Shown: piece by piece, positions 1 through 64,000 of the stretch | Layout: each line of letters starts with the position of its first letter | How positions within the stretch are numbered: position 1 is the stretch's first letter | Source: Euzebya sp. | GTDB taxonomy: Bacteria; Actinomycetota; Nitriliruptoria; Euzebyales; Euzebyaceae | DNA: 64,000 nt | NCBI GenBank assembly: GCA_051004735.1 | Contig: JBPCKA010000013.1 | Coordinates: 1,099 to 65,098, forward strand | Reading direction: 5' to 3' | Notes under the pieces: model-generated | The model's database searches: none | What the model was told of the DNA's origin: nothing | What the model saw: only the letters and a program-made list of their open reading frames with translations | Position numbers and translations under genes: made by a program

Positions 1-496
1 TTTCCACCACCGCCTCGGCGACCTTGTTATCCGGTGCCAGGATCACTCCGATCCCCTGTGTTCCCTCCAGCAACTTGATCACCACAGGCGCCCCGCCGAC
101 GGCCTTTATGGCCGCCAGGACATCCTTGCGGTCACGCACGAACATGGTGCGAGGCATGCCGATGTCATGACGTGACAGGATCTGGATCGACCGCAACTTG
201 TCGCGGGAGTTGGCGATGCCGGCGGCGGTGTTGGGGGTGTAGACATCCATCTGCTCAAACTGACGCACGACCGCCAGGCCGAAGAAGGTGATCGAGGCGC
301 CAATGCGGGGGATCACCGCGTCGTAGTCCGACAATTCCTTGCCGCGTAACTGCAGGTCTGGCTCGTCCCCCGCCAGGTCGATGCCGAACCGCAGAGTGCT
401 TAGAACCGTGGCGGCGTGACCGCGTTCCAGGGCAGCCACTTTGAGCCGCTGGGTGGAATAGGCGTTCGGTGAACGAGACAGGATACCAAGCTTCAT
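1..496 (-). CDS. rimK: RimK-family ATP-grasp alpha-L-glutamate ligase, 5' part only (gene continues past window start)
   Basis: Minus-strand translation from ATG (complement of 494-496) reads MKLGILSRSPNAYSTQRLKVAALERGH...AVIPRIGASITFFG...KLLEGTQGIGV, collinear with RimK N-terminus and ATP-grasp core; absent from ORF track because it runs off the edge. Confidence 0.85.
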   Translation of the reverse strand, partial: MKLGILSRSPNAYSTQRLKVAALERGHAATVLSTLRFGIDLAGDEPDLQLRGKELSDYDAVIPRIGASITFFGLAVVRQFEQMDVYTPNTAAGIANSRDKLRSIQILSRHDIGMPRTMFVRDRKDVLAAIKAVGGAPVVIKLLEGTQGIGVILAPDNKVAEAVVE

Positions 497-547
497 AGGG
501 CGAACCTTAGCGACCTCGGTGGGGATGGACTGCTGAGGCCGACGTTT

Positions 548-592
548 CGGGGCGGCAGGCAGGAACACGTCGGGGCGGCAGGCAGGAACACG
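548..592. repeat. Tandem direct repeat, two adjacent copies of CGGGGCGGCAGGCAGGAACACG (22 nt)
   Basis: Read directly: copy 1 at 548-569, copy 2 at 571-592, in the rimK upstream intergenic region. Confidence 0.8.
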
Positions 593-631
593 CCATGCGG
601 CTGTCAAACCGCTCCCCAGCCCCCACCAAAT

Positions 632-732
632 GCTCAGATCTGAGGGTTGGGCCGGATATCCCCCCGGAAAGCTCAGATCTGAGAAACCGGGGGGCTGAAG
701 GGCCCAACCCCGACGAAAGCTCAGATCTGAGC
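632..732. repeat. Three copies of perfect palindrome GCTCAGATCTGAG(C) (632-644, 671-683, 719-731). Copies 1 and 3 flank a long inverted repeat GGGTTGGGCC..CCCCCCGG / CCGGGGGG..GGCCCAACCC (about 645-709) whose loop carries copy 2
   Basis: Seen in sequence: the 13-mer is self-complementary around central T and occurs three times at 39 and 48 bp spacing; the flanking arms are exact reverse complements. The element lies between the thioesterase stop (721) and the rimK start (496). Confidence 0.75.
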
Positions 733-1146
733 GAGGAGGGTCCGGCGAAAGGCCTCCGGAAGCGGTTCCGGGCGGCCTTCACCTCCCAGGTGGACCAAGA
801 CGTTGCGGGACGTGGTCACGCACGTCTGGTCTGAAAACACCCCAATCCCCACCGTGAACGACGTTGTCCCGACGGCGAGCACCCGCGCCCCGATCCGGAC
901 CTGACCCGGGTAGAACAGGTCGGCCCGGAAGTCGATCTCCAGGCGGGCGAACGTGACCTGTCCGGTCTGGACCCCGGCGCGGGTGGCCAGGTCGTAGACG
1001 TAGGCGATACGGCCGCTCTCGACTAGGGCCACGTGGGCGACGTTGTTGACGTGACCCACCAAGTCGGTGTCGCTGAAGCGGATGTTCTCGGTGCAGTAGA
1101 AGTCGTAGAAGGCAGGATCGGCAAGATCGGTCTGAGGGGTGTCCAT
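721..1146 (-). CDS. Hotdog-fold acyl-CoA thioesterase (4HBT/YbgC-like)
   Basis: ORF 721..1299(-). Residues MDTPQTDLADPAFYDFYCTENIRFSDTDLVGHVNNVAHVALVESGR match the 4HBT thioesterase N-terminal signature (D-x-D-x-x-GHVNN). Start chosen at the MDTPQ ATG (1146); an alternative start is 1158. Confidence 0.75.
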   Translation of the reverse strand: MDTPQTDLADPAFYDFYCTENIRFSDTDLVGHVNNVAHVALVESGRIAYVYDLATRAGVQTGQVTFARLEIDFRADLFYPGQVRIGARVLAVGTTSFTVGIGVFSDQTCVTTSRNVLVHLGGEGRPEPLPEAFRRTLLAQI

Positions 1147-1202
1147 CGCGACCCACATCCTGGCAGGCCGATCTTCTGTCCGCCCGGCAGGCACAATGGC
1201 GC

Positions 1203-1838
1203 TTGATGACTCACCTGACCACTGCCCGGCGTGCCGGGGCGTGGTTGGGGATCGCCGGACCGGTTGCCTACGTGCTGACCTGGGCCGTGCTGGGAGCAAT
1301 CCGACCGGGCTATGACCCGCCCAGCCAGGCCATCAGCGAGCTGGCCGAGATGGGCTCGGCGACTGGCCCCTACATGTCAGCGGCATTCGTGGTCTTCGGG
1401 TTGGCCGCGATCCCGTTCGCCGTCGCGTTGCGATCCTCCCTGCCGGGCCCCGCCACCGACGTGATGTGGGCCGTGACCGGCTGCGGCTTGATGACGATGG
1501 CCGCCGCCTTCTTCCCGTGCAGCCCAGGCTGTCCGGGTGCGGGGTCCTCACTCAGCGACAACGGCCATGCCGTCACCGCCACCATCGGATATCTGGCACT
1601 GATGGCCGCACCCCTGCTGACCGGCCGTGCGCTGCTGACCCACCGGACCAATCGCCGCTTTGCCTGGTGGTCGATGGTCGCCGGCGGAGTCGGCAGCGTG
1701 GCCATGCTGGTCTGGGCCTTGGGACTGTTCGGTGACGCCGGCGGGGCTGGCCAACGAGGGTTCAACACCTTGGCGGACCTGTGGTGGGCCTCCGCCGGCG
1801 TCTGGATTCTGACCACCGATCCTCTCCCAAAGGATTGA
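1203..1838 (+). CDS. DUF998-family integral membrane protein
   Basis: 211-aa ORF with multiple hydrophobic helices and Gly/Ala-rich TM segments typical of DUF998 proteins. Confidence 0.55.
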   Translation: MMTHLTTARRAGAWLGIAGPVAYVLTWAVLGAIRPGYDPPSQAISELAEMGSATGPYMSAAFVVFGLAAIPFAVALRSSLPGPATDVMWAVTGCGLMTMAAAFFPCSPGCPGAGSSLSDNGHAVTATIGYLALMAAPLLTGRALLTHRTNRRFAWWSMVAGGVGSVAMLVWALGLFGDAGGAGQRGFNTLADLWWASAGVWILTTDPLPKD

Positions 1839-1867
1839 AGGATGCCCGACCCGGATACAACAACTGC

Positions 1868-2536
1868 ATGTCTCTGCTACGTGTCGCCGCCCGAGGAATG
1901 CTCGCTTCGATGTTCATCGCGGGAGGGATCGATGCGCTGAGGGATCCCAGCGGCAAGGTCGCGGCCGCCGAGAACGTGACCGAGCCATTGTCCGACGCGA
2001 TCGAGCAACTACCTGATGACACCGAAATGTTGATCCGTGCAAACGGTGCCCTGCAGGTAGGTGCCGGACTGGCGATGGTCAGCAACAAGATGGCCAGGCC
2101 GGCGGCGTTGGCACTGGCCGCCAGCCTGGTTCCCACCACCGCTGCGGGACACCGCTTCTGGGAGATGGATCAAGGCGCGCCGCGTCAGCAGCAGATCATC
2201 CACTTCCTGAAGAACCTCGGACTGTTGGGCGGCCTGATCATCACGGTCCTGGACACCCAGGGCGAGCCGGGCGTCGCCTGGCGCGCCGCCCACGCGGTGG
2301 ACCACGCCGGCCTGATGAAGGATCATGCCAGCCAGGTCGCCGGACTTCAGACCGAACTGGCCAAGGAACGGGCCAAAGCCTCCACTGCGGCGACCAAAGC
2401 ACGGTTCGGGGCCACGGCGCGACAGGCAAAGCGTGACGCGAAGGTCGCCGCAAAGGTCACCAAGTCCGCCGGCCGTGCTGTGACCGGCGCCGGACGTGCC
2501 GTCAAACGGGTTGTCACCGCTGCGCTGCCTGGTTAG
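1868..2536 (+). CDS. DoxX-family membrane protein with Ala/Lys-rich C-terminal tail
   Basis: ORF 1781..2536. Internal ATG at 1868 gives MSLLRVAARGMLASMFIAGGIDAL, the DoxX N-terminal motif; the C-terminal 80 aa are a low-complexity A/K/T-rich tail. Confidence 0.65.
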   Translation: MSLLRVAARGMLASMFIAGGIDALRDPSGKVAAAENVTEPLSDAIEQLPDDTEMLIRANGALQVGAGLAMVSNKMARPAALALAASLVPTTAAGHRFWEMDQGAPRQQQIIHFLKNLGLLGGLIITVLDTQGEPGVAWRAAHAVDHAGLMKDHASQVAGLQTELAKERAKASTAATKARFGATARQAKRDAKVAAKVTKSAGRAVTGAGRAVKRVVTAALPG

Positions 2537-2599
2537 CGCAACCGCGTAACCGCCCCCTTCGTCCTGGCGGGCCGATCAACAGTCGTTAGCATCGCGGCG

Positions 2600-4249
2600 A
2601 TGACCCACCAGACCCAGCCGTCCAACGTCTCCCTGCCGTGGTGGCGGCGCGGCGTTGTCTATGAGGTCTACCTACGATCCTTCGCCGACGGCAACGGTGA
2701 TGGGGTCGGTGACATCGCCGGATTGATCAGCCGTCTACCCTACCTGGCGGATCTGGGCGTCGAGGCCATTTGGATCACACCCTGGTATCGCTCCCCCAAC
2801 GCCGACGGCGGCTACGACGTCGCTGACTTTCGCGACATCGACCCGAGGTACGGCACGCTGGTCGATGCCGAAGCGCTGATCTCACAGGCTCATGACCACG
2901 GGATCCGGGTGATCATCGATCTGGTGCCGAACCACACCTAGGACCAGCACGAGTGGTTCAGACAGGCCCTGGCCGCACCGGTGGGGGATCCCAGCCGTGA
3001 CCGATATGAGATCCATCCGGGAACGGGCGTCGACGGCGCCCTGCCGCCGTCGGACTGGCCGTCAGTGTTTGGTGGCTCGGCCTGGCAGCGACTTGCCGAT
3101 GGTGAGTGGTACCTGCATCTGTTCGATGTCTCACAACCCGACCTCAACTGGGACAACACAGAAGTACGCGCCGAGTTCGAGGCCATCTTCGCGTTCTGGC
3201 TGGACCGGGGGGTCGATGGCATCCGCGTCGACGTGGCCCACGGCATGGTGAAGGACAAGACGTTCCCGTCGCGAAAAGCCGCGGTGCGTCTGCTGGACGC
3301 CACCGACACCGACGACCACCCCTACTGGGATCGAGATGGGGTGCACGAGGTCATCCGCTCATGGCGGACGGTGGTGGACTCCTACGACGGGGACCGGATG
3401 ATGGTGGCCGAGGCGTGGGTGACCCCGGAACGACTGAAGGATTACCTGCGCCCCGACGAATACCACCAGTCATTCAACTTCTCCCTGGTCGAGGCGGAGT
3501 GGGACACCGCTCAATGGCACGACATCATCGACCGGTCGATCACCGCGGCGACGGAAGTGGGCTCCACACCGACCTGGACGTTGTCCAACCACGACATCAT
3601 GCGCCCGGCAACCCGGCTGGGCCTACCCATGCCGACCGAATGGCGTCAGTGGCTGGTCCAGGGACCCCGCTCAGCCCTTGATCCCGCCGCGGGGCTGCGA
3701 CGCGCGCTGGCCGGCGCCATGCTGATCCTGGCCCTCCCCGGCTCGACCTACCTGTTCCAGGGTGAGGAATTGGGTCTTCCCGAGGTCTGGGATCTACCGG
3801 ATGAGGTGTTGGACGATCCGGTGTGGACGCGGTCGGGAGGAACCGAGAGAGGGCGCGACGGCTGTCGGGTCCCTCTGCCGTGGACAACCGCTGGCGACTC
3901 ATACGGGTTTGGCACGAACGGAGCGTGGCTGCCCCAGCCCGCCGTGTTCGGGACCCTCTCCGTCGCCGCCCAGGACGGCGTAAAGGGGTCGACCCTGGAG
4001 TTGTTCAAGCAGGCTCTGACCCTGCGGCGCCATCACGGCGTGGCCGATGATTCCCTGGAGTGGCTGCCGCTCGGCGAGGAGGTCCTGGCGTTTCGCCGCG
4101 CCTCTGGCCTGATCAGCGTCACCAATTTCGGGACAGACCCGATCGCGCTGCGACAAGGCGAGATTGTGTTGTCCAGTGGCCCGCTTACTCCTGGCCATGC
4201 GCCCGGGGAGACCACTGTGTGGCTGCTGGCCTCCGCCGACCACAACTAG
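2600..4249 (+). pseudogene. GH13 alpha-glucosidase / oligo-1,6-glucosidase / trehalose-synthase-like gene interrupted by a single in-frame TAG (2939-2941)
   Basis: ORFs 2600..2941 and 2981..4249 are in the same frame. The translation reads ...IRVIIDLVPNHT*DQHEWFRQA..., so the amber codon sits exactly where the universally conserved Ser of the GH13 NHTSDQHEWF motif belongs. N-terminal VYEVYLRSFADGNGDGVGD and FRDIDPRYG motifs are also present. Confidence 0.8.
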
Positions 4250-4261
4250 CCTGCCCCACAG

Positions 4262-4456
4262 CTAGGGCCTGGGCCAGCCGGGTTGCCGGCCAGCCCCGTC
4301 GAAGGCCCCGACCCAGGTTCTGGCGCTGTCCAGCGCAAGCCAGGCGGCGGTCGTATCGCGCAGTGAGTCCTGGTTGCACGCCCGCAGATCATCGCGCTGC
4401 TTCCACGTGCGCAGCAGCTCATGAAGCGCCGCATCGAACGGGGTGACCGGGTTCAT
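4262..4456 (-). CDS. Small hypothetical protein (64 aa) translationally coupled to the upstream USP gene
   Basis: Its ATG (complement of 4454-4456) overlaps the USP gene TGA stop (4453-4455) in an ATGA arrangement; no recognisable family. Confidence 0.3.
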   Translation of the reverse strand: MNPVTPFDAALHELLRTWKQRDDLRACNQDSLRDTTAAWLALDSARTWVGAFDGAGRQPGWPRP

Positions 4457-5643
4457 CCCGGTGCGTCGATCAAGCGGTAGCTCAACGCGGTCGCGCCGAT
4501 CTCCCTTCGTGCCTCGTCCAACTCGACCATGATCGCCGACAGCGCCGCAGCAGGGCTGGTCGCCTCGACCTGGACGATGCCGTGGATCAGGCATTCACCC
4601 TCATGGTTGACCACACGATGGCCCTGCACGACCCCGACCTGACCCAAGGCTCGTTCGATCGATGGCCAACAGTCCCCCTCGGCCGGAACAGTGACCGTAA
4701 CCTCAACCAGATGGGGTAGGTCATCGGTTTGCTCGGGCACCGGTTCGACCAGCAGACCCGCATCCTTGACCGCAGTGACCACGTCAACAGGGGTCGCAGG
4801 TCCGACGTCGATGGCCACCAGTTGCCAGCACTGGGGGGTCGCCCAGGCGATGTGGGTTGTGGCGTTTCGCAGACCGTCGGTGGTCAGCGCAACCGGACTC
4901 ACGACGATGTCGCCGGGACGTCCCACATGGCTCAAGGCTTCGGGAATGTCGGCGTCGGACTGTAACGTCGGGACGTCGGCGCTGCGGAGCGAGTCGGGCA
5001 GTGGCTGCTCGGAGTTGCCACCCCGAACCACCAACATCGGCGAGTCCGTGGCCCGTCGAAGGCGGTCGGCCAACTCCACCGCCAGTCCTAGGCCTCGTTC
5101 ACCGCTCTGCTGCAGATGGTCGTCCGAAACCGGCAGCAACACCCGGTGGAAGCTCTCACCCGCCGGCCGCACGACCGCGAGTGGGACCCTGGAGCGCCCC
5201 ATGATCGAATCGATCAACTCCCCAAAGATGTTGTGCGAGGTGGAGCCGCCCTGCCATCCCATCACGACCAGGCTGGCGTCATGTTCATCCACGGCGTCCA
5301 GAACCGCCGTCGGAATACGTTGGCCATGAACCAGTGCGGCGCGAGCGTTCACGCCGTAGTCGCGGGCCGCCTGGGCAGCGCTGTCGACGGCACGCTGGGC
5401 CTGCTCGGCGACCTCCGGGTCGCTGGACGGAGTGAGGACCGACACAGGCACCACTATCCCGTCATCCGGGCGGGCGATGATGGCCGCCAACCTGCCCAGC
5501 CAGGGCGCGGTAGCCGGGCTTGCCAGGGGTACGACCACAACTCGTCCCAGGGTCACGCCATCCTCCGTCTCGGCGTCCAGATCACGGTCATACGCTAGCA
5601 GTGTCACCAGCAAAGGGGCTGCGCCCCCTTGGACCCCCAACAT
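4453..5643 (-). CDS. Tandem universal-stress-protein (UspA) domain protein with extra C-terminal domain
   Basis: ORF 4453..5700. Two Usp-like segments (VVVVPLASPATAP...VVMGWQGG and RVLLPVSDDH...MLVVRGG), then a C-terminal about 100-aa domain of unknown type; start placed at MLGVQ (5643). Confidence 0.6.
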   Translation of the reverse strand: MLGVQGGAAPLLVTLLAYDRDLDAETEDGVTLGRVVVVPLASPATAPWLGRLAAIIARPDDGIVVPVSVLTPSSDPEVAEQAQRAVDSAAQAARDYGVNARAALVHGQRIPTAVLDAVDEHDASLVVMGWQGGSTSHNIFGELIDSIMGRSRVPLAVVRPAGESFHRVLLPVSDDHLQQSGERGLGLAVELADRLRRATDSPMLVVRGGNSEQPLPDSLRSADVPTLQSDADIPEALSHVGRPGDIVVSPVALTTDGLRNATTHIAWATPQCWQLVAIDVGPATPVDVVTAVKDAGLLVEPVPEQTDDLPHLVEVTVTVPAEGDCWPSIERALGQVGVVQGHRVVNHEGECLIHGIVQVEATSPAAALSAIMVELDEARREIGATALSYRLIDAPG

Positions 5644-5729
5644 CAAACGCAACCAAGAATACTCGTGACAACGTAACGAGTTAGGGCAACAGAGTTGCAC
5701 TAGTCATCCACCGGTGGTGGGAACGGCCA

Positions 5730-6137
5730 TCACCCCACCGTGGCCCAGCCCGCCAGGTGGATTCCACCCGTTTGACGAGTCACGGTGATCTCCAGGTCAG
5801 CTTCCTCGGCGCGCACGCCCACCACGACCGCGCGATAGGTCAGCACGTCGTGTGGCCAGGCTTGCTCTCGCCACTGCGCCCGCAACCGCCGGACGCCATC
5901 GACCCCGAACTGGTTGGTCAGATAGGTCGCCACCAGGCTCATGGGCAGCATGCCAACGGCGAACGGGCCAGGAAACCCTGCTGCCTGCGCAAACTCGGTG
6001 TCGTGATGGATGGGGTTGTAGTCACCCGAGGCACCTTGGTAGCGAACGAACCGGTTGACGGTCAGTTCGCCGTCGGTCCACTCCGGAAGGCTCTGACCGA
6101 TGGACAGGCTGTGAATGTCGATGCGGTCCATGATCAC
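5730..6137 (-). CDS. MaoC-like (R)-specific enoyl-CoA hydratase / HadB-like dehydratase subunit
   Basis: Hydratase-2 motif YQGASGDYNPIHHD...AQAAGF present; 135 aa. Confidence 0.75.
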   Translation of the reverse strand: MIMDRIDIHSLSIGQSLPEWTDGELTVNRFVRYQGASGDYNPIHHDTEFAQAAGFPGPFAVGMLPMSLVATYLTNQFGVDGVRRLRAQWREQAWPHDVLTYRAVVVGVRAEEADLEITVTRQTGGIHLAGWATVG

Positions 6138-6577
6138 TCCACCTGCGGTGCGACCGCGGTGAGGATCATGGTGGAGGTCAACTCCGCGACCACAGAGCCC
6201 GACCGGTCGCGGAACTCCGTGATGATCTTGGTGAACTCAAGGGTTCCACCGCGTCGGCCTTCCTTGGTGAACATGTCGTCGATGCGTTGCTGCCCGGTCA
6301 GCACATCCCCTGCTCGAGGAAGTGGACCAGTGAAAGCGAATTCCTGCTCCCCGTGCAAGATGCGACTCCAGTCCCGCACGATTCCCGCCATCACACTGGA
6401 ACGCTGGTCCTGCCACAGCACCGAGGAGATGAGAAAGGTGGCGGGAGAAACCGGATCGCCCTCACGCAAATGGTCAGGGTGGTGAGAGTCCGTCGCGCGG
6501 GCGAACTCGCGGACCTTGCCCTCCTCGATGACCACACGAAAGGTGTCGGCGGTCCGGCCGATCAGTTCTGTGTCCAT
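6134..6577 (-). CDS. MaoC N-terminal-like / HadA-like hotdog dehydratase subunit
   Basis: Hotdog-fold protein immediately upstream, overlapping the HadB-like gene by 4 nt (ATGA); this pairing is typical of HadAB-type heterodimeric dehydratases. Confidence 0.65.
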   Translation of the reverse strand: MDTELIGRTADTFRVVIEEGKVREFARATDSHHPDHLREGDPVSPATFLISSVLWQDQRSSVMAGIVRDWSRILHGEQEFAFTGPLPRAGDVLTGQQRIDDMFTKEGRRGGTLEFTKIITEFRDRSGSVVAELTSTMILTAVAPQVE

Positions 6578-6675
6578 TGCTGACAGAACCTGCCCTGCCC
6601 CCGCCCCGATGTCCACTGTGGCCGGCCCGTCGCCTATCCTGCGCAGGCGATGCCTTCAGGCCCCGTCAGTCTGGA

Positions 6676-6861
6676 TCACGTCGCGGCCATGGGAGTTGCC
6701 AGGGTGTTTTGCAGGATGTCCTTGAAGGCGAACCCGATCGCGACCGAACTGATCCCCAACCCGCCGATCACGGCAGCGAGGTTGACGCTTGGCACCGCGA
6801 TGATCGACGCGATCAGGATCCCGACCGCCACGGTCGCCGCTCGTGCCAGGCGCGACATCAC
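6676..6861 (-). pseudogene. Remnant of a mechanosensitive channel MscS gene (TM3 region only)
   Basis: The 61-aa ORF reads ...AAVIGGLGISSVAIGFAFKDILQN, the MscS pore-helix motif (G-x-G-x-A-x-G-F-A-x-Q/K-D-x-x-x-N). No upstream N-terminal TMs and no downstream beta/C-terminal domains. Confidence 0.6.
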
Positions 6862-6930
6862 GTTGACGAAGCTGTCCGAACGGTCCGGCAGCGGCTTGAT
6901 CGCTGGTGACCAGCCCCGGGGGGTGACAGG

Positions 6931-9207
6931 TTACGTGCTCAGCGCCTGCTCGATATCTCGCAGAACCTCCTCACCGATCACAGCCGTACCGCCGAAGATG
7001 ACCACCTGCCGGATCGATGACACATTGTCACTCAGGTAGTTGCTAATCGAGCGTTCGAGATCCACCCCACCGGTCAGCAGCATCACCCCGGGGCCGGTGT
7101 CAACTCGGCCGATCAAGGCACTTCCTGCCAGGGCATCCGGGAAGTCTGCGGTGGTGGCGACTCCGACGGTGGTTGGCGAGACGGTCAAATCCGCCACGCG
7201 AAGGGAGAGGTCGGTCGCATCCGCTCCGACCAACACCGGATCACCGACCAGCTCACCGACATCTGCACCGATGGCGAAGATGTCGGTCCCTCTAAACACC
7301 GCATCGATGTAGGCGAAGGCATCCTCCTGAATTTCTGGCCCCGACGTCAGGATAACAGCCGCGCCGGGCGGGTCGGCAGCCAGGAAGCCAGAAGCCAGTG
7401 ACCCCGCCAGGATTGCGTCGATGAATCTGCCACCGTCAGCGACTACCAATCGAGACGGATTTGCCAATCCAAGATCTGCGATGGTCGTGGCCGTGGAGAA
7501 CCGATTATCTCCCGCAAACCGGACCGTTTGGTATCCCATGGCCTCGATTTCTGCCTGTACCTCGCCGGACAACGCCGCCGTGCCGCCCAGCAGGAACACT
7601 GTGCCCCCAGCCGGCAGGATCCGTTGGATCTCGGTTCGCGTGGCGGGATGAAGACTCTGGGGATAGGACAGAAGGGTTGGTGCGCCGTACCTGACGGCTA
7701 GGGGCGTTCCTGCCTGGGCGTCGGCGAAATCATCGGCTCGGGCGAGCACGACGGCCGGAGCCTGCCCGTCGCTGCAGATCCTCTGCGAGATCGCGGTGGC
7801 TGTCTGGATGCGGGTCGCGCCCTGCAACCTGACTACCCGTGATTCCGGACTGGCCGCCATGCCTCCCTCACAACGGCGGCTGATCGGCAGAACCGGACCG
7901 ACCTCACCAACGAACTCGGCGGCACCGGCATCACATCCAGCCCCGAACATCCGAGTGTGACCGATCTGGTCGAACAACATTCCCTCGGCGCAGTCCGGTG
8001 CCGGGAACACATCAACAACGGGGCTACCGGGCGAGGGGTAGTGGACGCCAGTCGTGGGGTCCAGTTCCAACAGACCTAGGTTGGTGTTCACCACGTCGCC
8101 TACACCCGGTGTCGGGCAACCAGCATCGACGAAGACCGAATGTCCAGCGGAGGTGACGCCGTTGCCACAAGTCTGGGTTGGCCCTGAAAAGGCACTGCCT
8201 GACACGCTGATCTGTCCAGATCCCGCCTCGACCACAACCCCCGGTTCGACTGTCGTGCCGTTCACATGAGTGGTGAATAGCAGTCGGACCGGTGTCGCGC
8301 TGCTGGCGAGGTCGGCGACGAACTTCCCTCGGTTCCCACTGAAGGTGGAGTTAATGATCGATGCCCCAGTCGCGGGATCCTGAATCTCCACAGTGGCGGC
8401 TGGCAAACCCCGGGACGCCATCCCTTCGTTGACCACGACCTGGGACACGAAGGACGATCGGATGATGTCCACATACCCCGTGGGGCGGGCGTCAAGTGCC
8501 ATTGCGCCAAGCGCCGAGGTGTTGCGTAGAAAAGTCGATTCCACCACTCTCAAACCCGAGGCGCCAGGTGACACCGAGATGGCTCCCCCGAAGTCGGTCA
8601 GCAATCCGCCGTTGTCATGGAAGACACTGTCGGATATGACAACGTCACCATCAGCAATTGCCACCGCCCCGCCGTTCTTCGCGATATTGCCGGCGAACGT
8701 CGAGTCATGGATCTGTGTCCGTTCGCTGCTGGAGTGAACCGCGGCTCCGTCAAGCGCCACCTCAAATCCCTGGACCGAGATCCCGTCCAGGGTAAGTGGC
8801 GCCGTGGCCGTGATCGCGCGGGAGTCCTCAGTGACCATCGCCAGTCCAGACTCGATCCGGACGCCCGAGCCCATGATGACAAGTTCGTCGGAAACGTCCA
8901 GATCCTGGGTCGTGGGGTCGTGGCTGTCTGGAACCTCAGCGCGGGACTCCGTCAGTCGGATCGTCCCGGGGGACTGGAATGTGATGACGTCGGCACCGGG
9001 TGCACTGTTAGCCGCAATGACAGCCTCTCGCAGTGAACAATCATCCAGTGAGCAGCCGTCGGGCGCTGGATCGGAGACCAGGCCCGCGCCGACACGATTG
9101 GCTGTGACGATAAACCCCGCCGCCAGTGCGGGTGGTGGCGTCAGGAGCAACAACATCAGCACAAGTGCACCGGCGGTTGCGCCAAGGCGTCTGACCATGT
9201 GTGTCAC
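6931..9207 (-). CDS. Secreted CSLREA-motif right-handed beta-helix protein with three C-terminal CWB2 (cell wall binding repeat 2) modules
   Basis: Signal peptide MVRRLGATAGALVLMLLLLTPPPALA. CSLDDCSLREAVIAANSAPGADVITF is the CSLREA domain signature. The middle is rich in NxS/T and Gly beta-helix turns. C-terminal triplicated RxxGxxRxxTAxxIxQ...FADAxAGxxLA...PxLL repeats are CWB2-type. Confidence 0.75.
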   Translation of the reverse strand: MTHMVRRLGATAGALVLMLLLLTPPPALAAGFIVTANRVGAGLVSDPAPDGCSLDDCSLREAVIAANSAPGADVITFQSPGTIRLTESRAEVPDSHDPTTQDLDVSDELVIMGSGVRIESGLAMVTEDSRAITATAPLTLDGISVQGFEVALDGAAVHSSSERTQIHDSTFAGNIAKNGGAVAIADGDVVISDSVFHDNGGLLTDFGGAISVSPGASGLRVVESTFLRNTSALGAMALDARPTGYVDIIRSSFVSQVVVNEGMASRGLPAATVEIQDPATGASIINSTFSGNRGKFVADLASSATPVRLLFTTHVNGTTVEPGVVVEAGSGQISVSGSAFSGPTQTCGNGVTSAGHSVFVDAGCPTPGVGDVVNTNLGLLELDPTTGVHYPSPGSPVVDVFPAPDCAEGMLFDQIGHTRMFGAGCDAGAAEFVGEVGPVLPISRRCEGGMAASPESRVVRLQGATRIQTATAISQRICSDGQAPAVVLARADDFADAQAGTPLAVRYGAPTLLSYPQSLHPATRTEIQRILPAGGTVFLLGGTAALSGEVQAEIEAMGYQTVRFAGDNRFSTATTIADLGLANPSRLVVADGGRFIDAILAGSLASGFLAADPPGAAVILTSGPEIQEDAFAYIDAVFRGTDIFAIGADVGELVGDPVLVGADATDLSLRVADLTVSPTTVGVATTADFPDALAGSALIGRVDTGPGVMLLTGGVDLERSISNYLSDNVSSIRQVVIFGGTAVIGEEVLRDIEQALST

Positions 9208-9480
9208 GGTATTATCCGATTTTATCGCTTGCGACTGGCGGGCCGATCGTCCTCGACGGCAGCGACAACGTGGTCGCCGATCAGCACCAGGATTTCCCGA
9301 TCGTCGTGGAACTCCGATGAGTATAGAGTTAGTTAGTAGCGCGTCGTAGCGGGTCCTTGGTTTTGGGCTGCGTTCCGTGATTTTCTGTGGTGGATGGGAT
9401 CAAACAGCCGGCCGACCAGGTCGGGCACCGGCGCACCAGTGCGGTCAGGCTTCGTCGTGTAGCGCCGCCGCCGGTGATGA

Positions 9481-9845
9481 CGCGCATTGGGCCGGGCGAT
9501 CATCCGTGACCCCGCAGCGTTCCTGATGGGCGAACCGCTATCCAGCATCGTCGTCCTGCGATCAACGAGCAGCCGATCACGATCGGTATCCGGTCTGAGG
9601 ACGTGGCGGTGACCACCGCCGAGGATGCAGTGGCGGTGCCCGGCACGGTCGCCCTGGTTGAACCGGTTGGTGCCGATGTGTTCCTCAACGTGGTCCTGGC
9701 GGCGGGTGGGAACTGCAGGGTCCGGGTGACGGCCTCTTCCGAGGTCGCCGAGGACACGCCGATCCATCTGCGCTTTCCGAGGAGACCGCATCTGTTCGAC
9801 GACGCTGGCACACGCCTTGCCCCTGCGGTTCAGATCATGAACTGA
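9481..9845 (+). pseudogene. Decayed C-terminal remnant of a MalK/UgpC-type sugar ABC transporter ATPase
   Basis: One frame reads RALGRAIIRDPAAFLMGEPLSS (Walker B / D-loop region) then derails. ORF 9603..9845 reads like the MalK C-terminal TOBE domain (GTVALVEPVGADVFLNV...RVRV...IHLRF..HLFDDAGTRL). No N-terminal Walker A half is present. Confidence 0.6.
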
Positions 9846-10858
9846 TCACTCAGGTCGAAGGTCGTGCGCGCGTGTCCGACCTGCAAGCCCGAGGAGGTGG
9901 TGAGCTTCGGGCGGGCGTGCTGGTCAAGTTGTGCGACGTGATGGTCATCCAGCGCCCCGATCTGCTGCAGCGCTGCGACGGCGGCCATGGTCGAGGGACG
10001 GCCTGGCGACGCCGGGCCACTGATACCGTCATCGATCTTCAGCGCAAGTCCGATCCCGCCAACCACGCCGATGCACTGGACCGCCCCGGCACCGCCCTTG
10101 GCCAGCACCCGCCCTTCACCCACTGACATCAGATCACTGTCGAAGCGGTCGGTGCCGCCTATCAGATACGCCTGGCTGATCATGGCCTGGCGGATCGTCA
10201 TCGCACTGGCCGAGTACTGCGCGGGGAGATCCACCGGATGCATCAGACGCGCGTAGGCATACGCCATCCGGTACACGCTGAGACCATGGCAGGGCGAGTT
10301 GCAGCCATCGGTTCCCACGACGATGGTGTCGGCCGACACGTCGGCGAAGCGGGCCACGTTTGCCAGGATCTCCTGCTGCACCGGATGGTCCTGGTCGTGA
10401 TAGCCGTGATGATCCAGATTCAGGTGTCGGGCTGTGGCGATCATGCTGGTGTGCAGGCCCGAGCAATTGTGATGCAGAGGGCCCGGCTGTTCGCCCTTGC
10501 GCGCCAGAGCCGCCGCCGCCGGTGCGAACAACGGCGGGTGTGTCCCGCACGCCAGGTCTGTGGGCACGCAACCGATCCTGGCCTGCACTGTCGTGACCCG
10601 GTCGACATGGACCGGCTCACCGCTGTGAGATGCACACAGGATGGCCAGGTCCTCAGGCCCCAGGTTCCACCGCGAGGCTGCCCCGGTGTAGACGATGGGC
10701 ATGGCCTGAAACGGCTTGGCGGCCGAACGCATGTAGGCGACCCGGTCGGGATCCACGGAAGCCAGCAGTGTCCCGGCCGCGTCGACAATTGCCAGGTCCC
10801 CCCGGTGGACGGCGTCCACCAGCGGGCCGCGAAGCACCTCGACCAGCACGTCGCTCAT
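9830..10858 (-). CDS. Asparaginase-II family (PF06089) protein
   Basis: ORF 9830..10939; start at MSDVLVEVLRGPLVDAVHRGDLAIVDAAG (10858); collinear with asparaginase II family proteins. Confidence 0.7.
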   Translation of the reverse strand: MSDVLVEVLRGPLVDAVHRGDLAIVDAAGTLLASVDPDRVAYMRSAAKPFQAMPIVYTGAASRWNLGPEDLAILCASHSGEPVHVDRVTTVQARIGCVPTDLACGTHPPLFAPAAAALARKGEQPGPLHHNCSGLHTSMIATARHLNLDHHGYHDQDHPVQQEILANVARFADVSADTIVVGTDGCNSPCHGLSVYRMAYAYARLMHPVDLPAQYSASAMTIRQAMISQAYLIGGTDRFDSDLMSVGEGRVLAKGGAGAVQCIGVVGGIGLALKIDDGISGPASPGRPSTMAAVAALQQIGALDDHHVAQLDQHARPKLTTSSGLQVGHARTTFDLSDQFMI

Positions 10859-10859
10859 A

Positions 10860-11750
10860 TCAACCCGCGAATCGTGCGGTTGGCATCCCCGACACACCGG
10901 GGCGAACAACAAAGATCGCGCCGGCGTGGGGCTGATCACGCCGCTGCTGGACCGTCAACCCACTGGCCGCCGACGTGATGTAGAGCTGGTCCAGGTCGTG
11001 CCCACCGAATGTGCAACTGGTGATCTGCGCCGTAGGCAACTGGATGACGGTGTCAACGCTCCCGTCGGGGCCATACCGCCGCACGCTCCAGCCATCCCAC
11101 ACGGCAACCCACAGATACCCCTCGGCGTCGATGGCCATTCCATCCGGCAAACCGTCCTGCGGTGCCACGTCGATGGTGCGGCGCCGCCCCGAAAGGGTCC
11201 CGCCGCCGATGTCGTAGTCAAAGGCGTCAACAGCACCCATCCCGCTGTCCACGAAGAACATCACGCGATCATCGTCCGACCAGGCCAGACCGTTTGACAC
11301 CGTCGTGCCGCTGAGCATCGTGTGCACGCTCAGGTCGGGATCAAGCCGATACAGCGTCCCTGCGCCAGGTGTCATGTCGGCGGCCATGGTCCCGGCCCAG
11401 AAACGGCCCACGCTGTCGCATTTGCCGTCGTTCATGCGGGTGTCGGCACGATCGCTCTCCACCTCACACACCATCCGTACGCCCGCTTCGGTGCTGTCCA
11501 TCACCGCGAAACCGTCCCGCAGCGCCAAGACCAGTCCTCCCGCTGCTCGTAACGCAACGGCTCCCACTGGCTGGCCCACATCCACCGTCGTGCGCCGACC
11601 GCTGTCTGGGTGCAAGCGGTGCACCTGATGGCGCGGGATATCGACCCACAACAGTTCCTGAGCCGAGTCGTCCCACACGGGACCCTCACCCACTTCCGCG
11701 CCCTCGTCCACGACGATGTCCACCCACTCGCTTCCCACCACCCGGCTCAT
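10860..11750 (-). CDS. SMP-30/gluconolactonase/LRE-like six-bladed beta-propeller lactonase
   Basis: EGPVWDD...LLWVDI...DGKCDSVGRFWAGTM...SNGLAWS...DG and AIDAEGYLWVA motifs; start at MSRVVGSEW (11750). Confidence 0.75.
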   Translation of the reverse strand: MSRVVGSEWVDIVVDEGAEVGEGPVWDDSAQELLWVDIPRHQVHRLHPDSGRRTTVDVGQPVGAVALRAAGGLVLALRDGFAVMDSTEAGVRMVCEVESDRADTRMNDGKCDSVGRFWAGTMAADMTPGAGTLYRLDPDLSVHTMLSGTTVSNGLAWSDDDRVMFFVDSGMGAVDAFDYDIGGGTLSGRRRTIDVAPQDGLPDGMAIDAEGYLWVAVWDGWSVRRYGPDGSVDTVIQLPTAQITSCTFGGHDLDQLYITSAASGLTVQQRRDQPHAGAIFVVRPGVSGMPTARFAG

Positions 11751-14152
11751 GCGCGACCTCGCGTGACCTGGTGCTGACCCTGCCCCCACTCCTGCCCCTC
11801 GATCGCCACGACCATCCCGGCGGGCACCTCAAGGTCGATATGGCCTTCCTCCACGGTGACCGAAAGCCAGCCCAATGGTGTCGGGACGCGGCAGGATGCC
11901 CTGGTCAGGGTTCCCAGCCGCGGATCGACCTCGGTGCGGCTCCAGCCAGGTGCCATTGGACGGATGCCGACGATGTAGGTCACCAGGTCGTAGGTGGGGC
12001 TGGCGGCCCAACCATGACAACGGCTGGATCGGCCGGGGGCGGCATCCCAGAACTCCTGAACCGTGCCGTTGCCGGGCACCAGGTTCCAGCGCAACAGGTT
12101 CTGCAGCACCAGGTCCTCGCGACCGTGTGCGAACAGCGCCTCGTGCAGAAAGCGGCAGAACCATGGTTGGGCCGCGACGACGTCAACCTCAGGATCGAAG
12201 TCCTCTGGCTCCTGATACTGAAACACCGGAATCAGTTCGTGTGCCAGTTCAGGATCCCGCACGTCCGCGGAGGTCGGCGTGAGGACCAGTCGACCACCAA
12301 GCTCCGGGGACGGATCCATAATGCGCGAAATGATATCGGCGACCCGATCCGACGGAACGATGCCTGCCAGCAACGCAGCAGCGTTGGTGTGTTGGCTGAT
12401 CCGCCTGCTGCGCCCCTGTGCCCCCATGGCATCGACATAGACCCTGCGTTCGCCATCCCACAGTTCTTCAAACGCTAAGGCGGTACGGCTGATCAACCCG
12501 CTGACGTCACTGGCGCCGGGCAGGCTTGCGTAGGCGCCCAGTCCTGCGGCGTACAACGCGTCGTGGACCGCGGTGACGCGATCACGGTCGACCTGTGCCC
12601 AGTCGATGAAGACCCACCCGGGGAAATCCTCCAGCAGGCCGCTCGAGCCACGCTGCTGTTCGTACCGCTGGATGATCGCCTCGGCCACAGGCAGATGATC
12701 TCGGACGAAACTCTCGTCCCCCGAGTACTGCCAGTAGGCGGCAAGCGATCGAATCCAGTGCAGTGAGTACTCCGGCATCGTGAAGCCGATACGGCCGAAG
12801 TCACAACCTGCCGCCCCGGCCAGCAGACCACTGGGCAGACGGCTTCTGGCGGTCAGGGCCAGGTGGTGCCGCACCAGATCCTGGTCCGGGTTGGTGACCA
12901 ACGACACCAGGATCTGCGGGTAGGCATCCGATACCCAGGCACGCTGCTCACGCCCTGGACAGTCCAGGAATGCGTCTGTCGAACAGACATCCACGGTCCG
13001 GGCCCCTGCCTGCCACAGCGCGGTGTAACGAGGATCGTCGCAGTCAAAGGCAGCACCTTCCTCGCGTGGATAGTGGGTTTCCTCCACGACCAGCTCAACC
13101 TGGACCCCCGCCGGTTGATGTGTCGTCAGGTACCGCAGGCCGACCGGGTCGAAGAAGCGCACCCGCTCGGTGACCTGCCCGCCAGCCACGTAGCGTGCCG
13201 CCCAGTCACGGGGACTGGTCTCGGTTAGACCGTCCTCCCGCAGATCCTCGCCCGCGACCACATCGATCACCGCCCCGGTAGCCGCACCGGTGATCTGGAG
13301 TTCGACATGACCAAGGCACAACGAGCCGACGTCCCACACCGCCAGATCGCGATCTTCGTCCCCTACCAAGTCGGTCACCAACTGAAGATCCGCATATGCG
13401 GTGATCGGGTCGTCACCCAACAAGGTGCGGATCCGCCGCGATGTCCCAATGGGCTGCGCGCGGCGCAAGATCGATCGCAGTTGAGGGATCGGACGCCGCA
13501 GCGGCGTCATGTAGGGCGCAGCAGGTGGCCGATCCAGCACGGTGCCGTGTCCGCGTCCGCTGAGGATGACCGCGGCCTCCCACCCGACGTCATCCACCTC
13601 GGGGTCGTGGACCCCCAGTGGTGCCAGGCGGCCATCGACCACCTCGGAGGGAAATGAATGCATACCTCCCTGCCCGTTCAGCACCCACGGTGCGGCCAGC
13701 GCGACCCAGGTCGAATCGCTGAGCAGGTCCACTCCACAGTCGGCTGCGGTCTCAAAGCAGAACGATCCCCTGCCCAGGGTTCCCAAAGGGGCGGCGGGAA
13801 CCCACCACGGACCGGGGGTCCCGTAGTACCGACACAGGGCGGTGACCACGTTGCGCCCCGACACCAGATGTGGGGCCAAGTCATATTCATCCCACCCCAG
13901 GAACTCCGGTTCGCCGCGTACCGGCCCCCGGCCGATCAGGGTTCCGTTGATGAACAGTTCGTAGCGTGAGTCGCAGGTGACACGAGCGGGAACCGCACCG
14001 TCGATATCGGCCACGTCGAAGGTACGACGGAGATAGACCATGTGGCCTGCCCCCTCTGTTGGCCGCCACCAGAAGGCCTCGACGGGCTCATGATCCCAGA
14101 TCCAACGCCCCCGCCACGGCCCGGGCCAGGTATGAATCGCCATGCCGCTCAA
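11747..14152 (-). CDS. GH78 alpha-L-rhamnosidase
   Basis: The 801-aa ORF has N-terminal WIWDHEPV...HMVYLRRTFDV and a central six-hairpin region (FLDCPGREQRAWVSDA...), characteristic of bacterial alpha-L-rhamnosidases. Confidence 0.8.
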   Translation of the reverse strand: MSGMAIHTWPGPWRGRWIWDHEPVEAFWWRPTEGAGHMVYLRRTFDVADIDGAVPARVTCDSRYELFINGTLIGRGPVRGEPEFLGWDEYDLAPHLVSGRNVVTALCRYYGTPGPWWVPAAPLGTLGRGSFCFETAADCGVDLLSDSTWVALAAPWVLNGQGGMHSFPSEVVDGRLAPLGVHDPEVDDVGWEAAVILSGRGHGTVLDRPPAAPYMTPLRRPIPQLRSILRRAQPIGTSRRIRTLLGDDPITAYADLQLVTDLVGDEDRDLAVWDVGSLCLGHVELQITGAATGAVIDVVAGEDLREDGLTETSPRDWAARYVAGGQVTERVRFFDPVGLRYLTTHQPAGVQVELVVEETHYPREEGAAFDCDDPRYTALWQAGARTVDVCSTDAFLDCPGREQRAWVSDAYPQILVSLVTNPDQDLVRHHLALTARSRLPSGLLAGAAGCDFGRIGFTMPEYSLHWIRSLAAYWQYSGDESFVRDHLPVAEAIIQRYEQQRGSSGLLEDFPGWVFIDWAQVDRDRVTAVHDALYAAGLGAYASLPGASDVSGLISRTALAFEELWDGERRVYVDAMGAQGRSRRISQHTNAAALLAGIVPSDRVADIISRIMDPSPELGGRLVLTPTSADVRDPELAHELIPVFQYQEPEDFDPEVDVVAAQPWFCRFLHEALFAHGREDLVLQNLLRWNLVPGNGTVQEFWDAAPGRSSRCHGWAASPTYDLVTYIVGIRPMAPGWSRTEVDPRLGTLTRASCRVPTPLGWLSVTVEEGHIDLEVPAGMVVAIEGQEWGQGQHQVTRGRA

Positions 14153-15135
14153 AAGACCGCGAGCGGGTTGACGGGTGAGCCGCTGCCTCCGGGCATCACC
14201 AGGGGGGCCGCGACGAAGAGGAACTCATGGCAGGACAGCTCTCGGCAGGTCTGCGCCAACTCCTCGACCCGAGCATGATCCAACAGGACCAGGCCCATGG
14301 AGGGAATCACCAACTGATGAAAGGGCAGGGGGAACGCGCCCGGCTCGATGTCCCTCGCGGGGGCGTCGTCGGGTAGTCGACCCAGGATGAGGGCGGCCGC
14401 GGTGGTGATGTGCTCGGGTGCATCACCGGTGTACACGGCGACCTCGTGACGATGCATCCAACGGGCCGCGTCCGGTCCTGGGCCGGCGACCAAGGGGTCG
14501 GGGCCCTGGGCCGCCTCGCGCGCATCGGTTCCGGCTCTCACGACCACGACGTCCCCACTGCTGACCTGCAGACCGGCGTGTTGTGCGGCGGCATCAAGAT
14601 CAGCAGAGGTGATCTCGTGCCCCGAATCAAGCCAGTCCACGCCGCGTGCCGCAGCGACATCCAACAGCACCCCCCGGGACACGATGCCATCGCGTTGGGC
14701 GTACACCGACCCGAACCCGAGGCCCTCCTCACCGGCGATGCCCTCAAAGCAGCGACCGTTGTAGGCACTGCCGTCCCAACCACCGATATGGCTGACGCAG
14801 TCGAGGTGGGTCACCCCCTGCTGATGAGTCTCCATCGCAAAATGGTCGGCCGCCGCCGGTGGGGTACCGGTCGTCGGCTCGGTCGTTCGGTTGTACATCA
14901 TGCGCCGCTGGATGTGCCCCTCCTCCCCTGGCGCCCCACCCGCCATCAGGGGGTGGGCCAACGACACCACGATGCCGTGCCGCACCAATCCAGCCGCCTG
15001 AACGCGCTTGGCGGGTGTGATGTAGTTCAGCGTGCCCAGTTCGTCGTCTGGACCCCAGCGACCGGTGTTGCTGATCTCCTCGGCTACTGCCAAGGCGTGC
15101 TCGTCTCGTCCGAAGTGGGCGCCACCGGTGCTCAT
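14149..15135 (-). CDS. Putative cyclase / kynurenine-formamidase-like (PF04199) metallohydrolase
   Basis: HQQGVTHLDCVSH matches the cyclase-family HxGTHxDxxxH metal motif. Confidence 0.6.
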   Translation of the reverse strand: MSTGGAHFGRDEHALAVAEEISNTGRWGPDDELGTLNYITPAKRVQAAGLVRHGIVVSLAHPLMAGGAPGEEGHIQRRMMYNRTTEPTTGTPPAAADHFAMETHQQGVTHLDCVSHIGGWDGSAYNGRCFEGIAGEEGLGFGSVYAQRDGIVSRGVLLDVAAARGVDWLDSGHEITSADLDAAAQHAGLQVSSGDVVVVRAGTDAREAAQGPDPLVAGPGPDAARWMHRHEVAVYTGDAPEHITTAAALILGRLPDDAPARDIEPGAFPLPFHQLVIPSMGLVLLDHARVEELAQTCRELSCHEFLFVAAPLVMPGGSGSPVNPLAVF

Positions 15136-16442
15136 CTCTTCATCGTCCGCAGGTCGTAGGGTCTGGCCGGCATGGGAGGCTGGAAGTCGATGAACGCCGA
15201 GCTCAAACTCTCACCTGAGCGGGTCTTGCGCAGCGGTGCCGCCATCGCATCGGTGGCCGCATTCAGGGCATCAGGGATGAGGTCTGGCCAGCGTCCGGTG
15301 TCGATCCGCTGGATCAGCAGGTCCAGTGCCACCATCGTTTCAGCGACCGTGAAGGTGCAATGGCCACCACGGTGGACATTGAGTTGTCGCAGCAGATCCG
15401 ATTGCCCGGCCCACTGGACCACATCGGCGTAGGCCCTCTCGTTGTCCGGTGTCACCAACCCGTCGCCATCGGAATGGATGGTCAGGACGGGCACCCCGCC
15501 AAGCTGTCCATCGAAGACGATGTGGTCTTCCAGGTAGGACACCGCCTGCGGGTCGGCAGCAATCCGGGGGGCCGCAGCCAACCTCTCCAGATCAGCCTCC
15601 AGGTCCAATCCGGCCTCCCGATACAACGCATGCACCGTGTCGCGGTTGATCGAGCGCTCCAGCAGCGCGGTGTAGTCGACCTCGGTGTTCCAGGACGGGT
15701 TGCCGCCTGCCTGTTGCTCGACCTGCTGGCGTGCCCAGAAGAACACCAGGAAACAGACCTCGTCATACCACTCGTACTGATTGCGCTGTCTGGTTACGAA
15801 ATCATCCGGCGCAGGTTCGGGCGTGCCGGGACCGTGCCATCCGGGCATGTTCCCCATGGCCGCGGCCAACCCCAATCGAGCCCGTCCCGCTGCCTCTGCC
15901 TGCGCCTCGGCCAGGATGGTTCGGGCCACACGCAGGTTGGCGTCGGGCTCGCTGATACGCACCACCTCCAGCGGCGAGGAGTCAGCCAGCAAGGTCGTGA
16001 TGACAAACGCGATGTCAAGCTCCCGGTTGTGGGTGGCGACCGCACCTGACAGGTTCCCGCACAGGGGTAACGCCCCATCGAAACGCTCTGGAGCCTTCTG
16101 CACCAGTCCGGCCGTCATGATTCCGCCGATCGACGTGCCTGCGGGAATAATCCGGCCCGGACTGCCGACCTGATCGGAGAACGTGTCCAACAGCGGTTCA
16201 TAATCCTCAAAGGAACGTTCCAACGGCCAGAACATGGTGTTGATCGAGCTGGCGACGGCAAAGCCGCGATGCAGCAACTCCATGACCAATCCCGAATCCG
16301 GACCCCAGCCCGGCGCCTGGGGCTCCTGGGGGATGGGTCGCGCCAGCAACATCAGCGTGTCGTTGTAGTCGGCAGGGACTCCCAACCGGTAGGCCGACCC
16401 ACTGGGCAGCGTCCCCTCGAACGTCTTGGACTGGGCCATCAC
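15132..16442 (-). CDS. Alpha/beta-hydrolase fold protein (serine hydrolase, GTSIGG nucleophile elbow)
   Basis: GxSxG motif AGTSIGGIM; 436 aa; no closer family assignment possible. Confidence 0.55.
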   Translation of the reverse strand: MMAQSKTFEGTLPSGSAYRLGVPADYNDTLMLLARPIPQEPQAPGWGPDSGLVMELLHRGFAVASSINTMFWPLERSFEDYEPLLDTFSDQVGSPGRIIPAGTSIGGIMTAGLVQKAPERFDGALPLCGNLSGAVATHNRELDIAFVITTLLADSSPLEVVRISEPDANLRVARTILAEAQAEAAGRARLGLAAAMGNMPGWHGPGTPEPAPDDFVTRQRNQYEWYDEVCFLVFFWARQQVEQQAGGNPSWNTEVDYTALLERSINRDTVHALYREAGLDLEADLERLAAAPRIAADPQAVSYLEDHIVFDGQLGGVPVLTIHSDGDGLVTPDNERAYADVVQWAGQSDLLRQLNVHRGGHCTFTVAETMVALDLLIQRIDTGRWPDLIPDALNAATDAMAAPLRKTRSGESLSSAFIDFQPPMPARPYDLRTMKR

Positions 16443-16472
16443 GGATTCCTCCTGTATGTCATGTGGTCGCCT

Positions 16473-17492
16473 TCACCCCAAAGGGCGCGAGGCGTCGGCT
16501 GGCAGCGGGGTACCCGCGAAATGGCACGCCACGGTGTGTCCGCGGGTCTGCTCGACCAGGGGAGGCTCGAGTTCCGCACAGATGTCCTGCGCCAGTGGAC
16601 AGCGCGTCCGGAATCGACATCCCGAGGGCGGGTTGGTCGGACTTGGCAGCTCACCCTGAAGGACGACCGCCCGTTGTCTGCTGTGGGGGACCGGTTCCGG
16701 GATGGCCGAAAGCAATGCCATCGTGTAGGGATGCAGCGGGCTCTCATACAGCTCCCGAGCGGGTGCCAACTCGACGATCTTGCCCAGATACATGACCGCG
16801 ATACGGTCACTGATGTAGCCGACGACAGCCAGGTTGTGGGCGATGAAGACGTAGGTCAGCCCAAGCTCGCGCTTGAGTTCCAGCAACAGATTCAGTACCT
16901 GTGACTGGATCGATACGTCCAACGCGGACACCGGCTCATCCGCCACCAGAAATCGCGGTCGCAACACCAGTGATCGCGCGATGCCGATCCGCTGGCGCTG
17001 CCCGCCGGAGAACTCGTGGGGGAACCGGTCCAGCGCGTCTTCGTCCAGACCTACGCGGTGCAGCATCTCCACAACCCGGTCGTCGCGCTCCCGCCACGAG
17101 GACACGCCGTGAATGATGAGCCCCTCCCCCACTATCTGCCGCACGCTCATGCGTGGGTCAAGGGAGCCGACGGGGTCCTGGAAGATGAACTGCATGTCCT
17201 GTCGTATGCGTTTCAACTGCGTAGGACTCAACGCCAGCAGATCCTGGCCCTCGAAAGTAATCTCACCGGCCGTCGGTTCCAGCAGGCGCAGCAGCGTTCG
17301 CCCCAGGGTGGATTTGCCGCATCCCGACTCGCCGACAAGCCCCAGGGTCTCGCCTGGCATCACATCAAGATCGACGCCGTCGACGGCCTTGACCTGGGCG
17401 ACGGTGCGGGCAAGAAAGCCCTTTCGGATGGGGAAATGCTTCTTCACGCCCCGCGCCTGCAGGACTGCCTGGCTGTCTACGGTGCCCGTCAC
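16473..17492 (-). CDS. Oligopeptide/dipeptide ABC transporter ATP-binding protein (OppF/DppF-like)
   Basis: Walker [10 protein letters not shown], signature [15 protein letters not shown], Walker [13 protein letters not shown]-terminal oligopeptide-ABC Cys motif. GTG start at 17490-17492 overlaps the OppD stop (GTGA). Confidence 0.8.
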
Positions 17493-18493
17493 GGTTGGGC
17501 CTGTGACCGAAGTCCCGCGCGAGCGCCGTGCTCGCACAACCAACAGGCCGACGACTGCTGTGCCACAGGCAACAAGGGAGGCATGTCGGTCACACAGCGC
17601 TCGAACGCGTAGTCGCAGCGTGGTGCAAATCGGCACCCTGAAGGCCAGTCGAAGGGGCTGGGCACGCTGCCGCCCACGACCTGCAGTGCGTCGGCCTGCG
17701 TCATGCCCAGAACCGGGATCGAGCGCAACAGGGCCTCGGTATAGGGGTGCTGAGGTTGCTCGAAGACCCGTGCCACCGGACCGCTTTCCACCACCTGCCC
17801 GGCATACATCACGACCACGTCGTGAGCCACCTGCGCGACCACGCCAAGGTCGTGGGTGATCAGGACGACTGCCATGTTCAGGCGCTCTCGCAGATCACGA
17901 AGCAGGGCCAGGATCTGGGCCTGGATGGTCACATCCAGCGCAGTGGTCGGCTCATCTGCAATCAATAGCTTTGGGTCACAGGCCAGTGCGATGGCGATCA
18001 TCACGCGTTGTCGCATGCCGCCGGACAACTCATGCGGGAAGGTATCCACGCGGGTCTCGGGCGAGGGGATGCCAACCAGTCCCAACAACTCGATGGCCCG
18101 CTCACGGGCCAGGCGAGGCTTCACCCGGCGGTGTGCACGGACCGCCTCGATGATCTGGTATCCGATGGTGTAGACCGGATTCAGAGCGCTCATCGGTTCT
18201 TGAAAGATCATGGCAATGTCATCGCCGCGAATGCTCCGCAGTTCGCGTTCGCTCATGCCGACCAGATCGCGGTCCTCAAACACAATCCGACTGCCCTGTT
18301 CAATCCGACCGGGTTTGTCGATCAGTCCCATGATCGACAAACCGGTGACGCTCTTGCCGCAGCCGGATTCCCCGACCACGCACAGGGTCTTGCCTGGCTG
18401 GACCTCGAAGTTGACGCCATCGACAGCCCGTGCGATGCCCCCCTTGGTGTGGAACCAGGTCCGCAGGTTCTCCACCTTCAGCAGCGGCGTCAT
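17489..18493 (-). CDS. Oligopeptide/dipeptide ABC transporter ATP-binding protein (OppD/DppD-like)
   Basis: [36 protein letters not shown]-terminal CRFAPRC motif. Confidence 0.85.
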
Positions 18494-18503
18494 CGGCCCT
18501 TCT

Positions 18504-19433
18504 TCACTGTGACTGACGCAGACGCGGGTCCAGTGCGTCCCGTAGCCCGTCCCCCAGCAGGGTGTAGCCCACGACCGCGGCCAGGATCACCGCACCTGGC
18601 GTGATCAGCAGCCAGGGGGCAGTGAAGAACCGTGCCTGGCTGCCGCTCAGCATCGCACCCCATTCAGGTGTGGGTGGCTGTGCACCCAGGCCAAGAAAGC
18701 CAAGACCGGCCAGCCCCACGATGACCAGGCCCATGGCAAGTGAGGTGGCAATGATCAACGGTGAGATGGAATTGGGCAGCACATGCCGCAACATGACCCG
18801 CATCCGGGATGCCCCCAAGGCGTGGGCTGCCTCAACGAACTCGCGTTCTCGGATGGACAGCACCATCGAGCGCAGCAAACGGGCGTAGAACGGCACGCCC
18901 CCGATGCCGAAGGCGATCAGGATCTTTGTCAGACCCGGACCCAGCGCCGAGATGATGAGAAGCGCCAATAGCAGTCCGGGGAAGGCCAGCAGCGCATCCA
19001 TGCAGCGCATGATCAGGTTGTCGACAACACCGCCGGTGTATCCCGCCACCAGGCCCAGGATCGCGCCCAGGATCGAGGCGATGGCCACTGACAACAAGCC
19101 CATGACCATTGAGATCCTGGCGCCGTACAGGATTCTGGTCAGCTGATCGCGCCCCAGTTCGTCGGTACCCATGGGATGGGACCACGATGGCGTCCGAAGA
19201 GTGTTCAGCAGATCGATTTTGATGGGCGAGTACGGGGTGAGCACCGGTGCCAGAAGGCCTGCCAGGAACAGCAGCACGACAATGGCCAAGCCGATCTGGA
19301 CGCTCCTGGACTGCCGTAGGACCGTCTTCAGCTCCCTGACGACCAGACTGCGTCCACGGCGGCGCGCAATCGGGGGTGCCCCCGTCATCTCGTCCAGCGC
19401 CTCGGGTGCGAGTTGGCTCACCTCCTGACTCAT
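18504..19433 (-). CDS. ABC transporter permease (OppC/DppC-like)
   Basis: Binding-protein-dependent permease with EAA-like loop ([21 protein letters not shown]). Confidence 0.8.
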
Positions 19434-20452
19434 GTGGCACCGCCCTGCACCGAGGCCAGCACCCGCGGATCAAGCTTTGCCTGGGCGACGTCCACCACGG
19501 TGTTGGCGATGACGTACAGCAGCGTGATCAGGATCACCGCCCCTTGCACCACCGGATAGTCGCGTGATTGCAGGGAGATGAAGATGTAGTTGCCGATCCC
19601 CGGCCAACTGAAGATCGTCTCGACGAAGATGGCGGCGGACAACAAGGCGACCAGATCAAGCCCCAGTGCGGTCATGACCGGGTTCAGCGAGTTGCGGACG
19701 CCATGCTTCATCACCACCCGTGGCTGCGACAACCCCTTCGCCCGCGCGGTGCGAACGTAGTCCTCTCCAAATACTTCAAGAAGGCTGCCACGCATCAACC
19801 GTGCCCAAAAGGCAATGGAGGGCAGGGCCAGGGCAACGGCCGGCAGGAACAGGTGCGACAACGCGCTGCGGACCAGATCCAAGCGTCCCGCCAGCAACGC
19901 ATCAATCACCACGAACCCGGTGACCTGCTGCAGGTCGGCCCGGAAGTCCAAGCGGCCACCCAACGGGAAAAGGTCCAGCTTGAACGCGAACAACCACAGA
20001 AACATCAAGCCCAACCAAAAGACCGGAACCCCCACCCCGATGGATGAGAGCATCCGGGCCATGTGGTCGAAGGGGGAGGACCGTTTGACCGCCGCGACAA
20101 TGCCGATGGGCAGGGCGATCAGGATTTCCAGTGAGAAGGCTGCCATGGCCAACTCGATGCTGGCGGGGATCCGATCCATCAGATCGGTGAACACAGGCTG
20201 GTTGGTCCGGATGGAGATACCGAAGTCCAGGTGGACCAGTCGCTGCAGATACAGCAGGTACTGCTGCGCCAGTGAGGCGTCCAATCCCAGGTAGCGGCGG
20301 ATCTGATCCAATTCCGCCGGCGTGGCATCTGGGGCGGCCATGGCCGAGGCGGGGTCTCCGGGAACCAGGCGGATGATGAAGAAGGTTGCCGTCAGCACCA
20401 CCAAGGCGGTGACCAACCCGCTGATCAGTCGTTCAACGCTAAAGCGGAACAT
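19430..20452 (-). CDS. ABC transporter permease (OppB/DppB-like)
   Basis: Typical OppB N-terminus MFRFSVERLISGLVTALVV and EAA loop (RTARAKGLSQPRVVMKHGVRN). Confidence 0.8.
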   Translation of the reverse strand: MFRFSVERLISGLVTALVVLTATFFIIRLVPGDPASAMAAPDATPAELDQIRRYLGLDASLAQQYLLYLQRLVHLDFGISIRTNQPVFTDLMDRIPASIELAMAAFSLEILIALPIGIVAAVKRSSPFDHMARMLSSIGVGVPVFWLGLMFLWLFAFKLDLFPLGGRLDFRADLQQVTGFVVIDALLAGRLDLVRSALSHLFLPAVALALPSIAFWARLMRGSLLEVFGEDYVRTARAKGLSQPRVVMKHGVRNSLNPVMTALGLDLVALLSAAIFVETIFSWPGIGNYIFISLQSRDYPVVQGAVILITLLYVIANTVVDVAQAKLDPRVLASVQGGAT

Positions 20453-20484
20453 TCACTGCCCATCGGTCAACGGAGGCGCCAGTC

Positions 20485-22206
20485 TCACGCTTCGTCGAAC
20501 CATACGTCGGTGAAGTAGTAGGCCGCTGTCTCAAGACCCCGTGCGTTGGCCGCGGCCGCACGCACGACTTCGGTGTGGGCCAGTGGCACAAAGGCAACGT
20601 CGTCGTACAGCATCTGTTGCAGTTCGCCGTAGATGGCTTCACGTGCCTCATCATCGATTTCCTGTGCTGCCTGACCGTACAGCTCCAGGTAGCCGGGGTT
20701 GTACCCGGCGTAGTTCGCGCTGTAGGTCCACTGCTGCATCATTGAGAAGGCGTTGCCGTCGCTGCCAACGAGGTTGATGGCCACCTGGTAGGGATACTCC
20801 GTGCGTCCCGGGGGACCGAATGAGGACTGGAAGAACGTCGGTGGGTCGATCTGTTGCAGCTCGGTACGGATCCCGGCCTCGGCCAATTGACCCTGTAGCG
20901 CCTGACTCAGCAACAACGTGTTCAAACCGATTGGCGGGGTCGAGAACGACATCGTAATGTCGATGCCGTCGGGATACCCGGCGTCGGACAACAACTGGCG
21001 GGCTGCGTCAGGATCGTAGGGATACCAGGCCAGATCATCGCGAAAGCCGGGGAAACCGGGGAACAGTCCAAAGTTGGGGGTCACCTGTGCGAAGGGTGAA
21101 AGTTCCCCCACGATCGCGCTGAGATCCAGAGCCTGGCTGATGGCTTGACGGACTTCCTTCTGCCCGACCAACTCATCGTTGTGGTCAAAACCTAGGAAGT
21201 TGCCGAAGATTGGCGGCACCGTCAGCAGTTGGATGTCCGGGTTGTCCTGCAGTTGGGCGATCTCGGGGCCCGACACGTCGAACAGATGGATCTCACCGGT
21301 CTGCAACGCCAGCACCCGAGCTCCTGGGTCAGGCATCACCCGCAGCGTCCAACTGTCCAGATACGGCCGGTCCTCCTGCCAGTACCCGTCGTGGCGTGTC
21401 AGCGTGACGCGATCGCCTGCCACCCGCTCGGAGAACTTGAACGGACCCGTTCCCGCGGTCTCAGGACTCTGCCCGAAGTTCGCGGGATCTGCTTCGATCG
21501 CAGCCGGGTTGACGGCAGCCATCGGAAAGGAATCCGCCAGCACGAACATGAAATCGATGATTGGTTCGCTCAAGGCCAGACGAACCGTCATGGGATCCAT
21601 CGCCTCGATGGCAGTCACCTTGCCGGGAAAGCCTCCGGCGAAGGCGTCCCAGAACTGGAAGGGCCCGCCCTGATGATTCGGATCATCCTCATACGCGGTA
21701 CGGCTCAAGGCGAAGACATACGCCTCGGCGTCAAACGGTGAGCCGTCATGGAAGGTCACGTCTGAACGCAGGTGCAGTATGTATTCCAGACCGTCATCGG
21801 AGACATCCACCGACTCGGCCAGGTTGGGCACCTGCTCGCCATACTCAAGCGTGCGCCTCAGTGGCGCCTCATAGGTTTGCAACATGGCCAGAGACTGTTG
21901 ATTGTGGGGATCGAGCTGCGGCACGTCGATGTTGACCGCCATGACGAAATCGCCCCCCGCGCGCGGCGTTCCCGCCGCCGGGGATGCCGAGCCGGTTGCC
22001 GTGGACGTTGCGCTGGCAGTGCCTCCGGTGGCCGCCGGTGTGGCAGCGTCAGATCCCTCGGCTACCGGATCGGAGGTCGGGGTACATGCCGCCAGCAACG
22101 CCGGGGGGACCGTCCAGACGGCTCCTGCCCACCCCAGCCGTTTCAAGACCTCACGGCGGTTGATCAACTGGTCCAAAAGAGTCTTCGGCTGGGGATCTGC
22201 CGCCAT
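20485..22206 (-). CDS. ABC transporter substrate-binding protein, family 5 (peptide/nickel/opine type), Tat/lipoprotein-like signal
   Basis: ORF 20485..22359. Start at MAADPQPKTLLDQLINRREVLKRLGWAGA (twin-arginine-like) then LAAC lipobox; family-5 SBP body. Confidence 0.75.
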   Translation of the reverse strand: MAADPQPKTLLDQLINRREVLKRLGWAGAVWTVPPALLAACTPTSDPVAEGSDAATPAATGGTASATSTATGSASPAAGTPRAGGDFVMAVNIDVPQLDPHNQQSLAMLQTYEAPLRRTLEYGEQVPNLAESVDVSDDGLEYILHLRSDVTFHDGSPFDAEAYVFALSRTAYEDDPNHQGGPFQFWDAFAGGFPGKVTAIEAMDPMTVRLALSEPIIDFMFVLADSFPMAAVNPAAIEADPANFGQSPETAGTGPFKFSERVAGDRVTLTRHDGYWQEDRPYLDSWTLRVMPDPGARVLALQTGEIHLFDVSGPEIAQLQDNPDIQLLTVPPIFGNFLGFDHNDELVGQKEVRQAISQALDLSAIVGELSPFAQVTPNFGLFPGFPGFRDDLAWYPYDPDAARQLLSDAGYPDGIDITMSFSTPPIGLNTLLLSQALQGQLAEAGIRTELQQIDPPTFFQSSFGPPGRTEYPYQVAINLVGSDGNAFSMMQQWTYSANYAGYNPGYLELYGQAAQEIDDEAREAIYGELQQMLYDDVAFVPLAHTEVVRAAAANARGLETAAYYFTDVWFDEA

Positions 22207-22327
22207 GGGATGCTCCTCACGGGGCGTCAAGCCCCACGTTCTGCTGTGGAGATTCAGATTCTGCTCCGGACTGTGCCGATCACTGCCCAACTTGTCAAGG
22301 GGCGGGATCGGATCGGAGTCCACACAA

Positions 22328-22344
22328 TTAGAATGCCATTCTGC
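22328..22344. promoter_or_regulatory. IclR-box-like inverted repeat TTAGAATGCCATTCTGC (core AGAAT-N3-ATTCT at 22330-22342) upstream of the SBP gene
   Basis: Seen in sequence; one of four near-identical palindromes in this window (see 27803, 37890, 38791). Confidence 0.55.
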
Positions 22345-22355
22345 TAGCTCACGGC

Positions 22356-24254
22356 TCAAGCGAGCGGATCGGCACCGCTAAGCCAGTCGGCATCGGAGCG
22401 TGGTATCGAGGCGACCAGTCGCTCGGTGTAGGGATGGGATGGGTTGTCCAGCACCTGATCAATGGGGCCTGACTCCACCACCTCGCCCTGATACAGGACA
22501 TAGATCCGTTCTACGACCTGACGGACGACGGCAAGGTCATGGGTGATGAATAGGTAGGCGACCCCCAGGTCCTGACGCAGTTCCTTGAACAGATTGAGGA
22601 TCTGTGCCTGCACCGACACGTCCAGTGCTGACACCGGTTCATCGCACACGATCAATCGCGGTCGAACGGCCAGCGCACGAGCGATTGCGACCCGTTGTCG
22701 CTCGCCGCCCGACAAGGCAATCGGTTTGCGAGTGGCGTAGCTGGCTGACAGTCCGACGCGCTCTAGCAGCTCGCCCACGTGCGATGAGGAGGATTCATGG
22801 CGACCGCGTCCGACCTGCAGTGCTTGTTTCAGGGTGAATCCCACCGTCCGGGCCGGATTCAATGACGAGTAGGGGTCCTGAAAGATGATCTGCACTGTGC
22901 GACGCAGTCGCGTGCGGTCCGTGGTGTCGAGCGCCAGGTAGTCAACCGCGGAGATGCCGGCGATGTCGATCTGACCACTGTTGGGCGTTTCCAGCCCCAC
23001 CAGGCACCGTCCGAGCGTGGTCTTACCCGATCCGGACTCACCGACCAGGCCGACCCCCTCGCCCTCACCCACCGTCAGGTTCACGTCCTTCAGCGCCTGC
23101 ACCTCGCGCACCGCAGCTTTGCCGGCCCCTGCCTGATAGATCTTGTTCAGGTCTCGAACCTGCACCAGTTGCTGATCATCTGGTGGCGCGATGATCTTTA
23201 CTGGCTGTTCGGAGACGTGTCGTAGACCAGCCATCTCCGGGCGGATGTCGTCCAGCCGCACGCAGTTGGTGAAACGCCCTGGCTCGACTTCCTGCAGGGG
23301 TGGTGAGCCATCGTGGCACGCCTTCGCAGCCCAGGTGCAACGCGGAGCGAATGCGCAGCACGTCGCGACCGAATCCGGGTCAGGCACCGAGCCCTTGATA
23401 CCGGCCAGCACGGGGACACGGCGGTCCCCGGGGGGCTCGGACAGCAGCAGCCCCAGGGTGTAGGGGTGCAATGGTTCAGCTTCAAGGGCGGTCGCCGACG
23501 CGATCTCCAGCAACGACCCCGCATACAGGACATAGACCCGGTCACACATCGAGAACGCCACCCGCAGATCGTGGGTGATCAACACCAGGCCCATACCCCG
23601 CTTCGCCTGCAGGGACTTCAACAAGATGAGGATGTCCCGCTGGGTCGTCACATCCACCGCCGTCGTTGGCTCATCGGCGATCAGAATCGCGGGATCACGC
23701 GCCAGGCTCGCCGCAATTCCGACCCGTTGGCGCATCCCCCCCGAGAGTTGGAAAGGGAAGCGGACCGCAACCCGGGGGTCGCTGATGCCCACCTCATTCA
23801 ACCGCTCCAGTGCCTGGGCGTGGTGCCCTCCACTCACGCGCTGGCCAGACCGATCTGCTCGAAGACCCTCCTCCAGATGGATACCGCAGCGCAGCAGTGG
23901 GTTGAGCATGGTGTAGGGGTCTTGCAGCACCAGGCCGATCTCGCCACCACGGACCTGTCGAAGCCGTCGCTCAGGCAGATCAAGCAGGTTGTCCTTGCCG
24001 TACTGGACCACCCCTGTGGCCGACAGCCCCGCGGGCAGCAACCCCAGCAGAGCACGTGCCGTCATGGACTTTCCGCTACCTGATTCACCGACGATCCCGA
24101 TTGTCTCACCGGTTCCCAAGGTCAGATCGACATCGCGCACGATTGTCCGACGACGTCCCCCCAACCGGCTGGTGATGGACAGACCCCGCACTTTCAGCAG
24201 CGCCGGATCCGAGACTGAATTGACCTGTTCCCGCACGGCTTGCCCCACGATCAT
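22356..24254 (-). CDS. ABC transporter ATP-binding protein with two fused ATPase domains (DppD-DppF fusion type)
   Basis: Two complete sets of Walker A (GESGSGKSM / GESGSGKTT), signature ([15 protein letters not shown] / LSGGERQRVAIARAL) and Walker B motifs in one 632-aa ORF. Confidence 0.85.
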   Translation of the reverse strand: MIVGQAVREQVNSVSDPALLKVRGLSITSRLGGRRRTIVRDVDLTLGTGETIGIVGESGSGKSMTARALLGLLPAGLSATGVVQYGKDNLLDLPERRLRQVRGGEIGLVLQDPYTMLNPLLRCGIHLEEGLRADRSGQRVSGGHHAQALERLNEVGISDPRVAVRFPFQLSGGMRQRVGIAASLARDPAILIADEPTTAVDVTTQRDILILLKSLQAKRGMGLVLITHDLRVAFSMCDRVYVLYAGSLLEIASATALEAEPLHPYTLGLLLSEPPGDRRVPVLAGIKGSVPDPDSVATCCAFAPRCTWAAKACHDGSPPLQEVEPGRFTNCVRLDDIRPEMAGLRHVSEQPVKIIAPPDDQQLVQVRDLNKIYQAGAGKAAVREVQALKDVNLTVGEGEGVGLVGESGSGKTTLGRCLVGLETPNSGQIDIAGISAVDYLALDTTDRTRLRRTVQIIFQDPYSSLNPARTVGFTLKQALQVGRGRHESSSSHVGELLERVGLSASYATRKPIALSGGERQRVAIARALAVRPRLIVCDEPVSALDVSVQAQILNLFKELRQDLGVAYLFITHDLAVVRQVVERIYVLYQGEVVESGPIDQVLDNPSHPYTERLVASIPRSDADWLSGADPLA

Positions 24255-25117
24255 CGGGCCCGACCCCGGTCACTCAGGCGCTCTTCCAACCAATCGCCCA
24301 GCAGGTTCATGCTGGCAGCCGTCAACACGATCATCACGCCAGGCGCAAGCGCGGCTGCGGCGTTCGTGAACAGCAACGTGCGACTTTCGGCCAGCATCCG
24401 ACCCCAGTCAGCGGTTCCCGGCCCCACACCCAGCCCCAGGAACGACAACGCAGACAAGGCCAGCAAGCCGTAGGCGAAGCCCAGAAAGGCACTCGCCAAC
24501 ACCAGCGGAGTCAGATTCGGCCAGATGTGCTGCAGCGCGACACGGCGACTGGATAGTCCCAGGACTCGCGCCGCCTCGACATAGGCACGTGGGCGTTGCT
24601 CCAGGGTTGCGGCTCGGATCAACCGCGTGTCATAGGGGGAACTGAGCAGAATCAGCACCGCAACGGCACGCCAGTACCCACCGCCCAACACACCGACGAC
24701 CACGATCGCCACCAGATGTCCTGGTAGGGCGAACATCAGGTCAGCCCAGCGCAGGACCACCATGTCGATCCGTCCCCCGCGGTAGCCGGCCAGCAGCCCC
24801 AACGCTCCGCCGAGGACCGTGGCGCCCAGGGTGATCAGGGCCGGGCCGACGATCGCCGTGCGGGTCCCGACGATCACCCGGGACAACACGTCGCGGCCAA
24901 GATCATCGGTGCCCAGCCAGTGTGCCCAACTAGGGCTGCTCACTCCCGTGGCCAGATCCTGGGCAGACGGGCCCTGGGGTGCGACTGTCGGGCCGAAGAC
25001 CGCCAGGATGATGACCGTCACGACGAACAGAAAGCACAACGCGATGAGGATCGGAAACCTGGTACGCCATCGTGCCGGCTCCCGCACACCGGCCGCAGCG
25101 ATGGTGACCTCACTCAT
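24251..25117 (-). CDS. ABC transporter permease (DppC-like)
   Basis: Permease with conserved N-terminal HWLGTDDLGRDVLSRV motif and EAA loop. Confidence 0.8.
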   Translation of the reverse strand: MSEVTIAAAGVREPARWRTRFPILIALCFLFVVTVIILAVFGPTVAPQGPSAQDLATGVSSPSWAHWLGTDDLGRDVLSRVIVGTRTAIVGPALITLGATVLGGALGLLAGYRGGRIDMVVLRWADLMFALPGHLVAIVVVGVLGGGYWRAVAVLILLSSPYDTRLIRAATLEQRPRAYVEAARVLGLSSRRVALQHIWPNLTPLVLASAFLGFAYGLLALSALSFLGLGVGPGTADWGRMLAESRTLLFTNAAAALAPGVMIVLTAASMNLLGDWLEERLSDRGRAR

Positions 25118-26082
25118 CCGCCGACCCGACTGAAGCGAATCCGTGGATCGATGAAGAGGTACAACACATCAGTCAGCAGATTCACCGCGATGACCACGGT
25201 CGCGGTCAGCATCGCCAGGCCCTGGACCACCGCCACATCCTGAAACGTCACCGAGTCGATCAGCAATGACCCCAGGCCTGGCAGGGCGAAGGTCACCTCG
25301 ACCAGAACCGCGCCGCTGAGCATGACACCCAGAATCAAGCCGCTGGCAGTGACCACGGGAATCAGGGCATTCCGCAATCCGTAGGTGACCAGCAGCCGCC
25401 GAGGGGACAACCCCCTGGCGCGTCCGAAGACCATGTAGTCCTGGTCCAACGCGGCAATCATTCCGGTTCGGGTGAACTTCAGAACAGGAGCCACCCCGGT
25501 CAACGCCAGAGCCAGCGCCGGTAACGTCAGATGCCACAACTGATCGGGGAAGCTCCGCCCCTGTCCGAACGCCGGAAACCAGCCCAGGACCACGGCGAAC
25601 ACATACAACAGGAACACCCCGGTGGCGAACGCAGGGGCGCTGACCCCGATGACGCTGAAGGTCACCGCCGCGCGGTCGACCGCGGAGCGCTTCTTGGTGG
25701 CCGCCAGAACTCCCAGAGGTACCCCGACAGTCATGATGATGACAAAGGCGTAACCGCCCAGCAGCAGGGTCAACCCCATCCGGTCCCGCAGAGCCTGGAC
25801 CACCGGTTCCGTGGTCCGTGTCGACGTGCCGAAATCCAGCCTGCTGGCATCGGCTACCCAGTAGCCGTACTGACTCAGGAATGATTCGTCCAGGTGGTAG
25901 CGCGCCCGTATGGCCTCAACGACTTCGGGGTCCATTGGCCGCGTGCTCCCGATCAGCACCTGTTCGGGAGTTCCGGGGGCAACGAACTGCAGTGAGAAGA
26001 TCCCAAAGGAGATGATCGCCAGCAGCACGACCATGCCTACCAGTCGCTTGGCCACGAAGGTGAGCGTGCGTCGAGCGTCCAC
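25114..26082 (-). CDS. ABC transporter permease (DppB-like)
   Basis: Permease; EAA loop FGRARGLSPRRLLVTYGLRN. Confidence 0.8.
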   Translation of the reverse strand: MDARRTLTFVAKRLVGMVVLLAIISFGIFSLQFVAPGTPEQVLIGSTRPMDPEVVEAIRARYHLDESFLSQYGYWVADASRLDFGTSTRTTEPVVQALRDRMGLTLLLGGYAFVIIMTVGVPLGVLAATKKRSAVDRAAVTFSVIGVSAPAFATGVFLLYVFAVVLGWFPAFGQGRSFPDQLWHLTLPALALALTGVAPVLKFTRTGMIAALDQDYMVFGRARGLSPRRLLVTYGLRNALIPVVTASGLILGVMLSGAVLVEVTFALPGLGSLLIDSVTFQDVAVVQGLAMLTATVVIAVNLLTDVLYLFIDPRIRFSRVGG

Positions 26083-26085
26083 GGT

Positions 26086-27771
26086 CTAGGAGACCGGGCG
26101 GACGTCAGATACCCAGATGCCCTTCTTGAAGAACAGCACACTCAACCCGACGAACTCGTAGTTGTCGCTGATCGCCATCGCGATGTCTTCCCACCACAGC
26201 GGGAGATAGGGGAGGTCTTCGGAGATGATCTGCATCACCTCCGCGATCGCGGCAGCCCGCTCCTCCACGTCGGTGGTCAACCCCTGCTCGTCGATCAGCT
26301 CATCCACCCGGGGGTTGATGTAGTTCGGAATGTTGAAGCCACTGGGACGGGCGAACTCACTGGGCAGCATGTAGCTGATGTAGTCGGCCGGATCCAGCAA
26401 CTCCGGAGTGAAGCTGAGCGCTCTGAAGCCGATGTTCTGATGTCCCACGACATCGGCTATCTCCTCCCCCAGCGGCACCTCCTCGACCGTGAGGTCAACG
26501 CCGATCTGGCTCAGATTCTCACGCAGGTTGAGCGCGGCCCTGCCCAGCTCCGGTTTGGCATCGGCATACTTCAGGGTGGCCGAGAACCCGTCGGGAAAGG
26601 CGGACTGGGCAAGCTCCTCACGCGCGAGATCCAGGTCGAACTCGTAGGGCCGCAAGGATGCATAGATCTCCTCCACGCGCTCGCTGGGGATATCCAGACC
26701 ATCCCACTGCCCGCGGGGCACAAGCGATGTCGCGGCTTCTCCGTACCCGGAGAGCAGTCCGTCGACCAGGCCTTCTCGATCCAACGCATGGGCCACGGCG
26801 CGACGAACGTGGACGTCGCCCCACAACTCGTCCTCCAGATCCCAGGCGAAGAAGGCGGGTAGCAGCCCCGGCGCGGACTCCACCCGCAGTCCATCGATAC
26901 TCTCCCAACCGCCCGCTTCACTGACCGGGATGAACATGAACCCGTCCGCTTCCTGGGCACGCATGGCCAACTGCGCGGTCTGGGAGTCCGCGATGTATTG
27001 GATTGCAACCTCACGGAATCGGGGGGTGTCCCCCCAGTAATTGTCGTTTCGGACGAGTTCAACAACCTCGTCCGCGCGGAAGTCAGTCAGAACGTAGGGG
27101 CCGGTGCCGATGAGGGTGTCATCACCCGGTGTGCCAAGACGCTCACCGACCTGTTCACCGAACGCCCGGCTGACAATGGGAGCATAGGACGGCACGTACT
27201 GCCAGAAGGCCGCCGGCCGCGTGAGTGTCACCGTCAACTCGTTGTCCCCCGTGACCTCCATGGTGTCCACGTCCACGAACGCAGAGTTCAGGGACGACTC
27301 GACCTCAGGGTCGCGGTGGCGTTCCCACGAATAGATCACATCCTCCACCGTGAGAGGGCTGCCATCAGAAAACATGACATCCGAGCGGATCCGGTAGACA
27401 TAGGTTTGCGGATCAATCTCTTCCCACGACTCAGCCAACCATTCGGTCATCAGCAAGTCCTCATCAAGGGTCAGCAGACTCTCGGTGACCAGCCCCTGAG
27501 CAGCCTTGGACCCTTGATCCAATGCCTTGGCGGCATCCAGACTGACCAAAGAGTTGACGATCCAGGTCAGGCGGTCCACATCGCCACCACCGGATTGCTC
27601 GGAACTGCCGGGTGCCGGCTCGCTGGTGGACTCATCAGGGCTGGCCGCACCCTCACATGCCGCCAGGAGCATCGGAGTTGAGATGGCAGCGCCGGCAAGG
27701 CCAAGACGCTTCAACAACTGCCGCCTGCTCAGTGACTGGCTTGGGGTTCCTGGGGTGATTCGACCTTGCAT
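26086..27771 (-). CDS. ABC transporter substrate-binding protein, family 5, Tat-like signal plus lipobox
   Basis: ORF 26086..27912. Start at MQGRITPGTPSQSLSRRQLLKRLGLAGAAISTPMLLAAC (27771). Confidence 0.75.
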   Translation of the reverse strand: MQGRITPGTPSQSLSRRQLLKRLGLAGAAISTPMLLAACEGAASPDESTSEPAPGSSEQSGGGDVDRLTWIVNSLVSLDAAKALDQGSKAAQGLVTESLLTLDEDLLMTEWLAESWEEIDPQTYVYRIRSDVMFSDGSPLTVEDVIYSWERHRDPEVESSLNSAFVDVDTMEVTGDNELTVTLTRPAAFWQYVPSYAPIVSRAFGEQVGERLGTPGDDTLIGTGPYVLTDFRADEVVELVRNDNYWGDTPRFREVAIQYIADSQTAQLAMRAQEADGFMFIPVSEAGGWESIDGLRVESAPGLLPAFFAWDLEDELWGDVHVRRAVAHALDREGLVDGLLSGYGEAATSLVPRGQWDGLDIPSERVEEIYASLRPYEFDLDLAREELAQSAFPDGFSATLKYADAKPELGRAALNLRENLSQIGVDLTVEEVPLGEEIADVVGHQNIGFRALSFTPELLDPADYISYMLPSEFARPSGFNIPNYINPRVDELIDEQGLTTDVEERAAAIAEVMQIISEDLPYLPLWWEDIAMAISDNYEFVGLSVLFFKKGIWVSDVRPVS

Positions 27772-27800
27772 AGCAGCTCCAGTGGGAATCGGATGCGTCG

Positions 27801-27817
27801 ATAGAATACCATTCTGC
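27801..27817. promoter_or_regulatory. IclR-box-like inverted repeat ATAGAATACCATTCTGC (core 27803-27815) in the divergent promoter region between SBP gene and DMFase-like gene
   Basis: Seen in sequence; 5-3-5 palindrome AGAAT-ACC-ATTCT. Confidence 0.55.
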
Positions 27818-27880
27818 TGACAGGCGCAAGGACTTTGGCTCCGCGTCTCGACATCTGCATCCAGCTTTGGGAGTACGCCA

Positions 27881-30094
27881 GTGCCTGACGACGAAACCAC
27901 CCCTACGCACAACCCGGCCGAGCTCTCGCAGCCCTCACCGTGGGATCTGACGTTGGTCGGTTACGCAGACCCCTGGAGCGTTGCTCCGCAAGAGACCGTG
28001 CGTTTCATGGTCAGCAGTTCCCATTCGACCTATCAGGCCCAGATCGTCAGGTTGCTCCATGGCGATGATCGGCTCGAGGCGCCTGGTGTGAAGGAAGAGG
28101 TGGTTCCCACTCAGGTGGACGGGGAGTATGCGGGCCGACAGCTTTCCTATCCCACCGGTTCTGCGGTCATCGTGCCTGATCACCCCTCCCTGCGCCTGAC
28201 CGACAGTTTCACCCTGACCGCATGGATCTACCCGACGACCCCAGACAAGGGCCTTCAAGGCCTGCTGACAAAATGGTCACCGCATGATCAGGTGGGCTAT
28301 GCCTTGATGATCAATGCCCAAGGGCAACTCGAATTGTGGCTGGGCGCAGAAGGCCAGGAACCAGCCCGCTTCGCCAGCGGCGCAGGCCTGCGTAAACACC
28401 AGTGGTACTTCGTCGCGGCCACGTATGACCCTCACGCAGGGTCGGTACAGGTGTCACAGATCCCCTTCCCCTTCTATCCCAACGACACGACCGATGTCCA
28501 TCGCGAGCATCCTGTGGCTGCGGGGACCTGTGGATCTGCGAGCACACCGTTGGTGATGGCGGCCCTGAGCCAGACAATCAACCACTACAACGGAAAGATC
28601 GAGGCGCCGACCATCTACGGTGAGGTGTTGTCCCACGAAGCGTTGCTTGCCGTCGCGGGTCGAACACCCCTCGCCGGCACTACAGGATCGATCGTTGCTG
28701 CCTGGGATTTTGCTCTTGATACGCCCACCGACCAAATCCGCGACGTATCAGGCAGCAACCTGCACGGACGCACAATCAACCTGCCTGCCAGGGGCTCAAG
28801 CAGCCATCTGTTCCATGGTGGCGAGGGCTCCTGGGCCGTGGCGCCCGAAACTCACGCAGCCCTGCACTTTCACGAGGACGATCTTGAGGACTGCAGGTGG
28901 GATGTTGCGTTCGAACTGGCACTACCCGATGACCTGCCCAGCGGGGTCTATGCCGCGAAGCTGAGCGCAGGCAGCAGCCGGTATCACATTCCGTTCGTGG
29001 TGCGTCCTCCCAACCGACGCGCCACCGCACCCGTGCTGGTGCTGCTACCAACCAATTCCTACCTTGCTTACGCCAACTTTCGTGAGGAGTTCGCCGAGCG
29101 GCACGGCGTCCTTGGTCTGTACCACGATCATGGTGACGGCAGCGCAGTGTTGTACTCCTCAGCCCGAAGGCCGATCGTCAACTTCCGTCCGGGATCCAAT
29201 TTCGACATTCTGGGTGAGGCTGGAGCGCCACACCAGTTCAACGCCGATCTGTACCTGATCGACTGGTTGACGGCCAAAGAGATCGACTTTGATGTTGCCA
29301 TAGATCACGACCTGCAGACAGAAGGTGCCGACCTGTTGGGGCAGTACCGCGTCGTCATCACAGGAACACACCCCGAGTACTGGTCTGGGACAATGCTTGA
29401 TGGGCTTGAGGCCTACCTCGCCGGGGGTGGCCGTCTGATGTATCTGGGCGGCAACGGATTGATCTGGACCACGACCTTCGATCCCCACCGACCCCATGTG
29501 ATCGAACTGCGGCGCGGCGGCGGCGGCGTCCGCAACGCCAGCCCCGGAGAGCGCTATCACACCACCACGGGAGAGCTGGGTGGGCCGTGGCGAGCGCGTG
29601 GCCGTCCCCCGAATCTGCTGCTGGGCGTCGGCTCCATCGGCCAGGGCTTTGATCGCTCCTGTGGCTACCGCCGGACGCCGGAAAGCTTTGATCCCCGCTC
29701 GTCATGGATCTTCGACGGTGTCGGTGAGGACGAACCAATCGGAGAGTTCGGCCTGACCATGGGTGGCGCCGCCGGTTTTGAGGTCGATTGCGCAGACCGC
29801 TTCTTCGGCACTCCACCGCACGCCCTGGTGGTGGCCTCGGCAACGGAGTTCTCCGATACCTACGAGCACCAGCACCCAGTCCACATAGCTGGGACCGACG
29901 TCGACCTTCATGAACCCCTGCGCAGCGACATGGTGTTCTTCGAAGGCCCGAATGGGGGGGCAGTGTTCTCCGTAGGCTCGATCGCCTACTGCGGGTCCTT
30001 GTCACATAACGACTACGACAACAACGTCTCACGGATAACCCACAACGTCCTGCGACGCTTCGCCTCCGACCAGTCGACTGACCAACGTGACTGA
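27881..30094 (+). CDS. N,N-dimethylformamidase large (beta) subunit-like protein (DmfA2 homolog family)
   Basis: 737 aa, GTG start with GGGAG RBS. Collinear with the DMFase large-subunit family: N-terminal jelly-roll segment then a C-terminal catalytic-type region. No small-subunit gene nearby. The 3' end overlaps the next gene by 8 nt. Confidence 0.65.
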   Translation: MPDDETTPTHNPAELSQPSPWDLTLVGYADPWSVAPQETVRFMVSSSHSTYQAQIVRLLHGDDRLEAPGVKEEVVPTQVDGEYAGRQLSYPTGSAVIVPDHPSLRLTDSFTLTAWIYPTTPDKGLQGLLTKWSPHDQVGYALMINAQGQLELWLGAEGQEPARFASGAGLRKHQWYFVAATYDPHAGSVQVSQIPFPFYPNDTTDVHREHPVAAGTCGSASTPLVMAALSQTINHYNGKIEAPTIYGEVLSHEALLAVAGRTPLAGTTGSIVAAWDFALDTPTDQIRDVSGSNLHGRTINLPARGSSSHLFHGGEGSWAVAPETHAALHFHEDDLEDCRWDVAFELALPDDLPSGVYAAKLSAGSSRYHIPFVVRPPNRRATAPVLVLLPTNSYLAYANFREEFAERHGVLGLYHDHGDGSAVLYSSARRPIVNFRPGSNFDILGEAGAPHQFNADLYLIDWLTAKEIDFDVAIDHDLQTEGADLLGQYRVVITGTHPEYWSGTMLDGLEAYLAGGGRLMYLGGNGLIWTTTFDPHRPHVIELRRGGGGVRNASPGERYHTTTGELGGPWRARGRPPNLLLGVGSIGQGFDRSCGYRRTPESFDPRSSWIFDGVGEDEPIGEFGLTMGGAAGFEVDCADRFFGTPPHALVVASATEFSDTYEHQHPVHIAGTDVDLHEPLRSDMVFFEGPNGGAVFSVGSIAYCGSLSHNDYDNNVSRITHNVLRRFASDQSTDQRD

Positions 30095-30557
30095 TGCTGT
30101 CAACATCGCCCTGCAGGTCAACGGCCAGCAGTGTGACCTGATGATCGATATCCGAGCCACGCTGTTGGATGTACTGCGTGAACAGCTGATGTTGACCGGC
30201 GCCAAGGAAGCCTGTAACAGAGGCGAGTGCGGCACCTGCACCGTGTTGGTGGATGGCAGGAGGGTGTATTCCTGCATGGCTTTGGCCGTCATGCACGCTG
30301 GCGCGGCGGTCACCACCATCGAGGGTGTGACGCAGGACGAGACCGCCAGTCAGTTGCAACAGGCCTTCCTGCGGCACGACGCGCTGCAGTGTGGCTATTG
30401 CACCCCTGGCCAGATCCTGTCTGCCATGGGATTGCTGAGCGAGGGTCGGACCGGATCCCGCACCGAGATCCGGGAGTTCATGAGCGGCAACCTGTGCCGC
30501 TGTGGTGCGTATCCCCAGATCGTTGACGCGATCCGCGATGTGATCGGCGAGCCCTAG
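30087..30557 (+). CDS. [2Fe-2S]-binding small subunit of XDH/CO-dehydrogenase-family molybdenum hydroxylase (CoxS-like)
   Basis: CNRGECGTCTV and CGYCTPG...CRCGAY cluster motifs. Confidence 0.9.
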   Translation: MTDAVNIALQVNGQQCDLMIDIRATLLDVLREQLMLTGAKEACNRGECGTCTVLVDGRRVYSCMALAVMHAGAAVTTIEGVTQDETASQLQQAFLRHDALQCGYCTPGQILSAMGLLSEGRTGSRTEIREFMSGNLCRCGAYPQIVDAIRDVIGEP

Positions 30558-30559
30558 CG

Positions 30560-31540
30560 ATGCAAACATTCGCCTATCTCCGACCGTCTGACGCTGCCGC
30601 TGCAATTACTGGGCACCAGGGTGATCACAGCGCCTGTTTCATCGCGGGGGGCACGGATGTCCTGGGGCTATTGAAGGACGGGGTCATCGCGCCTGACGTA
30701 CTGGTGGATCTGAACGATCTTCCGCTGCAGGGCATCGAGGCTGGCACGTTGGGAGTGGTGATCGGTGCTCTGGCCCGACTGGCCGACGTGGCTGTTCATC
30801 CCGACATCAGGCGAGGCTTCCCTGTCCTCAGCCAGGCGATCATGGCCGCCGCATCGCCGCAACTCCGCAACATGGCCACTCTCGGCGGCAATCTGCTCCA
30901 ACGGACACGGTGCGGCTACTTCCGCGATCCGGTGATGCCCTGCAACAAGCGGGAAACCGGCAGCGGCTGTTCCGCGATTTCGGGAGCCAGTCGGTCACAC
31001 GCCGTCTTCGGCACCAGTCTGGACTGTGTCGCCGTTCACCCCTCTGACCCGGCTGTGGCGTTGCTGGCCCTGGACGCGGTGATCCGAACCGACGGCCCGC
31101 ATGGCCCCCGAGGCATCCCGATCGTGGACCTGCACCAGTTGCCAGGTCAAACTCCCGGCCGGGAAACCGTTCTGGAGCCAGGTGAGATCATTGTGGCCAT
31201 CGAGGTGCCCGCTACTCCCCTCGCGCGGCGCTCGTGCTATGTCAAGGTGGCAGACCGGGCTTCGTTCGACTTCGCACTGGTCGCTGCCGCCGTTGCGATG
31301 GATCTCCGGGACGGAATCGTCAGAACCGTCCGCGTGGCCCTGGGTGGTGTGGCCCCGATCCCGTGGCGCGCAGTCCCCGTCGAGGACGCGCTGTCTGGCC
31401 AGCCACTGAACCGGGCGACGATTGAGGCTGCGGCCCATGCCATGACGATTCATGCCCAACCACTGCGGGACAACGCGTTCAAGGTCAACCTCTTACCTCA
31501 CGTGATCCGCCGAGCCCTGATGACCGTCGAGGGACTGTAG
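30560..31540 (+). CDS. FAD-binding medium subunit of molybdenum hydroxylase (CoxM/XdhB-like)
   Basis: AGGTDVLGLLK and NMATLGGNL FAD-binding motifs. Confidence 0.85.
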   Translation: MQTFAYLRPSDAAAAITGHQGDHSACFIAGGTDVLGLLKDGVIAPDVLVDLNDLPLQGIEAGTLGVVIGALARLADVAVHPDIRRGFPVLSQAIMAAASPQLRNMATLGGNLLQRTRCGYFRDPVMPCNKRETGSGCSAISGASRSHAVFGTSLDCVAVHPSDPAVALLALDAVIRTDGPHGPRGIPIVDLHQLPGQTPGRETVLEPGEIIVAIEVPATPLARRSCYVKVADRASFDFALVAAAVAMDLRDGIVRTVRVALGGVAPIPWRAVPVEDALSGQPLNRATIEAAAHAMTIHAQPLRDNAFKVNLLPHVIRRALMTVEGL

Positions 31541-33684
31541 TGCGGCGCGAATCGGTGGGCCCTTCTGCCACCCGAGTTGACGGTCAGGTGAAGGTCAGCG
31601 GCGCGGCAACATACACCACTGACGTCGTCCTGCCGCAGCAGGTACATGCCGTCGTCGTGCAGGCCACCGTGGCGACGGGGCGCATCCGGCACATCGAGTT
31701 GGCGGCGTCGCTGGCAGCTCCGGGGGTCCTTGGCGTCCTCACTCACCACAACACCCCAGCGCTTGAGGAAGTGGCCACCTTCCCGCAGGGACCCGCAGGT
31801 CAGCGGATGGCTCCGCTTCAAAGCGATGTCGTGTACTTCGACGGTCAACCTGTCGCCGTCGTCATCGCTGAAACCAGGCTGCAGGCTGTCCATGCCGCAG
31901 AACTGGTCCAAGTGGACATTCAGCCCGGATCGCATGCGCCGTCACTGTGGACCGACCGTCCCGGCGCTGCACCGCTCAGCATCTTCGGGGAATCTCCGGA
32001 CTCTGTGCGTGGCAACCCCGACGCCGCACTGGCTGCGGCGGAGGTCCGCCTAGAGCGGCGGTACAGCACGCCGACCGAGCATCATCATCCACTTGAACCT
32101 GGTGCCACCGTTGCCTGTTGGGACGGCGACTCCCTGACGGTCTATGACAGCACCCAATGGATCTTCGGTGTGCGTGAAGCGCTGTGTGTGACATTGGGAT
32201 TGTCCCAGGATCGCGTACGGGTGCAGTCCCCCTTCGTCGGGGGCGCGTTCGGGAGCAAGGGCATGGTATGGCCCCACGTCGTCTTGACGGTTCTGGCCGC
32301 ACGCCATGTTGGTCGGCCCGTGAAGTTGACGCTTGACCGCGGGCAGATGTTCACCCTGCTGGGGTACCGCTCGCCGACGATCCAGCGCCTGTCCCTGGGG
32401 GCGACAGCGTCGGGAACCTTGACCGCGCTCGTCCACGACACCACCCAGCAGACCTCAATGTTTCAGGAGTTCGCCGCTGGTGTCGGCTTCATGTCGCGCA
32501 GCCTCTACGTCTGTCCGAACGTCGCAGTGCGCCACCGTGTGCTTCCCATCAATGCGCCGACCCCAACGGTCATGCGTGCGCCTGGCGAGGCCGTCGGGAG
32601 CTTCGCGCTGGAGACCGCCATGGATGAGCTGGCGGTCACGCTGTCCGTCGATCCGATCCAACTTCGGCTTCGCAACCATGCTGAAATCGATCCCCATTCC
32701 GGCATGCCGTGGTCCAGCAACGCGTTACGCGAGTGCTATCTGCTGGGCGCTGACCGCTTCGGATGGGACGCCCGCAGCGCAGCACCCGGATCGATGCGAG
32801 ATGGCCATCTTCAACTTGGGTGGGGCGTGGCATCGGCGACATATGCGGTGAACAGTGAACCGGCAAACGCTTGGGTGCGTCTGCGCGCTGACGGAACGGC
32901 AACGGTCGCCTGCGGTACCCAGGATCTGGGAACCGGGACCTACACGACCATGGCCCAGATCGCTGCCGAGGCGCTGGGACTACCTGTGGATCATGTCTCA
33001 GCGGAGTTGGGCGACACCGAATTGCCTCGGGCACCCCATTCAGGCGGGTCACAAACCGCCGCCAGCGTGCTTCCCGCAGTGTGGTCGGCCGCCCAGTCTG
33101 TGATCGCCCAACTGAACTCACTGGCTCAGATGTCAGCAGCCAGGGAAAGCCCCAACGCCATCCTCCGGCGCCACGGCCTGGCGCAGATCGAGGGACGCAG
33201 CAGCACCCCGTCCCCCGGTGCCGCCAACCGCTTTGCCATGCAGTCCTTCGGCGCCCAGTTTGCCGAGGTCGCGGTGGATCCCGATCTAGCCCAGGTGAGG
33301 GTGACCCGCTTTGTGGGTGTCTTCGGCGCGGGCCGCATCGTCAACCAGACCACGGCCCGCAGCCAGATGATCGGTGGAATCGTCGGCGGAATCGGCATGG
33401 CACTGCTGGAGCGCACGGTGACCGATCCGCGCTCCGGGCGGGTGGTCTCCCCAAACCTCAGCGCGTACCTGGTTCCCACACAGGCAGACATCCCCGCGAT
33501 CGACGTCAGCTTTGTCGAGGAGGTTGATCCCCACGTCAACTCCCTTGGGATCAAAGGTGTTGCGGAACTCGGAATAGTGGGCGTGGCGGCCGCGATTGGC
33601 AATGCGATCTTCCACGCCACCGGCCGGCGGATCAGGGACCTACCGATCACCTGCGACACGTTGTTGGGTGCGACACACGGCTGA
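31540..33684 (+). CDS. Molybdopterin-binding large subunit of XDH-family molybdenum hydroxylase (aldehyde oxidase/CoxL-like)
   Basis: 714 aa; GTG start overlapping the previous stop by 1 nt; GSKG, VRAPGE, GTQDLGTGT, GAGRIVN and GVAELG segments typical of the Mo-cofactor subunit. Confidence 0.85.
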   Translation: MRRESVGPSATRVDGQVKVSGAATYTTDVVLPQQVHAVVVQATVATGRIRHIELAASLAAPGVLGVLTHHNTPALEEVATFPQGPAGQRMAPLQSDVVYFDGQPVAVVIAETRLQAVHAAELVQVDIQPGSHAPSLWTDRPGAAPLSIFGESPDSVRGNPDAALAAAEVRLERRYSTPTEHHHPLEPGATVACWDGDSLTVYDSTQWIFGVREALCVTLGLSQDRVRVQSPFVGGAFGSKGMVWPHVVLTVLAARHVGRPVKLTLDRGQMFTLLGYRSPTIQRLSLGATASGTLTALVHDTTQQTSMFQEFAAGVGFMSRSLYVCPNVAVRHRVLPINAPTPTVMRAPGEAVGSFALETAMDELAVTLSVDPIQLRLRNHAEIDPHSGMPWSSNALRECYLLGADRFGWDARSAAPGSMRDGHLQLGWGVASATYAVNSEPANAWVRLRADGTATVACGTQDLGTGTYTTMAQIAAEALGLPVDHVSAELGDTELPRAPHSGGSQTAASVLPAVWSAAQSVIAQLNSLAQMSAARESPNAILRRHGLAQIEGRSSTPSPGAANRFAMQSFGAQFAEVAVDPDLAQVRVTRFVGVFGAGRIVNQTTARSQMIGGIVGGIGMALLERTVTDPRSGRVVSPNLSAYLVPTQADIPAIDVSFVEEVDPHVNSLGIKGVAELGIVGVAAAIGNAIFHATGRRIRDLPITCDTLLGATHG

Positions 33685-33690
33685 TGCGGA

Positions 33691-35376
33691 TCAGGGCACC
33701 GTGGTCGCCCCGGTGCTGGCCGAACCGACCAGCGAGGCGTACTTGGCGAACACGCCCGAGGGGTAGCGGGATGTCGGGGGTTCCCAGTCCTTGAGCCGCG
33801 AGGCAACGTCGACGTCCAACACCTCGATGGTGCGACTGGCCACGTCGATCCTGATCATGTCCCCATCCTCAAGGGCGGCCAGTGGACCGCCGACCGCAGC
33901 CTCAGGCGCCACATGTCCGATCATGAACCCGTTGGTCGCGCCACTGAAGCGCCCATCGGTGATTAGGGCCACTGAATCTCCCAGGCCCTCGCCCAAGATG
34001 GCCCCCGTGACCGAGAGCATCTCGCGCATCCCCGGTCCTCCCCGCGGTCCCTCATAGCGGATGACCACAACGTCGCCAGGTGCAATCCGTCCCTCGATGA
34101 CCGCGGCATACCCATCCTCCTCGCAGTCAAAGATCCGCGCGGGGCCGGTGTGGGAGGTCAAGGTGTGCGCGGTGATCTTCACCACCGATCCCTGTGGTGC
34201 CAGGTTGCCGCTGAGCACGACCAGGCCACCCTCTGAGCGAAGTGGCCGGTCCAGGGGCAGCACGACCTGCTGACCCTCGGTTTCGACGACGTCCTGAACC
34301 TCCTCGCCCAGACTTCGGCCGGTGACGGTCAGCGCTGAGCCGTCGATGTACCCACCGTCGATCAGTCGGCTGGTCAGCAGGGCAATGCCGCCGGCGCGGT
34401 GCAGGTCGACGGCGGCGAAACGTCCGCCCGGCAACAGGTCGCACAGCAGTGGCGTCCGTCTGCTGGTGCGATCGATGTCCTCCAGGGTCAGATCCACGCC
34501 AACCTCCTTGGCCAGTGCCAGCAGGTGGAGAACGGCATTGGTCGACCCGCCACTTGCCGCCACCGCCGCCACGGCGTTGTCAAAGGCAGCACGAGTCAAG
34601 ATCTGACGGGGGCGGATATCTCGCGCCAACACATCCATGATCAGGGCACCGGCCCGCTCGGCTGCCTGGCCCTTGGTCTGGTCCACCGCGGGGATGGAGT
34701 TGAAACCCACCGGCGACAGCCCGATGGTCTCCATCACCATCGACATCGTGTTCGCGGTGAACTGTCCGCCGCAGGCTCCCGCACCCGGGCAGGCGACCCG
34801 CTCCATCTCGTGAAGGTCCTCCTCGTCAAGCAGACCAGCCGCAACCGCTCCGATTGCCTCAAACACCTCGCCCATTGCCAGATCACGGCCGCGGAATCGA
34901 CCGGGCATGATCGAACCGCTGTACAACACCATTCCGGGTCGGTCCAACCTGGCCAAGGCCATCGCCGCAGCCGGAACGGTCTTGTCACACGCAACGATGC
35001 AGACCATGGCGTCGAACATGTGTCCTCGACCGACCAGTTCGATCGAGTCGGCGATCAGCTCTCGACTGACCAGCGACGCCTTCATCCCCTCGGTGCCCAT
35101 CGTGACCCCATCGGAGATCGCAATGGTATTGAACTCCATCGGGGTGCCCTCAGCCTGCCGCACACCTGCCTTGACCCGTTCCGCCAGGCTGCGATGGTTC
35201 AGGTTGCAGGGCATGGTCTCGATCCATGCATGTGACACGCCCACGATGGGCCGCTGCAGATCCTCCGGTGAGAACCCTGTGCCGTACAGGTAGGCCCTGG
35301 CCGCGGCGCGCGAACGCCCCTCATACATGACGCGACTGGGCAGCTGCGCCATGTTGATCTGGGGAGATGCGCTCAT
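33691..35376 (-). CDS. IlvD/EDD-family dehydratase (dihydroxy-acid / sugar-acid dehydratase)
   Basis: ORF 33691..35685. Start at MSASPQINMAQLPSRVMYEGRSRAAARAYLYGTGF (35376). CPGAGACGG Fe-S cluster motif and C-terminal ITDGRFSGATNGFMIGHVAPEA signature. Confidence 0.85.
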   Translation of the reverse strand: MSASPQINMAQLPSRVMYEGRSRAAARAYLYGTGFSPEDLQRPIVGVSHAWIETMPCNLNHRSLAERVKAGVRQAEGTPMEFNTIAISDGVTMGTEGMKASLVSRELIADSIELVGRGHMFDAMVCIVACDKTVPAAAMALARLDRPGMVLYSGSIMPGRFRGRDLAMGEVFEAIGAVAAGLLDEEDLHEMERVACPGAGACGGQFTANTMSMVMETIGLSPVGFNSIPAVDQTKGQAAERAGALIMDVLARDIRPRQILTRAAFDNAVAAVAASGGSTNAVLHLLALAKEVGVDLTLEDIDRTSRRTPLLCDLLPGGRFAAVDLHRAGGIALLTSRLIDGGYIDGSALTVTGRSLGEEVQDVVETEGQQVVLPLDRPLRSEGGLVVLSGNLAPQGSVVKITAHTLTSHTGPARIFDCEEDGYAAVIEGRIAPGDVVVIRYEGPRGGPGMREMLSVTGAILGEGLGDSVALITDGRFSGATNGFMIGHVAPEAAVGGPLAALEDGDMIRIDVASRTIEVLDVDVASRLKDWEPPTSRYPSGVFAKYASLVGSASTGATTVP

Positions 35377-35413
35377 AATCGTCTGTCCTTCTGTTGACCC
35401 TGATTGGGCACTG

Positions 35414-36181
35414 CTAATAGATGCGGGCGAGCAGGCCGCCATCCACCACGATGTCGATGCCGCTGAGATATGAGGCATCGTCGGAGGCGAGGAACAACGC
35501 GACGTTGGCGACGTCGCGGGCAGAGGCAAAGCGGCGTAGCGGGTACCGCTCGGTGACCTGGGCTCGGGCGACCTCAGGATCTGGTTGAAAAGCAAAGAAC
35601 TGTTCCACCATCGGCGTGTCCACATCGCCCGGACAGATGGTGTTGCAGCGGATGTTTTCTGGGCCGTGGGCCGTGGCGACCGCACGGCACATCGCGCGCA
35701 ACCCGCCCTTCATGGCGCCGTAGGCCGCCATGTCCGGATCGCCCACGATGCCAAGCAGCGAAGCGGTGATGATGATCGACCCTCCACCGCGCGCCCGCAG
35801 GTGCGGCATCGCCTGCTGGATGCCCAGGTACACACCACGCAGGTTGGTTGCGTGCATCGCGTCCCAGTCATCCTGCGGGGTGTCCTCCAACAGTCCCATT
35901 GCCTGGACCGCAGCGTTGGCGAACAGCACGTCGAGTCCGCCGAAGTGATCCACGCAATCGTTGATCACCTGGGCGTTGCCCTGGCTGGTGGAAATGTCGG
36001 CGACCACTGCACGTGCCTTTCCCCCTGCATCGACGATGGTCTGGACCGTGGCCCTCGCACCGACTTCATCGATGTCGGCACACACCACCTGTGCGCCTTC
36101 CTCGGCGAACCTGATCGACGCCGCGCGACCGATACCCCGTCCGGCACCTGTCACCACCGCAGCCTTGCCGGACAGTCTCAC
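35414..36181 (-). CDS. SDR-family oxidoreductase
   Basis: TGAGRGIGRA Rossmann motif, NAA, YGAMKGG catalytic Tyr-x3-Lys. Confidence 0.85.
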   Translation of the reverse strand: MRLSGKAAVVTGAGRGIGRAASIRFAEEGAQVVCADIDEVGARATVQTIVDAGGKARAVVADISTSQGNAQVINDCVDHFGGLDVLFANAAVQAMGLLEDTPQDDWDAMHATNLRGVYLGIQQAMPHLRARGGGSIIITASLLGIVGDPDMAAYGAMKGGLRAMCRAVATAHGPENIRCNTICPGDVDTPMVEQFFAFQPDPEVARAQVTERYPLRRFASARDVANVALFLASDDASYLSGIDIVVDGGLLARIY

Positions 36182-37512
36182 TGGACCGCCCGTAGGTCAT
36201 GCCGGTCGTGGGCCGACGCCAACTCAGTGTTCTTCTCGGGCTCCGCCACCACGGTCGCGGCTGCCGCAGCGACCGCCTCACGGGTCTGGTCAAGATCATC
36301 CTGGGTGTGTGCTGCCGACACGTACAGCAGACCGCGTGAGATCACGTTAACCCCGTGGTCCAGCAGTGCCTCGGCGAACCGTGCATAGGTAGTGGTGTCG
36401 GTATCCAACGTGTCAGCCTGTGTGTCCACGGGCTGGGAGCTGCAGAAGGCGTGAGCCATGCCCCCCAACTGGTTGACGACAAGCGGTAAACCGGCGGCGC
36501 CACATTCCTGACGTAACAGTTGGGCCAACGCATCGCCCATGGCATCAAGTCTGGGATAGATCTCATCCCCATGATCTTCCAGTTCACTGATCGCCGCCAG
36601 CGCGGCGCTGGCACACACCGGGTTGGCGTTGAAGGTGCCCACGTGCTTGACCCGCCCTGCCACGACCTCATCCATCACATCGCGGCGACCTGCCACCGCA
36701 CTGATCGGGAAGCCGGCCCCCAAGGCCTTGCCCAGCACGACCAGGTCAGGTACCACCCCGAATCGTTCCTGTGCCCCGCCCAGTGCCAGTCGGAAGCCGG
36801 TGATCACCTCATCAAAGACCAACAACGCACCCGCTTCTGTGATCAGTTCTTGCGCCGCCTGCAGATAGCCTGGGTCGGGAAACAGACAACCGCCGTTGAC
36901 CGCTAGCGGTTCCATGATCACGGCCGCGACGTCATCGCTCAGCGCCCCGCGAAGCGCACCAAGGTCATTCCAGGTACACATCGTGACCGCTGATGACGCC
37001 TGAGGATCCTGACCACCGGTGGAGGGAAGCGCAGCGGCCATGCCAGGAATTCCAATGGCCAGGGGATCCAACCAGCCGTGGAAGTGGCCCAGGAACTTGA
37101 TCACCCTGCGGCGACCTGTTGCTGCCCGCGCAATCCGCAGTGCAGCGTGAACTGCTTCGCTCCCACTGTTTGAGAACACGCAAAGGTCAGCGCACGGCAC
37201 CGTTCGGCACACCGCCTCGGCAAGTTCGGCCTCCAACGGATGACAGGCGCCGTAGCCAATCCCTGTTGACAGTTGCTTCTCAACCGCTCTGGTCACCCGC
37301 AGTGGGGAATGTCCCAGCAGCATCGGGCCGAACGCCAGGGCGTAGTCGATGTAGGTATTGCCGTCGACATCGCTCAGGTGGGCGTCCTTGCCCCCGACCA
37401 TGGTGATCGGAACAGGTCGTTGTGGAGCGCGGTATGCCGTTGCGACGCCGCCGGCCAGGCTGCGGCGGGCACGGTCCTGCTGCTCACGCGAACGTGCGTA
37501 GCGATCAGTCAT
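36178..37512 (-). CDS. Class-III (aspartate aminotransferase superfamily) PLP-dependent aminotransferase / aminomutase
   Basis: SGSEAV...DEVITGFR...LGKALGAGFP (PLP-Lys) signature of omega-aminotransferase/GSA-aminomutase family. Confidence 0.8.
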   Translation of the reverse strand: MTDRYARSREQQDRARRSLAGGVATAYRAPQRPVPITMVGGKDAHLSDVDGNTYIDYALAFGPMLLGHSPLRVTRAVEKQLSTGIGYGACHPLEAELAEAVCRTVPCADLCVFSNSGSEAVHAALRIARAATGRRRVIKFLGHFHGWLDPLAIGIPGMAAALPSTGGQDPQASSAVTMCTWNDLGALRGALSDDVAAVIMEPLAVNGGCLFPDPGYLQAAQELITEAGALLVFDEVITGFRLALGGAQERFGVVPDLVVLGKALGAGFPISAVAGRRDVMDEVVAGRVKHVGTFNANPVCASAALAAISELEDHGDEIYPRLDAMGDALAQLLRQECGAAGLPLVVNQLGGMAHAFCSSQPVDTQADTLDTDTTTYARFAEALLDHGVNVISRGLLYVSAAHTQDDLDQTREAVAAAAATVVAEPEKNTELASAHDRHDLRAVQ

Positions 37513-37877
37513 CCAGCAGTCCCGACAGCACCCGGGTCGAAGTAGGCCCTGACGCTGGTGAACTTGCCGTCACGGACCTGCACCACATTGACCCCGCGGA
37601 ACGCGTGACGACCACCGTCATGGTCAGTCAGGACCGCCTCCCACTCAAGGCAGGCCTGGTCGCCGTCGCTGACCTCGTGAACGATGTCAACTTCCAACCC
37701 GGGATAGTCCCGGATCTCATCGGCGTAAAAGGTGGCAATCTCCTCGTGTCCACGCAACGCCTCGCCCGAGGGTGGAAAGACCACTGCATCGGTATGGTAA
37801 TAGCCCAGCACAGCCGATAGATCCCGCCGGCACTCTGCCGCCCAGTAGGCCTCCGCTACCTCGCGAGGTGATGTCAT
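37509..37877 (-). CDS. SnoaL-like / NTF2-family small protein (ketosteroid-isomerase fold)
   Basis: 122 aa; AEAYWAAECRRDLSAVLGYYHTDAV...YFDPG is the SnoaL/NTF2 pattern; first gene of a four-gene operon with 4-nt overlaps. Confidence 0.65.
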   Translation of the reverse strand: MTSPREVAEAYWAAECRRDLSAVLGYYHTDAVVFPPSGEALRGHEEIATFYADEIRDYPGLEVDIVHEVSDGDQACLEWEAVLTDHDGGRHAFRGVNVVQVRDGKFTSVRAYFDPGAVGTAG

Positions 37878-37887
37878 AGGTGGTTCA

Positions 37888-37904
37888 GCAGAATACTATT
37901 CTGC
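37888..37904. promoter_or_regulatory. Perfect 17-bp inverted repeat GCAGAATACTATTCTGC between the SnoaL operon start (37877) and the iclR start (37959)
   Basis: Seen in sequence; the 8-1-8 palindrome is the best copy of the four AGAAT-N3-ATTCT sites. Confidence 0.65.
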
Positions 37905-37958
37905 GGATGACTGCGCAAGATGTCGTTATCTGGACGGCAGCCATCAGGACAGCGTGTG

Positions 37959-38774
37959 ATGATGTGGACCGTCCCCGAACTGGAACACCGTGTGAAGCCT
38001 CCCAACTACCCAATCGAGTCAGTCGACAACGCGCTGAAGCTGGTCCTCGCGTTGATGGACCGACCGGCCCTGGCCGTGTCTGAGGCAGGGGAACTGCTTG
38101 AGGTCGCTCCGTCGACGGCGCACCGCCTGCTGTCGACCCTGGCCTACCGCGGCTTCGTCGAACAGGATCCTGCCACCCGCCTGTACCGCTCTGGGCCCGT
38201 GCTCCTGAAGTTGGGACTCACTGCAGTCCGCAACCTGGATCTACGCCGCCGTGCCAGACCGATCATCGAAGACCTCAGCCAGGAGGTCGGGGAGACCGTC
38301 AATCTGGTGATACTCCAGGGCACTGACATCCTCTTCATCGACTGTGTGGAGGCACCTAGCATCGTGCGGGTGGGCTCACGAATGGGTGTGCTCCTGCCAG
38401 CTCATTGCACCGCAGGCGGCAAGGCCCTGCTGTCCACCCTGTCAACCGAGGAACTGCGGGAGCTCTACCCCGAGCCGCGCCTGGAACAACTGACCACGAA
38501 CTCCTTCACCAAGCGCGCGGACCTGGAACAGGAATTGGAAGTCACGCGGACACGCGGGTTCGCGACGAATGATGAGGAGAGCGAGAACGGCTTGAGCGCC
38601 TTCGCCGCCCCGATCTGCGACCGGGAGGGGCATGCCCTCGGTGCCATCGCCATCGCCGCCCCCAGCGGTCGAATCACAGCGGACCGTATCACTGTGATCG
38701 GTGAAGCCGTGCAACACGCCGCGCAACAGATCAGCGACAGTGCGGCCGACGCGATCAGCGTAATGGTTGACTGA
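37959..38774 (+). CDS. IclR-family transcriptional regulator
   Basis: N-terminal wHTH (SVDNALKLVLAL...LAVSEAGELLEVAPSTAHRLLSTLAYRGFVE) and C-terminal IclR effector domain (GLSAFAAPICDREGHALGAIAIAAP). Confidence 0.85.
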   Translation: MMWTVPELEHRVKPPNYPIESVDNALKLVLALMDRPALAVSEAGELLEVAPSTAHRLLSTLAYRGFVEQDPATRLYRSGPVLLKLGLTAVRNLDLRRRARPIIEDLSQEVGETVNLVILQGTDILFIDCVEAPSIVRVGSRMGVLLPAHCTAGGKALLSTLSTEELRELYPEPRLEQLTTNSFTKRADLEQELEVTRTRGFATNDEESENGLSAFAAPICDREGHALGAIAIAAPSGRITADRITVIGEAVQHAAQQISDSAADAISVMVD

Positions 38775-38788
38775 CTCCGTCCCGCATG

Positions 38789-38805
38789 ACAGAATCAGAT
38801 TCTGG
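38789..38805. promoter_or_regulatory. Inverted repeat ACAGAATCAGATTCTGG (core 38791-38803) downstream of iclR and upstream of the MBL/gentisate operon
   Basis: Seen in sequence; 7-3-7 palindrome CAGAAT-CAG-ATTCTG. Confidence 0.55.
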
Positions 38806-38865
38806 TAGCGGCGAAGCTGGTGCGCACGGCCTTGTTCGGGCCGCTCGGGGAGCTGAGGAGTTGTA

Positions 38866-39846
38866 GTGGTTGTCATCCCGTTGCAACCCGTTGACTCGAT
38901 GGTGGTGACGACACTGGTCGACAACACCGTCGACATGTTCATGCCGAACCAGGGGCCGGCCCACAGGCTCACGCCGATGTCAGAACATGGCAGCACCATC
39001 GCCTCAACCCTTGAGGGTGGCCACGTCTGGGAACACCCACGCGTCGAGCATGGTTTCTCAGCCCTGGTCAGTGTGACAACCGCGACCACACGCAACACAA
39101 TGCTGTTCGACGCCGGCCGCACCCCCGATGGACTTGCGCACAACCTTCGCTTTCTTGGCATCGCGCCCGATGAGATTGAAGCCGTGGTCCTCAGCCATGG
39201 CCATTTTGACCACACCACCGGCATGGATGGGTTCATTCGCGCGCTGGGCCGATCAAATCTGCCCGTCATCATCCATCCGGATTTCTGGCACCGGCGACGG
39301 ATAACGCTTCCGGGTCATGAGCCCTGGGAGTTGCCCTCGACCAGCAAGTCGGCGCTCGAGGGTGCGGGCTTTGATGTCATCGAGGATCGCCAACCCTCCT
39401 TCCTGTTTGGTAAAAGCCTGCTGATCACCGGTGAGGTGGATCGGACGAACGACGTCGAACCGGGCTTTCCGATTCAACAGGCGTTGCGCGATGGCCGTTG
39501 GTCGGACGACTCCAAGGTCCTGGATGACCAGGCGCTGGTCGTTCATGTCCGCGACAAGGGACTGGTTGTGATGACTGGATGTGGTCACGCCGGAGTGGTC
39601 AACACCGTCGCTTACGCGCAGCGGTTGACCGGGGTCGACCAGATCTATGCGATCATCGGCGGCTTCCACCTGAACGGCCCGATCTTCGAACCTCTGATCC
39701 CATTCGTGTGCGCAGCCTTTCGCGACTTCGCCCCCGCGGTCATCGTCCCCACACACTGCACCGGCTGGGCAGCCATTCACGCGCTGGCGCGAGAATTTCC
39801 CGATGCGTTCGTGCCCAACAGCGTCGGAACCCGCTTCTCGTTGTGA
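38866..39846 (+). CDS. MBL-fold metallo-hydrolase
   Basis: HGHFDHTTG metal-binding motif and downstream TGCGHAG / GGFH segments. Confidence 0.75.
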   Translation: MVVIPLQPVDSMVVTTLVDNTVDMFMPNQGPAHRLTPMSEHGSTIASTLEGGHVWEHPRVEHGFSALVSVTTATTRNTMLFDAGRTPDGLAHNLRFLGIAPDEIEAVVLSHGHFDHTTGMDGFIRALGRSNLPVIIHPDFWHRRRITLPGHEPWELPSTSKSALEGAGFDVIEDRQPSFLFGKSLLITGEVDRTNDVEPGFPIQQALRDGRWSDDSKVLDDQALVVHVRDKGLVVMTGCGHAGVVNTVAYAQRLTGVDQIYAIIGGFHLNGPIFEPLIPFVCAAFRDFAPAVIVPTHCTGWAAIHALAREFPDAFVPNSVGTRFSL

Positions 39847-39922
39847 GTGCCGGTTGCACCCTTGCCGCATTTCCTTATTCTGTAGGATGGAACGCAGTTC
39901 TGCTGTAGACAGGAGGTGTAGC

Positions 39923-41023
39923 GTGACCCAACAACCAGTTGAGGGCTCCCCGGATACCGTTGATGAGTTCTATCGGGACCTGGCGCTGAACGACCTCGCG
40001 CCGCTGTGGCCTATCTCCGCTGAGTTGATGCCACCTTCGCCGAAGCCGGCCACCGTTGCGCACCTGTGGCGTTGGAAGACGCTGCGGGCCTTCGCAGAGC
40101 GCGCGGGTGAGTTGATCACCATTGAGCGAGGTGGAGATCGACGAGTGTTGTCGTTGGTGAATCCGGGCCTGGGCGGCGCGCCGTATGCCTCCTCCACATT
40201 ATGGGGTGCCGTTCAGTATCTGGGGCCTCGAGAGTCTGCGCCGGGGCACCGGCATACGCCCTCGGCAATCCGTTTTGTCGTTGAAGGCGACGGGGTGTGG
40301 ACCACGGTCGATGGTGATGCCTGCGATATGCACTCCGGTGATCTGATCCTCACGCCGTCGATGCACTGGCATGATCACAACAACCCCAGTGACCACGCCA
40401 TGATCTGGTTCGACGGTCTGGATCTGCCGACCATGAAGGCTCTGGACGCCATCTTCTTCGAGCCGTACGAACCCGATGACCTCCAACCCGTCCGGGGTCA
40501 TAATCTGTCCGAGCAGACCTGGGGCAATGGCGGGCTGCTCCCCCGCCACCACGATCATGATCGTCCTGCCTCGCCGCTATTGGTGTATCGCTGGGCGGAC
40601 ATGGACCGATCACTGGACACGTTGCTGCAGCGGCAGGGTGGACCGCTCGCGGTGATGGAATACACCAACCCGCTGACCGGAGGCCCCGCGCTGCCCACCT
40701 TGGGCTGCGAAATGCACCGCATCATGCCCCAGGGGCTGACCACCGCGTACCGCAAGACCGGGAGTTCGGTCTACGTGGTCTATCGCGGCGCGGGTTATTC
40801 CATCATCGACGGCCAGCGATTCGATTGGAGTCATGGCGACATGTTCGTGGTGCCGTCATGGTCGACCCTTGAACACCAGGCCAGCGAGCCGTCGGATCTG
40901 TTCGCGATCAGCGATCGTCCGATCTTGCAGGCTCTGCACGTCTTCCGTGAGGAGTGGCTGGGGCAGCAGTCAATCGTCTCCCACTTCGGCGACGAGCAGT
41001 CGCAGATCGGTGTACCGCAATGA
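39923..41023 (+). CDS. Gentisate 1,2-dioxygenase-like bicupin
   Basis: GTG start preceded by AGGAGG. HRHTPSAIRFVVEGDGVWTTVDG...MHSGDLILTP...WHDH matches the GDO first-cupin signature; second cupin YVVYRGAGYSIIDGQRFDW. Confidence 0.75.
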   Translation: MTQQPVEGSPDTVDEFYRDLALNDLAPLWPISAELMPPSPKPATVAHLWRWKTLRAFAERAGELITIERGGDRRVLSLVNPGLGGAPYASSTLWGAVQYLGPRESAPGHRHTPSAIRFVVEGDGVWTTVDGDACDMHSGDLILTPSMHWHDHNNPSDHAMIWFDGLDLPTMKALDAIFFEPYEPDDLQPVRGHNLSEQTWGNGGLLPRHHDHDRPASPLLVYRWADMDRSLDTLLQRQGGPLAVMEYTNPLTGGPALPTLGCEMHRIMPQGLTTAYRKTGSSVYVVYRGAGYSIIDGQRFDWSHGDMFVVPSWSTLEHQASEPSDLFAISDRPILQALHVFREEWLGQQSIVSHFGDEQSQIGVPQ

Positions 41024-41856
41024 GATTGCTGAGCGTCAGAACCGCCCAAGGCCACCGCGCAGGGCGCCTGGACGGCGATGACGTCGTCCTGCTGCCCTTC
41101 AGCGACGTCGGCGCTCTGCTTGCCTCCGGAGATGACTGGCGTGCAGCCGCTGAGGCGAGCGGGCCCAGCCAACCCTATGAGGGCAGCGACCTTGCTCCGG
41201 TTGTGCCGGCCCCCAGCAAGGTGCTGTGCCTGGGTTTGAACTACGCCAGCCACATCCTGGAGATGGGCCGGGAGCTTCCCCCGCACCCGACCATGTTCGC
41301 CAAGTTCGCCCGAACCCTGACCGGACCCAACGACCCCATCACCTTGCCAACCGAATCTGATGAGGTTGACTGGGAGGTCGAGCTCGCACTGGTCATCGGC
41401 GCGACAGCCCGACACGTTTCCGTCGACCAGGCGGGTGCGGTGATCGCGGGGTACACCATCGCCAATGACATCAGCATGCGGGACTGGCAGTGGCGTTCCG
41501 CACAGTGGCTTCAAGGCAAGATGTTTGAGGCCAGCACGCCGGTCGGTCCCATGCTGGTCACGACAGACGAGTTCGATGGTGATCCCGGCGCCCCTGACGT
41601 GGAGGTCATCTGCGAGGTGGACGGCCAGGTGATGCAGCAATCGCGGACCGGTGACCTGCTGTTCACCCCCGCCGACATCGTGGCCTATGCCAGCTCAATC
41701 CTGACGTTGGATCCCGGCGATCTGCTGTTGACCGGGACACCAGGAGGGGTCGGTGCCGGCCGTGATCCGAAGGTGTTTCTGAAACCAGGGCAGACCGTTC
41801 GAACCTCCATCGAGGGAATCGGTCAACTGAGCAACCTGTGCCAGGAGCCAGGGTGA
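41020..41856 (+). CDS. Fumarylacetoacetate-hydrolase (FAH) family protein (fumarylpyruvate hydrolase-like)
   Basis: ATGA overlap with the dioxygenase stop; KVLCLGLNYASH, WEVELALVIG, GYTIANDISMRDWQ, LLTGTPGGVG FAH-fold motifs. Confidence 0.8.
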   Translation: MRLLSVRTAQGHRAGRLDGDDVVLLPFSDVGALLASGDDWRAAAEASGPSQPYEGSDLAPVVPAPSKVLCLGLNYASHILEMGRELPPHPTMFAKFARTLTGPNDPITLPTESDEVDWEVELALVIGATARHVSVDQAGAVIAGYTIANDISMRDWQWRSAQWLQGKMFEASTPVGPMLVTTDEFDGDPGAPDVEVICEVDGQVMQQSRTGDLLFTPADIVAYASSILTLDPGDLLLTGTPGGVGAGRDPKVFLKPGQTVRTSIEGIGQLSNLCQEPG

Positions 41857-42350
41857 GTGAGGGCGAGGGACCCTGGGAGTCCGCGACGGCTGTCCGCGCG
41901 GACAACGGCGAGTTGGATAGAACACTGCGCGGCCTGCTGCAACAGGTGCCCTCCTCACGCCTGGGCGACCGGCCACAGGAAGAGGAGTGGAACCTGGCAC
42001 AGAACCTGGCGCACCTCGGGGAGTTTCCGGCGTTCTTCGCCCAAGAACTCAAGGTGATCCTGAGTGCCGCGGAGGAGGACCTGCAGGTGGGCCGAACCCA
42101 CGACCACCCAGATCGAAATCTTGCGATCGATTCGGCATCCGACCAGGACCTGGACCAACTCAAGGACGCCATAGACAGCGCACTCGATCAACTCGCCCGG
42201 GTCCTTGAGTCGCTGCAGGACGACGACCTGACCCGCGTGATCACCAATCGCAAATACGGTCCCGAACCGCTGAAGGACTACCTGAAGCGCTACATCCTGG
42301 GCCACAAGCGGGCGCATGTCGATCAGTTGAGTCGCGCCCTGCGGGCATGA
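41853..42350 (+). CDS. DinB_2-family protein, candidate mycothiol-dependent maleylpyruvate isomerase (short form)
   Basis: GTGA overlap with the FAH stop; EEWNLAQNLAHLGEFPAFFAQEL...HVDQL DinB-type metal motif; sits where the isomerase of the gentisate pathway is expected. Confidence 0.45.
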   Translation: MSEGEGPWESATAVRADNGELDRTLRGLLQQVPSSRLGDRPQEEEWNLAQNLAHLGEFPAFFAQELKVILSAAEEDLQVGRTHDHPDRNLAIDSASDQDLDQLKDAIDSALDQLARVLESLQDDDLTRVITNRKYGPEPLKDYLKRYILGHKRAHVDQLSRALRA

Positions 42351-42374
42351 GCGGGGACCCTCCCCTGATCCACC

Positions 42375-43433
42375 TTAGACGTGGCCGCGTGCCACCAGTT
42401 CCTCGGCGATCTGCACGGTGTTCAAGGCCGCACCCTTCAGCAGGTTGTCCCCCACACACCAGAAATTCAGGGAGTGGTCGTCGTGAAGGTCTTGCCTCAC
42501 ACGCCCCACCGCGACCTCGTCTCGGCCGGCGAACTCAAGTGGGGTCGGCAGGTCTGCCACGACCAGGCCGGGAAAGCCATCCAGGGCTCGTAGTGCCGCC
42601 TGCCTGCTAACCGACCCGACGAAGGTGGCACGGATCTGCACCGCGTGCCCCGCAACCACGGGAACACGTACGCAGGTCGGGGCCACCTCAAGATCTGTGA
42701 TCCCCAAGATCTTGCGCGACTCATGCAGAAGCTTCATCTCCTCATCGGTGTAGCCGTTGTCATCCAAGGTGCCGAGCTGCGGGATCACGTTGAAGGCGAT
42801 GGCGGTGGGGAAGGTGTCGGGGGTGACCAGCTTGGCTGCGGCCTGCCCGTCTGTCCGCAACAGTTCCCACTGGTCAAATAACGGCTGTACCTGCTGACGC
42901 AGTTCGTCCATTCCCGATTGTCCGGCCCCGCCGGCCGCCTGGTAGCTGGTCGCGACCATCGACACCAATGTGAAGGCGTCGTGCAATGCCTTCAGCGGCA
43001 GCATCGCCGTCATCGTGGTGCAGTTCGGGTTGGCGATGATGCCTTTGGGCGGACGCTCGGCCAACTTCTCGCCGTTGACCTCGGTCACCACCAAAGGCAC
43101 ATCCGGGTCCATCCGAAACGCCGAGGAGTTGTCGACGACCAGGGCGCCGGCGGCCACGGCACGCGGAGCGTGGTCGCGCGAGCGGTCACCACCCGCGCTG
43201 AACAAGGCGATGTCGACTCCGTCAAAGGCGTCGGCATCGCTCAGGTCGCGCACGGTGATGTCACGGTCGCGCCACCTGATGACCGTTCCCGCTGACCGCG
43301 GCGAGGCCAACAGGACCAGGTCGTCCAGGGGGAAATCGCGACGGTCCAACAGGCGTCGCAAGTCCTGACCGACAGCACCGGTCGCACCGGCGATGGCAAC
43401 TCGACGGCTGTGGGACGAATCGCTTGCGGCCAT
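42375..43433 (-). CDS. asd: Aspartate-semialdehyde dehydrogenase
   Basis: VAIAGATGAVG NAD motif, IANPNCTT active-site Cys region, C-terminal NLLKGAALN. Confidence 0.9.
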   Translation of the reverse strand: MAASDSSHSRRVAIAGATGAVGQDLRRLLDRRDFPLDDLVLLASPRSAGTVIRWRDRDITVRDLSDADAFDGVDIALFSAGGDRSRDHAPRAVAAGALVVDNSSAFRMDPDVPLVVTEVNGEKLAERPPKGIIANPNCTTMTAMLPLKALHDAFTLVSMVATSYQAAGGAGQSGMDELRQQVQPLFDQWELLRTDGQAAAKLVTPDTFPTAIAFNVIPQLGTLDDNGYTDEEMKLLHESRKILGITDLEVAPTCVRVPVVAGHAVQIRATFVGSVSRQAALRALDGFPGLVVADLPTPLEFAGRDEVAVGRVRQDLHDDHSLNFWCVGDNLLKGAALNTVQIAEELVARGHV

Positions 43434-43434
43434 G

Positions 43435-44703
43435 TCAGTATCCTTCCACGCTGACGGGGGCATCAGTGTCCAGGCCGAACTCGCTGTGAATGGCCCCCAC
43501 CGCCACCTCCACGTCGGCCTCGTTTACCACCACCGATATCCGGATGGTCGAAGTGGAGATCATGTCGATGTTCACCCCCGCCTTGGAGAGTGCGGTGAAC
43601 ATGCGCGCGGCTACCCCGGGGTTGGTCTTCATGCCGGCCCCGACCAGTGAGACCTTCCCGATTTTCTCATCGACCTCAAGGCCTGCCGCGCTCACCTCAC
43701 TGATCAGGGGTTCCAACACGTCACGCGCGGCCTTGGCGTCGGTCAGCGGGATGGTGAAGGTCATGTCCGTTGTCCCATCCGCGCTGACGTTCTGCACGAT
43801 CATGTCCACGTTGACGTTTGCCTGTGCCAGCACCGTGAACACCCGCGCGGCGACACCAGGTTTGTCGGGTACGCCACGAACCGTGACCTTGCCCTCTGAT
43901 CGGTCGTGTGCGACCCCGGAGATGATGGCTTGTTCCATTGCCTGTTCCTCGGTCGGATCAGCGATCACCCAAGTGCCCTCGTGGTGACTGAAGCTTGAGC
44001 GGACGTGAATGTCCACCCCATGATTTCGGCCGAACTCGACGGCCCGGACCTGCAGCACACCAGCGCCACTGGCAGCCAGTTCCAGCATCTCATCGGCGGT
44101 GATGCGTTCGACCTTGCGTGCCGACGGCACGATCCGTGGATCGGCGGTGTACACCCCGTCCACATCGGTGTAGATCTCACAGACATGCGCGCCAAGCGCA
44201 CCTGCCAGTGCGACGGCGGTGGTGTCCGAACCACCGCGTCCCAACGTCGTCACATCCTTGGTGGTGCGGGAGACGCCCTGGAAGCCGGCCACGATCACTA
44301 CGTGCCCCTCCGACAGTGCCTGGGTGATGCGACCTGGGGTGATGTCGAGGATCTTGGCCTTGCCGTGAAACTCATCGGTGATGATGCCTGCCTGGGATCC
44401 TGTGAACGATCGTGCCGTCAGCCCCTCCTCCTGGATGGCCATGGCCAGCAGTGCCATCGAGATCCGTTCACCCGCGGTCAGGAGCATGTCCATCTCACGT
44501 CCCGCTGGATGGGCAGAGATCTCCTCGGCCTGGCGAATCATCAGGTCTGTGGTCTTGCCCATCGCCGAGACGACCACGACGACGTCGTTGCCCTGCCGTT
44601 GCGTCCGCGCGATGCGGTCAGCCACCCGCTTGATGCGGTCGGTGTCAGCAACAGAGGTGCCCCCGTACTTCTGCACGATGATGGGCGCGTTCGAACCGCT
44701 CAT
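43435..44703 (-). CDS. ask: Aspartate kinase
   Basis: [10 protein letters not shown] kinase motif and two C-terminal ACT domains; adjacent to asd as in the actinobacterial ask-asd operon. Confidence 0.9.
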
Positions 44704-44741
44704 GGTGGCATCGATGCTACCGGCTCATCCCTCGAAGGCGC

Positions 44742-45206
44742 TCAGGGGGCTTGCCCCGGATCTGGATGCAATTTCTTGGGTAGGTACGCCGCGCCGGGTC
44801 CCCGCTCGGCCAGGTAGTCGTCAGGATTTGACATGCGGCAGCGTTGTAACGATAGGCAGCCGCACCCGATGCAGCCGTCCAGACCGTCGCGGAGTTTCTC
44901 GATGGCGTGGATCTCGGTGTCCAGTCGGGCACGCCACCCGCGCGAGATCCGGGTCCAATCAGCCTTGGTCGGCGTTCTGGACTGCGGCAACTGCTCCAAC
45001 GCTTGCGCAATCTCCTCCAAGGTCAGCCCGACATGCTTGGCTGCCGCGATGAACGCCAGCCGTCGCAGGACATCGCGGTGATAGCGCCGCTGCCCACCAG
45101 TGCTGCGGTGCGCGGTCACCAGGCCCTTGCGCTCGTAAAAGCGCAGCGCTGAGGGAGCAAAGCCACTGCGTGTGGCCACATCGCTGACGGTCAACTCATC
45201 TGACAT
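44742..45206 (-). CDS. soxR: MerR-family redox sensor SoxR
   Basis: MerR HTH (LTVSDVATRSGFAPSALRFYERKGL) plus the SoxR-specific CIGCGCLSLQRC [2Fe-2S] motif. Confidence 0.85.
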   Translation of the reverse strand: MSDELTVSDVATRSGFAPSALRFYERKGLVTAHRSTGGQRRYHRDVLRRLAFIAAAKHVGLTLEEIAQALEQLPQSRTPTKADWTRISRGWRARLDTEIHAIEKLRDGLDGCIGCGCLSLQRCRMSNPDDYLAERGPGAAYLPKKLHPDPGQAP

Positions 45207-45231
45207 GATCTCCGCCGTTCGAAAATCGGGG

Positions 45232-45262
45232 TTGACTTAAACTTAACTTCAACTTCTACAGT
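45232..45262 (+). promoter_or_regulatory. MerR/SoxR-type promoter: TTGACT (-35, 45232-45237), 19-bp spacer, TACAGT (-10, 45257-45262), 6 nt before the SDR ATG
   Basis: Seen in sequence; a 19-bp spacer is the hallmark of MerR-activated promoters. The spacer TAAACTTAACTTCAACTTC is AACTT-rich, partly symmetric. Confidence 0.5.
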
Positions 45263-45268
45263 AGCGTT

Positions 45269-45991
45269 ATGACTGAGACGACACAACGAACAGCGCTGGT
45301 GACCGGCGCCTCACGAGGACTTGGATTAGCCCTGACCAGCGGGCTGGTCGCGGAAGGCTGGCGGGTGATCGCCACCGCCCGCCACGGCACCGAACTGGCT
45401 CAGGCGACCGCGCCGCTGGGAAACGGGGTTATCCCGGTGTCGGGCGATGTCGCCGATCCGCAACATCAAGCCGAGTTGGCACGGGCCGTAGCTGACGGTC
45501 TGGATCTGCTGGTCAACAACGCAAGCTCCCTGGGTCCAAGCCCCCTGCCTGCTCTGGGCGGTGTCGACCTTGACGCCGTCCACCGGGTGTATGAGGTCAA
45601 TGTGCATGCCCCCTTGGCCCTGATCCAGGCCACCCTGCCGGCATTGCGGAGCGCCGGCGGCATGATCATGAACATCTCCTCCGATGCCGCCATCGGGGCG
45701 TGGGAGGGATGGGGGGTCTACGGCTCGTCCAAGGCCGCTTTGGATCAGCTCACCGCCGTGTTGGCAGCAGAGAATCCGGACCTGGCCGTCTACGCGGTGG
45801 ACCCCGGGGACATGCGAACACAGATGCATGCCGACGCCTTCCCCGGTGAGGACATCTCCGATCGACCGCTGCCCGACACGGTTGTCCCACCACTGCTGGC
45901 GCTGATCTCGCAGCGTCCGGCAAGTGGCCGCTACCGGGCACAGGAGTTCGTCGGCAATCGCCAGACCGATCAACAGGTGGAGGTGGCATGA
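45269..45991 (+). CDS. SDR-family oxidoreductase (probable SoxR target)
   Basis: TGASRGLGLA, NNAS, YGSSKAA motifs. Confidence 0.8.
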   Translation: MTETTQRTALVTGASRGLGLALTSGLVAEGWRVIATARHGTELAQATAPLGNGVIPVSGDVADPQHQAELARAVADGLDLLVNNASSLGPSPLPALGGVDLDAVHRVYEVNVHAPLALIQATLPALRSAGGMIMNISSDAAIGAWEGWGVYGSSKAALDQLTAVLAAENPDLAVYAVDPGDMRTQMHADAFPGEDISDRPLPDTVVPPLLALISQRPASGRYRAQEFVGNRQTDQQVEVA

Positions 45992-47034
45992 CCGCCGCGA
46001 CGCAGCCACGACCAACCGTGACCTTTGAGGTTCCGCCTGACCGCTGGGCCATGGAACCACCTGAGGCTCGAGATGTTCCGCGGGACCAGGTTCGACTGCT
46101 GGTGGCCAGCCCGGGTCACACCGCCCATGTGCGGTTTGCCGACCTGGACCGATTCCTGCGACCCGGCGATGCGGTGGTCATCAACACCTCGGCAACCCGC
46201 CCGGCCGCGATCCAGGCCACACACGTGTCCGGACCTGCGGTGGTGCATATGTCGACCGAGCATCCCGACGGTTCGTGGACGGTGGAATTGCGTCGACCCG
46301 ATGGCTCGGGGCCGATCCTTGATGCCGGCCCGGGCGATGTGATCGCCCTGGACGGAGGCGGCCATGTCCGGCTTGGGTCCCCTTCCGCGGCAGGCCCGGA
46401 CGGGCGGGGCGTTCGTCTGTGGCGTGCGTCGGTGACGGTGAGCGGACGGGTGTCAGCCCACCTTCGTGACCACGGCCGGCCCATCACCTACGGTCCACAA
46501 CGGTTTCCGCTGAGTGACTACCAGACCGTGTTCGCCCGCCATCCGGGCAGCGCCGAGATGCCTTCAGCCGGACGTCCCTTCAGCGCGGGACTGGTGACCC
46601 GACTGGTGGCCCGGGGAATTGCGGTCCTGCCGATCACCCTGCATGCCGGCGTCTCCTCACAGGACGCGGGTGAGGCACCCCAACCTGAATGGTTCGACGT
46701 TCCTGCCTACACCGCCGCCCACCTCAACCTCACCAGACGCCTGGGAGGGCGCGTGATCGCCGTGGGCACGACCGTGACCAGGGCCCTTGAATCAGCGGTT
46801 GAGGGGCAGACAGTCATCGCCCGGCGGGAATGGACCGATCTGCTCATCACACCTGAACGAGGGGTGATGATCATCCAGGGATTGATCACCGGCTGGCATG
46901 AACCCCAGGCATCCCACCTGCAGCTACTCCAGGCTGTCGCGGGAACCGCACTGGTCCAGCACGCCTATGAGGAGGCAGTCGCCGGGCCATACCTGTGGCA
47001 TGAGTTCGGCGACAGCTGCCTACTGCTCCCCTGA
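45988..47034 (+). CDS. queA: S-adenosylmethionine:tRNA ribosyltransferase-isomerase
   Basis: AVGTTVTRALES, GWHEPQASHLQLL and LFGDSCLL-type C-terminus typical of QueA. Confidence 0.7.
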   Translation: MTAATQPRPTVTFEVPPDRWAMEPPEARDVPRDQVRLLVASPGHTAHVRFADLDRFLRPGDAVVINTSATRPAAIQATHVSGPAVVHMSTEHPDGSWTVELRRPDGSGPILDAGPGDVIALDGGGHVRLGSPSAAGPDGRGVRLWRASVTVSGRVSAHLRDHGRPITYGPQRFPLSDYQTVFARHPGSAEMPSAGRPFSAGLVTRLVARGIAVLPITLHAGVSSQDAGEAPQPEWFDVPAYTAAHLNLTRRLGGRVIAVGTTVTRALESAVEGQTVIARREWTDLLITPERGVMIIQGLITGWHEPQASHLQLLQAVAGTALVQHAYEEAVAGPYLWHEFGDSCLLLP

Positions 47035-48156
47035 CCCGCCAGCCTGCGGGCCACCTGCCGAGGGGGTTGTGGGCTCAGACTCGCTGTCTTCCAGTGGGGG
47101 GATGAACACTTCTGGGACAGGACGCGTTCGGCCCTCTCGTGAGACGGAGGGGACCTGCTCACCCTCGGGTGGTGGTGGTGCACCGTCGAAGGCGAGTTCG
47201 CCCGTCTGAGACGTGCGGTACTGGGTCAGCGGGTACAGGTTGGGGATCAGGTTGCCGTCAGCGTCACGCCGGTAGTCGGTTTCAAGGCCGAAACGATCAA
47301 AGGGATAGCCGAACCCGTCGGTGACGTCCTGTAGCACCAACGGGTTGCCCACCCCGTCGTACAACAGCACGTCCTGTAGTGGGTTGCCGTCCGTGTCGAA
47401 GGCATAGATGTTGGTGACCGGATCAAGGCCGGGCAGCGTGAGCGCCCGCTGACCGCCTTCAAGTTGTGAGAGAGCAAGGTCAAGCTCACCGTAAACGCCG
47501 CCGTCCAAGGGCTCGGGGTAGAAATCGTTGGAGCCGGATACAGCCTGAACAAGCAGGCCAAAGACAGCGACGACCGACAGTATCCGGACGGCAAGTCCAC
47601 GTCCCCGCGCGGAGGTATCCATCCGTCCCGCGCCGACCTCGACGCTGGCATAGATCAGACCTGCGGTGACAACCAACCCGGTCAGGGAATTGCCCAGAAC
47701 CTGCGGAACCGGAAACTCGTCCTTACCGACCCAGCCACCATCCAGGATGCTTGCCACCACGGCCAACCCATATCCTCGGGCGACCCACCACGCCGGTCGT
47801 AGCTGCCGTAGCCACTGTCCGGCCGCCACCATGCGCGGTGAAGCGGCCAGGCTCTGGCGCCGCTGGTGGAGTGACCCCAGCAAGCCCCGCCGAGTCGGCT
47901 GCGTGGACAGGCCGGCGGAGTCCACCAACTCTGCCGCGTAGTCATCCGGCGCACCCAACCGATCAGCCAGATCGACCGTGTCGCCCTCCTCCTCAAGCAG
48001 GGCATCGATGTGGGTGCGCAGGTCGTCCAGCAGGTCCTGGCGCTCCTCGGCGTCAACCCCACCCAGCGCCTGTTCGACGGCCAGGATGTAGGAGGTGGCA
48101 GCGGGGGGCCATGGATCGATGGTCGGTGCAGCGGGTGCGGTGGTCTTGGTTACCAT
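47020..48156 (-). CDS. HAAS-domain (DUF1700-like) membrane sensor partner of PadR, with Pro/Gly-rich C-terminal tail
   Basis: N-terminal YILAVEQALGGVDAEERQDLLDDLRTHIDALLEE is the HAAS helix-pair; 4-5 TM helices follow; 4-nt overlap with padR. Confidence 0.6.
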   Translation of the reverse strand: MVTKTTAPAAPTIDPWPPAATSYILAVEQALGGVDAEERQDLLDDLRTHIDALLEEEGDTVDLADRLGAPDDYAAELVDSAGLSTQPTRRGLLGSLHQRRQSLAASPRMVAAGQWLRQLRPAWWVARGYGLAVVASILDGGWVGKDEFPVPQVLGNSLTGLVVTAGLIYASVEVGAGRMDTSARGRGLAVRILSVVAVFGLLVQAVSGSNDFYPEPLDGGVYGELDLALSQLEGGQRALTLPGLDPVTNIYAFDTDGNPLQDVLLYDGVGNPLVLQDVTDGFGYPFDRFGLETDYRRDADGNLIPNLYPLTQYRTSQTGELAFDGAPPPPEGEQVPSVSREGRTRPVPEVFIPPLEDSESEPTTPSAGGPQAGGSGEQ

Positions 48157-48485
48157 CAGCGTGTCGTCCCCATTTCAAGGATGCCTGACATGTGGTCTGT
48201 GAACGTGTCCCACACCTTGCGCGAATGCTCCAGCTGGTCTTTGCCCGAGTCGGTCAGCGCGTAGTACTTGCGGTTGGGACCCGAGTCGCTTGGCACGACG
48301 TAGCTGGACAGTGCGCCCGCGCGATACAGGCGGCGCAACGTCCCATAGACAGAGGCGTCGCCGACTTCCTCCAACCCACCTTCCCGCAATCGACGCAGGA
48401 CGTCGTACCCGTAGGCGTCGGCCTCTTCCAGGACGGCCAGGACAGCCAGGTCCAAGACACCTCGCAACAGTTGTGTGATCTCCAT
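48156..48485 (-). CDS. PadR-family transcriptional regulator
   Basis: LAVLAVLEEADAYGYDVLRRL...SVYGTLRRLYRAG...KYYALTDSG wHTH. Confidence 0.85.
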   Translation of the reverse strand: MEITQLLRGVLDLAVLAVLEEADAYGYDVLRRLREGGLEEVGDASVYGTLRRLYRAGALSSYVVPSDSGPNRKYYALTDSGKDQLEHSRKVWDTFTDHMSGILEMGTTR

Positions 48486-48494
48486 TACGGGTCA

Positions 48495-48506
48495 CACAGT
48501 ACTGTG
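48495..48506. promoter_or_regulatory. Perfect 12-bp palindrome CACAGTACTGTG, 10 bp upstream of the padR start codon; candidate PadR operator
   Basis: Seen in sequence (self-complementary). Confidence 0.5.
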
Positions 48507-48866
48507 CCGTGCGTAGTAGTCAAGTCCTTTCTTCAGCCGCTCCCAGCGAGACCAGGAGGAACGTGAGGGTTCGCGAGGCCCCAGCTCAAGCTGGGAGCCA
48601 CGACGACACGCTGTCCGTCGCTTCATCGACGTCCGACGCCGCTTTGGGACATTTCGTGAAGGCGTGGCCAACCGGCGCTGAACGAAGAGATGTCCCGTTA
48701 TCCGGACCGGTGCTCTGGTGGGGCACTGGGGTTTGTCGTCGGCCTCGTTCCTTCGTGGTCGCCTGCGTGAGCAGGGGTCTCATCGGCGGTTGGGGTCGGG
48801 AGCTGCCCGGTTCGGTGCGCAGAACCAGCCGTGGCGGCTGGTGGCCGGGTTCCCTTACCCACACCA

Positions 48867-49100
48867 TCAAGTGTGGGGTTGGGGGTGTCGGTTGACGCGA
48901 GTGTGGGTGTGGGCATGGCGAGGCCGTCGGTACACGACGGTGGCGAGTTGGCGCTTGAGCTTGCGGAGCGCCTCGAGCTTGCCGTTGCCCTCCGCGACCT
49001 TCCGAAGGTAGTAGGTGCGGCGTCGGCATGCTCCAGACACTCGCCTACGACGATCCCGGCCGAGTGCGGCCCTTCCAGTAGCCAGGCCGTCGGTGATCAT
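48867..49100 (-). mobile_element. IS110-family transposase C-terminal fragment (remnant only)
   Basis: YY-x-RK-x-AEG-x-GK-x-EALR-x-LKR-x-LA-x-VVYRR pattern recognised from memory of IS110/IS116/IS902 C-termini; no DEDD N-terminal domain anywhere nearby. Confidence 0.35.
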
Positions 49101-49370
49101 GGCGACGGCCAGGATGTGGATCACGTCGCCATGGACCAGATATGCCAGGTGGTACGGAAAGCGGGCCACAGCCAGTCGACGTACCGTCAAGTCAGCCGAA
49201 AGTCCCTCGATGGGTACGCCGGTGTTCGGCCAGGCGCGTGCGTGCTGGATGGTCCGGTCCACGGCAGCGAGGAACTGCAGGCCAAGACCATCACGCTGGT
49301 CGTCATACCAGAGAGCGGCGGCTTCCAGTTCCGTTGCCGCCCCGGCGTGGACAGCAACCGGCAGGGTCAC
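48867..49370 (-). CDS. ParE/RelE-family toxin (domain about 49101-49370) whose reading frame continues into an IS110-like transposase C-terminal remnant
   Basis: GTG start in GTGA overlap with the antitoxin stop. ELEAAALWYDDQRDGLGLQFLAAVDRTIQHARAWPNTG...RRLAVARFPYHLAYLVHGDVIHILAVA matches ParE toxins. The ORF does not stop at the expected end; it continues with ...RRRTYYLRKVAEGNGKLEALRKLKRQLATVVYRR, which resembles the conserved C-terminus of IS110-family transposases. Confidence 0.55.
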   Translation of the reverse strand: MTLPVAVHAGAATELEAAALWYDDQRDGLGLQFLAAVDRTIQHARAWPNTGVPIEGLSADLTVRRLAVARFPYHLAYLVHGDVIHILAVAMITDGLATGRAALGRDRRRRVSGACRRRTYYLRKVAEGNGKLEALRKLKRQLATVVYRRPRHAHTHTRVNRHPQPHT

Positions 49371-49621
49371 CCGCTGTGCAACCGACCAGCGATCCGCCCG
49401 CGGACGATGTCCCAATCCTCCTCGGATGCGGCAACGCCCAACACCTCCCGGGCGCGTCGCTCCAGCTCGTCCGCCCACGCGGTTGCGACCTCCGGAAGAT
49501 CGTCGTGCGTCGCATCCAGGCTGGCGAGAAGGTCGGCCGCGACCTGGGCACGCTCATCGAGGGGCAATGCCAAGGCGTCGCGTAGCACGGCGTTGGCGTT
49601 CTCGGTCATCACAGGGATCAT
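49367..49621 (-). CDS. Addiction-module antitoxin (TIGR02574-like putative addiction module component)
   Basis: MTENANAVLRDALALPLDERAQVAADLLASLD...WADELERR pattern; an alternative start is 49609. Confidence 0.6.
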   Translation of the reverse strand: MIPVMTENANAVLRDALALPLDERAQVAADLLASLDATHDDLPEVATAWADELERRAREVLGVAASEEDWDIVRGRIAGRLHSG

Positions 49622-49862
49622 ATCGGACCAAGCCGCTGGCCCGCGGCTGCTGACAGAACGAGAGGCCAACGCTACTACCGGGGTTGTCACCGACCAGATG
49701 CGGGTGCTGAGTCGCCCCATCTAGCTGCTCCTCTGGCCATGCGTTAACAGCTGGTATCCAAGGCCGGCCGGGGCGGCATTGAACGCGCCCTATGTGCCGG
49801 GGCTGGCCGGGGGTCACCGCCTCGGAACCGGCACCCCCGCCGGCATGTCCCCGCCGCCGTTG

Positions 49863-49953
49863 TGTCGTCTGGTGCGCCGGTACACCGAACGTCACGGTCT
49901 AGGGTCCGCTGGCGTGTCGTCTGGTGCGCGGGTACACCAAACGTCACGGTCTA
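49863..49953. repeat. Two imperfect 40-bp direct repeats (TGTCGTCTGGTGCGCCGGTACACCGAACGTCACGGTCTAG at 49863-49902 and a near-identical copy at 49914-49953)
   Basis: Seen in sequence; two mismatches plus one extra A in copy 2; followed by the AT-rich CTTAGTTAGTCC. Confidence 0.75.
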
Positions 49954-49956
49954 AGC

Positions 49957-50253
49957 TTAGTTAGTCCACGCCCCGGCCCGCAGCAGCTGGCGAGGCTCCC
50001 CGAGGTGCCAGTGCCGGACAATGGCCAGGGGCAACCCGGCGAGGACGACCTTGAGGGCTCCCGTAACCCAGATCAGGAGGATGAACCCGTGATCTCGGGC
50101 GAGGGCCTTCTCCCGGATCGTCTCGGCCAGTGTGCCAAGGCCCACGTGCCCGCCGGCTGCCCAGTAGAAGCTGACGCGGCCGAAGGCAAGGGCCCAGACG
50201 GCGGCGGCGTAGGCGGGCCAGGTCCGGGTCAGGGTCCGGGTCCGGCCCTCCAT
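49957..50253 (-). CDS. DUF3995-like small membrane protein
   Basis: Two to three hydrophobic helices (WPAYAAAVWALAFGRVSFYWAAGG, GFILLIWVTGALKVVLAGLPLAIV); start uncertain. Confidence 0.35.
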   Translation of the reverse strand: MEGRTRTLTRTWPAYAAAVWALAFGRVSFYWAAGGHVGLGTLAETIREKALARDHGFILLIWVTGALKVVLAGLPLAIVRHWHLGEPRQLLRAGAWTN

Positions 50254-50444
50254 CAAAACGGCGTCGCCTGTCACGGCTCGACCAGGCGCGGGTGCCCGCC
50301 GGTTCGCAGCAGGGTCGTCGCCACGGAACCCGAACGCGCCCACGTTGTCACCGGCGGCGCGCTGCCGCCAACACTTCATGAGGTGCTCGTCGCGACGTGT
50401 CGCTTTGCCCTCGCGGGCCCAACCTGACGGCGAAAGGACGACAG

Positions 50445-50927
50445 ATGGCCAAAGACCACGCCCCGATCTGGGAGGAGACCGACGAGCTACCGGCGTTGGT
50501 GATCTCCGCCCTGCGGAGGCCGGTCGGCGAGGTCGTCGCCATCGTGGCCACCGTCGACGTCGACGGCTCGCCCCGGACTGCCGCCTTCGGCAGCGTGCGG
50601 CCCATCACCAGCCGCGAACTTCGGTTCGGCTGCAACCGGACGCACGGAACCTTCGCCAACGTCGTCCGGGACGGACAGGCGATGGTCGCCATCTTCGCCT
50701 CACCCGACATAGCGGTTGGCATCCGAGGTCGAGCCCGGGTGCTGAAGGAGGAGCTGGACTGCTGGCCGGGTGACGCCGCGATCGCCATCGACGTGAGTAC
50801 CGTAAAGAACGACGCTCTCCCGATGGCACCGGTTGAGAGCGGGATCACCTACTCCGTGCCTCCCGACGTCCGGGTCCGCCTCCGACAGTATTTCGGCGAG
50901 TTGGAGGCAGCCCCGTCGGCCGGCTGA
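50445..50927 (+). CDS. Pyridoxamine-5'-phosphate-oxidase-like FMN-binding split-barrel protein
   Basis: VVAIVATVDVDGSPRTAAFGSVRP...MVAIFASPD pattern of the PNPOx-like family. Confidence 0.55.
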   Translation: MAKDHAPIWEETDELPALVISALRRPVGEVVAIVATVDVDGSPRTAAFGSVRPITSRELRFGCNRTHGTFANVVRDGQAMVAIFASPDIAVGIRGRARVLKEELDCWPGDAAIAIDVSTVKNDALPMAPVESGITYSVPPDVRVRLRQYFGELEAAPSAG

Positions 50928-50948
50928 CCCACGATTCCATGGGCGCTA

Positions 50949-52976
50949 CTAACCCAGCGCGACCACCAAGAAGGTCAGAGTTCGTGACTCGTCCTTCCAT
51001 GCCGTGTAGCGTCCGCTGGGTCCACCGTGCCCCGCTCCAAGCTCCGTTTTGAGCAGGATCGGCCGTTCACTGGTCGTCATTTCACGTAGACGCGCCACCC
51101 ACTTCGCCGGTTCGTGATAGCTCACGCGTGGGTCGTTCAGGCCGGCGGTGACATAGATCGCGGGATAGGGCGCGGCAACGGTGTTGTCGTAGGGCGAGTA
51201 GCTCAGCATGTAGCTCGCATGGGGCTCACTGCGGGGATCTCCCCACTCCTCCCATTCCGTCACGGTCAATGGCAGTGAGGGGTCGCTCATGGTCGTGACA
51301 ATGTCGACGAACGGGACGTCACCGACTGCAGCAGCGAAGCGTTGCGGACGCATGGTGATGCAGGCCCCAACCAACAAGCCGCCCGCTGATCCACCTCTGA
51401 TCCCCAGCCGATCCGGAGCCGACCATCCGCTGTCGACCAGCAGGTCCGCCACGGCCAGGGTGTCGGTGAAGGTGTTGCGCTTGTGCAGCAGCTTTCCCTG
51501 CGTGTACCACCGTCTGCCTCCCTCGCCGCCACCGCGGGGATGGGCCAACGCGAACGTCATGCCCCGGTCCAGCAAGGACAGCCGCGGCACGCTGAATGCC
51601 GGAGGGACGGACACCTCATAGGAGCCATAGCCATACAACAGGCAGGCGGCCGTACCGTCCACCGGCGTGTCGACATGCCGCACCACGTCGACAGGGACCT
51701 GCGTGCCATCCTCAGCCTCCGCCCACAACCGCTTCGCCACGTAGGAATCAAGGTCGACGTTTGGGGTGGGATCCTGCTTGACCAGGGTCTGCTCACCCGT
51801 GCGCACGTTCACGTCATAACTGGTGCGTGGCTGGGCCATTGACTGCACGCTGATACGCAGGACCTGAGTGTCCCACTGTCTGTTGGCGCTGAAGGTGATG
51901 TCGTGTGGTCCCTCCAAGGCATCAAGGACCGTGCTGGCCCCGTCGCGGAACAGCACCCGGATCCGGGGTTGGGCATCGCTCCACTCAAGGATTGCCAGGT
52001 GATCGGCGAAGGGCTCGGCCCCATCGATCCTGCGCCCAGGCTGGTGGGCAACCAGTTCACTCCATCGCCCTGGGTCCTGCAGTGGCGCAGTCATTACCCT
52101 GAAGTCCTCGGCATCCAGGTTGGTGACGATCACGAAGCGGTCCCCCCAGTGATCCACCGAGTACTCGACATCCTGGCGCCGCGGCGTGACCACGAGGGGC
52201 GTAGCCGTGGGATCAGCAGTGGGGAGCAGCCAGACCTCGCTGGAAAGCTTGGACTGGCTGACGATGACGATCCACTCCCGACTCCGTGTGGTGCCGACGC
52301 CAACGAAGAACCGCTCATCGTCGTCGCGATACACCTCGACATCCTCGGCTTGCGGGGTCCCCAGCCGATGCCGCATGACCCGATGGGGCCGCTCCTGATC
52401 GTCCGGCAACAGATAGAACAGATAGCTCCCGTCAGCAGACCACGCCCCACCGCCAGCCGAGGTGTCGATGAGTTGGTCGTCCAGATCCGTATTCGCGGCG
52501 ATCTCACGAAATCTGAGCAGGTAGTGCTCTGAACCGTCGGTATCGGCGGACCATGCCGCCAGACGATGGTCTGGGCTGACGCTCAGCAGACCCAGGCTGA
52601 AGTACTCCTGACCCAAGGCTTCGACGTTGACGTCCAGCACAACCTGCTGATCGGCAGACTGGGCTGTGCGGCCACGGCAGACCTTCACATAGTCCTTTCC
52701 CTCCTCGGTGGCACGTTGATAGAACCAGTCATCGTGCGGGACAGGCGCGGATTTGTCAGTCTGCTGCACCCGGGACTTGATCTGTTGAAATACCTCCTGG
52801 ACAAGCCGATCATGCCCGGCGAACCAGCCCTCGGCGACGGCGTTCTCCTCCTTCAGGTAGGCCAGGGTGTCGGGGTCGTCACGGTCGGCCAACCAGGCGT
52901 AGTTGTCGATCACGTTCCCCGTCGGGCGTGGCCAGGTGTGAGGGATGCGTTTGGGCTGGGGGACGCTCATCGGCAA
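50949..52976 (-). CDS. ptrB: Oligopeptidase B (S9A prolyl-oligopeptidase family)
   Basis: N-terminal beta-propeller with DNYAWLADRDDPDTLAYLKEEN; catalytic domain GGSAGGLLVGA (Ser), D and H of the triad downstream. Confidence 0.85.
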   Translation of the reverse strand: MPMSVPQPKRIPHTWPRPTGNVIDNYAWLADRDDPDTLAYLKEENAVAEGWFAGHDRLVQEVFQQIKSRVQQTDKSAPVPHDDWFYQRATEEGKDYVKVCRGRTAQSADQQVVLDVNVEALGQEYFSLGLLSVSPDHRLAAWSADTDGSEHYLLRFREIAANTDLDDQLIDTSAGGGAWSADGSYLFYLLPDDQERPHRVMRHRLGTPQAEDVEVYRDDDERFFVGVGTTRSREWIVIVSQSKLSSEVWLLPTADPTATPLVVTPRRQDVEYSVDHWGDRFVIVTNLDAEDFRVMTAPLQDPGRWSELVAHQPGRRIDGAEPFADHLAILEWSDAQPRIRVLFRDGASTVLDALEGPHDITFSANRQWDTQVLRISVQSMAQPRTSYDVNVRTGEQTLVKQDPTPNVDLDSYVAKRLWAEAEDGTQVPVDVVRHVDTPVDGTAACLLYGYGSYEVSVPPAFSVPRLSLLDRGMTFALAHPRGGGEGGRRWYTQGKLLHKRNTFTDTLAVADLLVDSGWSAPDRLGIRGGSAGGLLVGACITMRPQRFAAAVGDVPFVDIVTTMSDPSLPLTVTEWEEWGDPRSEPHASYMLSYSPYDNTVAAPYPAIYVTAGLNDPRVSYHEPAKWVARLREMTTSERPILLKTELGAGHGGPSGRYTAWKDESRTLTFLVVALG

Positions 52977-53054
52977 CAGCGTAGGGGTCGCCTTGTCACC
53001 TGCGCCCGGATCGGCCTTCCGGTGCTAACCGGGCCTGCGTTAAGGTCCGGGCCA

Positions 53055-53633
53055 ATGGCTACGTTCTTTGCCCCCGAGGCGCTCAGGACCTCAGACTTCG
53101 TCGTGCGCTGGTACCAAAACGGCGACGGGCCCGCGATGGCCGAATCAATCTCCTCCTCCGTTGAACACCTCAAGCCGTGGATGGGATGGGCCGCCGAAAG
53201 TCACACCGCTGAGGAGTGCGAGGCACGGGCTCGTAAGTTTCGGGCCAATTGCCTGTTGAACACCAACTTCATCCTGGGGGTGTGGTCGCTGGACGACACA
53301 CGACTGCTAGGCGGCACCGGATTTCACCTGCGAGGTGTCCGTGACGTCTGGGATGGTGTGGGTGAGATCGGGATGTGGATCCGGGGCGATGAGGCGGGTC
53401 GAGGACTTGGTACCGCCCTGTTGAAGGCCATGCTGGCGTGGGGGTTCTCCGAGTGGCCGTGGGAACGACTGAGTTGGCATTGCGACTCACGGAACATGGC
53501 ATCCCGACGAACCGCCCAGAAGGCAGGGATGAAGTTGGAGGGGACGCTGCGGGGCGACAAGGCCGACGTCGGCGAGGGTCGCTGTGACACGATGATCTTC
53601 GGTCTGAGCAGAACTGACTATCAGGCCTGTTGA
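53055..53633 (+). CDS. GNAT-family N-acetyltransferase
   Basis: ORF 52566..53633 is mostly antisense to ptrB; the internal ATG at 53055 gives a 192-aa protein with the GNAT core (IGMWIRGDEAGRGLGTALLKAML). Confidence 0.7.
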   Translation: MATFFAPEALRTSDFVVRWYQNGDGPAMAESISSSVEHLKPWMGWAAESHTAEECEARARKFRANCLLNTNFILGVWSLDDTRLLGGTGFHLRGVRDVWDGVGEIGMWIRGDEAGRGLGTALLKAMLAWGFSEWPWERLSWHCDSRNMASRRTAQKAGMKLEGTLRGDKADVGEGRCDTMIFGLSRTDYQAC

Positions 53634-53762
53634 GTGCTCTTACGACAATTCAGAACACATCGCGCATAAACGTGGCCCATCGGCCAACGATCTGTCGGCC
53701 TATAGACCCGCGATCGGTCAATGCGCAGTCTGGTCATAGTCAATCGAGAGGAGGCGTTCCCG

Positions 53763-54062
53763 ATGGGCGCAGTGACTGACAGAGCCAGCATCGACAAGAT
53801 CCTGCACGACCAGCCAGAGGCGCTGAAGGGTTATGACGTCCACACCGTCGATGGCCACGCCGGCAAGTTGGCCGACGGACAGGACCGGGTGGATGAGGAG
53901 CACGTCGTGGTCCACATCGGCGGCAAGTTGTTCGGCAGCGACGTTGTGATGGAGACCGAAGCGATCAAGGCGGTCGATACCGCCGAGCACGTGGTTGAAG
54001 TCGACCGCATTACCGACTGGGTCAAGTCCTCGCCGAAGCTGAAGAACTTCGAGCAGCACTGA
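53763..54062 (+). CDS. Hypothetical small acidic protein
   Basis: ATG preceded by GAGAGGAGG RBS; 99 aa; no family recognised. Confidence 0.5.
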   Translation: MGAVTDRASIDKILHDQPEALKGYDVHTVDGHAGKLADGQDRVDEEHVVVHIGGKLFGSDVVMETEAIKAVDTAEHVVEVDRITDWVKSSPKLKNFEQH

Positions 54063-54117
54063 CCCGCATCACGTCCTTCTTAGAACGCCTTTGTACCCCG
54101 GGGCACGCGCGCACGTG

Positions 54118-54166
54118 TCCCCCTCACGGGGGGCTCGCCGGCCGGATCACATGTTGGTCCGGCCGG
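54118..54166. terminator. Bidirectional terminator-like hairpins between convergent genes: CCCCCTCACGGGGGG, and CCGGCCGG-N13-CCGGCCGG (54138-54166) enclosing the recR stop codon
   Basis: Seen in sequence; GC-rich perfect stems, no U-tract (common in actinobacteria). Confidence 0.35.
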
Positions 54167-54740
54167 CGAATGCACGTCCCAGGGTCACCTGATCGGCGTA
54201 CTCCATGTCGCCGCCGACAGGTAGGCCACTGGCGATCCGCGTGACGGATATCTCCAGTTGTTGCAGTTGGCGTCGCAGGTAACTTGCGGTCGTCTCGCCG
54301 TCCACGGTGGGGTTCAGGGCCAGCACCACCTCAGTCACCGGCTCCTCCCCCAGACGACGGAGCAGTTCGGCAATGTGGAGTTTTTCCGGGGTGATGCCAT
54401 CGATGGGCACGATCAGACCCCCCAGGACGTGGTAGCGACCGCGAAACTCGCCGGTCTTCTCGATCGCCTGGACATCCTTGGGCTCGGCGACCACGCACAG
54501 GACCTGGGAGGTTCGTTTGGTATCGCGGCAGATCCGGCATTCATCCGCCTCGGCCACATTGAAACAGCGTCGGCAGAACTGCACGTCCCTGGCGGCGGAC
54601 AGGATCGCGTCGGCCAGGCGTTGTGCATCGGTTCGCCCGACGCCCAGCAGGTGGAAGGCAAGCCGTTGCGCACTCTTGGGTCCGACGCCCGGCAGGCGGC
54701 CGAGCTCGTCTATCAGCGTCTGAACAGGACCTTCGTACAC
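54147..54740 (-). CDS. recR: Recombination protein RecR
   Basis: HhH (LPGVGPKSAQRLAFHLL), C4 zinc finger (CRRCFNVAEADECRIC), Toprim. Confidence 0.9.
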   Translation of the reverse strand: MYEGPVQTLIDELGRLPGVGPKSAQRLAFHLLGVGRTDAQRLADAILSAARDVQFCRRCFNVAEADECRICRDTKRTSQVLCVVAEPKDVQAIEKTGEFRGRYHVLGGLIVPIDGITPEKLHIAELLRRLGEEPVTEVVLALNPTVDGETTASYLRRQLQQLEISVTRIASGLPVGGDMEYADQVTLGRAFAGRTNM

Positions 54741-54752
54741 GGAGCGCCGCTG

Positions 54753-55094
54753 TTACAGCAGGCCGGGCGGTAGCCCGAGACCCCCGGCCACCCCGCCCAT
54801 CAGCTCACCCTCCAGATCTTTCGCGGCGCGGACGGCCTCGTTGCAGGCGGCCACCACCATGTCCTGCAGCATCTCGACGTCCTCCGGGTCAACGGCGTCG
54901 GGATTGATGGTGATGGACAGGAACTCGCCCGAGCCGTTCACGACGGCCTCGACCATCCCACCGCCCGAACTGCCGGTGACCTGCTTGGCCGCCAACTCCT
55001 CCTGCGCCTTCTGCATCTTCTTCATCATGGCCTGCGCCTGGCGCATCATGGCCTGCTGGTTGCCCATGGCTTGCTCCTGTTGTGCGGTGGACAT
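54753..55094 (-). CDS. ybaB: Nucleoid-associated protein YbaB/EbfC
   Basis: MMKKMQKAQEELAAKQVTGSSGGGMVEAVVNGSGEFLSITI signature. Confidence 0.9.
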   Translation of the reverse strand: MSTAQQEQAMGNQQAMMRQAQAMMKKMQKAQEELAAKQVTGSSGGGMVEAVVNGSGEFLSITINPDAVDPEDVEMLQDMVVAACNEAVRAAKDLEGELMGGVAGGLGLPPGLL

Positions 55095-55127
55095 CGGTGG
55101 ATGGGACTGGAGTGGTGGGACTTGAGC

Positions 55128-56882
55128 CTAACCGGTCGGACCCTCCGCTCCGGTGTCGCTGAGGATGCTGGCTCCAAGCCCTTGTGTCAGGGCCCGGATG
55201 GCTTGCTCATGCGCACCATCATCGTCGGTGATGTCGCCGGCGGCTTCTGCTGCTTCATGGTTGATGACCGCCGACGCCTCGTCATCAACCAACTGGTGTT
55301 CAGTTTCTGTTCCTGACGCAGCAGGAGGGTCAGATCCGACCACCGCCCGGATCTGGTACTTGGTGCCCACCACCGCCTGGACGATGTCGGCGATGGCCGT
55401 TGCGGTCTCGGTGTCCTGCGCCTGTTGGGCGTGAAAGTCGAACCGGAATTGAAGGACAAGGGTGTCCCCGGTGATGCTTGAGGGGGCTCCTTCACCCACG
55501 ATCGCAGCCACCCGCTTCGAGCGCTGCCCCAGTGTGGTCAGGATGGCTGGCCACGCCTCAACCACGGTGGTCAAATCATCTGCCGCAGGGACTGGCTCTG
55601 ATTGCACGGACTCGGGACTGACCGACACGGGCACCGGATCCGGTTCTGATTCCGGCTGGTCAGGCTCCGGTTCCGTCTGGTCGGGCTCCGCTTGTGGAGT
55701 GACCGGATCCGCTTCGACCTGTTCGGGCACAGACTGCGGACGGGTCGGCGCCGCCTCCAGGCGATCCAACCGGGCGGCCAGTGCACCCTGATCGCCGCCG
55801 GACTCGGGGATCGCGGCCTTCGCCAAGGCAATCTCCAAGGCCAGTTGGGTATTGCCGCGCCTCATCTTGGGTTGGGCGTCGTTCAGCAACTCGACGGCCC
55901 GCAGCAGGTCGGCGGTCCCGGTCCGCTGGGCCTGAGCCCGCAGTTCGGCGACCCGGTCGGGTGTGGCGTCCACCAGTCCGGCATCAGGTGCGGCTGCCAG
56001 CAGCATCAGTGACCGCAAATGGGCCACGGCATCGGTGGCGAACTGACGCAGGTCGGTGCCGCCGTCGGAGATCTGCTGCACCAACGTCAACACGCCGGCG
56101 ACATCGGAGGTGACCAACAGTTCTGCCATCCGGTCCAGCAGGGTCGAAGGCACCGAACCCAGAACCTCAGCGACCCCGTCGGCGGTGATCTGTGGACCGG
56201 TGAACGCCACGACCTGGTCCAGTACCGACAACGTGTCGCGGGCCGATCCGTCCCCTGCCTTGACGATGGACTGCAGGGCATCACCCTCAAAGGTGAATCC
56301 CTCAAGATCGGCGATGTGACGGCAGTGGGCCGCCAGTTCTGCAGCCGGAATGCGTCGCAGGTCAAAGCGCTGCGTGCGGGACAACACGGTCGGCAGGATC
56401 TTGTGGGGCTCGGTGGTGGCGAAGACGAAGATCACATGGTCTGGCGGTTCTTCGATGGTCTTCAGGAACGCGTTCCATGCCTGGTTGGACAGCATGTGGC
56501 ACTCATCGACGATGTAGACCTTGACCCGCGTCTGGGCAGGTGTGAACGCGACCCGTTCCCGCAGGTCACGGACATCATCGACGCTGTTGTTCGAAGCTGC
56601 GTCGATCTCGATGACGTCGGGGCAGGTGCCCTCGCGGATGGCCACCACGATGGGGTCGTCCTGCGGAGGGTCCGAGGTGGGCCCGTCGGTGGCATTGATG
56701 GCCATGGCGAGCAGGCGCGCCGAAGACGTCTTTCCTGTGCCCCGGGGGCCGGTCAGCAGATAGGCGTGATGCCACGATCCGGCGTCCACCGCCCGGGCAA
56801 GGGTCTTGGTGACGTGGTCCTGTCCGACCACCTGGGCAAAGGAGGCCGGTCGGTACTTGCGGTACAGCGAGACGTGCGCCAC
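55128..56882 (-). CDS. dnaX: DNA polymerase III subunits gamma/tau
   Basis: SLYRKYRPASFAQVVGQDHV, GPRGTGKTS, C-terminal low-complexity Pro/Glu tau region; GTG start at 56880-56882 (VAHVSLYRKYRP). Confidence 0.85.
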   Translation of the reverse strand: MAHVSLYRKYRPASFAQVVGQDHVTKTLARAVDAGSWHHAYLLTGPRGTGKTSSARLLAMAINATDGPTSDPPQDDPIVVAIREGTCPDVIEIDAASNNSVDDVRDLRERVAFTPAQTRVKVYIVDECHMLSNQAWNAFLKTIEEPPDHVIFVFATTEPHKILPTVLSRTQRFDLRRIPAAELAAHCRHIADLEGFTFEGDALQSIVKAGDGSARDTLSVLDQVVAFTGPQITADGVAEVLGSVPSTLLDRMAELLVTSDVAGVLTLVQQISDGGTDLRQFATDAVAHLRSLMLLAAAPDAGLVDATPDRVAELRAQAQRTGTADLLRAVELLNDAQPKMRRGNTQLALEIALAKAAIPESGGDQGALAARLDRLEAAPTRPQSVPEQVEADPVTPQAEPDQTEPEPDQPESEPDPVPVSVSPESVQSEPVPAADDLTTVVEAWPAILTTLGQRSKRVAAIVGEGAPSSITGDTLVLQFRFDFHAQQAQDTETATAIADIVQAVVGTKYQIRAVVGSDPPAASGTETEHQLVDDEASAVINHEAAEAAGDITDDDGAHEQAIRALTQGLGASILSDTGAEGPTG

Positions 56883-57019
56883 CCGGAGCAGCCCTTTCTG
56901 AGTGTGATCGGCAACGGCGTGCGCAACGCACCCTAGTAGCCAGCTGTGACACCGTCGACCATCGGTATGGACAACGGGGTAGTTGTGGACAACGGGCAAC
57001 GGGGTCCGCCGCGATCACC

Positions 57020-57140
<121 letters not shown>

Positions 57141-57200
57141 ACCACGGCGGGGATCCACCACTATAGCGGCGGTGTCAGACCCGTGACCTGGTCGGGGGGC

Positions 57201-57941
57201 TCAACCGGTGGTCAACGCCTCGAAGGCCTCTTGGACCGAGCTGACCGGGATCAGGGTCATCGTGGTGGAGGCCGAACTCACCTGCCCCTCAAGCCCAGCG
57301 GGGATCAGGAACACCTCGGCCCCGGCATCCTCGGCGGCACGCATCTTGTCCTGGACACTACTAACCGGACCCACCGTGCCGTCAGCGGCAACCGTGCCGG
57401 TGCCGGCGATGATCCGCCCGGCCGCGACGTTCAGGGGCGAGGCCAGGTCCGCGACTGCCAGGCTGGTCAACAGGCCGGCGGAAGGCCCGCCAACCCCCTC
57501 GGTGTCGATCACGACGTCGTCGGTGGCCAGGTTGCTGTCGGCCAGTGCCAGCCCCAGTTGGATGGCCTCGATCTCGGCAGCATCGAACAACCCAACCTGT
57601 CGGGCAATGAACTCCTCCTCGGATTCATCCCCGAGCACCGAGGCCCGGGACACAATCTGCGCGTCGCTGTCGAAGGCAGCCGTGAAGGTGTCCACCACAC
57701 GGGCGTCGTCCAGTTGGACGGTCAGGAACAGGTAGTCGCCGTCGATCGGACTGGCCCCCTCAATCATCACCGCATCGGCAAGTGGGAAGACCGGACCGGG
57801 GACAAGGACGTAGGCGGGCACAGGGATACGCAGGCTCAGCACGGCCACCAGCAAGATCGCGCCGACCCACAGGATCCGGTTCAACACCGGCCGGCGGAAA
57901 TGCCGGGCGGAGGTGGTCGGGGTGGGTGCAGGCGAGGTCAT
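57201..57941 (-). CDS. Lon-like S16 protease domain / PDZ membrane protein (YlbL/SdrC family)
   Basis: N-terminal TM helix, then GVGGPSAGLLTSLAV...GTGTVAADGTVGPVSSVQDKMRAAEDAGAEVFLIPA (Lon S16 catalytic Ser-Lys region). Confidence 0.7.
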   Translation of the reverse strand: MTSPAPTPTTSARHFRRPVLNRILWVGAILLVAVLSLRIPVPAYVLVPGPVFPLADAVMIEGASPIDGDYLFLTVQLDDARVVDTFTAAFDSDAQIVSRASVLGDESEEEFIARQVGLFDAAEIEAIQLGLALADSNLATDDVVIDTEGVGGPSAGLLTSLAVADLASPLNVAAGRIIAGTGTVAADGTVGPVSSVQDKMRAAEDAGAEVFLIPAGLEGQVSSASTTMTLIPVSSVQEAFEALTTG

Positions 57942-58031
57942 GGGGAGTGGACGGGAGGGGTCAAAGAGGCGACCGGCCCAGGCGCTATACTGCCGTGCTC
58001 ACGCCCGAGACAGCCGTGTCGGCGCGTGCAT

Positions 58032-58123
58032 GGAGTCGTCGCCTAGTCAGGCCTATGGCGCGGTCTTGGAATGGCCGTTGGGTAGCAATGCCCTCGGGGG
58101 TTCGAATCCCCCCGACTCCGCCA
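58032..58123 (+). tRNA. tRNA-Ser (anticodon GGA), type II with long variable arm, CCA encoded
   Basis: Folded by hand: acceptor GGAGTCG/CGACTCC, D-stem GCC/GGC with 13-nt D-loop, anticodon stem CGGTC/GGCCG with loop TTGGAAT, 18-nt variable arm, T-arm GGGGG-TTCGAAT-CCCCC, discriminator G then CCA. Confidence 0.8.
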
Positions 58124-58265
58124 CATTCCCCTCCGGTGCAGAAGCACGGACAGGTGACACCACGGCCCCGGACAACGACTCGGGTGCTGTCGGATGGTCA
58201 TCCGATGCACAACCGCCGCGACAGCTGGGAGAATCAGCGGACGCGAGTGCTCACGGGAGAAGAAT

Positions 58266-61200
58266 ATGGGACGTCGTTCACGAATCTGCCTGATGGTCCT
58301 GATCCTCATCGTGACCCTTGTTCCGGCTGTTCCTGTCGGGGCGGTGACCTTCTCCACAGGGTTCGAGATGTTCCCCGATGGTTCCCCGATCCCGTCGGGC
58401 ACGGTTGTCCGCAACGAGTTCGCGGCCGAAACCGGCCTCCGGTTTCCCAATGGGGTGGTGGTCTCAACCTGTGACGTGACGGGCTCGGCCTGCGACAACC
58501 CCGCACCACAGGGCACCAAGGCCGCGACCAGTCAAGCCGCCACGGAGTTCAGCCGCCAGCGGTTCGTCATGACCTTCGACGCGCCGCAGCGTCAGATTGC
58601 CTTCACCGTCGACGGGACCAGCATCGCTGACGGGACACGCATAGAACTCACCGCGATTGCCTTGGACAGCAGCGGCCTGTCGGTCGACCTCGAGCAGCAG
58701 ACCTTCCAGGACGCCAGTCCGACCCGTGTCACGCTGCAGCCTGCCGCCAGCGCCGATCCGCAGGACGTCATCACTCGCGTCGAGGTGTACTCCAACCTGG
58801 AAGGGTCATCAGCCGAGACCAACTTCATCGCCGTGGATGCACTGTCCTTCACCACCCAGGCCGCATCCGGGGGGCCGTCGGATACCACACCTCCGGTCTT
58901 TGAACGGATGGTGCTGAGCCAATCAGGTAACGACCTGATGGGCAGCGTCCGCGTGGTCGATGACGGAGCGCTGGCAACTGTTGCGGTGCAGATCGTCCGT
59001 CCCAACGGCGAGTTCGGGTCGACCTTTGCCACCGGATTTCTGTGCGGTGGCACGACCACACCCTGTGACGGAGGCGTCTATGACCGTACAGACACACTGG
59101 AAGCACCGATCCAACAGAGTGGGGAGTACCGCGTCCGCTGGCAGGCGTGTGACACCTTCGACAACTGCAGCAACACGTTGGACGAACGCCTGACAGTGAC
59201 CGCGCCGACTCCGCCGTCCACCGTGGCGGGCGCCCGACTCATCGGCTTGGAGGTGAATCAGGGGGTGCAGGGCAGACCACAGGTTGACAACGGCCTCAGC
59301 GACGGAACCGTCAGGTACTCCTCCACGGTCCCATTGGTGCAACGCAAGGCAATGCTGCTGCGCGGCTACTGGGGAACCACCGGGACGGGCGGGCGTGCGG
59401 CTCCGACGTTGCGGGTCCAGATCGAGACGACAGGCGACTATCCCGACCAGAACCTATTCCTGCGGATGTCTGACACCGGCCAGACAGACGTGGCGATCCC
59501 GACGGTCGCTGCTGACCGGTCTGATTGGTTTTCCACCATCCTCAGCCAGCGCATCGACCCGGCGGCGACCGGCAACTACGTCATTCCCGCCCCCTACCTG
59601 TTCCTGGCCGAACGGATCGTGGTGCAGGATCGGTGGATCGTGGAGATGGACCAGATGGCCCAGGTCGTCCTCAGCCCGGTCGGGATCATCGACACCACCC
59701 TGACAATGGGTGCAACCGTGACACCAGCGCAGATCCAGGCCGAGATCACGCCGTACCTGGACTCGGTGATCCCCGCAACTGTGACGCTGCGGTCCCCTCA
59801 GCAGATGGTCTGGCGTGGTCGGTCCAACTGGGAGCGCTTAACCGGCAAGAATCAATGCGAGTCGGTCCTGCGATCTCTGTTCTGGGCGTATGGCGGTAGA
59901 GACAACCCGCTGTACAACGGACCACGGTCGCAAAACACCAGGTTCGTCTCCGCCGCCTTCGTCAGGACCATCGACGGATGCGCCGGCATCGCGACTCGAC
60001 CAAACCGCCCCTTCCGTGACGTCCGGCGGTTCGGCGGAATCATGGTGTCGCAGATGGCCGGTGATGTCGCCGGCCAGGAACTGCTGCACACGATGGGGCT
60101 GATCCACGCCAGCAACGCGCACAACGAGGCCAGCGGGGGTGATGCAGAAGCGTCGTGGCCCTACGACCACGGGGCGATGAGCCCCAATGGCTATGAGAAC
60201 TTCGGGGCCTACCTCACCCCCTTGGAAGGGGAGCGAGACTTCCGGTTCGGCGTCACATCGGTGGACCCCTGCCCCGGTGCCGCGCCCGCACAACGTCTGA
60301 TGAGCGCCCCGGTCTGTGACCGGCTGGTGCGAGGCGAGGACAGCTACCGCCACGACCTGATGTCCTACGCAACGGGGCCAGCCATCCCCGGTGTCAACGG
60401 GGCGGCGTGGACCAGCGACATCACCTACCGCCGTGCCTACTCAGCCCTGGTGAACCAAACGATCGACCCCGCAATCGGATCCTTCACCCAGTCCGGTGAC
60501 ACCGGCGTCATACAGGGCTTGCTCATCAGCGGGAGTCTGGTCCCAGCGACCGGCGAGGTAGGCCTTGAGGCGGTGCTGACCAGACCCGTCGATGGCGCTG
60601 CCGCAACCGTGCCTGACGTCCCCGCAAGTGATGACACCGTGCTGATCGAACTGTTGTCCGGCGACGGCTCGGTGCTGGGGAGCCGCCGTGCCCCGACGTC
60701 CTCGACCGGCCACGCGGAGGACGCGCTGTTCATGGAGGCGATGCCACTGGTGGAGGGTGTGCAGACCGTGAGGGTGTCCAGTGCCACCTCCACCGACCAG
60801 CGGACGGCCTCCCCCTCGGTGCCGACGGTCACCATCGACCCGCCCGCGGTCGATGACACCCAGATCCAACTGACCTGGGCGGTGTCCGACGGTGACGGTG
60901 ACCCGATCGAGCAGTTGGTCTCGCTGTCGGTGGACGGCGGCGCCAGCTGGACGGGCCTTGCCGTCATCCCCGACGGCGAACCGGGTGAGCTGACAATCGA
61001 CAGGGCCCAGTTGCCGACAGGGCGAGATGTCGTCGTGGCCATCAGAGCCAGCGACGGGTTCACCACCACAACCCGGACTGTGGCACTGGGCCGTGGTGTC
61101 CAGCGAATCGCCGGGTCGAACCTGCGCGCTTCGGCCGTCGAGGCCTGTCAGGCAGTGGCGCCGAACCTTGCCAGGACAGTATTGCTGGCCCGTGACGACG

Positions 61201-62033
61201 TATTTGCCGATGCGTTGGCCGGCGCCCCACTGGCGGCGGATGACTCCTGCATCCTGTTCACGGAGGGCGGACCGGACGGTGCGTTGGACCCGGCGGTCCG
61301 GGCCGAGATCCAGCGTGTGCTGTTGCCAGGGTCCTCCGTCCGGATCCTGGGTGGCGACCAGGCCGTGTCGGCTGGGGTGGCAGAGGAGTTGGGCTTGGCT
61401 GGCTTCGTGGTAGAGCGGTTCTTCGGTCCGAGCCGATTCGAGACCGCAGTGGCCATCGCCCGTCAGGTCCGGCTGGAACATCCGGACAACGACGAGGTAC
61501 TGCTGGCCTACGGCCTGAACTGGCCCGACGCCGTGATGGCGGGCGCCTACGGCGCAGCCAGTGGAACGCCCATCCTGTTGACGGACACAGCGACCTTGCA
61601 TCCGGCTACTGCGGCGGCGATGACCGAACTGGGCGTCCAACGCACCCACGTGATCGGCGGGACTGCCGTGATCAGCGAAACCGCAGCGGGAGCGTCCCCC
61701 TCACCGCAGCGGGTGGCCGGCCCCAACCGGATGGCCACCGCGGCGGCGGTGGCGACCCAACTGTGGCCGGGCGTGCCGGCAACCGGCAACCGAGCGATCC
61801 TCGCCAACGTGGAAGTCGAGGATGGCTGGGTGCTGGCATTGGCCGCGGCACCTTTGGCGGCTGTCACGGGTGCGCCTGAACTCGGGTTGGGCAACGACCG
61901 CTACCCGACCGAGACCAGGGCAATCATCCAGGGCCTGAACTCCACCGACGGGCCGATTGAGATTGTCGTCATCGGCGATGAGGCCAGGGTGGCGGAAGGT
62001 CGCCTGAACGAGATTGCCGCCGATATTCCCTGA
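58266..62033 (+). CDS. Giant secreted multi-domain protein (about 1255 aa) with variant metzincin-like motif QELLHTMGLIH and three C-terminal CWB2 cell-wall-binding repeats
   Basis: ORF 58194..62033. Start at MGRRSRICLMVLILIVTLVPAVPVGA (signal peptide). Central QELLHTMGLIHASNAH resembles HExxHxxGxxH with the first His replaced by Gln. The C-terminal region repeats the LxRxxGxxRxxTAxxIA / FADALAGAPLA / TPILL pattern seen in the 6931-9207 protein. Confidence 0.65.
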   Translation: MGRRSRICLMVLILIVTLVPAVPVGAVTFSTGFEMFPDGSPIPSGTVVRNEFAAETGLRFPNGVVVSTCDVTGSACDNPAPQGTKAATSQAATEFSRQRFVMTFDAPQRQIAFTVDGTSIADGTRIELTAIALDSSGLSVDLEQQTFQDASPTRVTLQPAASADPQDVITRVEVYSNLEGSSAETNFIAVDALSFTTQAASGGPSDTTPPVFERMVLSQSGNDLMGSVRVVDDGALATVAVQIVRPNGEFGSTFATGFLCGGTTTPCDGGVYDRTDTLEAPIQQSGEYRVRWQACDTFDNCSNTLDERLTVTAPTPPSTVAGARLIGLEVNQGVQGRPQVDNGLSDGTVRYSSTVPLVQRKAMLLRGYWGTTGTGGRAAPTLRVQIETTGDYPDQNLFLRMSDTGQTDVAIPTVAADRSDWFSTILSQRIDPAATGNYVIPAPYLFLAERIVVQDRWIVEMDQMAQVVLSPVGIIDTTLTMGATVTPAQIQAEITPYLDSVIPATVTLRSPQQMVWRGRSNWERLTGKNQCESVLRSLFWAYGGRDNPLYNGPRSQNTRFVSAAFVRTIDGCAGIATRPNRPFRDVRRFGGIMVSQMAGDVAGQELLHTMGLIHASNAHNEASGGDAEASWPYDHGAMSPNGYENFGAYLTPLEGERDFRFGVTSVDPCPGAAPAQRLMSAPVCDRLVRGEDSYRHDLMSYATGPAIPGVNGAAWTSDITYRRAYSALVNQTIDPAIGSFTQSGDTGVIQGLLISGSLVPATGEVGLEAVLTRPVDGAAATVPDVPASDDTVLIELLSGDGSVLGSRRAPTSSTGHAEDALFMEAMPLVEGVQTVRVSSATSTDQRTASPSVPTVTIDPPAVDDTQIQLTWAVSDGDGDPIEQLVSLSVDGGASWTGLAVIPDGEPGELTIDRAQLPTGRDVVVAIRASDGFTTTTRTVALGRGVQRIAGSNLRASAVEACQAVAPNLARTVLLARDDVFADALAGAPLAADDSCILFTEGGPDGALDPAVRAEIQRVLLPGSSVRILGGDQAVSAGVAEELGLAGFVVERFFGPSRFETAVAIARQVRLEHPDNDEVLLAYGLNWPDAVMAGAYGAASGTPILLTDTATLHPATAAAMTELGVQRTHVIGGTAVISETAAGASPSPQRVAGPNRMATAAAVATQLWPGVPATGNRAILANVEVEDGWVLALAAAPLAAVTGAPELGLGNDRYPTETRAIIQGLNSTDGPIEIVVIGDEARVAEGRLNEIAADIP

Positions 62034-62060
62034 CGGGGCTTCGCCGCCCTCCGTCACCGA

Positions 62061-63374
62061 TCACATGGTGCGCGGCGGATCTGGTGGCCCCTCGGCCCCA
62101 GCCGCAACCGTCGCTGCGGAGGCGGGTCGCCGCAGAACCTCAAGGATGTTGACCCCGGTTGCGGTCTCGATCTGCTCGGCTATGGCGATCACCGCTGCCG
62201 GCATCTGCCGGGCGATCCCGGGAATCGACCCGGTCCCGTTGCCCGCCCCTCCACCGTCGATGACCGTGATCTTGTCGATGTCGATGTTGTCCACGGTCTG
62301 CACGATCTTGGTGACCAGGTCCGGCAGCATGTTGAGGATCAGGACATCGCGGGCGTCGGCGCCTGCTGCGGTGTACTGCGCGGCCAGCCGCTGGAACACC
62401 TCGATCTGGGCGTTGCCGTCCTCGATGATCGAGGAGGCCTTGCCTCGCGCCTTCAACTCCATGGCCTCGCGGTCGGCGCGGGCTGGCTCCAGCACGTCGG
62501 CCTCCAGACGACGACGTTGCAGTTCGATACGCGCGGTCTCAAGGTTCTGTTCGGCCTCGACGCGGGCCAGCTCGCTGGACACGCTTGCGCGCTTCTCCGA
62601 GGACATCGCCTCGGCGTTCAGTTCCGCCTGGCGGACCCGCAGTTTGTTCTCCTGCTCAGCAATGGCCAGGTCGGCCTTCACCCGGGCCAACTCACCGCGC
62701 TGGCGTGAGGAGGCCTCCGCCTCCTCAGCCTCGGCCTTCTGATCGGCCTCGGTCTCGCGAGCTTCGCGCAGCACCCCGGCAGTACGTCGACGTCCGACGG
62801 CCTCCAGATAACCGACCTGGTCGGTGACGTTCTGGATCTTCAGGACATCCAGTTCCAAACCCAGCTTGTTGATGTCGTCATCCGCCTCATCAATCAGGGT
62901 TTGGGCGAACTTCAGGCGGTCCTCGTTGACCTCCTCCGGTGTGAGGGTGGCCAGAACCCCGCGCAGGTTGGCCTCCAGGTTCTCCTTGGCGATCTGCTGG
63001 ATGTATTCCGAGGAACGGCCCAGGAACCGCTCGACGGAGTTCTCGAGCACTCCCTCACGGCTGGCGACCTTGATGTTGGCGACGCCCTGCACGTCGAGGG
63101 GGATGGCGCCCTTGGAGTAGGCGTTGGTGACCGACACCTCGATCGCGATGGTGTTCAGGTCCATGAAATCGACCTTTTCCAGCAACGGGATCCGCAGCGT
63201 CCGGCCACCCTTGATGACGCGATAGCCGACCCTGCGACCGTCGGCCAGAGTGCGGGAGCGTCCGGAGACCACCGCGACCCGGTTCGGTGGGCAGATGATG
63301 ATCAGGCTCTTTAACGCCACCGCCACGGTGAACAGCGCGATGACCAGGAAGACGGCAATGATGACGAACAGCAT
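62061..63374 (-). CDS. Flotillin / SPFH (band-7) family protein
   Basis: N-terminal TM, SPFH core (AISDGVTMG-like region replaced by ...IAIEVSVTNAYSKGAIPLDVQGVANIKV), long Ala/Glu-rich coiled coil (EAEEAEASSRQRGELARVKADLAIAEQENKLR...). Confidence 0.8.
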   Translation of the reverse strand: MLFVIIAVFLVIALFTVAVALKSLIIICPPNRVAVVSGRSRTLADGRRVGYRVIKGGRTLRIPLLEKVDFMDLNTIAIEVSVTNAYSKGAIPLDVQGVANIKVASREGVLENSVERFLGRSSEYIQQIAKENLEANLRGVLATLTPEEVNEDRLKFAQTLIDEADDDINKLGLELDVLKIQNVTDQVGYLEAVGRRRTAGVLREARETEADQKAEAEEAEASSRQRGELARVKADLAIAEQENKLRVRQAELNAEAMSSEKRASVSSELARVEAEQNLETARIELQRRRLEADVLEPARADREAMELKARGKASSIIEDGNAQIEVFQRLAAQYTAAGADARDVLILNMLPDLVTKIVQTVDNIDIDKITVIDGGGAGNGTGSIPGIARQMPAAVIAIAEQIETATGVNILEVLRRPASAATVAAGAEGPPDPPRTM

Positions 63375-63376
63375 GG

Positions 63377-64000
63377 CTATGACTCCTCTCCGATGTCGAG
63401 ACCGGCCAGTGATGCCACCAGCGCGGTCCCGCTTTGGATCTGCACGACGACAACGTGATCGCCCACGCCGAACTGATGCCCCTGGTTGTCCTCGTAAGCG
63501 CGGGCCACGACGTAGTGGGGCTGCCCGCTGAGGTCGACGCGGATTCGTCCACGCCGTCCCGGTTCGATGGGAAGCACGACCTTGGCAGGCTTGCCCACCA
63601 GGGTCGCATCTGAGATCTGTGAGTTGGCCTGCGAACCGCGCAGCAGCCCGAACAGCACAGAGTTGGCCACCGCGGCGGCCAACCCGATACCCGTGGCGGG
63701 GATCACCGCTGTCCCGGCGCCATAGTCAAACCCGGTCAGCACCAGCCCGGAGGACCCGAAGAAGGCGCTGAAGAACACCAGACTGCGAAACGACACCAGG
63801 CTGCTGAGCAGGTTGTCGACCCCCAGTCCATCGGCGCCGTCAGCCGACAATCCATCTGCCTCCACGCCACCTTCAAGGTCCATGTCGACATCGACATCAC
63901 CCGCGTCGAAGTCGAAGTCACCGCTGTCCAGTGCCCCCAGCAGCATCGGGATCAACAGGGACACACCGAAGATCGTGGCGGCCAAGAAGATCCAGATCAT
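63377..64000 (-). CDS. NfeD-family membrane protein (flotillin-associated, YuaF/YqiJ-like)
   Basis: N-terminal TM helices and C-terminal OB-fold-like beta region (GKPAKVVLPIEPGRRGRIRVDLSGQPHYVVARA...GDHVVVVQIQSGTALVA); ATG exactly at the window end; 3-nt spacing to the flotillin gene. Confidence 0.7.
   Translation of the reverse strand: MIWIFLAATIFGVSLLIPMLLGALDSGDFDFDAGDVDVDMDLEGGVEADGLSADGADGLGVDNLLSSLVSFRSLVFFSAFFGSSGLVLTGFDYGAGTAVIPATGIGLAAAVANSVLFGLLRGSQANSQISDATLVGKPAKVVLPIEPGRRGRIRVDLSGQPHYVVARAYEDNQGHQFGVGDHVVVVQIQSGTALVASLAGLDIGEES

Follow-up and report, generated by a model that had tools for sequence, protein, structure and literature searches.

The IclR family of transcription factors includes activators and dual regulators, and GenR of Corynebacterium glutamicum is an IclR-type regulator of 3-hydroxybenzoate/gentisate genes. 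Suvorova and Gelfand (2021, PMC8222616) give GenR as a dual regulator with the motif ATTCC-N7(5)-GGAAT (their Table 1), and in their classification group 2 operators follow the consensus TGRAACA-N1-2-TGTTYCA, examples being the A/T-rich palindromes of the E. coli IclR/AllR type and the predicted TGGAAC-N3-GTTCCA of Pseudomonas regulators. According to the same work, IclR-family sites lie in the regulator's own, often divergent, promoter with centres mostly 20-80 bases before the starts, and three-box sites belong to PcaU/PobR of Acinetobacter and to 32 predicted orthologous groups.

Our analysis concerns a window of 64 kb, meaning the whole stretch of DNA analysed, from a metagenome-derived assembly of a Euzebya sp. 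genome. Five of its gene groups are preceded by copies of a palindrome with the fuller consensus CAGAAY-N3-RTTCTG (15 bases, two inverted GAAY half-sites, odd centre). We consider it probable that these palindromes are operators of the IclR-family protein encoded among them, joining about 32.5 kb (9830-42350) into one regulon with repression as the likeliest mode. An earlier, sequence-only reading had put the unit at about 22 kb; it is larger, the SBP2 operon running leftwards through DUF6351, cyclase-family, GH78-like, SGL lactonase and asparaginase-II-like genes.

The palindrome resembles group 2 operators, as classified there (PMC8222616), in its inverted GAAY/RTTC half-sites, odd centre and length of about 15-17 bases, and shows their architecture as xxGAAY-N3-RTTCxx over 15 bases. 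Its placement agrees with the positions reported there, as it occupies the regulator's own promoter and the centres fall mostly in the 20-80 range. The outer bases are however CA...TG (CAGAAY) where group 2 has TG...CA, and the regulated gene set is a different one that is uncharacterised. In addition, the recognition-helix string APSTAHRL is absent from the portions of the tables of that work that were examined.

The regulator had also been compared with GenR-type proteins. This stands as an analogy only: in both cases an IclR-family regulator lies beside a trio of genes of gentisate-dioxygenase, fumarylpyruvate-hydrolase and mycothiol-isomerase type, here putative ones, in an actinobacterial cluster that holds several sites. 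The regulon here would however be far larger, with transporters, hydrolases, a molybdenum enzyme and an IlvD-type operon, and the motif differs from the one listed for GenR (PMC8222616, their Table 1), AGAAY-N3-RTTCT having a 3-base spacer and oppositely oriented half-sites. Our literature search found no paper describing a regulon of this palindrome, in line with the earlier proposal of a candidate undescribed regulon.

Palindromic sites in the promoter gaps

Motif scans of the source genome covered the 64-kb window, in which AGAAT-N3-ATTCT has exactly four matches, all in intergenic gaps, versus none in 100 dinucleotide-preserving shuffles. These are the four copies of the sequence-only reading, and both their coordinates and their promoter positions relative to the genes were confirmed. 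With a scoring matrix trained on other genomes only, the four copies take ranks one to four in the window and the site before the dioxygenase gene rank five, all of them intergenic; matches in coding sequence score at most 8 bits. Among 21 sites of other genomes, half-site positions 3-5 (G-A-A) and the mirror T-T-C are invariant and position 6 is T or C. Instead of four sites there are at least six (Table 1). The -35 and -10 elements named below are consensus guesses; half-sites of several sites coincide with -10-like hexamers.

Table 1. Genes and predicted operator sites of the island in window coordinates; centres are given relative to start codons.
Feature	Position	Strand	Content or sequence	Placement	Score or basis
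Operon A	9830-22206	-	Tightly packed; in transcription order SBP2 (20485-22206), two permeases, two ATPases, DUF6351 alpha/beta-hydrolase (15132-16442), cyclase-family protein (14149-15135), GH78-like protein (11747-14152), SGL lactonase (10860-11789), asparaginase-II-like protein (9830-10939)		Pfam
Site 1b, proximal, degenerate	22249-22263		Minus strand reads CAGAATCTGAATCTC	Centre -50	9.4 bits, sixth-best in window
Site 1	22329-22343		TAGAATGCCATTCTG; 13-base core AGAATGCCATTCT (22330-22342)	Between fused-ATPase stop (22356) and SBP2 ATG (22206); centre -130	Exact match; 23.5 bits
Operon B	22356-27771	-	Peptide/nickel-type ABC transporter: SBP1, two permeases, fused double ATPase		Pfam
Site 2	27802-27816		TAGAATACCATTCTG; core AGAATACCATTCT (27803-27815)	Divergent gap; centre -38 from SBP1 ATG (27771), -72 from DMFase-like GTG (27881)	Exact match; 25.9 bits
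Operon C	27881-33684	+	DMFase-like protein (LamG + DMFA2_C domains); three-subunit Mo hydroxylase/aldehyde oxidoreductase (2Fe-2S, FAD, Mo)
Operon D	33691-37877	-	SnoaL-like protein, class-III aminotransferase, SDR, IlvD-type dehydratase (33691-35376)
Site 3	37888-37904		Perfect 17-base palindrome GCAGAATACTATTCTGC; core AGAATACTATTCT (37890-37902)	Divergent gap; centre -19 from SnoaL ATG (37877), -63 from iclR ATG (37959); autoregulatory position	Exact match; 26.7 bits
IclR-family transcription factor, proposed cognate regulator	37959-38774	+	271 aa		As annotated in source genome
Site 4	38790-38804		CAGAATCAGATTCTG; core AGAATCAGATTCT (38791-38803)	Begins 16 bases past iclR stop, ends 62 before MBL GTG (38866); centre -69	Exact match; 23.8 bits
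Unit(s) E	38866-42350	+	MBL-fold hydrolase (38866-39846), gentisate-1,2-dioxygenase-like cupin (39923-41023), FAH-family hydrolase, DinB/MDMPI-like isomerase (41838-42350)
Site 5, three-box	39877-39902		ATTCTG-N5-TGGAAC-N3-GTTCTG; palindromic pair TGGAACGCAGTTCTG (39888-39902)	Pair centre -28 from GTG (39923) of gentisate-dioxygenase-like gene	15.0 bits

Upstream of SBP2, whose ATG is preceded by GAGGAG, sites 1 and 1b lie 80 bases apart, and site 1b is directly preceded, in the direction of transcription, by a conserved promoter-like element, TTGACA-17-CACAGT (22298-22270, minus strand). Locus L092 shares the TTGACA, the -10-like element and the two operators with the window, and its equivalents of site 1 (4075-4089) and site 1b (4155-4169) keep position and the 80-base spacing. 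Site 1 falls outside the usual -20 to -80 range. In site 4 the left half is at once the -10 hexamer in a promoter-like element, TTGACT-17-CAGAAT, and orthologues of this site are found in L010 (6019-6033) and L092 (21124-21138).

The weaker partial site noted earlier at 39876-39904 proved to be real, since it is the fifth-best matrix match and since the alignment shows all three of its boxes kept before this gene in the three loci L006, L008 and L009; an equivalent is present in L092 (20030-20044). With three boxes of alternating direction conserved in four genomes, site 5 resembles the three-box sites of the family. By the grouping of PMC8222616, the pair ATTCTGT-AGG-ATGGAAC fits the spacing of group 1, matching 12/14 consensus positions by our own count, and the other pair, TGGAAC-N3-GTTCTG, fits group 2. 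The third box is confined to the dioxygenase promoter, the other sites of the regulon being plain two-box palindromes.

Instead of being bound by a protein, the palindromes might form terminator or attenuator hairpins in RNA or belong to a REP-like repeat: copies 1 and 4 follow closely on stop codons, and folding of copies 3 and 4, flanks included, gives -13 and -10.8 kcal/mol and thus outdoes the shuffles. Such an explanation is hardly credible, however, as copies 1 and 2 (-1.8 and -7.2 kcal/mol) fold no better than shuffles, neither T-tract terminators at the copies nor a match to an Rfam family were found, and the sites stand at the 5' ends of operons, divergent promoters included. Across genomes the half-site sequence is conserved with variation only at the T/C position (and its partner A/G), while the loop varies freely. 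There is no repeat unit beyond 15-17 bases because the flanks are not conserved; REP-like repeats and intrinsic terminators form stable G+C-rich hairpins (terminators with a T-tract), stand mainly after stop codons and share a conserved repeat unit. With only these bases shared and inconsistent energies from -1.8 to -13 kcal/mol, neither of the two describes the copies in the 64-kb window.

The regulator and its partner genes in related loci

The regulator is 100% identical to P0001 and identical to a Euzebya sp. protein. Its assignment to the IclR family, whose members have about 250-270 aa, rests on the N-terminal domain HTH_IclR (PF09339, 46.7 bits) and the C-terminal effector-binding domain IclR_C (PF01614, 155.7 bits), both above cut-off, and the nearest solved structure is Thermotoga IclR (1mkm, E = 3e-29). 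The recognition-helix segment VAPSTAHRL is invariant in an alignment of 18 homologues. The similarity to the curated NCBIfam IclR subfamily models extends over both domains at full length, with scores below the cut-off of every one of them. In detail, the score and cut-off were 191.8/350 for BhcR, the best model, 158.4/284.75 for PcaR/PcaU/PobR, 129.3/380 for IclR, 127.1/275 for KdgR and 112.1/406 for AllR, which rules out membership in these five subfamilies.

The IclR gene, its partner genes and the palindrome are kept together in related loci of Euzebyales, other Actinomycetota and Limnocylindria, in which the flanking DNA has diverged. The 12 orthologous loci, 198 kb in all, contain 11 exact copies of the 15-mer versus 0.03 in shuffles, and 19 versus 0.63 when at most one mismatch is allowed. 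As anticipated in the earlier proposal of footprinting across relatives, the palindrome is retained at orthologous promoters, in two phyla and where the regulator is 44-80% identical, and in six aligned SnoaL/iclR intergenic regions it is the sole invariant block. Nearly every homologue with 52% identity or more has a site in the autoregulatory position.

The partner genes recur as well. Genes of operon A are also clustered in L007, L014, L018 and L092-L095, and L095 has a fused-ATPase transporter similar to that of operon B, for which all NCBIfam matches were under the curated cut-offs. In L006, L008, L009 and L011 the Mo subunits known from operon C are again found linked to the IclR gene, and the DMFase-like gene recurs in L092. 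The four genes of operon D adjoin the IclR gene in L009, L010, L011 and L012, and the cupin-FAH-DinB trio is linked to it in at least eight loci (L003, L006, L008, L009 and L092-L095). In the actinobacterial gentisate pathway, gentisate 1,2-dioxygenase, an FAH-family fumarylpyruvate hydrolase and a mycothiol-dependent maleylpyruvate isomerase are encoded side by side, and the trio is a candidate for such a module. For its cupin the TIGR02272 model gives 299.5 (cut-off 442.1) and the model of 5-aminosalicylate dioxygenase 285.3 (cut-off 650); its partners are recognised by the FAH domain (219.7 bits), MDMPI_N (25.5, cut-off 24.2) and DinB_2 (51.9).

The operator role of the IclR protein is predicted from sequence, and the palindrome could in principle be bound by a factor encoded elsewhere, the adjacent IclR gene being a passenger or a co-regulated target. 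Most comparison loci were fetched via the IclR gene itself, so that its presence is partly by construction and co-occurrence cannot fully separate it from another factor. We regard this explanation as quite improbable, since all loci gathered via a target gene, the DUF6351 hydrolase (L092-L095), nevertheless have an adjacent IclR gene. In these loci the regulator is 44-48% identical with the recognition helix STAHRLL, and the partner genes and the motif in promoter gaps are present too. Moreover, most loci have a site in the autoregulatory position, an informal look noticed no other regulator gene in more than one annotated locus, and the motif architecture is typical of IclR-family sites (PMC8222616). 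The sequence-only reading of the palindrome as an IclR operator tying the operons into one regulon is thus supported by the observed sites, which in the window are confined to promoter gaps and which are conserved jointly with regulator and gene set, by the loci fetched via a target and by the fit to the motif class; from these we infer binding by the IclR protein itself.

Likely mode of regulation and significance of the proposed regulon

In the mechanism that we propose, the IclR protein, probably as a dimer of dimers like other family members, would bind six sites or more, one of them in the divergent promoter of its own gene. Together they would front operons A and B with their ABC transporters, operon C (DMFase-like protein and Mo hydroxylase), operon D (SnoaL, aminotransferase, SDR and IlvD), the MBL gene and the ring-cleavage genes of gentisate type. 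The promoters would presumably be repressed by occlusion and released by an intermediate of the pathway, both the sign of regulation and the inducer being deduced. Repression appears the likelier mode because several sites share bases with -10-like hexamers or stand only 19-38 bases ahead of a start codon, and because the SBP2 promoter is bracketed by two sites.

It is rather unlikely, though worth considering, that the palindromes are IclR operators from which the protein activates these promoters, or activates some and represses others as GenR does. Besides the precedents in the family, the centres of sites 1, 2 (on the DMFase-like side), 3 (on the iclR side) and 4 at 63-130 bases upstream would suit an activator. 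Against activation, the window has centres at -19, -28 and -38, and L018, L093 and L094 have them at about -24 to -26, which leaves no room downstream for a promoter. Half-sites also coincide with -10-like hexamers, and at SBP2 a conserved -35/-10 pair directly precedes the proximal site.

More tentatively, the genes may form an uncharacterised island, widespread in Actinomycetota and Chloroflexota, that degrades an aromatic or N-heteroaromatic compound, glycosylated or amide-linked, along a so far undescribed route, with the IclR protein sensing an intermediate and using two-box, three-box and paired (80-base) geometries. We hold this to be possible but somewhat doubtful. Its members would be the DUF6351 hydrolase, the cyclase-family amidohydrolase, the GH78-like protein, the SGL lactonase, the asparaginase-II-like protein, the DMFase-like protein, the Mo hydroxylase, the IlvD-type operon and the gentisate-type trio.

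Palindromic operators of an IclR factor, one of them at the promoter of the factor's own gene, are an ordinary type of regulation and will not surprise the specialist. What is new is the set of genes that one switch would control, which was previously undescribed in the literature searched. About 27 genes are brought together by the motif, among them several families without an assigned function (DUF6351 and the DMFase-like, cyclase-family and GH78-like proteins). The unit recurs in Euzebyales, Gaiellaceae, Nocardioidaceae and Limnocylindria, all of them poorly studied lineages. The proposal that IclR proteins have two alternative modes of dimerisation on DNA finds natural test cases in the three-box site and in the pair with 80-base spacing, both conserved, and a defined regulator with its predicted operator gives an experimental handle on the inducer and thence on the substrate of an orphan pathway.

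The gene island and its palindromes

The gene annotations of the sequence-only reading were confirmed with Pfam and NCBIfam, gene calls being database and tblastn labels. That reading had joined about 22 kb of transport and catabolic genes into one regulatory unit; the unit itself was retained, its size was not, since five further genes, with no real gaps between them, extend the SBP2 operon leftward to 9830, giving an island of about 32.5 kb. The genes of this extension also cluster with the IclR gene in loci from other genomes (L007, L014, L018 and L092-L095). The left neighbour of the island is a cell-wall-binding protein gene, and the right neighbours are asd and ask. The region is flanked by genes for two large proteins that each have three CWB2 cell-wall-binding domains; one of the two has a beta-helix region as well, and both are probably surface or S-layer-associated. 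The IclR gene had been described as the only transcription factor gene of the interval, which holds for the island, the other one among the annotated genes of the window being a PadR-family gene that lies outside it, followed by a HAAS-domain protein gene and with no palindrome nearby.

Coordinates of genes and sites in the window (SBP, substrate-binding protein gene)
Feature	Position	Strand	Remark
CWB2 protein	6931-9207	-	
Asparaginase-II-like protein	reaching 9830	-	SBP2-operon extension, last gene
DUF6351-type alpha/beta-hydrolase (436 aa), cyclase-family protein, GH78-like six-hairpin protein, SGL lactonase	within 9830-16442	-	SBP2-operon extension
SBP2, second peptide/nickel-type ABC transporter	20485-22206	-	with two ATPases; Pfam/NCBIfam
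Degenerate site 1b	22249-22263		
Palindrome copy 1	start 22330		
Fused ATPase of SBP1 transporter	22356-24254	-	Pfam/NCBIfam
SBP1, peptide/nickel-type ABC transporter	26086-27771	-	Pfam/NCBIfam
Palindrome copy 2	start 27803		
DMFase-like protein with LamG domain	27881-30094	+	Pfam/NCBIfam
Three-subunit Mo hydroxylase	30087-33684	+	after DMFase-like gene; Pfam/NCBIfam
SnoaL, class-III aminotransferase, SDR, IlvD operon	37877 down to 33691	-	IlvD ATG 35376
Palindrome copy 3	start 37890		
IclR gene	37959-38774	+	domain annotation
Inverted repeat around copy 4	38781-38813		
Palindrome copy 4	start 38791		
MBL-fold gene	38866-39846		downstream of iclR
Three-box site 5	39877-39902		upstream of cupin gene
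Gentisate-dioxygenase-like cupin	GTG at 39923		downstream of MBL gene
FAH-family hydrolase, DinB/MDMPI-like protein	to 42350		downstream of cupin
PadR-family regulator, HAAS-domain protein	47020-48485	-	outside island
CWB2 protein	58194-62033	+	

A pattern search for AGAAT-N3-ATTCT returned exactly the four claimed copies in the 64-kb window, each in the promoter gap to which it had been assigned, and none in 100 dinucleotide-preserving shuffles. As the window has a G+C content of 64%, chance occurrence of the A/T-rich 10-base core is especially unlikely. With the flanking C/G included, two copies read as perfect CAGAAT-N3-ATTCTG and two have T instead of the first C; the palindrome of copy 3 is perfect over 17 bases. 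A position weight matrix trained on 21 sites from other genomes only ranked these four on top in the window (23.5-26.7 bits), followed by the site upstream of the cupin gene (15.0 bits) and site 1b (9.4 bits), matches in coding sequence all remaining at or below 8 bits. The site centres lie at -19, -28, -38, -50, -63, -69, -72 and -130 relative to start codons; in the IclR family, most site centres have been reported to fall 20-80 bases before the start codon, the distribution peaking at -22 (PMC8222616).

The palindromes could in principle act as RNA hairpins or terminators, which is unlikely. Folding energies are inconsistent between the copies: copies 1 (-1.8 kcal/mol) and 2 (-7.2 kcal/mol) do no better than shuffles, and the better folding of copies 3 and 4 is due only to their flanks. 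Neither T-tracts nor terminator-like sites were found at the copies, nor any Rfam match in 9000-43000. In addition, the half-sites are conserved across genomes except at the fifth position, in contrast to the freely variable three central bases. An RNA element was therefore rejected. A REP-like repeat, judged over the 64 kb of this genome, is also unlikely, as the common sequence comprises just 15-17 bases and the copies are placed at 5' ends of operons. Copy 4 is contained in a longer inverted repeat (CCGC...GCGG) that begins 7 bases past the iclR stop codon and has a folding energy of about -11 kcal/mol on either strand; this repeat might have an additional role as a weak terminator, though it carries no T-tract.

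Conservation of palindrome, regulator and gene set

Loci were fetched around IclR homologues of 53-80% identity, and a scan of one genome per species added 80 loci. The closer ones keep partner genes of the island in varying combinations: SnoaL, aminotransferase, SDR and IlvD; the Mo hydroxylase, the MBL gene and the SBP2-type transporter; the DUF6351 hydrolase, the cyclase-family, GH78-like and SGL lactonase genes; and the trio of cupin, FAH and DinB. Phylogenetic footprinting, which the sequence-only reading had suggested as a check, found the palindrome kept at equivalent promoters: between SnoaL and iclR (L010, L012, L003), between SnoaL and the Mo-hydroxylase genes (L009, L011), between iclR and MBL (L010, L018), and upstream of the SBP2-type transporter (L017, L018), of the DUF6351 gene (L007, L014, L018), of an M20 peptidase gene (L006) and of the cupin gene (L006, L008, L009). 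L018 and L019, with four sites each, are from Limnocylindria (Chloroflexota). The palindrome is the sole invariant block in six aligned SnoaL-side intergenic regions, and the 15-mer has 11 exact occurrences in 198 kb from 12 non-redundant orthologous loci, or 19 when one mismatch is allowed, compared with 0.03 and 0.63 in shuffles.

Because most loci had come through the regulator itself, a search was also made with the DUF6351 hydrolase as query, yielding four loci with long contigs (L092-L095). All four contain an adjacent IclR gene, the complete ones being 44-48% identical with the helix VGRSTAHRLL, as well as promoter-gap matrix matches and the same gene set, including the DMFase-like gene (L092) and the fused-ATPase transporter (L095). 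The site in L093 and L094 lies in the divergent iclR/DUF6351 gap, its centre some 24-26 bases ahead of the start codon. An identity of 52% was discarded as a functional boundary for the motif, since these regulators of 44-48% identity share both motif and gene set. The DUF6351 hydrolases form a large orphan enzyme family whose gene neighbourhood is conserved; it comprises at least 2607 proteins at E ≤ 1e-40 among 8000 candidates scored (P0121-P0240), mostly from Actinomycetota and Chloroflexota metagenomes and none with an informative name.

L092 has two sites 80 bases apart upstream of its SBP gene, the same spacing as between the centres 22336 and 22256 in the window. In both genomes the paired operator-like sites (window 22249-22343, L092 4075-4169) bracket a conserved TTGACA/ACAGT promoter-like element, and alignment of the SBP upstream regions shows TTGACA, the -10-like ACAGT and the ribosome-binding site all kept. 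The shared pair and the kept promoter element make it probable that the degenerate site 1b is genuine. A further CAGAAC/CGGAAC half-site, 20 bases after the proximal CAGAAT, is also conserved in the window and L092.

Several observations concern relatives of the regulator. One and the same IclR protein (P0008) is found in two contexts in two assemblies, after SnoaL, aminotransferase, SDR and IlvD in one, and after cupin, FAH, a truncated DinB gene and a SnoaL-like remnant not called as a gene in the other, where the operator is still present (L003 7240-7782 versus L004 9488-10001), reflecting either a rearrangement or an assembly artefact. L012 encodes a second IclR paralogue (4446-5329, 46% identical) that adjoins an NMT1-type ABC transporter and has a weak related site, CAGAAAGACGTTCCG, upstream. 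At 429-463 of L017, two sites lie directly upstream of iclR, the weak CGGCACTTCGTTCTG and the perfect CAGAATATCATTCTG. Their centres are 20 bases apart, within the 18-22 bases that have been reported as the tandem spacing of IclR-family tetramers. In Mycobacterium spp. and related assembled genomes (L034, L044, L046, L049, L064, L071), with IclR homologues of 46-49% identity, the motif is absent beside the own IclR gene. A related, conserved site, in its typical form CTACAGAAATATnTTCYG but deviating at the centre in L049 and L071, occurs there, and in most of these loci it lies at a similar distance, about 5.2-7.2 kb, downstream of the start of the homologue.

The regulator and its predicted mode of action

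A metagenome-assembled Euzebya sp. genome encodes a protein 100% identical to the IclR protein, whose recognition-helix segment VAPSTAHRL is unchanged across the 18 closest homologues. The IclR protein scores below the curated NCBIfam cut-offs of the BhcR, PcaR/PcaU, IclR, KdgR and AllR models, and the closest solved structure is Thermotoga IclR (E = 3e-29); judged by its sequence, the regulator is an IclR-family member in no named subgroup. The searched portions of the supplement of PMC8222616 did not contain the helix APSTAHRL, which applies to those portions and does not prove its absence from the whole.

Two groups of IclR-family sites have been described, GKTYCRYW3-4RYGRAMC (group 1) and TGRAACA-N1-2-TGTTYCA (group 2), as well as three-box sites in 32 orthologous groups (PMC8222616). 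The palindrome shares the architecture of group 2. The sequence ATTCTG-N5-TGGAAC-N3-GTTCTG upstream of the cupin gene, conserved in four genomes, is classed as a three-box site because its first pair of boxes fits group 1 spacing (12 of 14 consensus positions by manual count) and its second pair fits group 2. The comparison with GenR-type proteins serves as an analogy only; the motif differs from that published for GenR, ATTCC-N7(5)-GGAAT (PMC8222616). Binding of the palindrome by a different, unlinked regulator is possible but improbable. No other regulator gene was noticed in more than one of the annotated loci. The prediction of an IclR-type regulator with group 2-type operators is supported, and so, with corrections, is the regulon reading. 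Motif, regulator and gene set are conserved together.

The half-sites look like -10 hexamers (TAGAAT, CAGAAT, TATTCT), and no promoter would fit downstream of the sites whose centres are 19-28 bases before a start codon; both points favour repression by occlusion. A strict sigma-70 scan at the copies gave a promoter-like site at copy 4 only (TTGACT-17-CAGAAT, the half-site forming the -10 hexamer). All other -10/-35 assignments are weak and read by eye: copy 2 would offer TAGAAT towards the DMFase-like gene and TATTCT towards SBP1, the latter giving a 25-base leader with GGAG before the SBP1 ATG. The IclR protein would thus repress by occluding promoters and would regulate its own gene through copy 3. 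At the SBP2 promoter, the proximal site starts just past the conserved -35/-10 pair and the distal one is about 70 bases upstream of that pair; a tetramer may bind there cooperatively or by looping. An activating or dual role instead of pure repression is possible.

Possible function of the island

The trio of cupin, FAH and DinB/MDMPI resembles the actinobacterial gentisate route. The cupin does not reach the equivalog cut-off of the gentisate 1,2-dioxygenase model, and its score against the 5-aminosalicylate dioxygenase model is nearly as high. The island hydrolases (DUF6351, cyclase-family, MBL, DMFase-like and asparaginase-II-like, to which relatives add M20 and S9 peptidases) occur together with a GH78-like protein, a lactonase, an SDR, an IlvD-type dehydratase, an aminotransferase, the Mo hydroxylase and peptide-type transporters, which led us to speculate that the substrate is a conjugated (glycosylated or amide-linked) aromatic or N-heteroaromatic compound.

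Structural comparison found no PDB relative of the DUF6351 hydrolase, a single match for the cyclase-family protein (the uncharacterised 5ibz) and only uncharacterised MBL-fold entries for the MBL protein. Among annotated plasmids, the best IclR matches reach 47-49% identity and have unrelated surroundings (Arthrobacter sp. 68b p2MP), and a Novosphingobium hydrolase homologue sits in an unrelated CoA-transferase/TRAP cluster. The literature searched on IclR/gentisate operators, dimethylformamidase, Euzebya and DUF6351 contained no description of this regulon, and neither the papers nor the structures and plasmids compared hinted at what the island does. The main interest of the finding is that it delimits a widespread gene island of unassigned function and offers a regulatory handle on it.

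Follow-up and report, generated by a model that had tools for sequence, protein, structure and literature searches.

Gene content of the window

The window, by which we mean the whole 64-kb stretch of Euzebya DNA analysed, carries on its forward strand four closely packed genes, which encode an amidohydrolase of the N,N-dimethylformamidase (DMFase) large-subunit family followed by the three subunits of a molybdenum enzyme:

27881-30094, +, ORF 1, DMFase-large-subunit-family amidohydrolase, hereafter the amidase (GTG start, 737 aa)
30087-30557, +, ORF 2, PaoA-like [2Fe-2S] subunit, FeS (GTG start, 156 aa)
30560-31540, +, ORF 3, PaoB-like FAD subunit (ATG start, 326 aa)
31540-33684, +, ORF 4, molybdopterin subunit of PaoC/aldehyde-oxidase type, Mo (GTG start, 714 aa)

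As read from the sequence, the FeS-subunit GTG at 30087 lies 8 nt within the amidase frame, whose TGA occupies 30092-30094, and it is the sole in-frame start that preserves the conserved N-terminus of the FeS subunit. ORF 2 ends with TAG at 30555-30557, 2 nt ahead of the ATG at 30560, and the TAG of ORF 3 (31538-31540) shares 1 nt with the GTG at 31540; the NCBI call for the Mo gene (P0121) starts five codons later and gives 709 aa. The original prediction had both overlaps right and counted 3 nt in the gap, where the sequence has 2. The Mo-gene TGA (33682-33684) is separated by 6 nt from the stop of a convergent ilvD-like gene, and a search of the forward strand of the cluster for an internal terminator-like site found none. 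Positions 21881-34758 are 100% identical in a second, independent Logan assembly (L137), so the junctions are not one assembler's artefact. With junctions this tight, and the same in both assemblies, the four genes are, judged from their sequence, a single operon, as had been proposed.

Divergently from the same 109-bp intergenic region (substrate-binding protein, SBP, start 27771; amidase start 27881) runs a family-5 SBP ABC importer, also as described before, and a second importer and several catabolic genes occupy the flanks:

22356-27771, -, Dpp/Opp-type ABC importer A (Pfam), made up of the next three entries
26086-27771, -, family-5 SBP with a Tat-like signal plus lipobox
25114-26082 and 24251-25117, -, two permeases
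22356-24254, -, fused double ATPase
9830-22206, -, second Dpp-type importer and hydrolase block (Pfam), made up of the next eight entries
20485-22206, -, SBP
19430-20452 and 18504-19433, -, permeases
17489-18493 and 16473-17636, -, ATPases
15132-16442, -, 436-aa alpha/beta-hydrolase-like protein
14149-15135, -, Cyclase-family protein
11747-14152, -, 801-aa six-hairpin protein
10860-11789, -, SMP-30/lactonase
9830-10939, -, asparaginase II
33691-~35370, -, ilvD-like gene, after the SDR gene
35414-36181, -, SDR (Pfam, NCBIfam)
36178-37512, -, GSAM-like class-III aminotransferase (Pfam, NCBIfam, PDB)
37509-37877, -, SnoaL-like protein (Pfam, NCBIfam)
37920-38774, +, IclR-family regulator (Pfam HTH_IclR + IclR_C)
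38866-39846, +, metallo-beta-lactamase (MBL)-fold protein (Pfam)
39803-41023, +, cupin salicylate/gentisate-type 1,2-dioxygenase (Pfam)
40954-41856, +, FAA-family hydrolase (Pfam)
41838-42350, +, DinB_2/MDMPI-type isomerase (Pfam)

The SnoaL, aminotransferase and SDR genes are linked by 4-nt overlaps. Enzymes related to the GSAM-like aminotransferase use amino-aldehydes and aldehydes as substrates (GntE, 283 bits); further off, its PDB matches include the solved beta-transaminases 2yku and 4ao9. Against NCBIfam the dioxygenase scores 299 bits with gentisate 1,2-dioxygenase and 285 bits with 5-aminosalicylate dioxygenase, both below the cutoffs; its best PDB match is 3nst/2phd (305 bits), which we take to be the broad-range salicylate 1,2-dioxygenase. 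No hydroxylase turning a monohydroxybenzoate into gentisate is evident in the cluster.

The amidase and the molybdenum enzyme

ORF 1 was rightly recognised as a real homologue of the DMFase large subunit: it has Pfam Laminin_G_3 and DMFA2_C (296 bits) domains, it matches 6lvb (E 1e-136) and 8i5a (E 2e-111) in the PDB, and its AF2 model (pLDDT 92.5) gives Foldseek TM scores of 0.91 to 6lvd/6lvb and 0.86-0.88 to 8huy. Conservation of the DMFase iron-binding residues had been proposed as the check to make, and both Tyr and the Glu are kept, together with the essential His and Asn: Y397, Y414, E499, H497 and N525 align with DMFase Y399, Y440, E521, H519 and N547 and are invariant across 84 homologues. 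ORF 1 is thus a predicted mononuclear-iron amidohydrolase of the DMFase family with the full catalytic set, the predicted Fe(III) ligands being Y397, Y414 and E499 and the predicted catalytic residues H497 and N525. The pocket-narrowing Phe693 of DMFase aligns with Val in ORF 1, in a loop whose alignment is uncertain.

A profile for DmfA1, made from 20 small-subunit ORFs, matched immediately ahead of the large-subunit gene at 19 of the 84 homologue loci (E<=1e-26); it gave no match in the six-frame translation of the 64-kb window, even at E<=10, nor in nine close orthologue loci (L001-L005, L081-L084), which bears out the claim that no DMFase small subunit is encoded here. The small-subunit-linked proteins, including P. 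aminophilus DmfA2, form a clade apart from ORF 1 in a neighbour-joining tree. In a published survey, 952 genomes carried the large subunit and only 41 the small one. Stand-alone large-subunit homologues are therefore the norm, and ORF 1 is placed in the majority branch of the family, predicted to work without a small subunit. Nor are such homologues functionally uncharacterised, as had been stated, since PDB 8HUY/8I59/8I5A is a single-polypeptide N-acetyl-(R)-beta-phenylalanine acylase.

The molybdenum enzyme, described in the original prediction as a generic XDH/CoxSML-type hydroxylase, is better placed elsewhere. ORF 4 (Pfam Ald_Xan_dh_C + MoCoBD_1/2) scores highest with the NCBIfam PaoC model (585 bits, short of the cutoff of 1180), XdhA being second at 341; its PDB matches are 5y6q_C (E 1e-163), PaoC (E 5e-121), CoxL, far lower (E 5e-55), and the N-heterocycle hydroxylases 7dqx (E 7e-48), Qor (E 9e-37) and nicotinate dehydrogenase (E 6e-26). 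For the enzyme overall, the aldehyde oxidase 5y6q and PaoABC are well ahead of Cox, HCR, Qor and XDH. ORF 4 aligns over nearly the full length of PaoC, and with 5y6q_C except for a stretch of ~30 residues (query 532-562); the catalytic Glu is E676, and Tyr435 stands at the position of PaoC Arg440. ORF 3 (Pfam FAD_binding_5 + CO_deh_flav_C) matches 5y6q_B (E 4e-84) and PaoB 5g5g_B (E 6e-73), and all four Cys of the [4Fe-4S]-binding insertion (RTRC...CNKR...GSGC...C) align. ORF 2 (Pfam Fer2 and Fer2_2) matches the NCBIfam PaoA model only from profile position 50, so the Tat signal region is missing and the enzyme is presumably cytoplasmic. ORFs 2-4 are therefore assigned, on these matches, as a putative cytoplasmic molybdenum aldehyde oxidoreductase of PaoABC type, with two [2Fe-2S] clusters, FAD plus [4Fe-4S] and a catalytic Glu as its predicted equipment. 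Its substrate range may differ from that of PaoC, given the score below the cutoff and the Arg440 to Tyr replacement. No XdhC/PaoD-type maturation gene lies within the 64-kb window.

Operator sites and gene order in other genomes

An operator-like palindrome, AGAAT-N3-ATTCT, occurs at four promoter regions of the window:

22250-22342, two operator-like sites, AGATTCAGATTCT at 22250 and AGAATGCCATTCT at 22330
27803-27815, palindrome AGAATACCATTCT, in the 109-bp region between the SBP and amidase starts
37890-37902, palindrome AGAATACTATTCT, between the SnoaL gene and the IclR gene
38791-38803, palindrome AGAATCAGATTCT, ahead of the dioxygenase operon

The window holds five matches with at most one mismatch where 0.30 are expected (maximum 2 in 100 shuffles). 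Sites 22250 and 22330 fall between the ATPase stop and the second-SBP start (22206, taken from the gene call in L137), and copies of the motif thus stand ahead of both ABC importers, the amidase-Mo operon, the SnoaL-aminotransferase-SDR operon and IclR gene, and the dioxygenase operon. The palindrome at 27803, noted earlier as shared by importer and amidase operon, is therefore real and recurrent. In other genomes it is found ahead of amidase operons (L002, L084, L081/82 and L135, and with one mismatch L001 and L003) and, separately, ahead of Mo operons; taking all equivalent promoters, it occurs in L002, L081/82, L084, L087, L088, L135 and L138, and with one mismatch in L001 and L003-L005, over a background of 0.3 per 10 kb (2.0 Mb). 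With half-sites of GAA/TTC type, the motif resembles typical IclR operators, and its site centres lie 38 and 72 nt from the two starts, within the -20 to -80 usual for IclR. By proximity and half-site type, the IclR protein is a candidate binder of the palindrome.

The survey of gene neighbourhoods in other genomes did not find the linkage conserved. No FeS/FAD/Mo genes were present in the flanks (up to 10 kb each side, contig permitting) of 86 other amidase-homologue loci (40-71% identical), and no amidase at ~50 other loci with a Mo-subunit homologue, so the linkage is specific to this lineage. The original prediction would have been contradicted by ORF 1 belonging to an unrelated family, or by a linkage confined to this genome with separately transcribed genes; ORF 1 is a true DMFase homologue, and the linkage is unique across these 86 and ~50 loci, which in part counts against the prediction.

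Each half of the operon nevertheless has relatives in similar surroundings. Mo orthologues at 60-66% identity have SnoaL-aminotransferase-SDR genes on one side and IclR-dioxygenase-FAH-isomerase genes on the other (50-75% identical to those of the window), with the SnoaL-aminotransferase-SDR operon divergent from the FeS-FAD-Mo operon in L138, L088 and L087, and IclR orthologues (61-63% identity) directly 3' of the Mo gene in L086-L089, L138 and L139. Amidase orthologues (at least 60% identity) share with the window the ABC importer, MBL-fold protein, dioxygenase, IclR, SnoaL and aminotransferase genes: importer A orthologues (56-77% identity) adjoin the amidase in L001, L002, L083 and L084, IclR orthologues (45-56%) lie near it in L003-L005 and L135, and the second importer and hydrolase block is kept beside it in L002, L003, L081, L083 and L084 and in part in L004 and L005. 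Either the amidase operon or the Mo operon fills the same slot, divergent from SnoaL with the operator between, and in the other genomes examined the two are never together. The further neighbours of amidase orthologues are varied (DAO, S9 peptidase, GGT, amidase, alpha/beta hydrolase), which suggests a flexible role for the amidase.

A proposed regulon and its known relatives

That this is a genuine locus for N,N-dimethylformamide (DMF) or formamide degradation, with the Mo enzyme oxidising the C1 product, would suit DMFase being the best PDB match of ORF 1 and its catalytic residues all being conserved. We regard it as highly improbable: the small subunit is missing and the Paracoccus large subunit is inactive on its own, ORF 1 lies outside the small-subunit-linked clade, the Phe693 position is Val (in the uncertain loop), there are no methylamine or formate genes in the cluster, and AceAB, a homologue of high identity, does not act on DMF. 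The original prediction saw instead a self-contained two-step module, in which, once the amidase had hydrolysed an amide or formamide, the Mo enzyme would directly hydroxylate the N-containing product or its heteroaromatic ring. The genes are translationally coupled, as such a module would have it, and Tyr435 in place of PaoC Arg440 implies a specificity other than that of PaoC. Quinaldine and nicotinate catabolism also pair Mo hydroxylases with amidases. We nonetheless think hydroxylation unlikely, and less likely than aldehyde oxidation, since the enzyme belongs to the PaoABC/aldehyde-oxidase clade, of which the two solved members matched here are both named aldehyde oxidoreductases, and N-heterocycle hydroxylases score far lower; moreover, the amidase-Mo pair is missing at every other locus examined, and the Mo operon is conserved together with an aminotransferase, an SDR and a ring-cleavage pathway, not with an amidase. 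What survives of the two-step proposal is a common pathway, to which the same operator ahead of the separate operons in several genomes points.

A neutral rearrangement, with modules that serve different substrates and a fusion that means nothing beyond shared transcription, is a somewhat stronger contender, though still doubtful. Thirteen close amidase-orthologue loci lack Mo genes, five or six Mo-orthologue contigs lack the amidase, and amidase partners differ widely between genomes. Against this, both modules bear the same operator and adjoin the same SnoaL, IclR and dioxygenase genes across genomes, which argues for one regulon with a shared end pathway, and the 8-nt overlap leaves no space for a separate Mo promoter. 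The best explanation, to which we give about an even chance as a whole, is that the operon arose in this lineage by the joining of two modules that are separate in other genomes, both belonging to one IclR-type, repressor-type regulon marked by AGAAT-N3-ATTCT, which would import an amide-containing aromatic compound and degrade it via salicylate/gentisate-type ring cleavage. In such a regulon the Dpp-type importers would bring in a conjugate of N-acyl or N-aroyl type, the amidase would cut its amide bond, and the GSAM-like aminotransferase, going by family membership, might convert the released primary amine to an aldehyde; the Mo enzyme would then oxidise this aldehyde, probably aromatic, to the carboxylate, the cupin dioxygenase would open a substituted salicylate or gentisate, and the isomerase and FAA-family hydrolase would process the product. 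As the amidase-Mo adjacency was found once, the two enzymes need not catalyse linked steps. A conserved regulon ending in salicylate/gentisate ring cleavage would point to a natural job for a poorly understood amidase family.

Among characterised relatives, Paracoccus DmfA1A2 (PDB 6LVB/6LVC/6LVV) resembles ORF 1 in its three-domain large subunit (TM 0.91, about 36-40% identity), its iron site of two Tyr and one Glu, and its essential His and Asn, but has a small subunit, belongs to another clade, carries the Phe693 apparently not kept in ORF 1 and is associated with C1 metabolism, whereas the context of ORF 1 is aromatic and peptide-like catabolism. The N-acetyl-(R)-beta-phenylalanine acylase is, like ORF 1, a single polypeptide and shows that the family can hydrolyse N-acyl amines without a small subunit; at only about 35% identity, it does not allow the substrate of ORF 1 to be inferred. 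The acetamiprid amidase AceAB of Pigmentiphaga sp. D-2 is, by description, related to DMFase without having DMF as its substrate; it is made of two subunits, and the compound it attacks is a xenobiotic. E. coli PaoABC (5G5G/5G5H) and the Methylobacillus sp. aldehyde oxidase (5Y6Q) have the same FeS, FAD, Mo order as ORFs 2-4, and share with them the catalytic Glu and the Cys residues by which the FAD subunit binds [4Fe-4S]. Unlike PaoABC, the enzyme of the window has no Tat signal on its FeS subunit and no PaoD-like gene nearby; its Tyr at PaoC Arg440 is as in 5Y6Q, and it lies inside a putative regulon for aromatic catabolism, not in a detoxification operon of its own. The GenR-genDFM system of Corynebacterium glutamicum likewise has an IclR-type regulator and an operator with inverted TTC/GAA-type half-sites, and the C. 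glutamicum gen cluster contains, as the window does, a gentisate-type dioxygenase, an FAA-family hydrolase and a mycothiol-type (DinB/MDMPI) isomerase. The window differs in its operator (AGAAT-N3-ATTCT vs ATTCC-N7(5)-GGAAT for GenR), in lacking a 3-hydroxybenzoate 6-hydroxylase, in a dioxygenase closest to the 2PHD/3NST enzyme and in a proposed regulon that is much larger.

Gene order and assembly of the amidase-molybdenum operon

Four plus-strand open reading frames are packed head to tail between 27881 and 33684, and genes for two importers lie on the opposite strand:

20485-22206, minus strand: substrate-binding protein (SBP) gene of the second importer
22356-27771, minus strand: ABC transporter (importer A)
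27881-30094, plus strand: amidase (ORF 1, 737 aa), a homologue of the large subunit of N,N-dimethylformamidase (DMFase)
30087-30557, plus strand: FeS subunit of the molybdenum enzyme (ORF 2)
30560-31540, plus strand: FAD subunit (ORF 3)
31540-33684, plus strand: molybdenum (Mo) subunit (ORF 4)

The GTG start of the FeS gene (30087) is placed 8 nt within the amidase ORF, whose TGA stop occupies 30092-30094, and is the sole in-frame start which retains the conserved N-terminus of FeS subunits. The original prediction that the four genes are coupled holds for the packing, the 8-nt overlap and the 1-nt overlap of the FAD and Mo genes, whilst the claimed 3-nt gap between the FeS and FAD genes is in fact 2 nt; the stop codons of the Mo gene and of a convergently oriented gene lie 6 nt apart. 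A scan of 27500-34200 for sigma-70 promoters and terminators returned counts no higher than chance. The window comes from the chromosome of a Euzebya sp. MAG, with the housekeeping genes dnaX, recR, asd, ask and queA near the cluster, and the NCBI protein from the 65,098-bp contig is 100% identical to the window amidase. An independent Logan assembly of a public run (L137) is identical to the window over 21881-34758, the junctions are therefore independent of any one assembler, and we rejected an assembly chimera at the amidase/FeS junction; as this assembly may well derive from the same reads, it rules out a fault of the assembler, though not one of the library. An Arg-/Pro-rich antisense ORF of 415 aa (29358-30605, minus strand) crosses the same junction and looks like a high-GC artefact rather than a gene.

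Elsewhere in the window, an alpha-amylase catalytic domain is spread over two adjacent plus-strand ORFs (2600-2941 and 2981-4249, matching profile positions 2-92 and 109-440), for which a frameshift, decay to a pseudogene or an error in sequencing may be the cause. Triple CWB2 cell-wall-binding repeats are present in two proteins (6931-9207, minus strand, 758 aa; 58194-62033, plus strand, 1279 aa), one of them with a weak beta-helix match, and both are probably surface-layer or wall-anchored proteins.

Family assignment of the two enzymes

The amidase consists of a LamG-like domain and a DMFA2_C domain (Pfam, 296 bits; cutoff 27). Among solved structures it is closest to the large subunit of Paracoccus DMFase (E 1e-136), followed by N-acetyl-(R)-beta-phenylalanine acylase (E 2e-111), and its AlphaFold (AF2) model (pLDDT 92.5, pTM 0.91) matched DMFase (6lvd/6lvb) with a Foldseek TM of 0.91 and the acylase with 0.86-0.88. 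In DMFase, Y399, Y440 and E521 bind Fe(III), and H519 and N547 are essential or belong to the active site (PMC7686228). Their aligned counterparts in the window amidase are Y397, Y414, E499, H497 and N525, none of which varies across 84 aligned homologues. The enzyme has a predicted mononuclear iron site of two Tyr and one Glu together with the essential His and Asn, and the claimed homology to the DMFase large subunit was borne out by domain, fold and iron-site residues alike. Phe693, which narrows the DMFase pocket and restricts that enzyme to small amides, aligns with Val in the amidase, in a loop of uncertain alignment.

DMFase is an alpha2beta2 enzyme that splits DMF into dimethylamine and formate and has its small-subunit gene directly upstream, whereas none is encoded for the window amidase. 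The search used DmfA1 from the P. aminophilus plasmid pAMI2, by tblastn and then a two-round profile, and covered all six-frame ORFs of at least 40 aa in the window and 85 loci. In 19 loci a DmfA1 gene clearly stood immediately before the large-subunit gene (E ≤ 1e-26), and elsewhere the profile had no match even at E ≤ 10; as neither the window nor any of the nine close orthologue loci covered gave a match, the small subunit is missing as originally noted and a hidden copy in the window was rejected. In a neighbour-joining tree, the small-subunit-linked proteins, true DMFase included, group apart from the window's amidase clade. In a published survey, 952 genomes had the large subunit and 41 had the small one, and the structures of the acylase, a characterised family member, hold a single kind of chain. 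Because of these counts, the 19 loci only and the one-chain acylase, absence of the small subunit is normal within the DMFase large-subunit family, and the acylase also contradicts the earlier statement that stand-alone large-subunit homologues are uncharacterised. AceAB, a two-subunit DMFase homologue, hydrolyses acetamiprid and not DMF, therefore the substrate is unreadable from homology. Tandem or nearby duplicates of DMFase-family genes occur in four comparison loci (L007, L052, L060 and L076, from Binatia, Dehalococcoidia and Alphaproteobacteria), in two of which (L060, L076) a small-subunit gene precedes the first copy only.

The three following ORFs, in the order FeS, FAD, Mo, have PaoA (196 bits) and PaoC (585 bits; the runner-up family for the Mo subunit reaches 341) as best NCBIfam models, yet all PaoABC-model scores are below the equivalog cutoffs, thus the enzyme is a PaoABC relative and no orthologue. 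The PDB matches are led by the Methylobacillus aldehyde oxidase 5y6q (E 1e-163 for the Mo and 4e-84 for the FAD subunit) and E. coli PaoABC (5g5g/5g5h; E 5e-121 and 6e-73), with CO dehydrogenase, 4-hydroxybenzoyl-CoA reductase, N-heterocycle hydroxylases and xanthine dehydrogenases far behind. The XDH/CoxSML-type hydroxylase originally proposed is thus correct as a three-subunit Mo enzyme but too general as a label. Four Cys for an extra [4Fe-4S] cluster in the FAD subunit all align with PaoB and 5y6q_B, and E676 of the Mo subunit, in GVAELG, aligns with the catalytic Glu692 of PaoC in GVGELG. Arg440, important at the PaoC substrate site, is replaced by Tyr435 in the window Mo subunit, as it is by Tyr in 5y6q. 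By these alignments, ORFs 2-4 encode an aldehyde-oxidoreductase-type enzyme. Whereas E. coli PaoA carries a Tat signal and is periplasmic, the 156-aa window FeS subunit aligns to the PaoA model from profile position 50 onwards and lacks the signal region, and the enzyme is hence predicted to be cytoplasmic. PaoABC further has a PaoD/XdhC-type maturation gene in its operon, whilst the window encodes none, with no XdhC-family Pfam match among its predicted proteins.

Linkage, conserved neighbourhoods and a shared putative operator

A scan of species-representative genomes gave 80 loci with amidase homologues (40-71% identical) and look-ups gave six more, flanks being compared over up to 10 kb on each side, as the contig permitted. 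By tblastn, the three Mo-enzyme subunits had no match in 84 amidase loci (L001-L084) at E ≤ 1e-3, nor in the later amidase loci L135 and L136 at E ≤ 1e-5, and the amidase was absent from ~50 loci with Mo-subunit homologues (40-66% identical). Conserved linkage was therefore rejected: the expectation that the Mo-hydroxylase genes stay beside amidase homologues failed at 86 amidase loci and ~50 Mo loci, and in the original prediction's own terms the linkage is unique to this genome. The fusion is a one-lineage rearrangement and alone represents no new kind of enzyme system.

Thirteen loci with close amidase orthologues (at least 60% identity) have further genes in common with the window: a Dpp-type importer, a gene block (SMP-30 lactonase, six-hairpin protein, Cyclase-family protein and 436-aa hydrolase-like protein), an MBL-fold protein, a cupin dioxygenase, asparaginase II, IclR, SnoaL and a class-III aminotransferase. 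Mo orthologues (60-66% identical) are found on six contigs, two of which (L088 and L089) share one Mo protein, in one layout as far as the contigs extend: SDR, aminotransferase and SnoaL (whole in L138, partial in L087 and L088) on one strand, and FeS, FAD, Mo, IclR, dioxygenase, FAA-hydrolase and DinB/MDMPI isomerase on the divergent strand. Their neighbours are 50-75% identical to the window genes at 35414-42350, and the Mo genes themselves 57-70%. As the neighbours are equally similar and the GC content of the window is uniform, a recent horizontal insertion of the Mo genes was dropped for internal rearrangement; the Mo genes are old members of this neighbourhood which in the window were relocated from the SnoaL/IclR gap to the amidase 3' end.

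The palindrome at 27803 (AGAATACCATTCT; AGAAT-N3-ATTCT, a putative operator and hereafter called the operator) is real, as claimed, and recurs at further promoter regions, with exact repeats at 22330, 37890 and 38791 and one mismatch at 22250. Five sites were observed in the window against 0.3 expected, all in four promoter regions: before the second SBP gene, in the gap between the first SBP gene and the amidase, in the SnoaL/IclR gap and before the MBL-dioxygenase operon. IclR-family operators have GAA/TTC half-sites and are usually positioned at -20 to -80 (PMC8222616); the window half-sites are of this kind and the site centres fall within this range. The candidate binder is the IclR-family protein encoded at 37920-38774. 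In other genomes the operator is present upstream of amidase operons in L002, L084, L081/L082 and L135 (exact, position 914) and, with one mismatch, in L001 and L003, it is found with one mismatch in the SnoaL/SBP gap of L004 and L005, and in L087, L088 and L138 it separates SnoaL from the FeS gene, against a background of 0.3 per 10 kb (2.0 Mb of other loci). Because the operator is found at both across different genomes, the amidase and Mo operons occupy an equivalent slot, divergent from SnoaL across the operator; both modules, fused, occur in the window only among the loci compared.

Two neighbouring proteins, an SBP and the MBL-fold protein, were considered as substrate clues. The importer A SBP (26086-27771, minus strand) has an RR-containing signal (SRRQLLKR) and a lipobox-like LLAAC, which suggests a Tat-exported lipoprotein. 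In the PDB the SBP resembles only distant and varied proteins (YliB/GsiB, NikA, AppA, AccA) and it was dropped as uninformative, as was the MBL-fold protein, which matches uncharacterised structures only. An ilvD-type dehydratase gene stands beside amidase clusters in three unrelated contigs (window 33691-35685, minus strand; L083 18260-18999; L136 1623-3341; window and L136 76% identical); either the cluster is anchored at ilvD or the gene encodes a pathway dehydratase. Scoring above dihydroxy-acid dehydratase cutoffs, it was left unassigned despite its recurrence. A Glyoxalase_3-family gene is located beside the dioxygenase core in L086 (6800-8925), L087 (7544-9605), L139 (6397-8641) and L136 (3444-4289), followed in L086 by an M20 peptidase gene, which would be another amide hydrolase on the same lower pathway, and at the same position in L087 and L139 by a truncated, unannotated gene. 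The closest long contigs (L002 5783-9915 and L084 5705-9907) read operator, DAO-family oxidase, S9 peptidase, MBL-fold protein and amidase last, with a second operator immediately before the MBL gene. The Limnocylindria MAG GCA_038211425.1 holds two paralogous clusters (L004 and L135), with SnoaL, then SBP-permease-permease-amidase and, further on, IclR-MBL-cupin.

Proposed pathway and known systems

The cupin dioxygenase scored 299 bits on the gentisate 1,2-dioxygenase model TIGR02272 (cutoff 442) and 285 bits on the 5-aminosalicylate dioxygenase model (cutoff 650), and among solved structures it comes nearest, at 305 bits, to 3nst/2phd, the broad-range salicylate 1,2-dioxygenase, two other gentisate dioxygenases reaching 232 and 224. 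Given the scores below the cutoffs and this best match, the ring substrate is probably a salicylate-type acid of uncertain substitution. The GSAM-like aminotransferase scored 358 bits on the HemL subfamily model (cutoff 398), and its relatives include GntE, D-phenylglycine aminotransferase and beta-transaminases.

Drawing on operon structure, family assignments with intact catalytic residues, operator distribution and conserved neighbourhoods, we infer one IclR-type regulon, in which the Dpp-type transporters would import an amide-bearing aromatic compound, the iron amidase would cleave the amide, the aminotransferase would convert a primary amine to an aldehyde and the PaoABC-type enzyme the aldehyde to an acid, the cupin dioxygenase would open a substituted salicylate or gentisate, and the isomerase and FAA-family hydrolase would complete the pathway. 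We consider the general scheme of import, amide hydrolysis, amine to aldehyde to acid and ring cleavage to have an even chance of being correct, and any particular substrate in it a far smaller one. That the fusion is confined to one lineage would suit a neutral rearrangement, the amidase and Mo enzyme then serving two entry routes with only the regulator and lower pathway in common; with both operons in the same slot across the operator, this main rival seems to us unlikely, if worth serious weight. The direct hydrolysis-then-hydroxylation module of the original prediction would draw on the overlapping genes of the window, is set against the separate amidase and Mo loci elsewhere, and appears distinctly improbable. 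A true DMF locus, to which fold and iron site would point, is scarcely credible for a clade apart from true DMFase. A bolder reading, offered tentatively and as less likely than not, is that the AGAAT-N3-ATTCT regulon reveals the first natural role of the small-subunit-free DMFase branch: the branch would hydrolyse an aromatic amide taken up by the cell, such as an N-acyl hydroxybenzylamine or an N-aroyl conjugate, its amine moiety would pass through the GSAM-like transaminase and the cytoplasmic PaoABC-type enzyme into the salicylate/gentisate dioxygenase pathway, and the amidase and Mo operons would be interchangeable upper-pathway cassettes in the same regulatory slot.

Only three substrates are known for the DMFase family, namely a solvent and an insecticide, both synthetic, and an N-acetyl beta-amino acid. 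Placing one small-subunit-free clade in an IclR-type regulon, with its operator, peptide-type importers and salicylate/gentisate-type end pathway, narrows the search for natural substrates to aromatic amides and a short list of testable candidates. Our literature search found no relevant known cluster joining gentisate genes, a Mo enzyme and an amidase. The closest regulatory likeness is to GenR, the gentisate regulator of C. glutamicum, which binds ATTCC-N7(5)-GGAAT (PMC8222616); the window has the traits of such a regulon, with an IclR gene by dioxygenase, FAA-hydrolase and isomerase genes and a predicted palindromic operator at promoters. Both enzyme families were known already, and the amidase-Mo pairing happened in one lineage only; the novelty lies in the setting, where a DMFase clade free of the small subunit and a predicted cytoplasmic PaoABC-type enzyme share one conserved operator in a salicylate/gentisate-type regulon. 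This setting is no new kind of system, but it makes the natural substrates of the DMFase family testable. E. coli PaoABC is regarded as a periplasmic detoxifier, whereas the aldehyde oxidoreductase of the window type is a regular member of an aromatic catabolic cluster.

Follow-up and report, generated by a model that had tools for sequence, protein, structure and literature searches.

What does a dihydroxy-acid dehydratase (DHAD)-class protein do in an operon with an aminotransferase, an SDR and a SnoaL-like protein? The question is raised by a locus of Euzebya sp., which we analyzed within a 64,000-nucleotide stretch of DNA (the window). An earlier note on the window, made from the letters alone, had described an unusual four-gene operon controlled from the best copy of a palindrome, and had suggested that it converts an amino- or keto-sugar acid. 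The explanation we favour, with about even confidence, is that a recruited DHAD paralogue serves in an IclR-controlled island that would import and degrade a nitrogen-containing compound. The features of the island are collected in Table 1.

Table 1. Features of the island and their positions in the window
Feature	Positions	Strand	Details
Asparaginase_II (PF06089) family amidohydrolase	9830-10939	-	369 aa; 326 bits
SMP30/gluconolactonase (SGL) family protein	10860-11789	-	309 aa; SGL 294 bits
GH78-like (alpha-L-rhamnosidase-like) six-hairpin protein	11747-14152	-	801 aa; Bac_rhamnosid6H 61 bits
Cyclase-family (PF04199) metal hydrolase	14149-15135	-	328 aa
Weakly alpha/beta-hydrolase/S9-like protein	15132-16442	-	436 aa
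Opp/Dpp-type ABC importer 2	16473-22206	-	SBP, two permeases, two ATPases
Putative operator O4	22328-22344	.	AGAATGCCATTCT; upstream of importer 2 and downstream hydrolase genes
Opp/Dpp-type ABC importer 1	22356-27774	-	SBP_bac_5, BPD_transp_1, ABC_tran + oligo_HPY
Putative operator O3	27801-27817	.	AGAATACCATTCT; between importer 1 (-) and DMFase-like/Mo-hydroxylase genes (+)
N,N-dimethylformamidase (DMFase) beta-subunit-like protein	27881-30094	+	737 aa; DMFA2_C 296 bits
PaoABC-like molybdenum hydroxylase	30087-33684	+	Subunits: 2Fe-2S 156 aa, FAD 326 aa, Mo 714 aa
IlvD/EDD dehydratase, [2Fe-2S] DHAD class	33691-35376	-	561 aa; ILVD_EDD_N 399 bits, ILV_EDD_C 237 bits; cluster-linked paralogue clade
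Classical SDR	35414-36181	-	255 aa; adh_short_C2 208 bits
Class-III aminotransferase, GSAM-like subgroup	36178-37512	-	444 aa; Aminotran_3 194 bits
SnoaL/NTF2-like protein, first operon gene	37509-37877	-	122 aa; SnoaL_2 68 bits
Putative operator O1, best palindrome	37885-37907	.	In divergent SnoaL/IclR promoter region
IclR-family regulator	37920-38774	+	284 aa; HTH_IclR + IclR_C
Putative operator O2	38789-38805	.	AGAATCAGATTCT; upstream of MBL-GDO-FAH-DinB operon
Metallo-beta-lactamase-fold (MBL) hydrolase	38866-39846	+	326 aa; Lactamase_B
Gentisate/salicylate 1,2-dioxygenase-like (GDO) bicupin	39803-41023	+	True start probably later than 39803
FAH-family hydrolase	40954-41856	+	FAA_hydrolase 220 bits; true start probably later than 40954
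DinB_2/MDMPI_N-like protein	41838-42350	+	170 aa

Layout and conservation of the operon

Four co-directional minus-strand ORFs exactly span positions 33691-37877; they are real, and Pfam matched all four families that had been named for them. The description of four genes each overlapping by 4 nt holds for the first two junctions (ATGA at 37509-37512 and GTGA at 36178-36181) but not for the third, where a 37-nt spacer separates the SDR stop codon (35416-35414) from the homologue-supported IlvD start, ATG at 35376, which has GAAGGA just ahead of it. NCBI calls the start of this protein 8 codons later (P0001, 553 aa, 100% identical). A mechanically called GTG at 35685 is the sole start that would remove the spacer, and from it the overlap with the SDR gene would be 272 nt. 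The same junction is often tighter in orthologous operons (1-nt gap in locus L083, 17-nt overlap in L085). Within the favoured explanation, and with the same even confidence, the four genes would be transcribed as a single unit; in the ~32-kb island (9830-42350), they are the core that is conserved best.

A search with the aminotransferase identified 11 orthologous loci (64-82% identity; next matches at most 47%) in Euzebyales, Propionibacteriales/Nocardioidaceae, Gaiellales, Mycobacteriales and Limnocylindria. The aminotransferase-SDR-IlvD trio recurs in 16 other loci from Actinomycetota and Chloroflexota, all carriers being MAGs or metagenome contigs. The aminotransferase gene is present in all 16, the SDR and IlvD genes in 15 each (L084 has a Zn-ADH in place of the SDR), and the SnoaL gene in 13, where it adjoins the aminotransferase or the GH78-like gene. 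Usual companions are genes for the GH78-like protein (9 loci), the IclR regulator (8), the Asparaginase_II, SGL, MBL and FAH proteins (7 each), the GDO-like bicupin (6) and the cyclase-family hydrolase (5), together with further hydrolases and peptide-type ABC importers. Gene order is rearranged across the two phyla and membership stays constant. The leading SnoaL gene, regarded earlier as atypical for primary metabolism, is supported as an integral, conserved operon member, and no published description of this genuine operon was found in the searchable literature, in line with the earlier impression of an undescribed architecture.

Enzymes of the operon

The IlvD protein, which NCBI names dihydroxy-acid dehydratase, passes the ilvD equivalog cut-off of TIGR00110 (653 versus 618). 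It matches the solved DHADs of Synechocystis (570 bits) and M. tuberculosis (515 bits) better than L-arabinonate dehydratase (350 bits), and is 72-74% identical to IlvDs adjoining leuCD/ilvBNC. These results place it outside the sugar-acid clades. All Fe-S, Mg and catalytic positions are kept (C57, C130, C202, D89, D131, K132, E452, S478 and T481). A neighbour-joining tree built from the best 120 homologues sets the cluster-linked proteins apart from a sister group; 70 of 100 bootstraps recovered the split exactly, and the Jaccard index of the best-matching split was at least 0.9 throughout. Linkage to the aminotransferase-SDR-IlvD cluster was found for 17 of 17 clade members checked versus none of four sister-clade members, three of which lie beside leuCD/ilvB. 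Branching within the cluster-linked clade departs from taxonomy. Clustering with canonical ilvD and lack of conserved neighbours were the two findings that the earlier note had set against its own idea; the former was observed, whereas the neighbours proved to be strongly conserved.

Residues specific to the cluster-linked clade are L59, H61, V91, M168, F206, L315 and N482. Among them, K315L discriminates the two clades (100% versus 100%) and is invariant in the cluster-linked one, and R/Q482N, which is also discriminating, lies four residues past the catalytic Ser478 and immediately after Thr481. M168, F172 and F206 correspond to the AtDHAD substrate contacts Ile177, Phe181 and Tyr215 (PMC12137828), and several more clade changes fall in the N-terminal substrate-recognition helix (PMC5770437). 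This M/F/F pocket is within the range of bona fide DHADs (that of Synechocystis has V/F/F); therefore, IlvD could have true DHIV activity. There is precedent for DHAD-class enzymes acting on short polyhydroxy acids, L-threonate and D-glycerate among them (PMC9314677). IlvD is a DHAD-class enzyme whose catalytic residues are intact, which falls in a clade of its own and in which residues of the substrate pocket have changed.

The aminotransferase scores below two HemL model cut-offs (345 versus 527 and 358 versus 398). It keeps the PLP lysine (Lys262) and Arg28, the equivalent of GSAM Arg32, and has lost the Phe-Glu406 dipeptide of GSAM; Arg393, in the stretch VISRGLL, is kept in 16 of 16 orthologues. 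It is predicted to be a true transaminase and not an aminomutase. For the SDR, the search with NCBIfam-type models gave no specific equivalog and the best solved structures reached only ~157 bits; the broad glucose-1-dehydrogenase subfamily cut-off is passed (228 versus 215), and an Asp ending strand beta2 (VVCADID) suggests a preference for NAD(H). The single-sequence structure model of the SnoaL-like protein is too weak for interpretation (pLDDT 61).

Operators and the surrounding island

O1 (arms 37885-37895 and 37897-37907, 91% complementary; core GCAGAATA-N-TATTCTGC at 37888-37904) sits in the 42-bp gap that separates the divergent IclR gene from the SnoaL start at 37877. When the whole pattern was searched for, allowing up to 3 mismatches, 3 matches were found versus 0.04 expected, and the core AGAAT-N3-ATTCT has four copies versus 0 expected, all four in promoter gaps of island operons. 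O2 overlaps the second hexamer of a promoter-like site (38767-38795), O3 precedes the SBP1 start codon (27774) by 26 nt, and O4 falls within the 22207-22355 intergenic gap. Orthologous copies of O1 occur upstream of SnoaL in L001, L002, L083 and L084, and one of O2 in L001; AGAAT-N3-ATTCT copies thus sit at orthologous positions in L001 and L002. It is supported that the repeated palindrome behaves like an IclR operator, and the regulator (best NCBIfam model BhcR, 192 bits versus a cut-off of 350) is its presumed binder. The proposed control of the operon from O1 is supported in that the operon sits on a real palindrome that is the best of a repeated set and IclR-operator-like. As read from the sequence, both divergent genes could plausibly use the O1 centre (TAGTAT/TACTAT) as their -10 element.

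Importer 1 comprises a lipoprotein SBP with a Tat-like signal (SRRQLLKRLG...LLAAC), two permeases and a fused ATPase; homologues of the importer 2 SBP (51-54% identity) adjoin the trio in L003, L004 and L006. Orthologues of the 436-aa protein occur in L002, L010, L011, L083 and L085, with a 441-aa counterpart in L088. Besides the tabulated loci, L088 also holds the cyclase-family and GH78-like genes, and the latter is found at the truncated edge of L086 as well; the GH78-like protein matches rhamnosidase B (2OKX) at 169 bits.

On the other side of the operon, solved relatives of the MBL hydrolase are all uncharacterised. The GDO-like bicupin stays below the TIGR02272 (300 versus 442 bits) and MabB (285 versus 650) cut-offs, its best solved structures being 3NST/2PHD (307 bits). 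The FAH protein best matches 6J57 (212 bits), and L-2,4-diketo-3-deoxyrhamnonate hydrolase (8GSR) at 178 bits. Its gene adjoins the GDO-like gene in 6 loci and is followed by DinB in L011 and L086. In the Propionibacteriales loci, neither FAH nor GDO lies within 10 kb, so coupling to FAH, if it exists, is not universal.

The Mo-hydroxylase is below the PaoC (585 bits versus 1180) and PaoA (196 versus 322) cut-offs. Since its genes are downstream of O3 (27803), it is probably co-regulated in the window. Its orthologues (63-70% identity) were found only in L087, also from Euzebyaceae, where they are divergent from SnoaL; the other 15 of 16 related loci lack it. It is a lineage-specific accessory, and the suggested link between this enzyme and the operon is not general. 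The DMFase-like protein has no homologue among the 16 loci.

Possible functions of the cluster

Along the lines of the earlier note, the cluster could serve a non-phosphorylative, Entner-Doudoroff/Weimberg-like route that takes in a sugar, or an amino sugar, freed by the GH78-like hydrolase; this is possible but rather unlikely. Here the SDR would be a sugar 1-dehydrogenase, the SMP30 protein a lactonase and IlvD an (amino)sugar-acid dehydratase; the aminotransferase would strip the amino group, and FAH or the Mo-hydroxylase would complete the pathway. The regulon does contain families typical of oxidative sugar metabolism (glycoside-hydrolase-like, SDR, SGL lactonase, IlvD/EDD and FAH), and the 8GSR match of FAH, the subfamily score of the SDR and the recurrence of the operator-linked Mo-hydroxylase in L087 agree with it. 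However, the Mo-hydroxylase is missing elsewhere, FAH always adjoins a gentisate-type dioxygenase where the latter occurs and its best solved match is not the sugar enzyme 8GSR, the importers are peptide-type, and many amidases and peptidases are left unaccounted for. IlvD itself was rejected as a sugar-acid dehydratase, being far from every such enzyme: it scores 404 with the L-arabinonate model (cut-off 882) and 350 and 263 bits with solved pentonate dehydratases, and lacks the SGTA motif, Gly261 and C-terminal His of those enzymes. Its lineage shares an SGAT motif with the promiscuous Sulfolobus enzyme, and alignment position 261 is Phe in both, but SGAT and CDKT are shared with the sister clade in branched-chain amino-acid contexts and are therefore no sign of sugar use.

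Branched-chain amino-acid synthesis is known to end with DHAD and then a transaminase, and an assimilatory order SDR, IlvD, aminotransferase would parallel KARI-DHAD-transaminase: the island would release a hydroxy-keto acid, its reduction and dehydration would yield a 2-oxo acid, and amination of the latter would give an amino acid. The closeness of IlvD to housekeeping DHADs fits this order, as does a GSAM-like subgroup that takes in alpha-amino-acid transaminases, for example D-phenylglycine aminotransferase (194 bits). We nevertheless consider it improbable; the genes run aminotransferase-SDR-IlvD, the aminotransferase retains the Arg32-type carboxylate site, which is used for non-alpha amines, and the island context (importers, hydrolases, ring-cleavage module) is degradative. 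That IlvD is an ordinary housekeeping enzyme whose unrelated neighbours happen to co-travel would agree with its equivalog score, NCBI name and intact catalytic residues, but is highly improbable given the same partners across two phyla, an operon and operator shared with catabolic genes, a distinct clade with invariant K315L and non-taxonomic branching, and sister-clade enzymes that hold the branched-chain contexts. When a cluster carries a second copy of DHAD, this is known to point to self-resistance, and SnoaL-like proteins are common in polyketide clusters; both would suit a biosynthetic gene cluster whose extra copy shields the producer from a DHAD inhibitor, as with AstD and aspterric acid. 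Since no scaffold-forming gene, whether PKS, NRPS, terpene or other, was found in any locus examined, and the loci are dominated by binding-protein-dependent importers, hydrolases and the ring-cleavage module, this is hardly credible. The AstD mutations are cited in PMC12137828.

In the favoured explanation, soil bacteria would probably use the island for import and breakdown of a nitrogen-containing compound. The analysis shows the conservation, the structure of the regulon, the separation of the IlvD clade and its intact catalytic and altered pocket residues; we infer the substrate class, the direction and order of the three core steps and the role of SnoaL. The divergent IclR regulator would control the island as a repressor via the four AGAAT-N3-ATTCT operators, the two Opp/Dpp-type systems would import a peptide- or glycoside-like compound, and the GH78-like, SMP30 lactonase, asparaginase II, cyclase-type, alpha/beta-hydrolase-like and MBL hydrolases would dismantle it. 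In many genomes, an o-hydroxy aromatic acid part may be cleaved by the gentisate-type dioxygenase, FAH hydrolase and DinB module. An amine-bearing hydroxy-acid fragment would be handled by the trio: the aminotransferase would take off a beta or gamma amine, one that is not alpha to the carboxylate, the NAD-type SDR would adjust the adjacent carbonyl or hydroxyl, and the [2Fe-2S]/Mg2+ IlvD paralogue with its altered pocket would dehydrate the resulting (2R)-2,3-dihydroxy acid to a 2-oxo (3-deoxy) acid, which would go into central metabolism. The GH78-like, SGL and SDR proteins together fit a sugar-oxidation route too, which counts against this explanation. In some genomes, the IlvD product may be a 2,4-dioxo acid, cleavable by the FAH enzyme.

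Operon structure, predicted regulon and island content

The four-gene operon occupies positions 33691-37877 of the minus strand, where Pfam agrees with the earlier note on four co-directional genes encoding a SnoaL-like protein, a class-III aminotransferase, an SDR and an IlvD/EDD dehydratase. The 4-nt overlaps described there at every junction are present at the first two (ATGA and GTGA), whereas the SDR and IlvD genes are separated by a 37-nt spacer, the SDR stop lying at 35414 and the IlvD ATG at 35376 behind a Shine-Dalgarno-like GAAGGA. An exact-protein look-up of the 561-aa IlvD returned no record, because the deposited call starts later: the NCBI model (P0001, from a Euzebya sp. MAG) has 553 aa, is 100% identical and begins 8 codons further in. 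GC content is even at 61-68% across the window, and composition therefore gives no sign of a foreign insert; no match to the operon DNA was found in a plasmid collection. At its downstream end, IlvD and the convergent Mo-subunit gene end only 6 nt apart (33684-33691); a scan detected no terminator hairpin between them, for which the 6 nt leave no room.

A palindrome was found in the 42 bp that separate SnoaL from a divergent IclR-family gene, with arms at 37885-37895 and 37897-37907 and the core GCAGAATA-N-TATTCTGC. Its centre, reading TAGTAT and TACTAT on opposite strands, is a plausible -10 element for both divergent genes. An N5 spacer in the core gave no matches; with the right spacer, N3, four copies of AGAAT-N3-ATTCT lie in the window (0 expected), each of them in a promoter gap. 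Copies at orthologous positions were found in other contigs (two in L001 and one in L002), and degenerate copies lie 5' of the SnoaL or dioxygenase gene in L083, L084, L007 and L011. These promoter-gap and orthologous copies argue that the four-gene operon is one unit of a single predicted IclR regulon of about 9830-42350, hereafter the island. Moreover, the IclR protein has HTH and effector domains, and the inverted repeat in its own divergent promoter recurs before the predicted regulated operons, so that the two qualify as a predicted pair of IclR-type repressor and palindromic operator.

Features of the island, including the operon and the palindrome copies
Feature	Position	Strand	Details
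Asparaginase_II family protein	9830-10939		
SMP30/gluconolactonase family protein (SGL)	10860-11789		
GH78-like six-hairpin protein	11747-14152		169 bits to rhamnosidase B 2OKX
PF04199 cyclase-type hydrolase	14149-15135		
436-aa protein	15132-16442		weakly alpha/beta-hydrolase-like
Two Opp/Dpp-type ABC importers	16473-27774		
Palindrome copy	22330		upstream of second ABC importer and following hydrolase genes
Palindrome copy	27803		between first ABC importer and DMFase-like/Mo-hydroxylase genes
DMFase-beta-like protein	27881-30094	plus	with Laminin_G_3 domain
PaoABC-like Mo-hydroxylase	30087-33684	plus	
IlvD/EDD dehydratase	35376-33691	minus	561 aa; Pfam ILVD_EDD_N 399 bits, ILV_EDD_C 237 bits
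Classical SDR	36181-35414	minus	255 aa; Pfam
Class-III aminotransferase	37512-36178	minus	444 aa; Pfam
SnoaL/NTF2-like protein	37877-37509	minus	122 aa; Pfam
Palindrome copy	37890		between SnoaL and IclR
IclR-family regulator	37920-38774		divergent from SnoaL
Palindrome copy	38791		upstream of MBL-dioxygenase-FAH-DinB genes; overlaps promoter-like site
MBL-fold hydrolase	38866-39846		
Gentisate/salicylate 1,2-dioxygenase-like bicupin			299.5 bits vs cut-off 442.1; 307 bits to 3NST/2PHD
FAH-family hydrolase			212 bits to 6J57; 178 bits to L-2,4-diketo-3-deoxyrhamnonate hydrolase 8GSR
DinB_2/MDMPI_N-like protein			170 aa; in MBL-GDO-FAH-DinB operon (GDO, gentisate-type dioxygenase)

Island genes were assigned by Pfam and NCBIfam scans. 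The NCBIfam scan gave no match for the asparaginase II, SGL, GH78-like, cyclase, DinB and VOC proteins, and solved-structure searches with MBL, SDR, SnoaL and SBP1 returned only generic or uncharacterised relatives. Neither an aldolase nor an aldehyde dehydrogenase was seen among the island genes. The importers are two complete systems in tandem, each with its own copy of the predicted operator 5'. The start codons of both binding proteins were placed from their Tat-like lipoprotein signals, which include a lipobox (SRRQLLKRLG...LLAAC and NRREVLKRLG...LLAAC). The DMFase-beta-like and Mo-hydroxylase genes form a plus-strand unit (27881-33684) behind the palindrome copy at 27803. Just left of the island, 6931-9207 encodes a 758-aa protein that has three cell-wall-binding repeats of the CWB2 type and matches a beta-helix weakly, and a 152-aa ORF at 9333-9791 had no family match. 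Directly to the right, asd and ask (42375-44703; aspartate-semialdehyde dehydrogenase and an aspartokinase with ACT domains) mark the boundary with housekeeping genes.

Conservation of the gene set in other lineages

A search with the aminotransferase against one genome per species yielded 11 orthologous loci at 64-82% identity, the next matches being at most 47% identical. These loci belong to Euzebyales, Propionibacteriales/Nocardioidaceae, Gaiellales, Mycobacteriales, unclassified Actinomycetota and Limnocylindria (Chloroflexota), and seven more contigs were reached through IlvD homologues. The neighbours are conserved with IlvD in other genomes, as expected of the unit proposed in the earlier note: the co-occurrence table has the aminotransferase in 16 of 16 loci, the SDR in 15 (a Zn-ADH takes its place in L084), IlvD in 15 (L005 stops at the contig edge) and SnoaL, 5' of the aminotransferase or the GH78-like gene, in 13. 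The GH78-like gene was found in 9/16, IclR in 8/16, asparaginase II, SGL, MBL and FAH in 7/16 each, the dioxygenase in 6/16 and the cyclase in 5/16. The lineages differ in gene order but retain the same set of members, which argues for function over inherited synteny. All carriers of the operon are uncultured.

The Mo-hydroxylase, which had been suggested to oxidise an aldehyde product of the operon, turned out to be a lineage-specific add-on and not a general partner. It recurs in only 1/16 other loci (L087, Euzebyaceae; 63-70% identity, divergent from SnoaL), there without the DMFase-like gene, which was found in 0/16. A sarcosine-oxidase-like FAD enzyme present in L007, L086, L087 and L089 may provide an alternative C-N oxidation step in place of the Mo-hydroxylase in other lineages; the L086 copy scores 207 bits against an N-methyltryptophan oxidase cut-off of 257. 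Peptidases of the M20, M1, S9 and S15 families recur among the loci. L089 has a GntR regulator rather than IclR, and no SDR between its aminotransferase and IlvD genes.

The MBL-GDO-FAH-DinB operon, together with IclR, is similar in family composition to the actinobacterial gentisate pathway, which comprises GDO, fumarylpyruvate hydrolase, mycothiol-dependent maleylpyruvate isomerase and an IclR-type regulator. In contrast to that pathway, the island dioxygenase is under the equivalog cut-off (300 vs 442), with 3NST/2PHD as closest solved relatives, and the DinB protein has only 170 aa. The module is also optional: in L084, L087 and L089, all three lacking a gentisate-type dioxygenase, a two-domain VOC/Glyoxalase_3 protein is encoded directly beside IlvD instead.

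A more distant pair occurs in Paenibacillus sp. OV219 (L014 8698-12542), where an aminotransferase homologue (41%) precedes an SDR (33%) and no IlvD is present. Its flanking M20 peptidase and RidA-family protein were considered as a sign of peptide-derived amines and set aside, the pair being too distant.

Class and pocket residues of the operon enzymes

The window IlvD scores above the ilvD equivalog models (TIGR00110, 653.3 vs 618.15; NF002068, 759 vs 644) and below the sugar-acid models (L-arabinonate dehydratase, 404 vs 882; YjhG, 204 vs 808; Edd, 214 vs 708). Among solved structures, it matches the dihydroxy-acid dehydratases (DHADs) of Synechocystis (570 bits), M. tuberculosis (515) and Arabidopsis (about 488), whereas the two solved pentonate dehydratases reach no more than 350 and 263 bits. 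The protein has SGAT, Phe206 and a C-terminus that ends in TTVP; the SGTA, Gly261 (by alignment) and C-terminal His of the sugar-acid class are absent. The best 120 matches among 5.8 billion proteins are 72-100% identical, every source-named one being a dihydroxy-acid dehydratase, and two of them at 72-74% identity (P0097 and P0118) lie beside leuCD, ilvBN, ilvC and leuA-type genes. On the model score, the structure matches and these close homologues in branched-chain amino-acid (BCAA) loci, the protein falls on the canonical ilvD side, and not into the sugar-acid dehydratase clade that a sugar-acid route would call for. Its sequence and catalytic residues are those of a DHAD-class enzyme: the catalytic set, mapped via PMC12137828 and PMC9314677, is complete (three Cys ligands; Mg2+ ligands Asp, Asp, carbamylatable Lys and Glu; Ser and Thr).

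Within this class, an unrooted neighbour-joining tree of the close homologues (best 120) has two groups, here called the cluster clade, which holds the window IlvD, and the sister clade. The exact split recurred in 70/100 bootstraps, and the Jaccard index of the best-matching split was never below 0.9; mean identity is 77% in the cluster clade, 80% in the sister clade and 71% between them. All 17 cluster-clade members checked lie in the catabolic cluster, compared with 0/4 in the sister clade, and a genomic context for BCAA biosynthesis was not found for the cluster clade among these 17. As for the four sister-clade members, P0097 and P0118 lie beside the BCAA genes named above, P0105 is near leuCD/ilvB and co-oriented with 2-hydroxyacid dehydrogenase, HpcH/HpaI aldolase and RraA-like genes, and P0103 stands alone. 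The window IlvD is very probably a paralogue dedicated to catabolism, set in a conserved island under IclR control. The cluster clade would then be systematically mis-annotated, every named member being called plain 'dihydroxy-acid dehydratase'.

Both clades keep C57, C130, C202, D89, D131, K132, E452, S478 and T481 without exception. The discriminating positions include F59L and H61, which adjoin the first cluster cysteine, I91V beside a Mg ligand, K315L (100% vs 100%) and R/Q482N, four residues past the catalytic serine and directly after Thr481. V168M and Y206F also separate the clades, and Y172F largely follows; positions 168, 206 and 172 are the equivalents of AtDHAD Ile177, Tyr215 and Phe181, which are three hydrophobic substrate contacts (PMC12137828). 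Several further positions lie in the N-terminal helix, the substrate-recognition helix of the partner subunit (PMC5770437). The pocket residues differ from the sister clade yet stay within the known DHAD range, and their pattern fits a change of substrate, short of proof since V/F/F occupies the three contact positions in Synechocystis DHAD as well. If Lys315 and Arg/Gln482 line the pocket, the uncharged residues replacing them would suit an ammonium-bearing substrate. CDKT and SGAT, which in the scheme of Melse et al. (PMC9314677) liken the protein to the promiscuous enzyme of Sulfolobus, were dropped as class markers: they carry no information here, since the housekeeping sister clade has both.

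The aminotransferase by sequence belongs to a glutamate-1-semialdehyde aminomutase (GSAM)-like subgroup, its matches to solved structures being GSAMs (250-281 bits), PctV (232), D-phenylglycine aminotransferase (194) and beta-transaminases (about 172). It has in common with HemL and these transaminase relatives the fold, the PLP lysine (K262) and the Arg32-type arginine (R28 by alignment to GSAMs). Unlike HemL, it is below both HemL cut-offs (345 vs 527; 358 vs 398) and does not qualify as HemL; the Phe-Glu406 dipeptide is deleted, and R393 (VISRGLL) occupies that site in 16/16 orthologues. Glu406 of GSAM suppresses transaminase activity and excludes alpha-keto-acid co-substrates, whereas an omega-transaminase-type arginine there, typical of transaminases of this class, binds them. 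The enzyme is therefore read as a real transaminase, whose amine substrate would be held via a carboxylate some carbons off, as in beta-/gamma-amino-acid transaminases.

The SDR is a generic classical member of its family with no sugar dehydrogenase equivalog assigned, and an Asp that closes strand beta2 points to NAD(H) as the preferred cofactor. SnoaL had no informative relatives in the solved-structure search; its single-sequence AlphaFold model has NTF2-like topology with pLDDT 61, too poor for a fold search.

Proposed function and alternative explanations

In the explanation that we consider best overall, and which we hold to be about evenly poised between right and wrong, the island would import a nitrogen-containing peptide- or glycoside-like compound and dismantle it with its own hydrolases; where the GDO-FAH module is present, an o-hydroxy aromatic acid moiety would also be cleaved. 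An amine-bearing hydroxy-acid fragment would then pass through the aminotransferase, SDR and IlvD to a 2-oxo (3-deoxy) acid. In one version, a beta-amino-alpha-hydroxy acid would be converted to a 3-oxo-2-hydroxy acid by the aminotransferase, to a 2,3-dihydroxy acid by the SDR and to a 2-oxo acid by IlvD, an order of steps that matches the gene order. In the other, a gamma-amino-alpha,beta-dihydroxy acid would be dehydrated and transaminated to a 2,4-dioxo acid, cleavable by an FAH-type acylpyruvate hydrolase. The specific three-step scheme is tentative and rather less likely than not, and the substrate proposals rest on chemical reasoning and on the structures of natural products.

A bolder reading, which we regard as somewhat doubtful, takes the cluster clade for an unrecognised DHAD-type dehydratase class acting on an amine-bearing 2,3-dihydroxy acid, and the island for an undescribed pathway. 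Example substrates would be a gamma-amino-alpha,beta-dihydroxy acyl unit, which occurs in zwittermicin- and amicoumacin-type antibiotics, or a 4-amino-4-deoxy aldonic or aldaric acid; its ammonium group would find room where the invariant Lys315 and Arg/Gln482 have been lost. If true, the pathway would be widespread in arid and oligotrophic soils and would serve a glycosylated or peptide-like nitrogen compound. Named candidates, namely amicoumacin, zwittermicin, gougerotin-type nucleosides, novobiocin, antimycin, hygromycin A, mycosporines and glucosylglycerate, each fit some genes and leave others unexplained.

The main rival, the non-phosphorylative sugar route of the earlier note, is unlikely, even though the regulon holds, besides a GH78-like protein, the SDR, SMP30-lactonase, IlvD/EDD and FAH families to which enzymes of the Weimberg/Dahms and L-rhamnose/L-fucose routes are assigned (XylB-XylC-XylD-XylX; LRA1-6). 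The dehydratase is of the wrong class, DHAD instead of sugar-acid; FAH is tied to a gentisate-type dioxygenase, both importers are of the peptide type, and the Mo-hydroxylase has a lineage-specific distribution. In contrast to those routes, moreover, no aldehyde dehydrogenase or aldolase was seen in the island, and its core contains an aminotransferase and SnoaL. An assimilatory order with the same enzymes, in which the SDR would act before IlvD and the aminotransferase last, is improbable.

That IlvD is a plain housekeeping ilvD is more improbable still. It has the fold, domains, ligands and Ser/Thr loop of the housekeeping [2Fe-2S] DHADs (Synechocystis 6NTE, M. tuberculosis 6OVT, Arabidopsis) but lies in a catabolic operon under predicted IclR control and not in a BCAA context, forms its own clade, and differs at K315L, R/Q482N, H61, the AtDHAD Ile177/Tyr215 equivalents and the recognition helix. 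A self-resistance copy in a biosynthetic cluster is hardly credible. AstD-type second DHAD copies likewise stand outside BCAA operons and have pocket differences, including at the Ile177-equivalent position; in contrast to their setting, no scaffold-forming genes were found in any locus examined, the context is one of uptake and degradation, and the clade is widespread across phyla. Compared with these known systems, the window IlvD looks like a core Fe-S biosynthetic enzyme that has undergone pocket changes and been drawn into a conserved operon for degradation.

The literature searched for this gene combination (8 million papers) contains no relevant description of the operon or island, in agreement with the earlier remark that the architecture is not a described pathway. 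The benzoxazinoid bxd cluster was rejected as a counterpart, as the BxdA paper makes no mention of an aminotransferase. DHAD serves as a target for herbicides and antibiotics, and genome mining for inhibitors uses extra copies of it as signposts; a widespread clade of catabolic paralogues would be a systematic false positive for that approach. The clade would also show how, in nature, a handful of pocket changes can take a core biosynthetic Fe-S enzyme into degradation, and it could supply the dehydratases for functionalised dihydroxy acids that cell-free cascades need (PMC9314677). In addition, the conservation of the island suggests that uncultured members of the Actinomycetota and Chloroflexota use a nitrogen-containing substrate.

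On the contig of the sister-clade homologue P0105 (L090 3619-7680), IlvD is translationally coupled to its 2-hydroxyacid dehydrogenase, HpcH/HpaI aldolase and RraA-like neighbours, with leuCD and ilvB 2-4 kb away, an arrangement that may be a second, independent DHAD recruitment.
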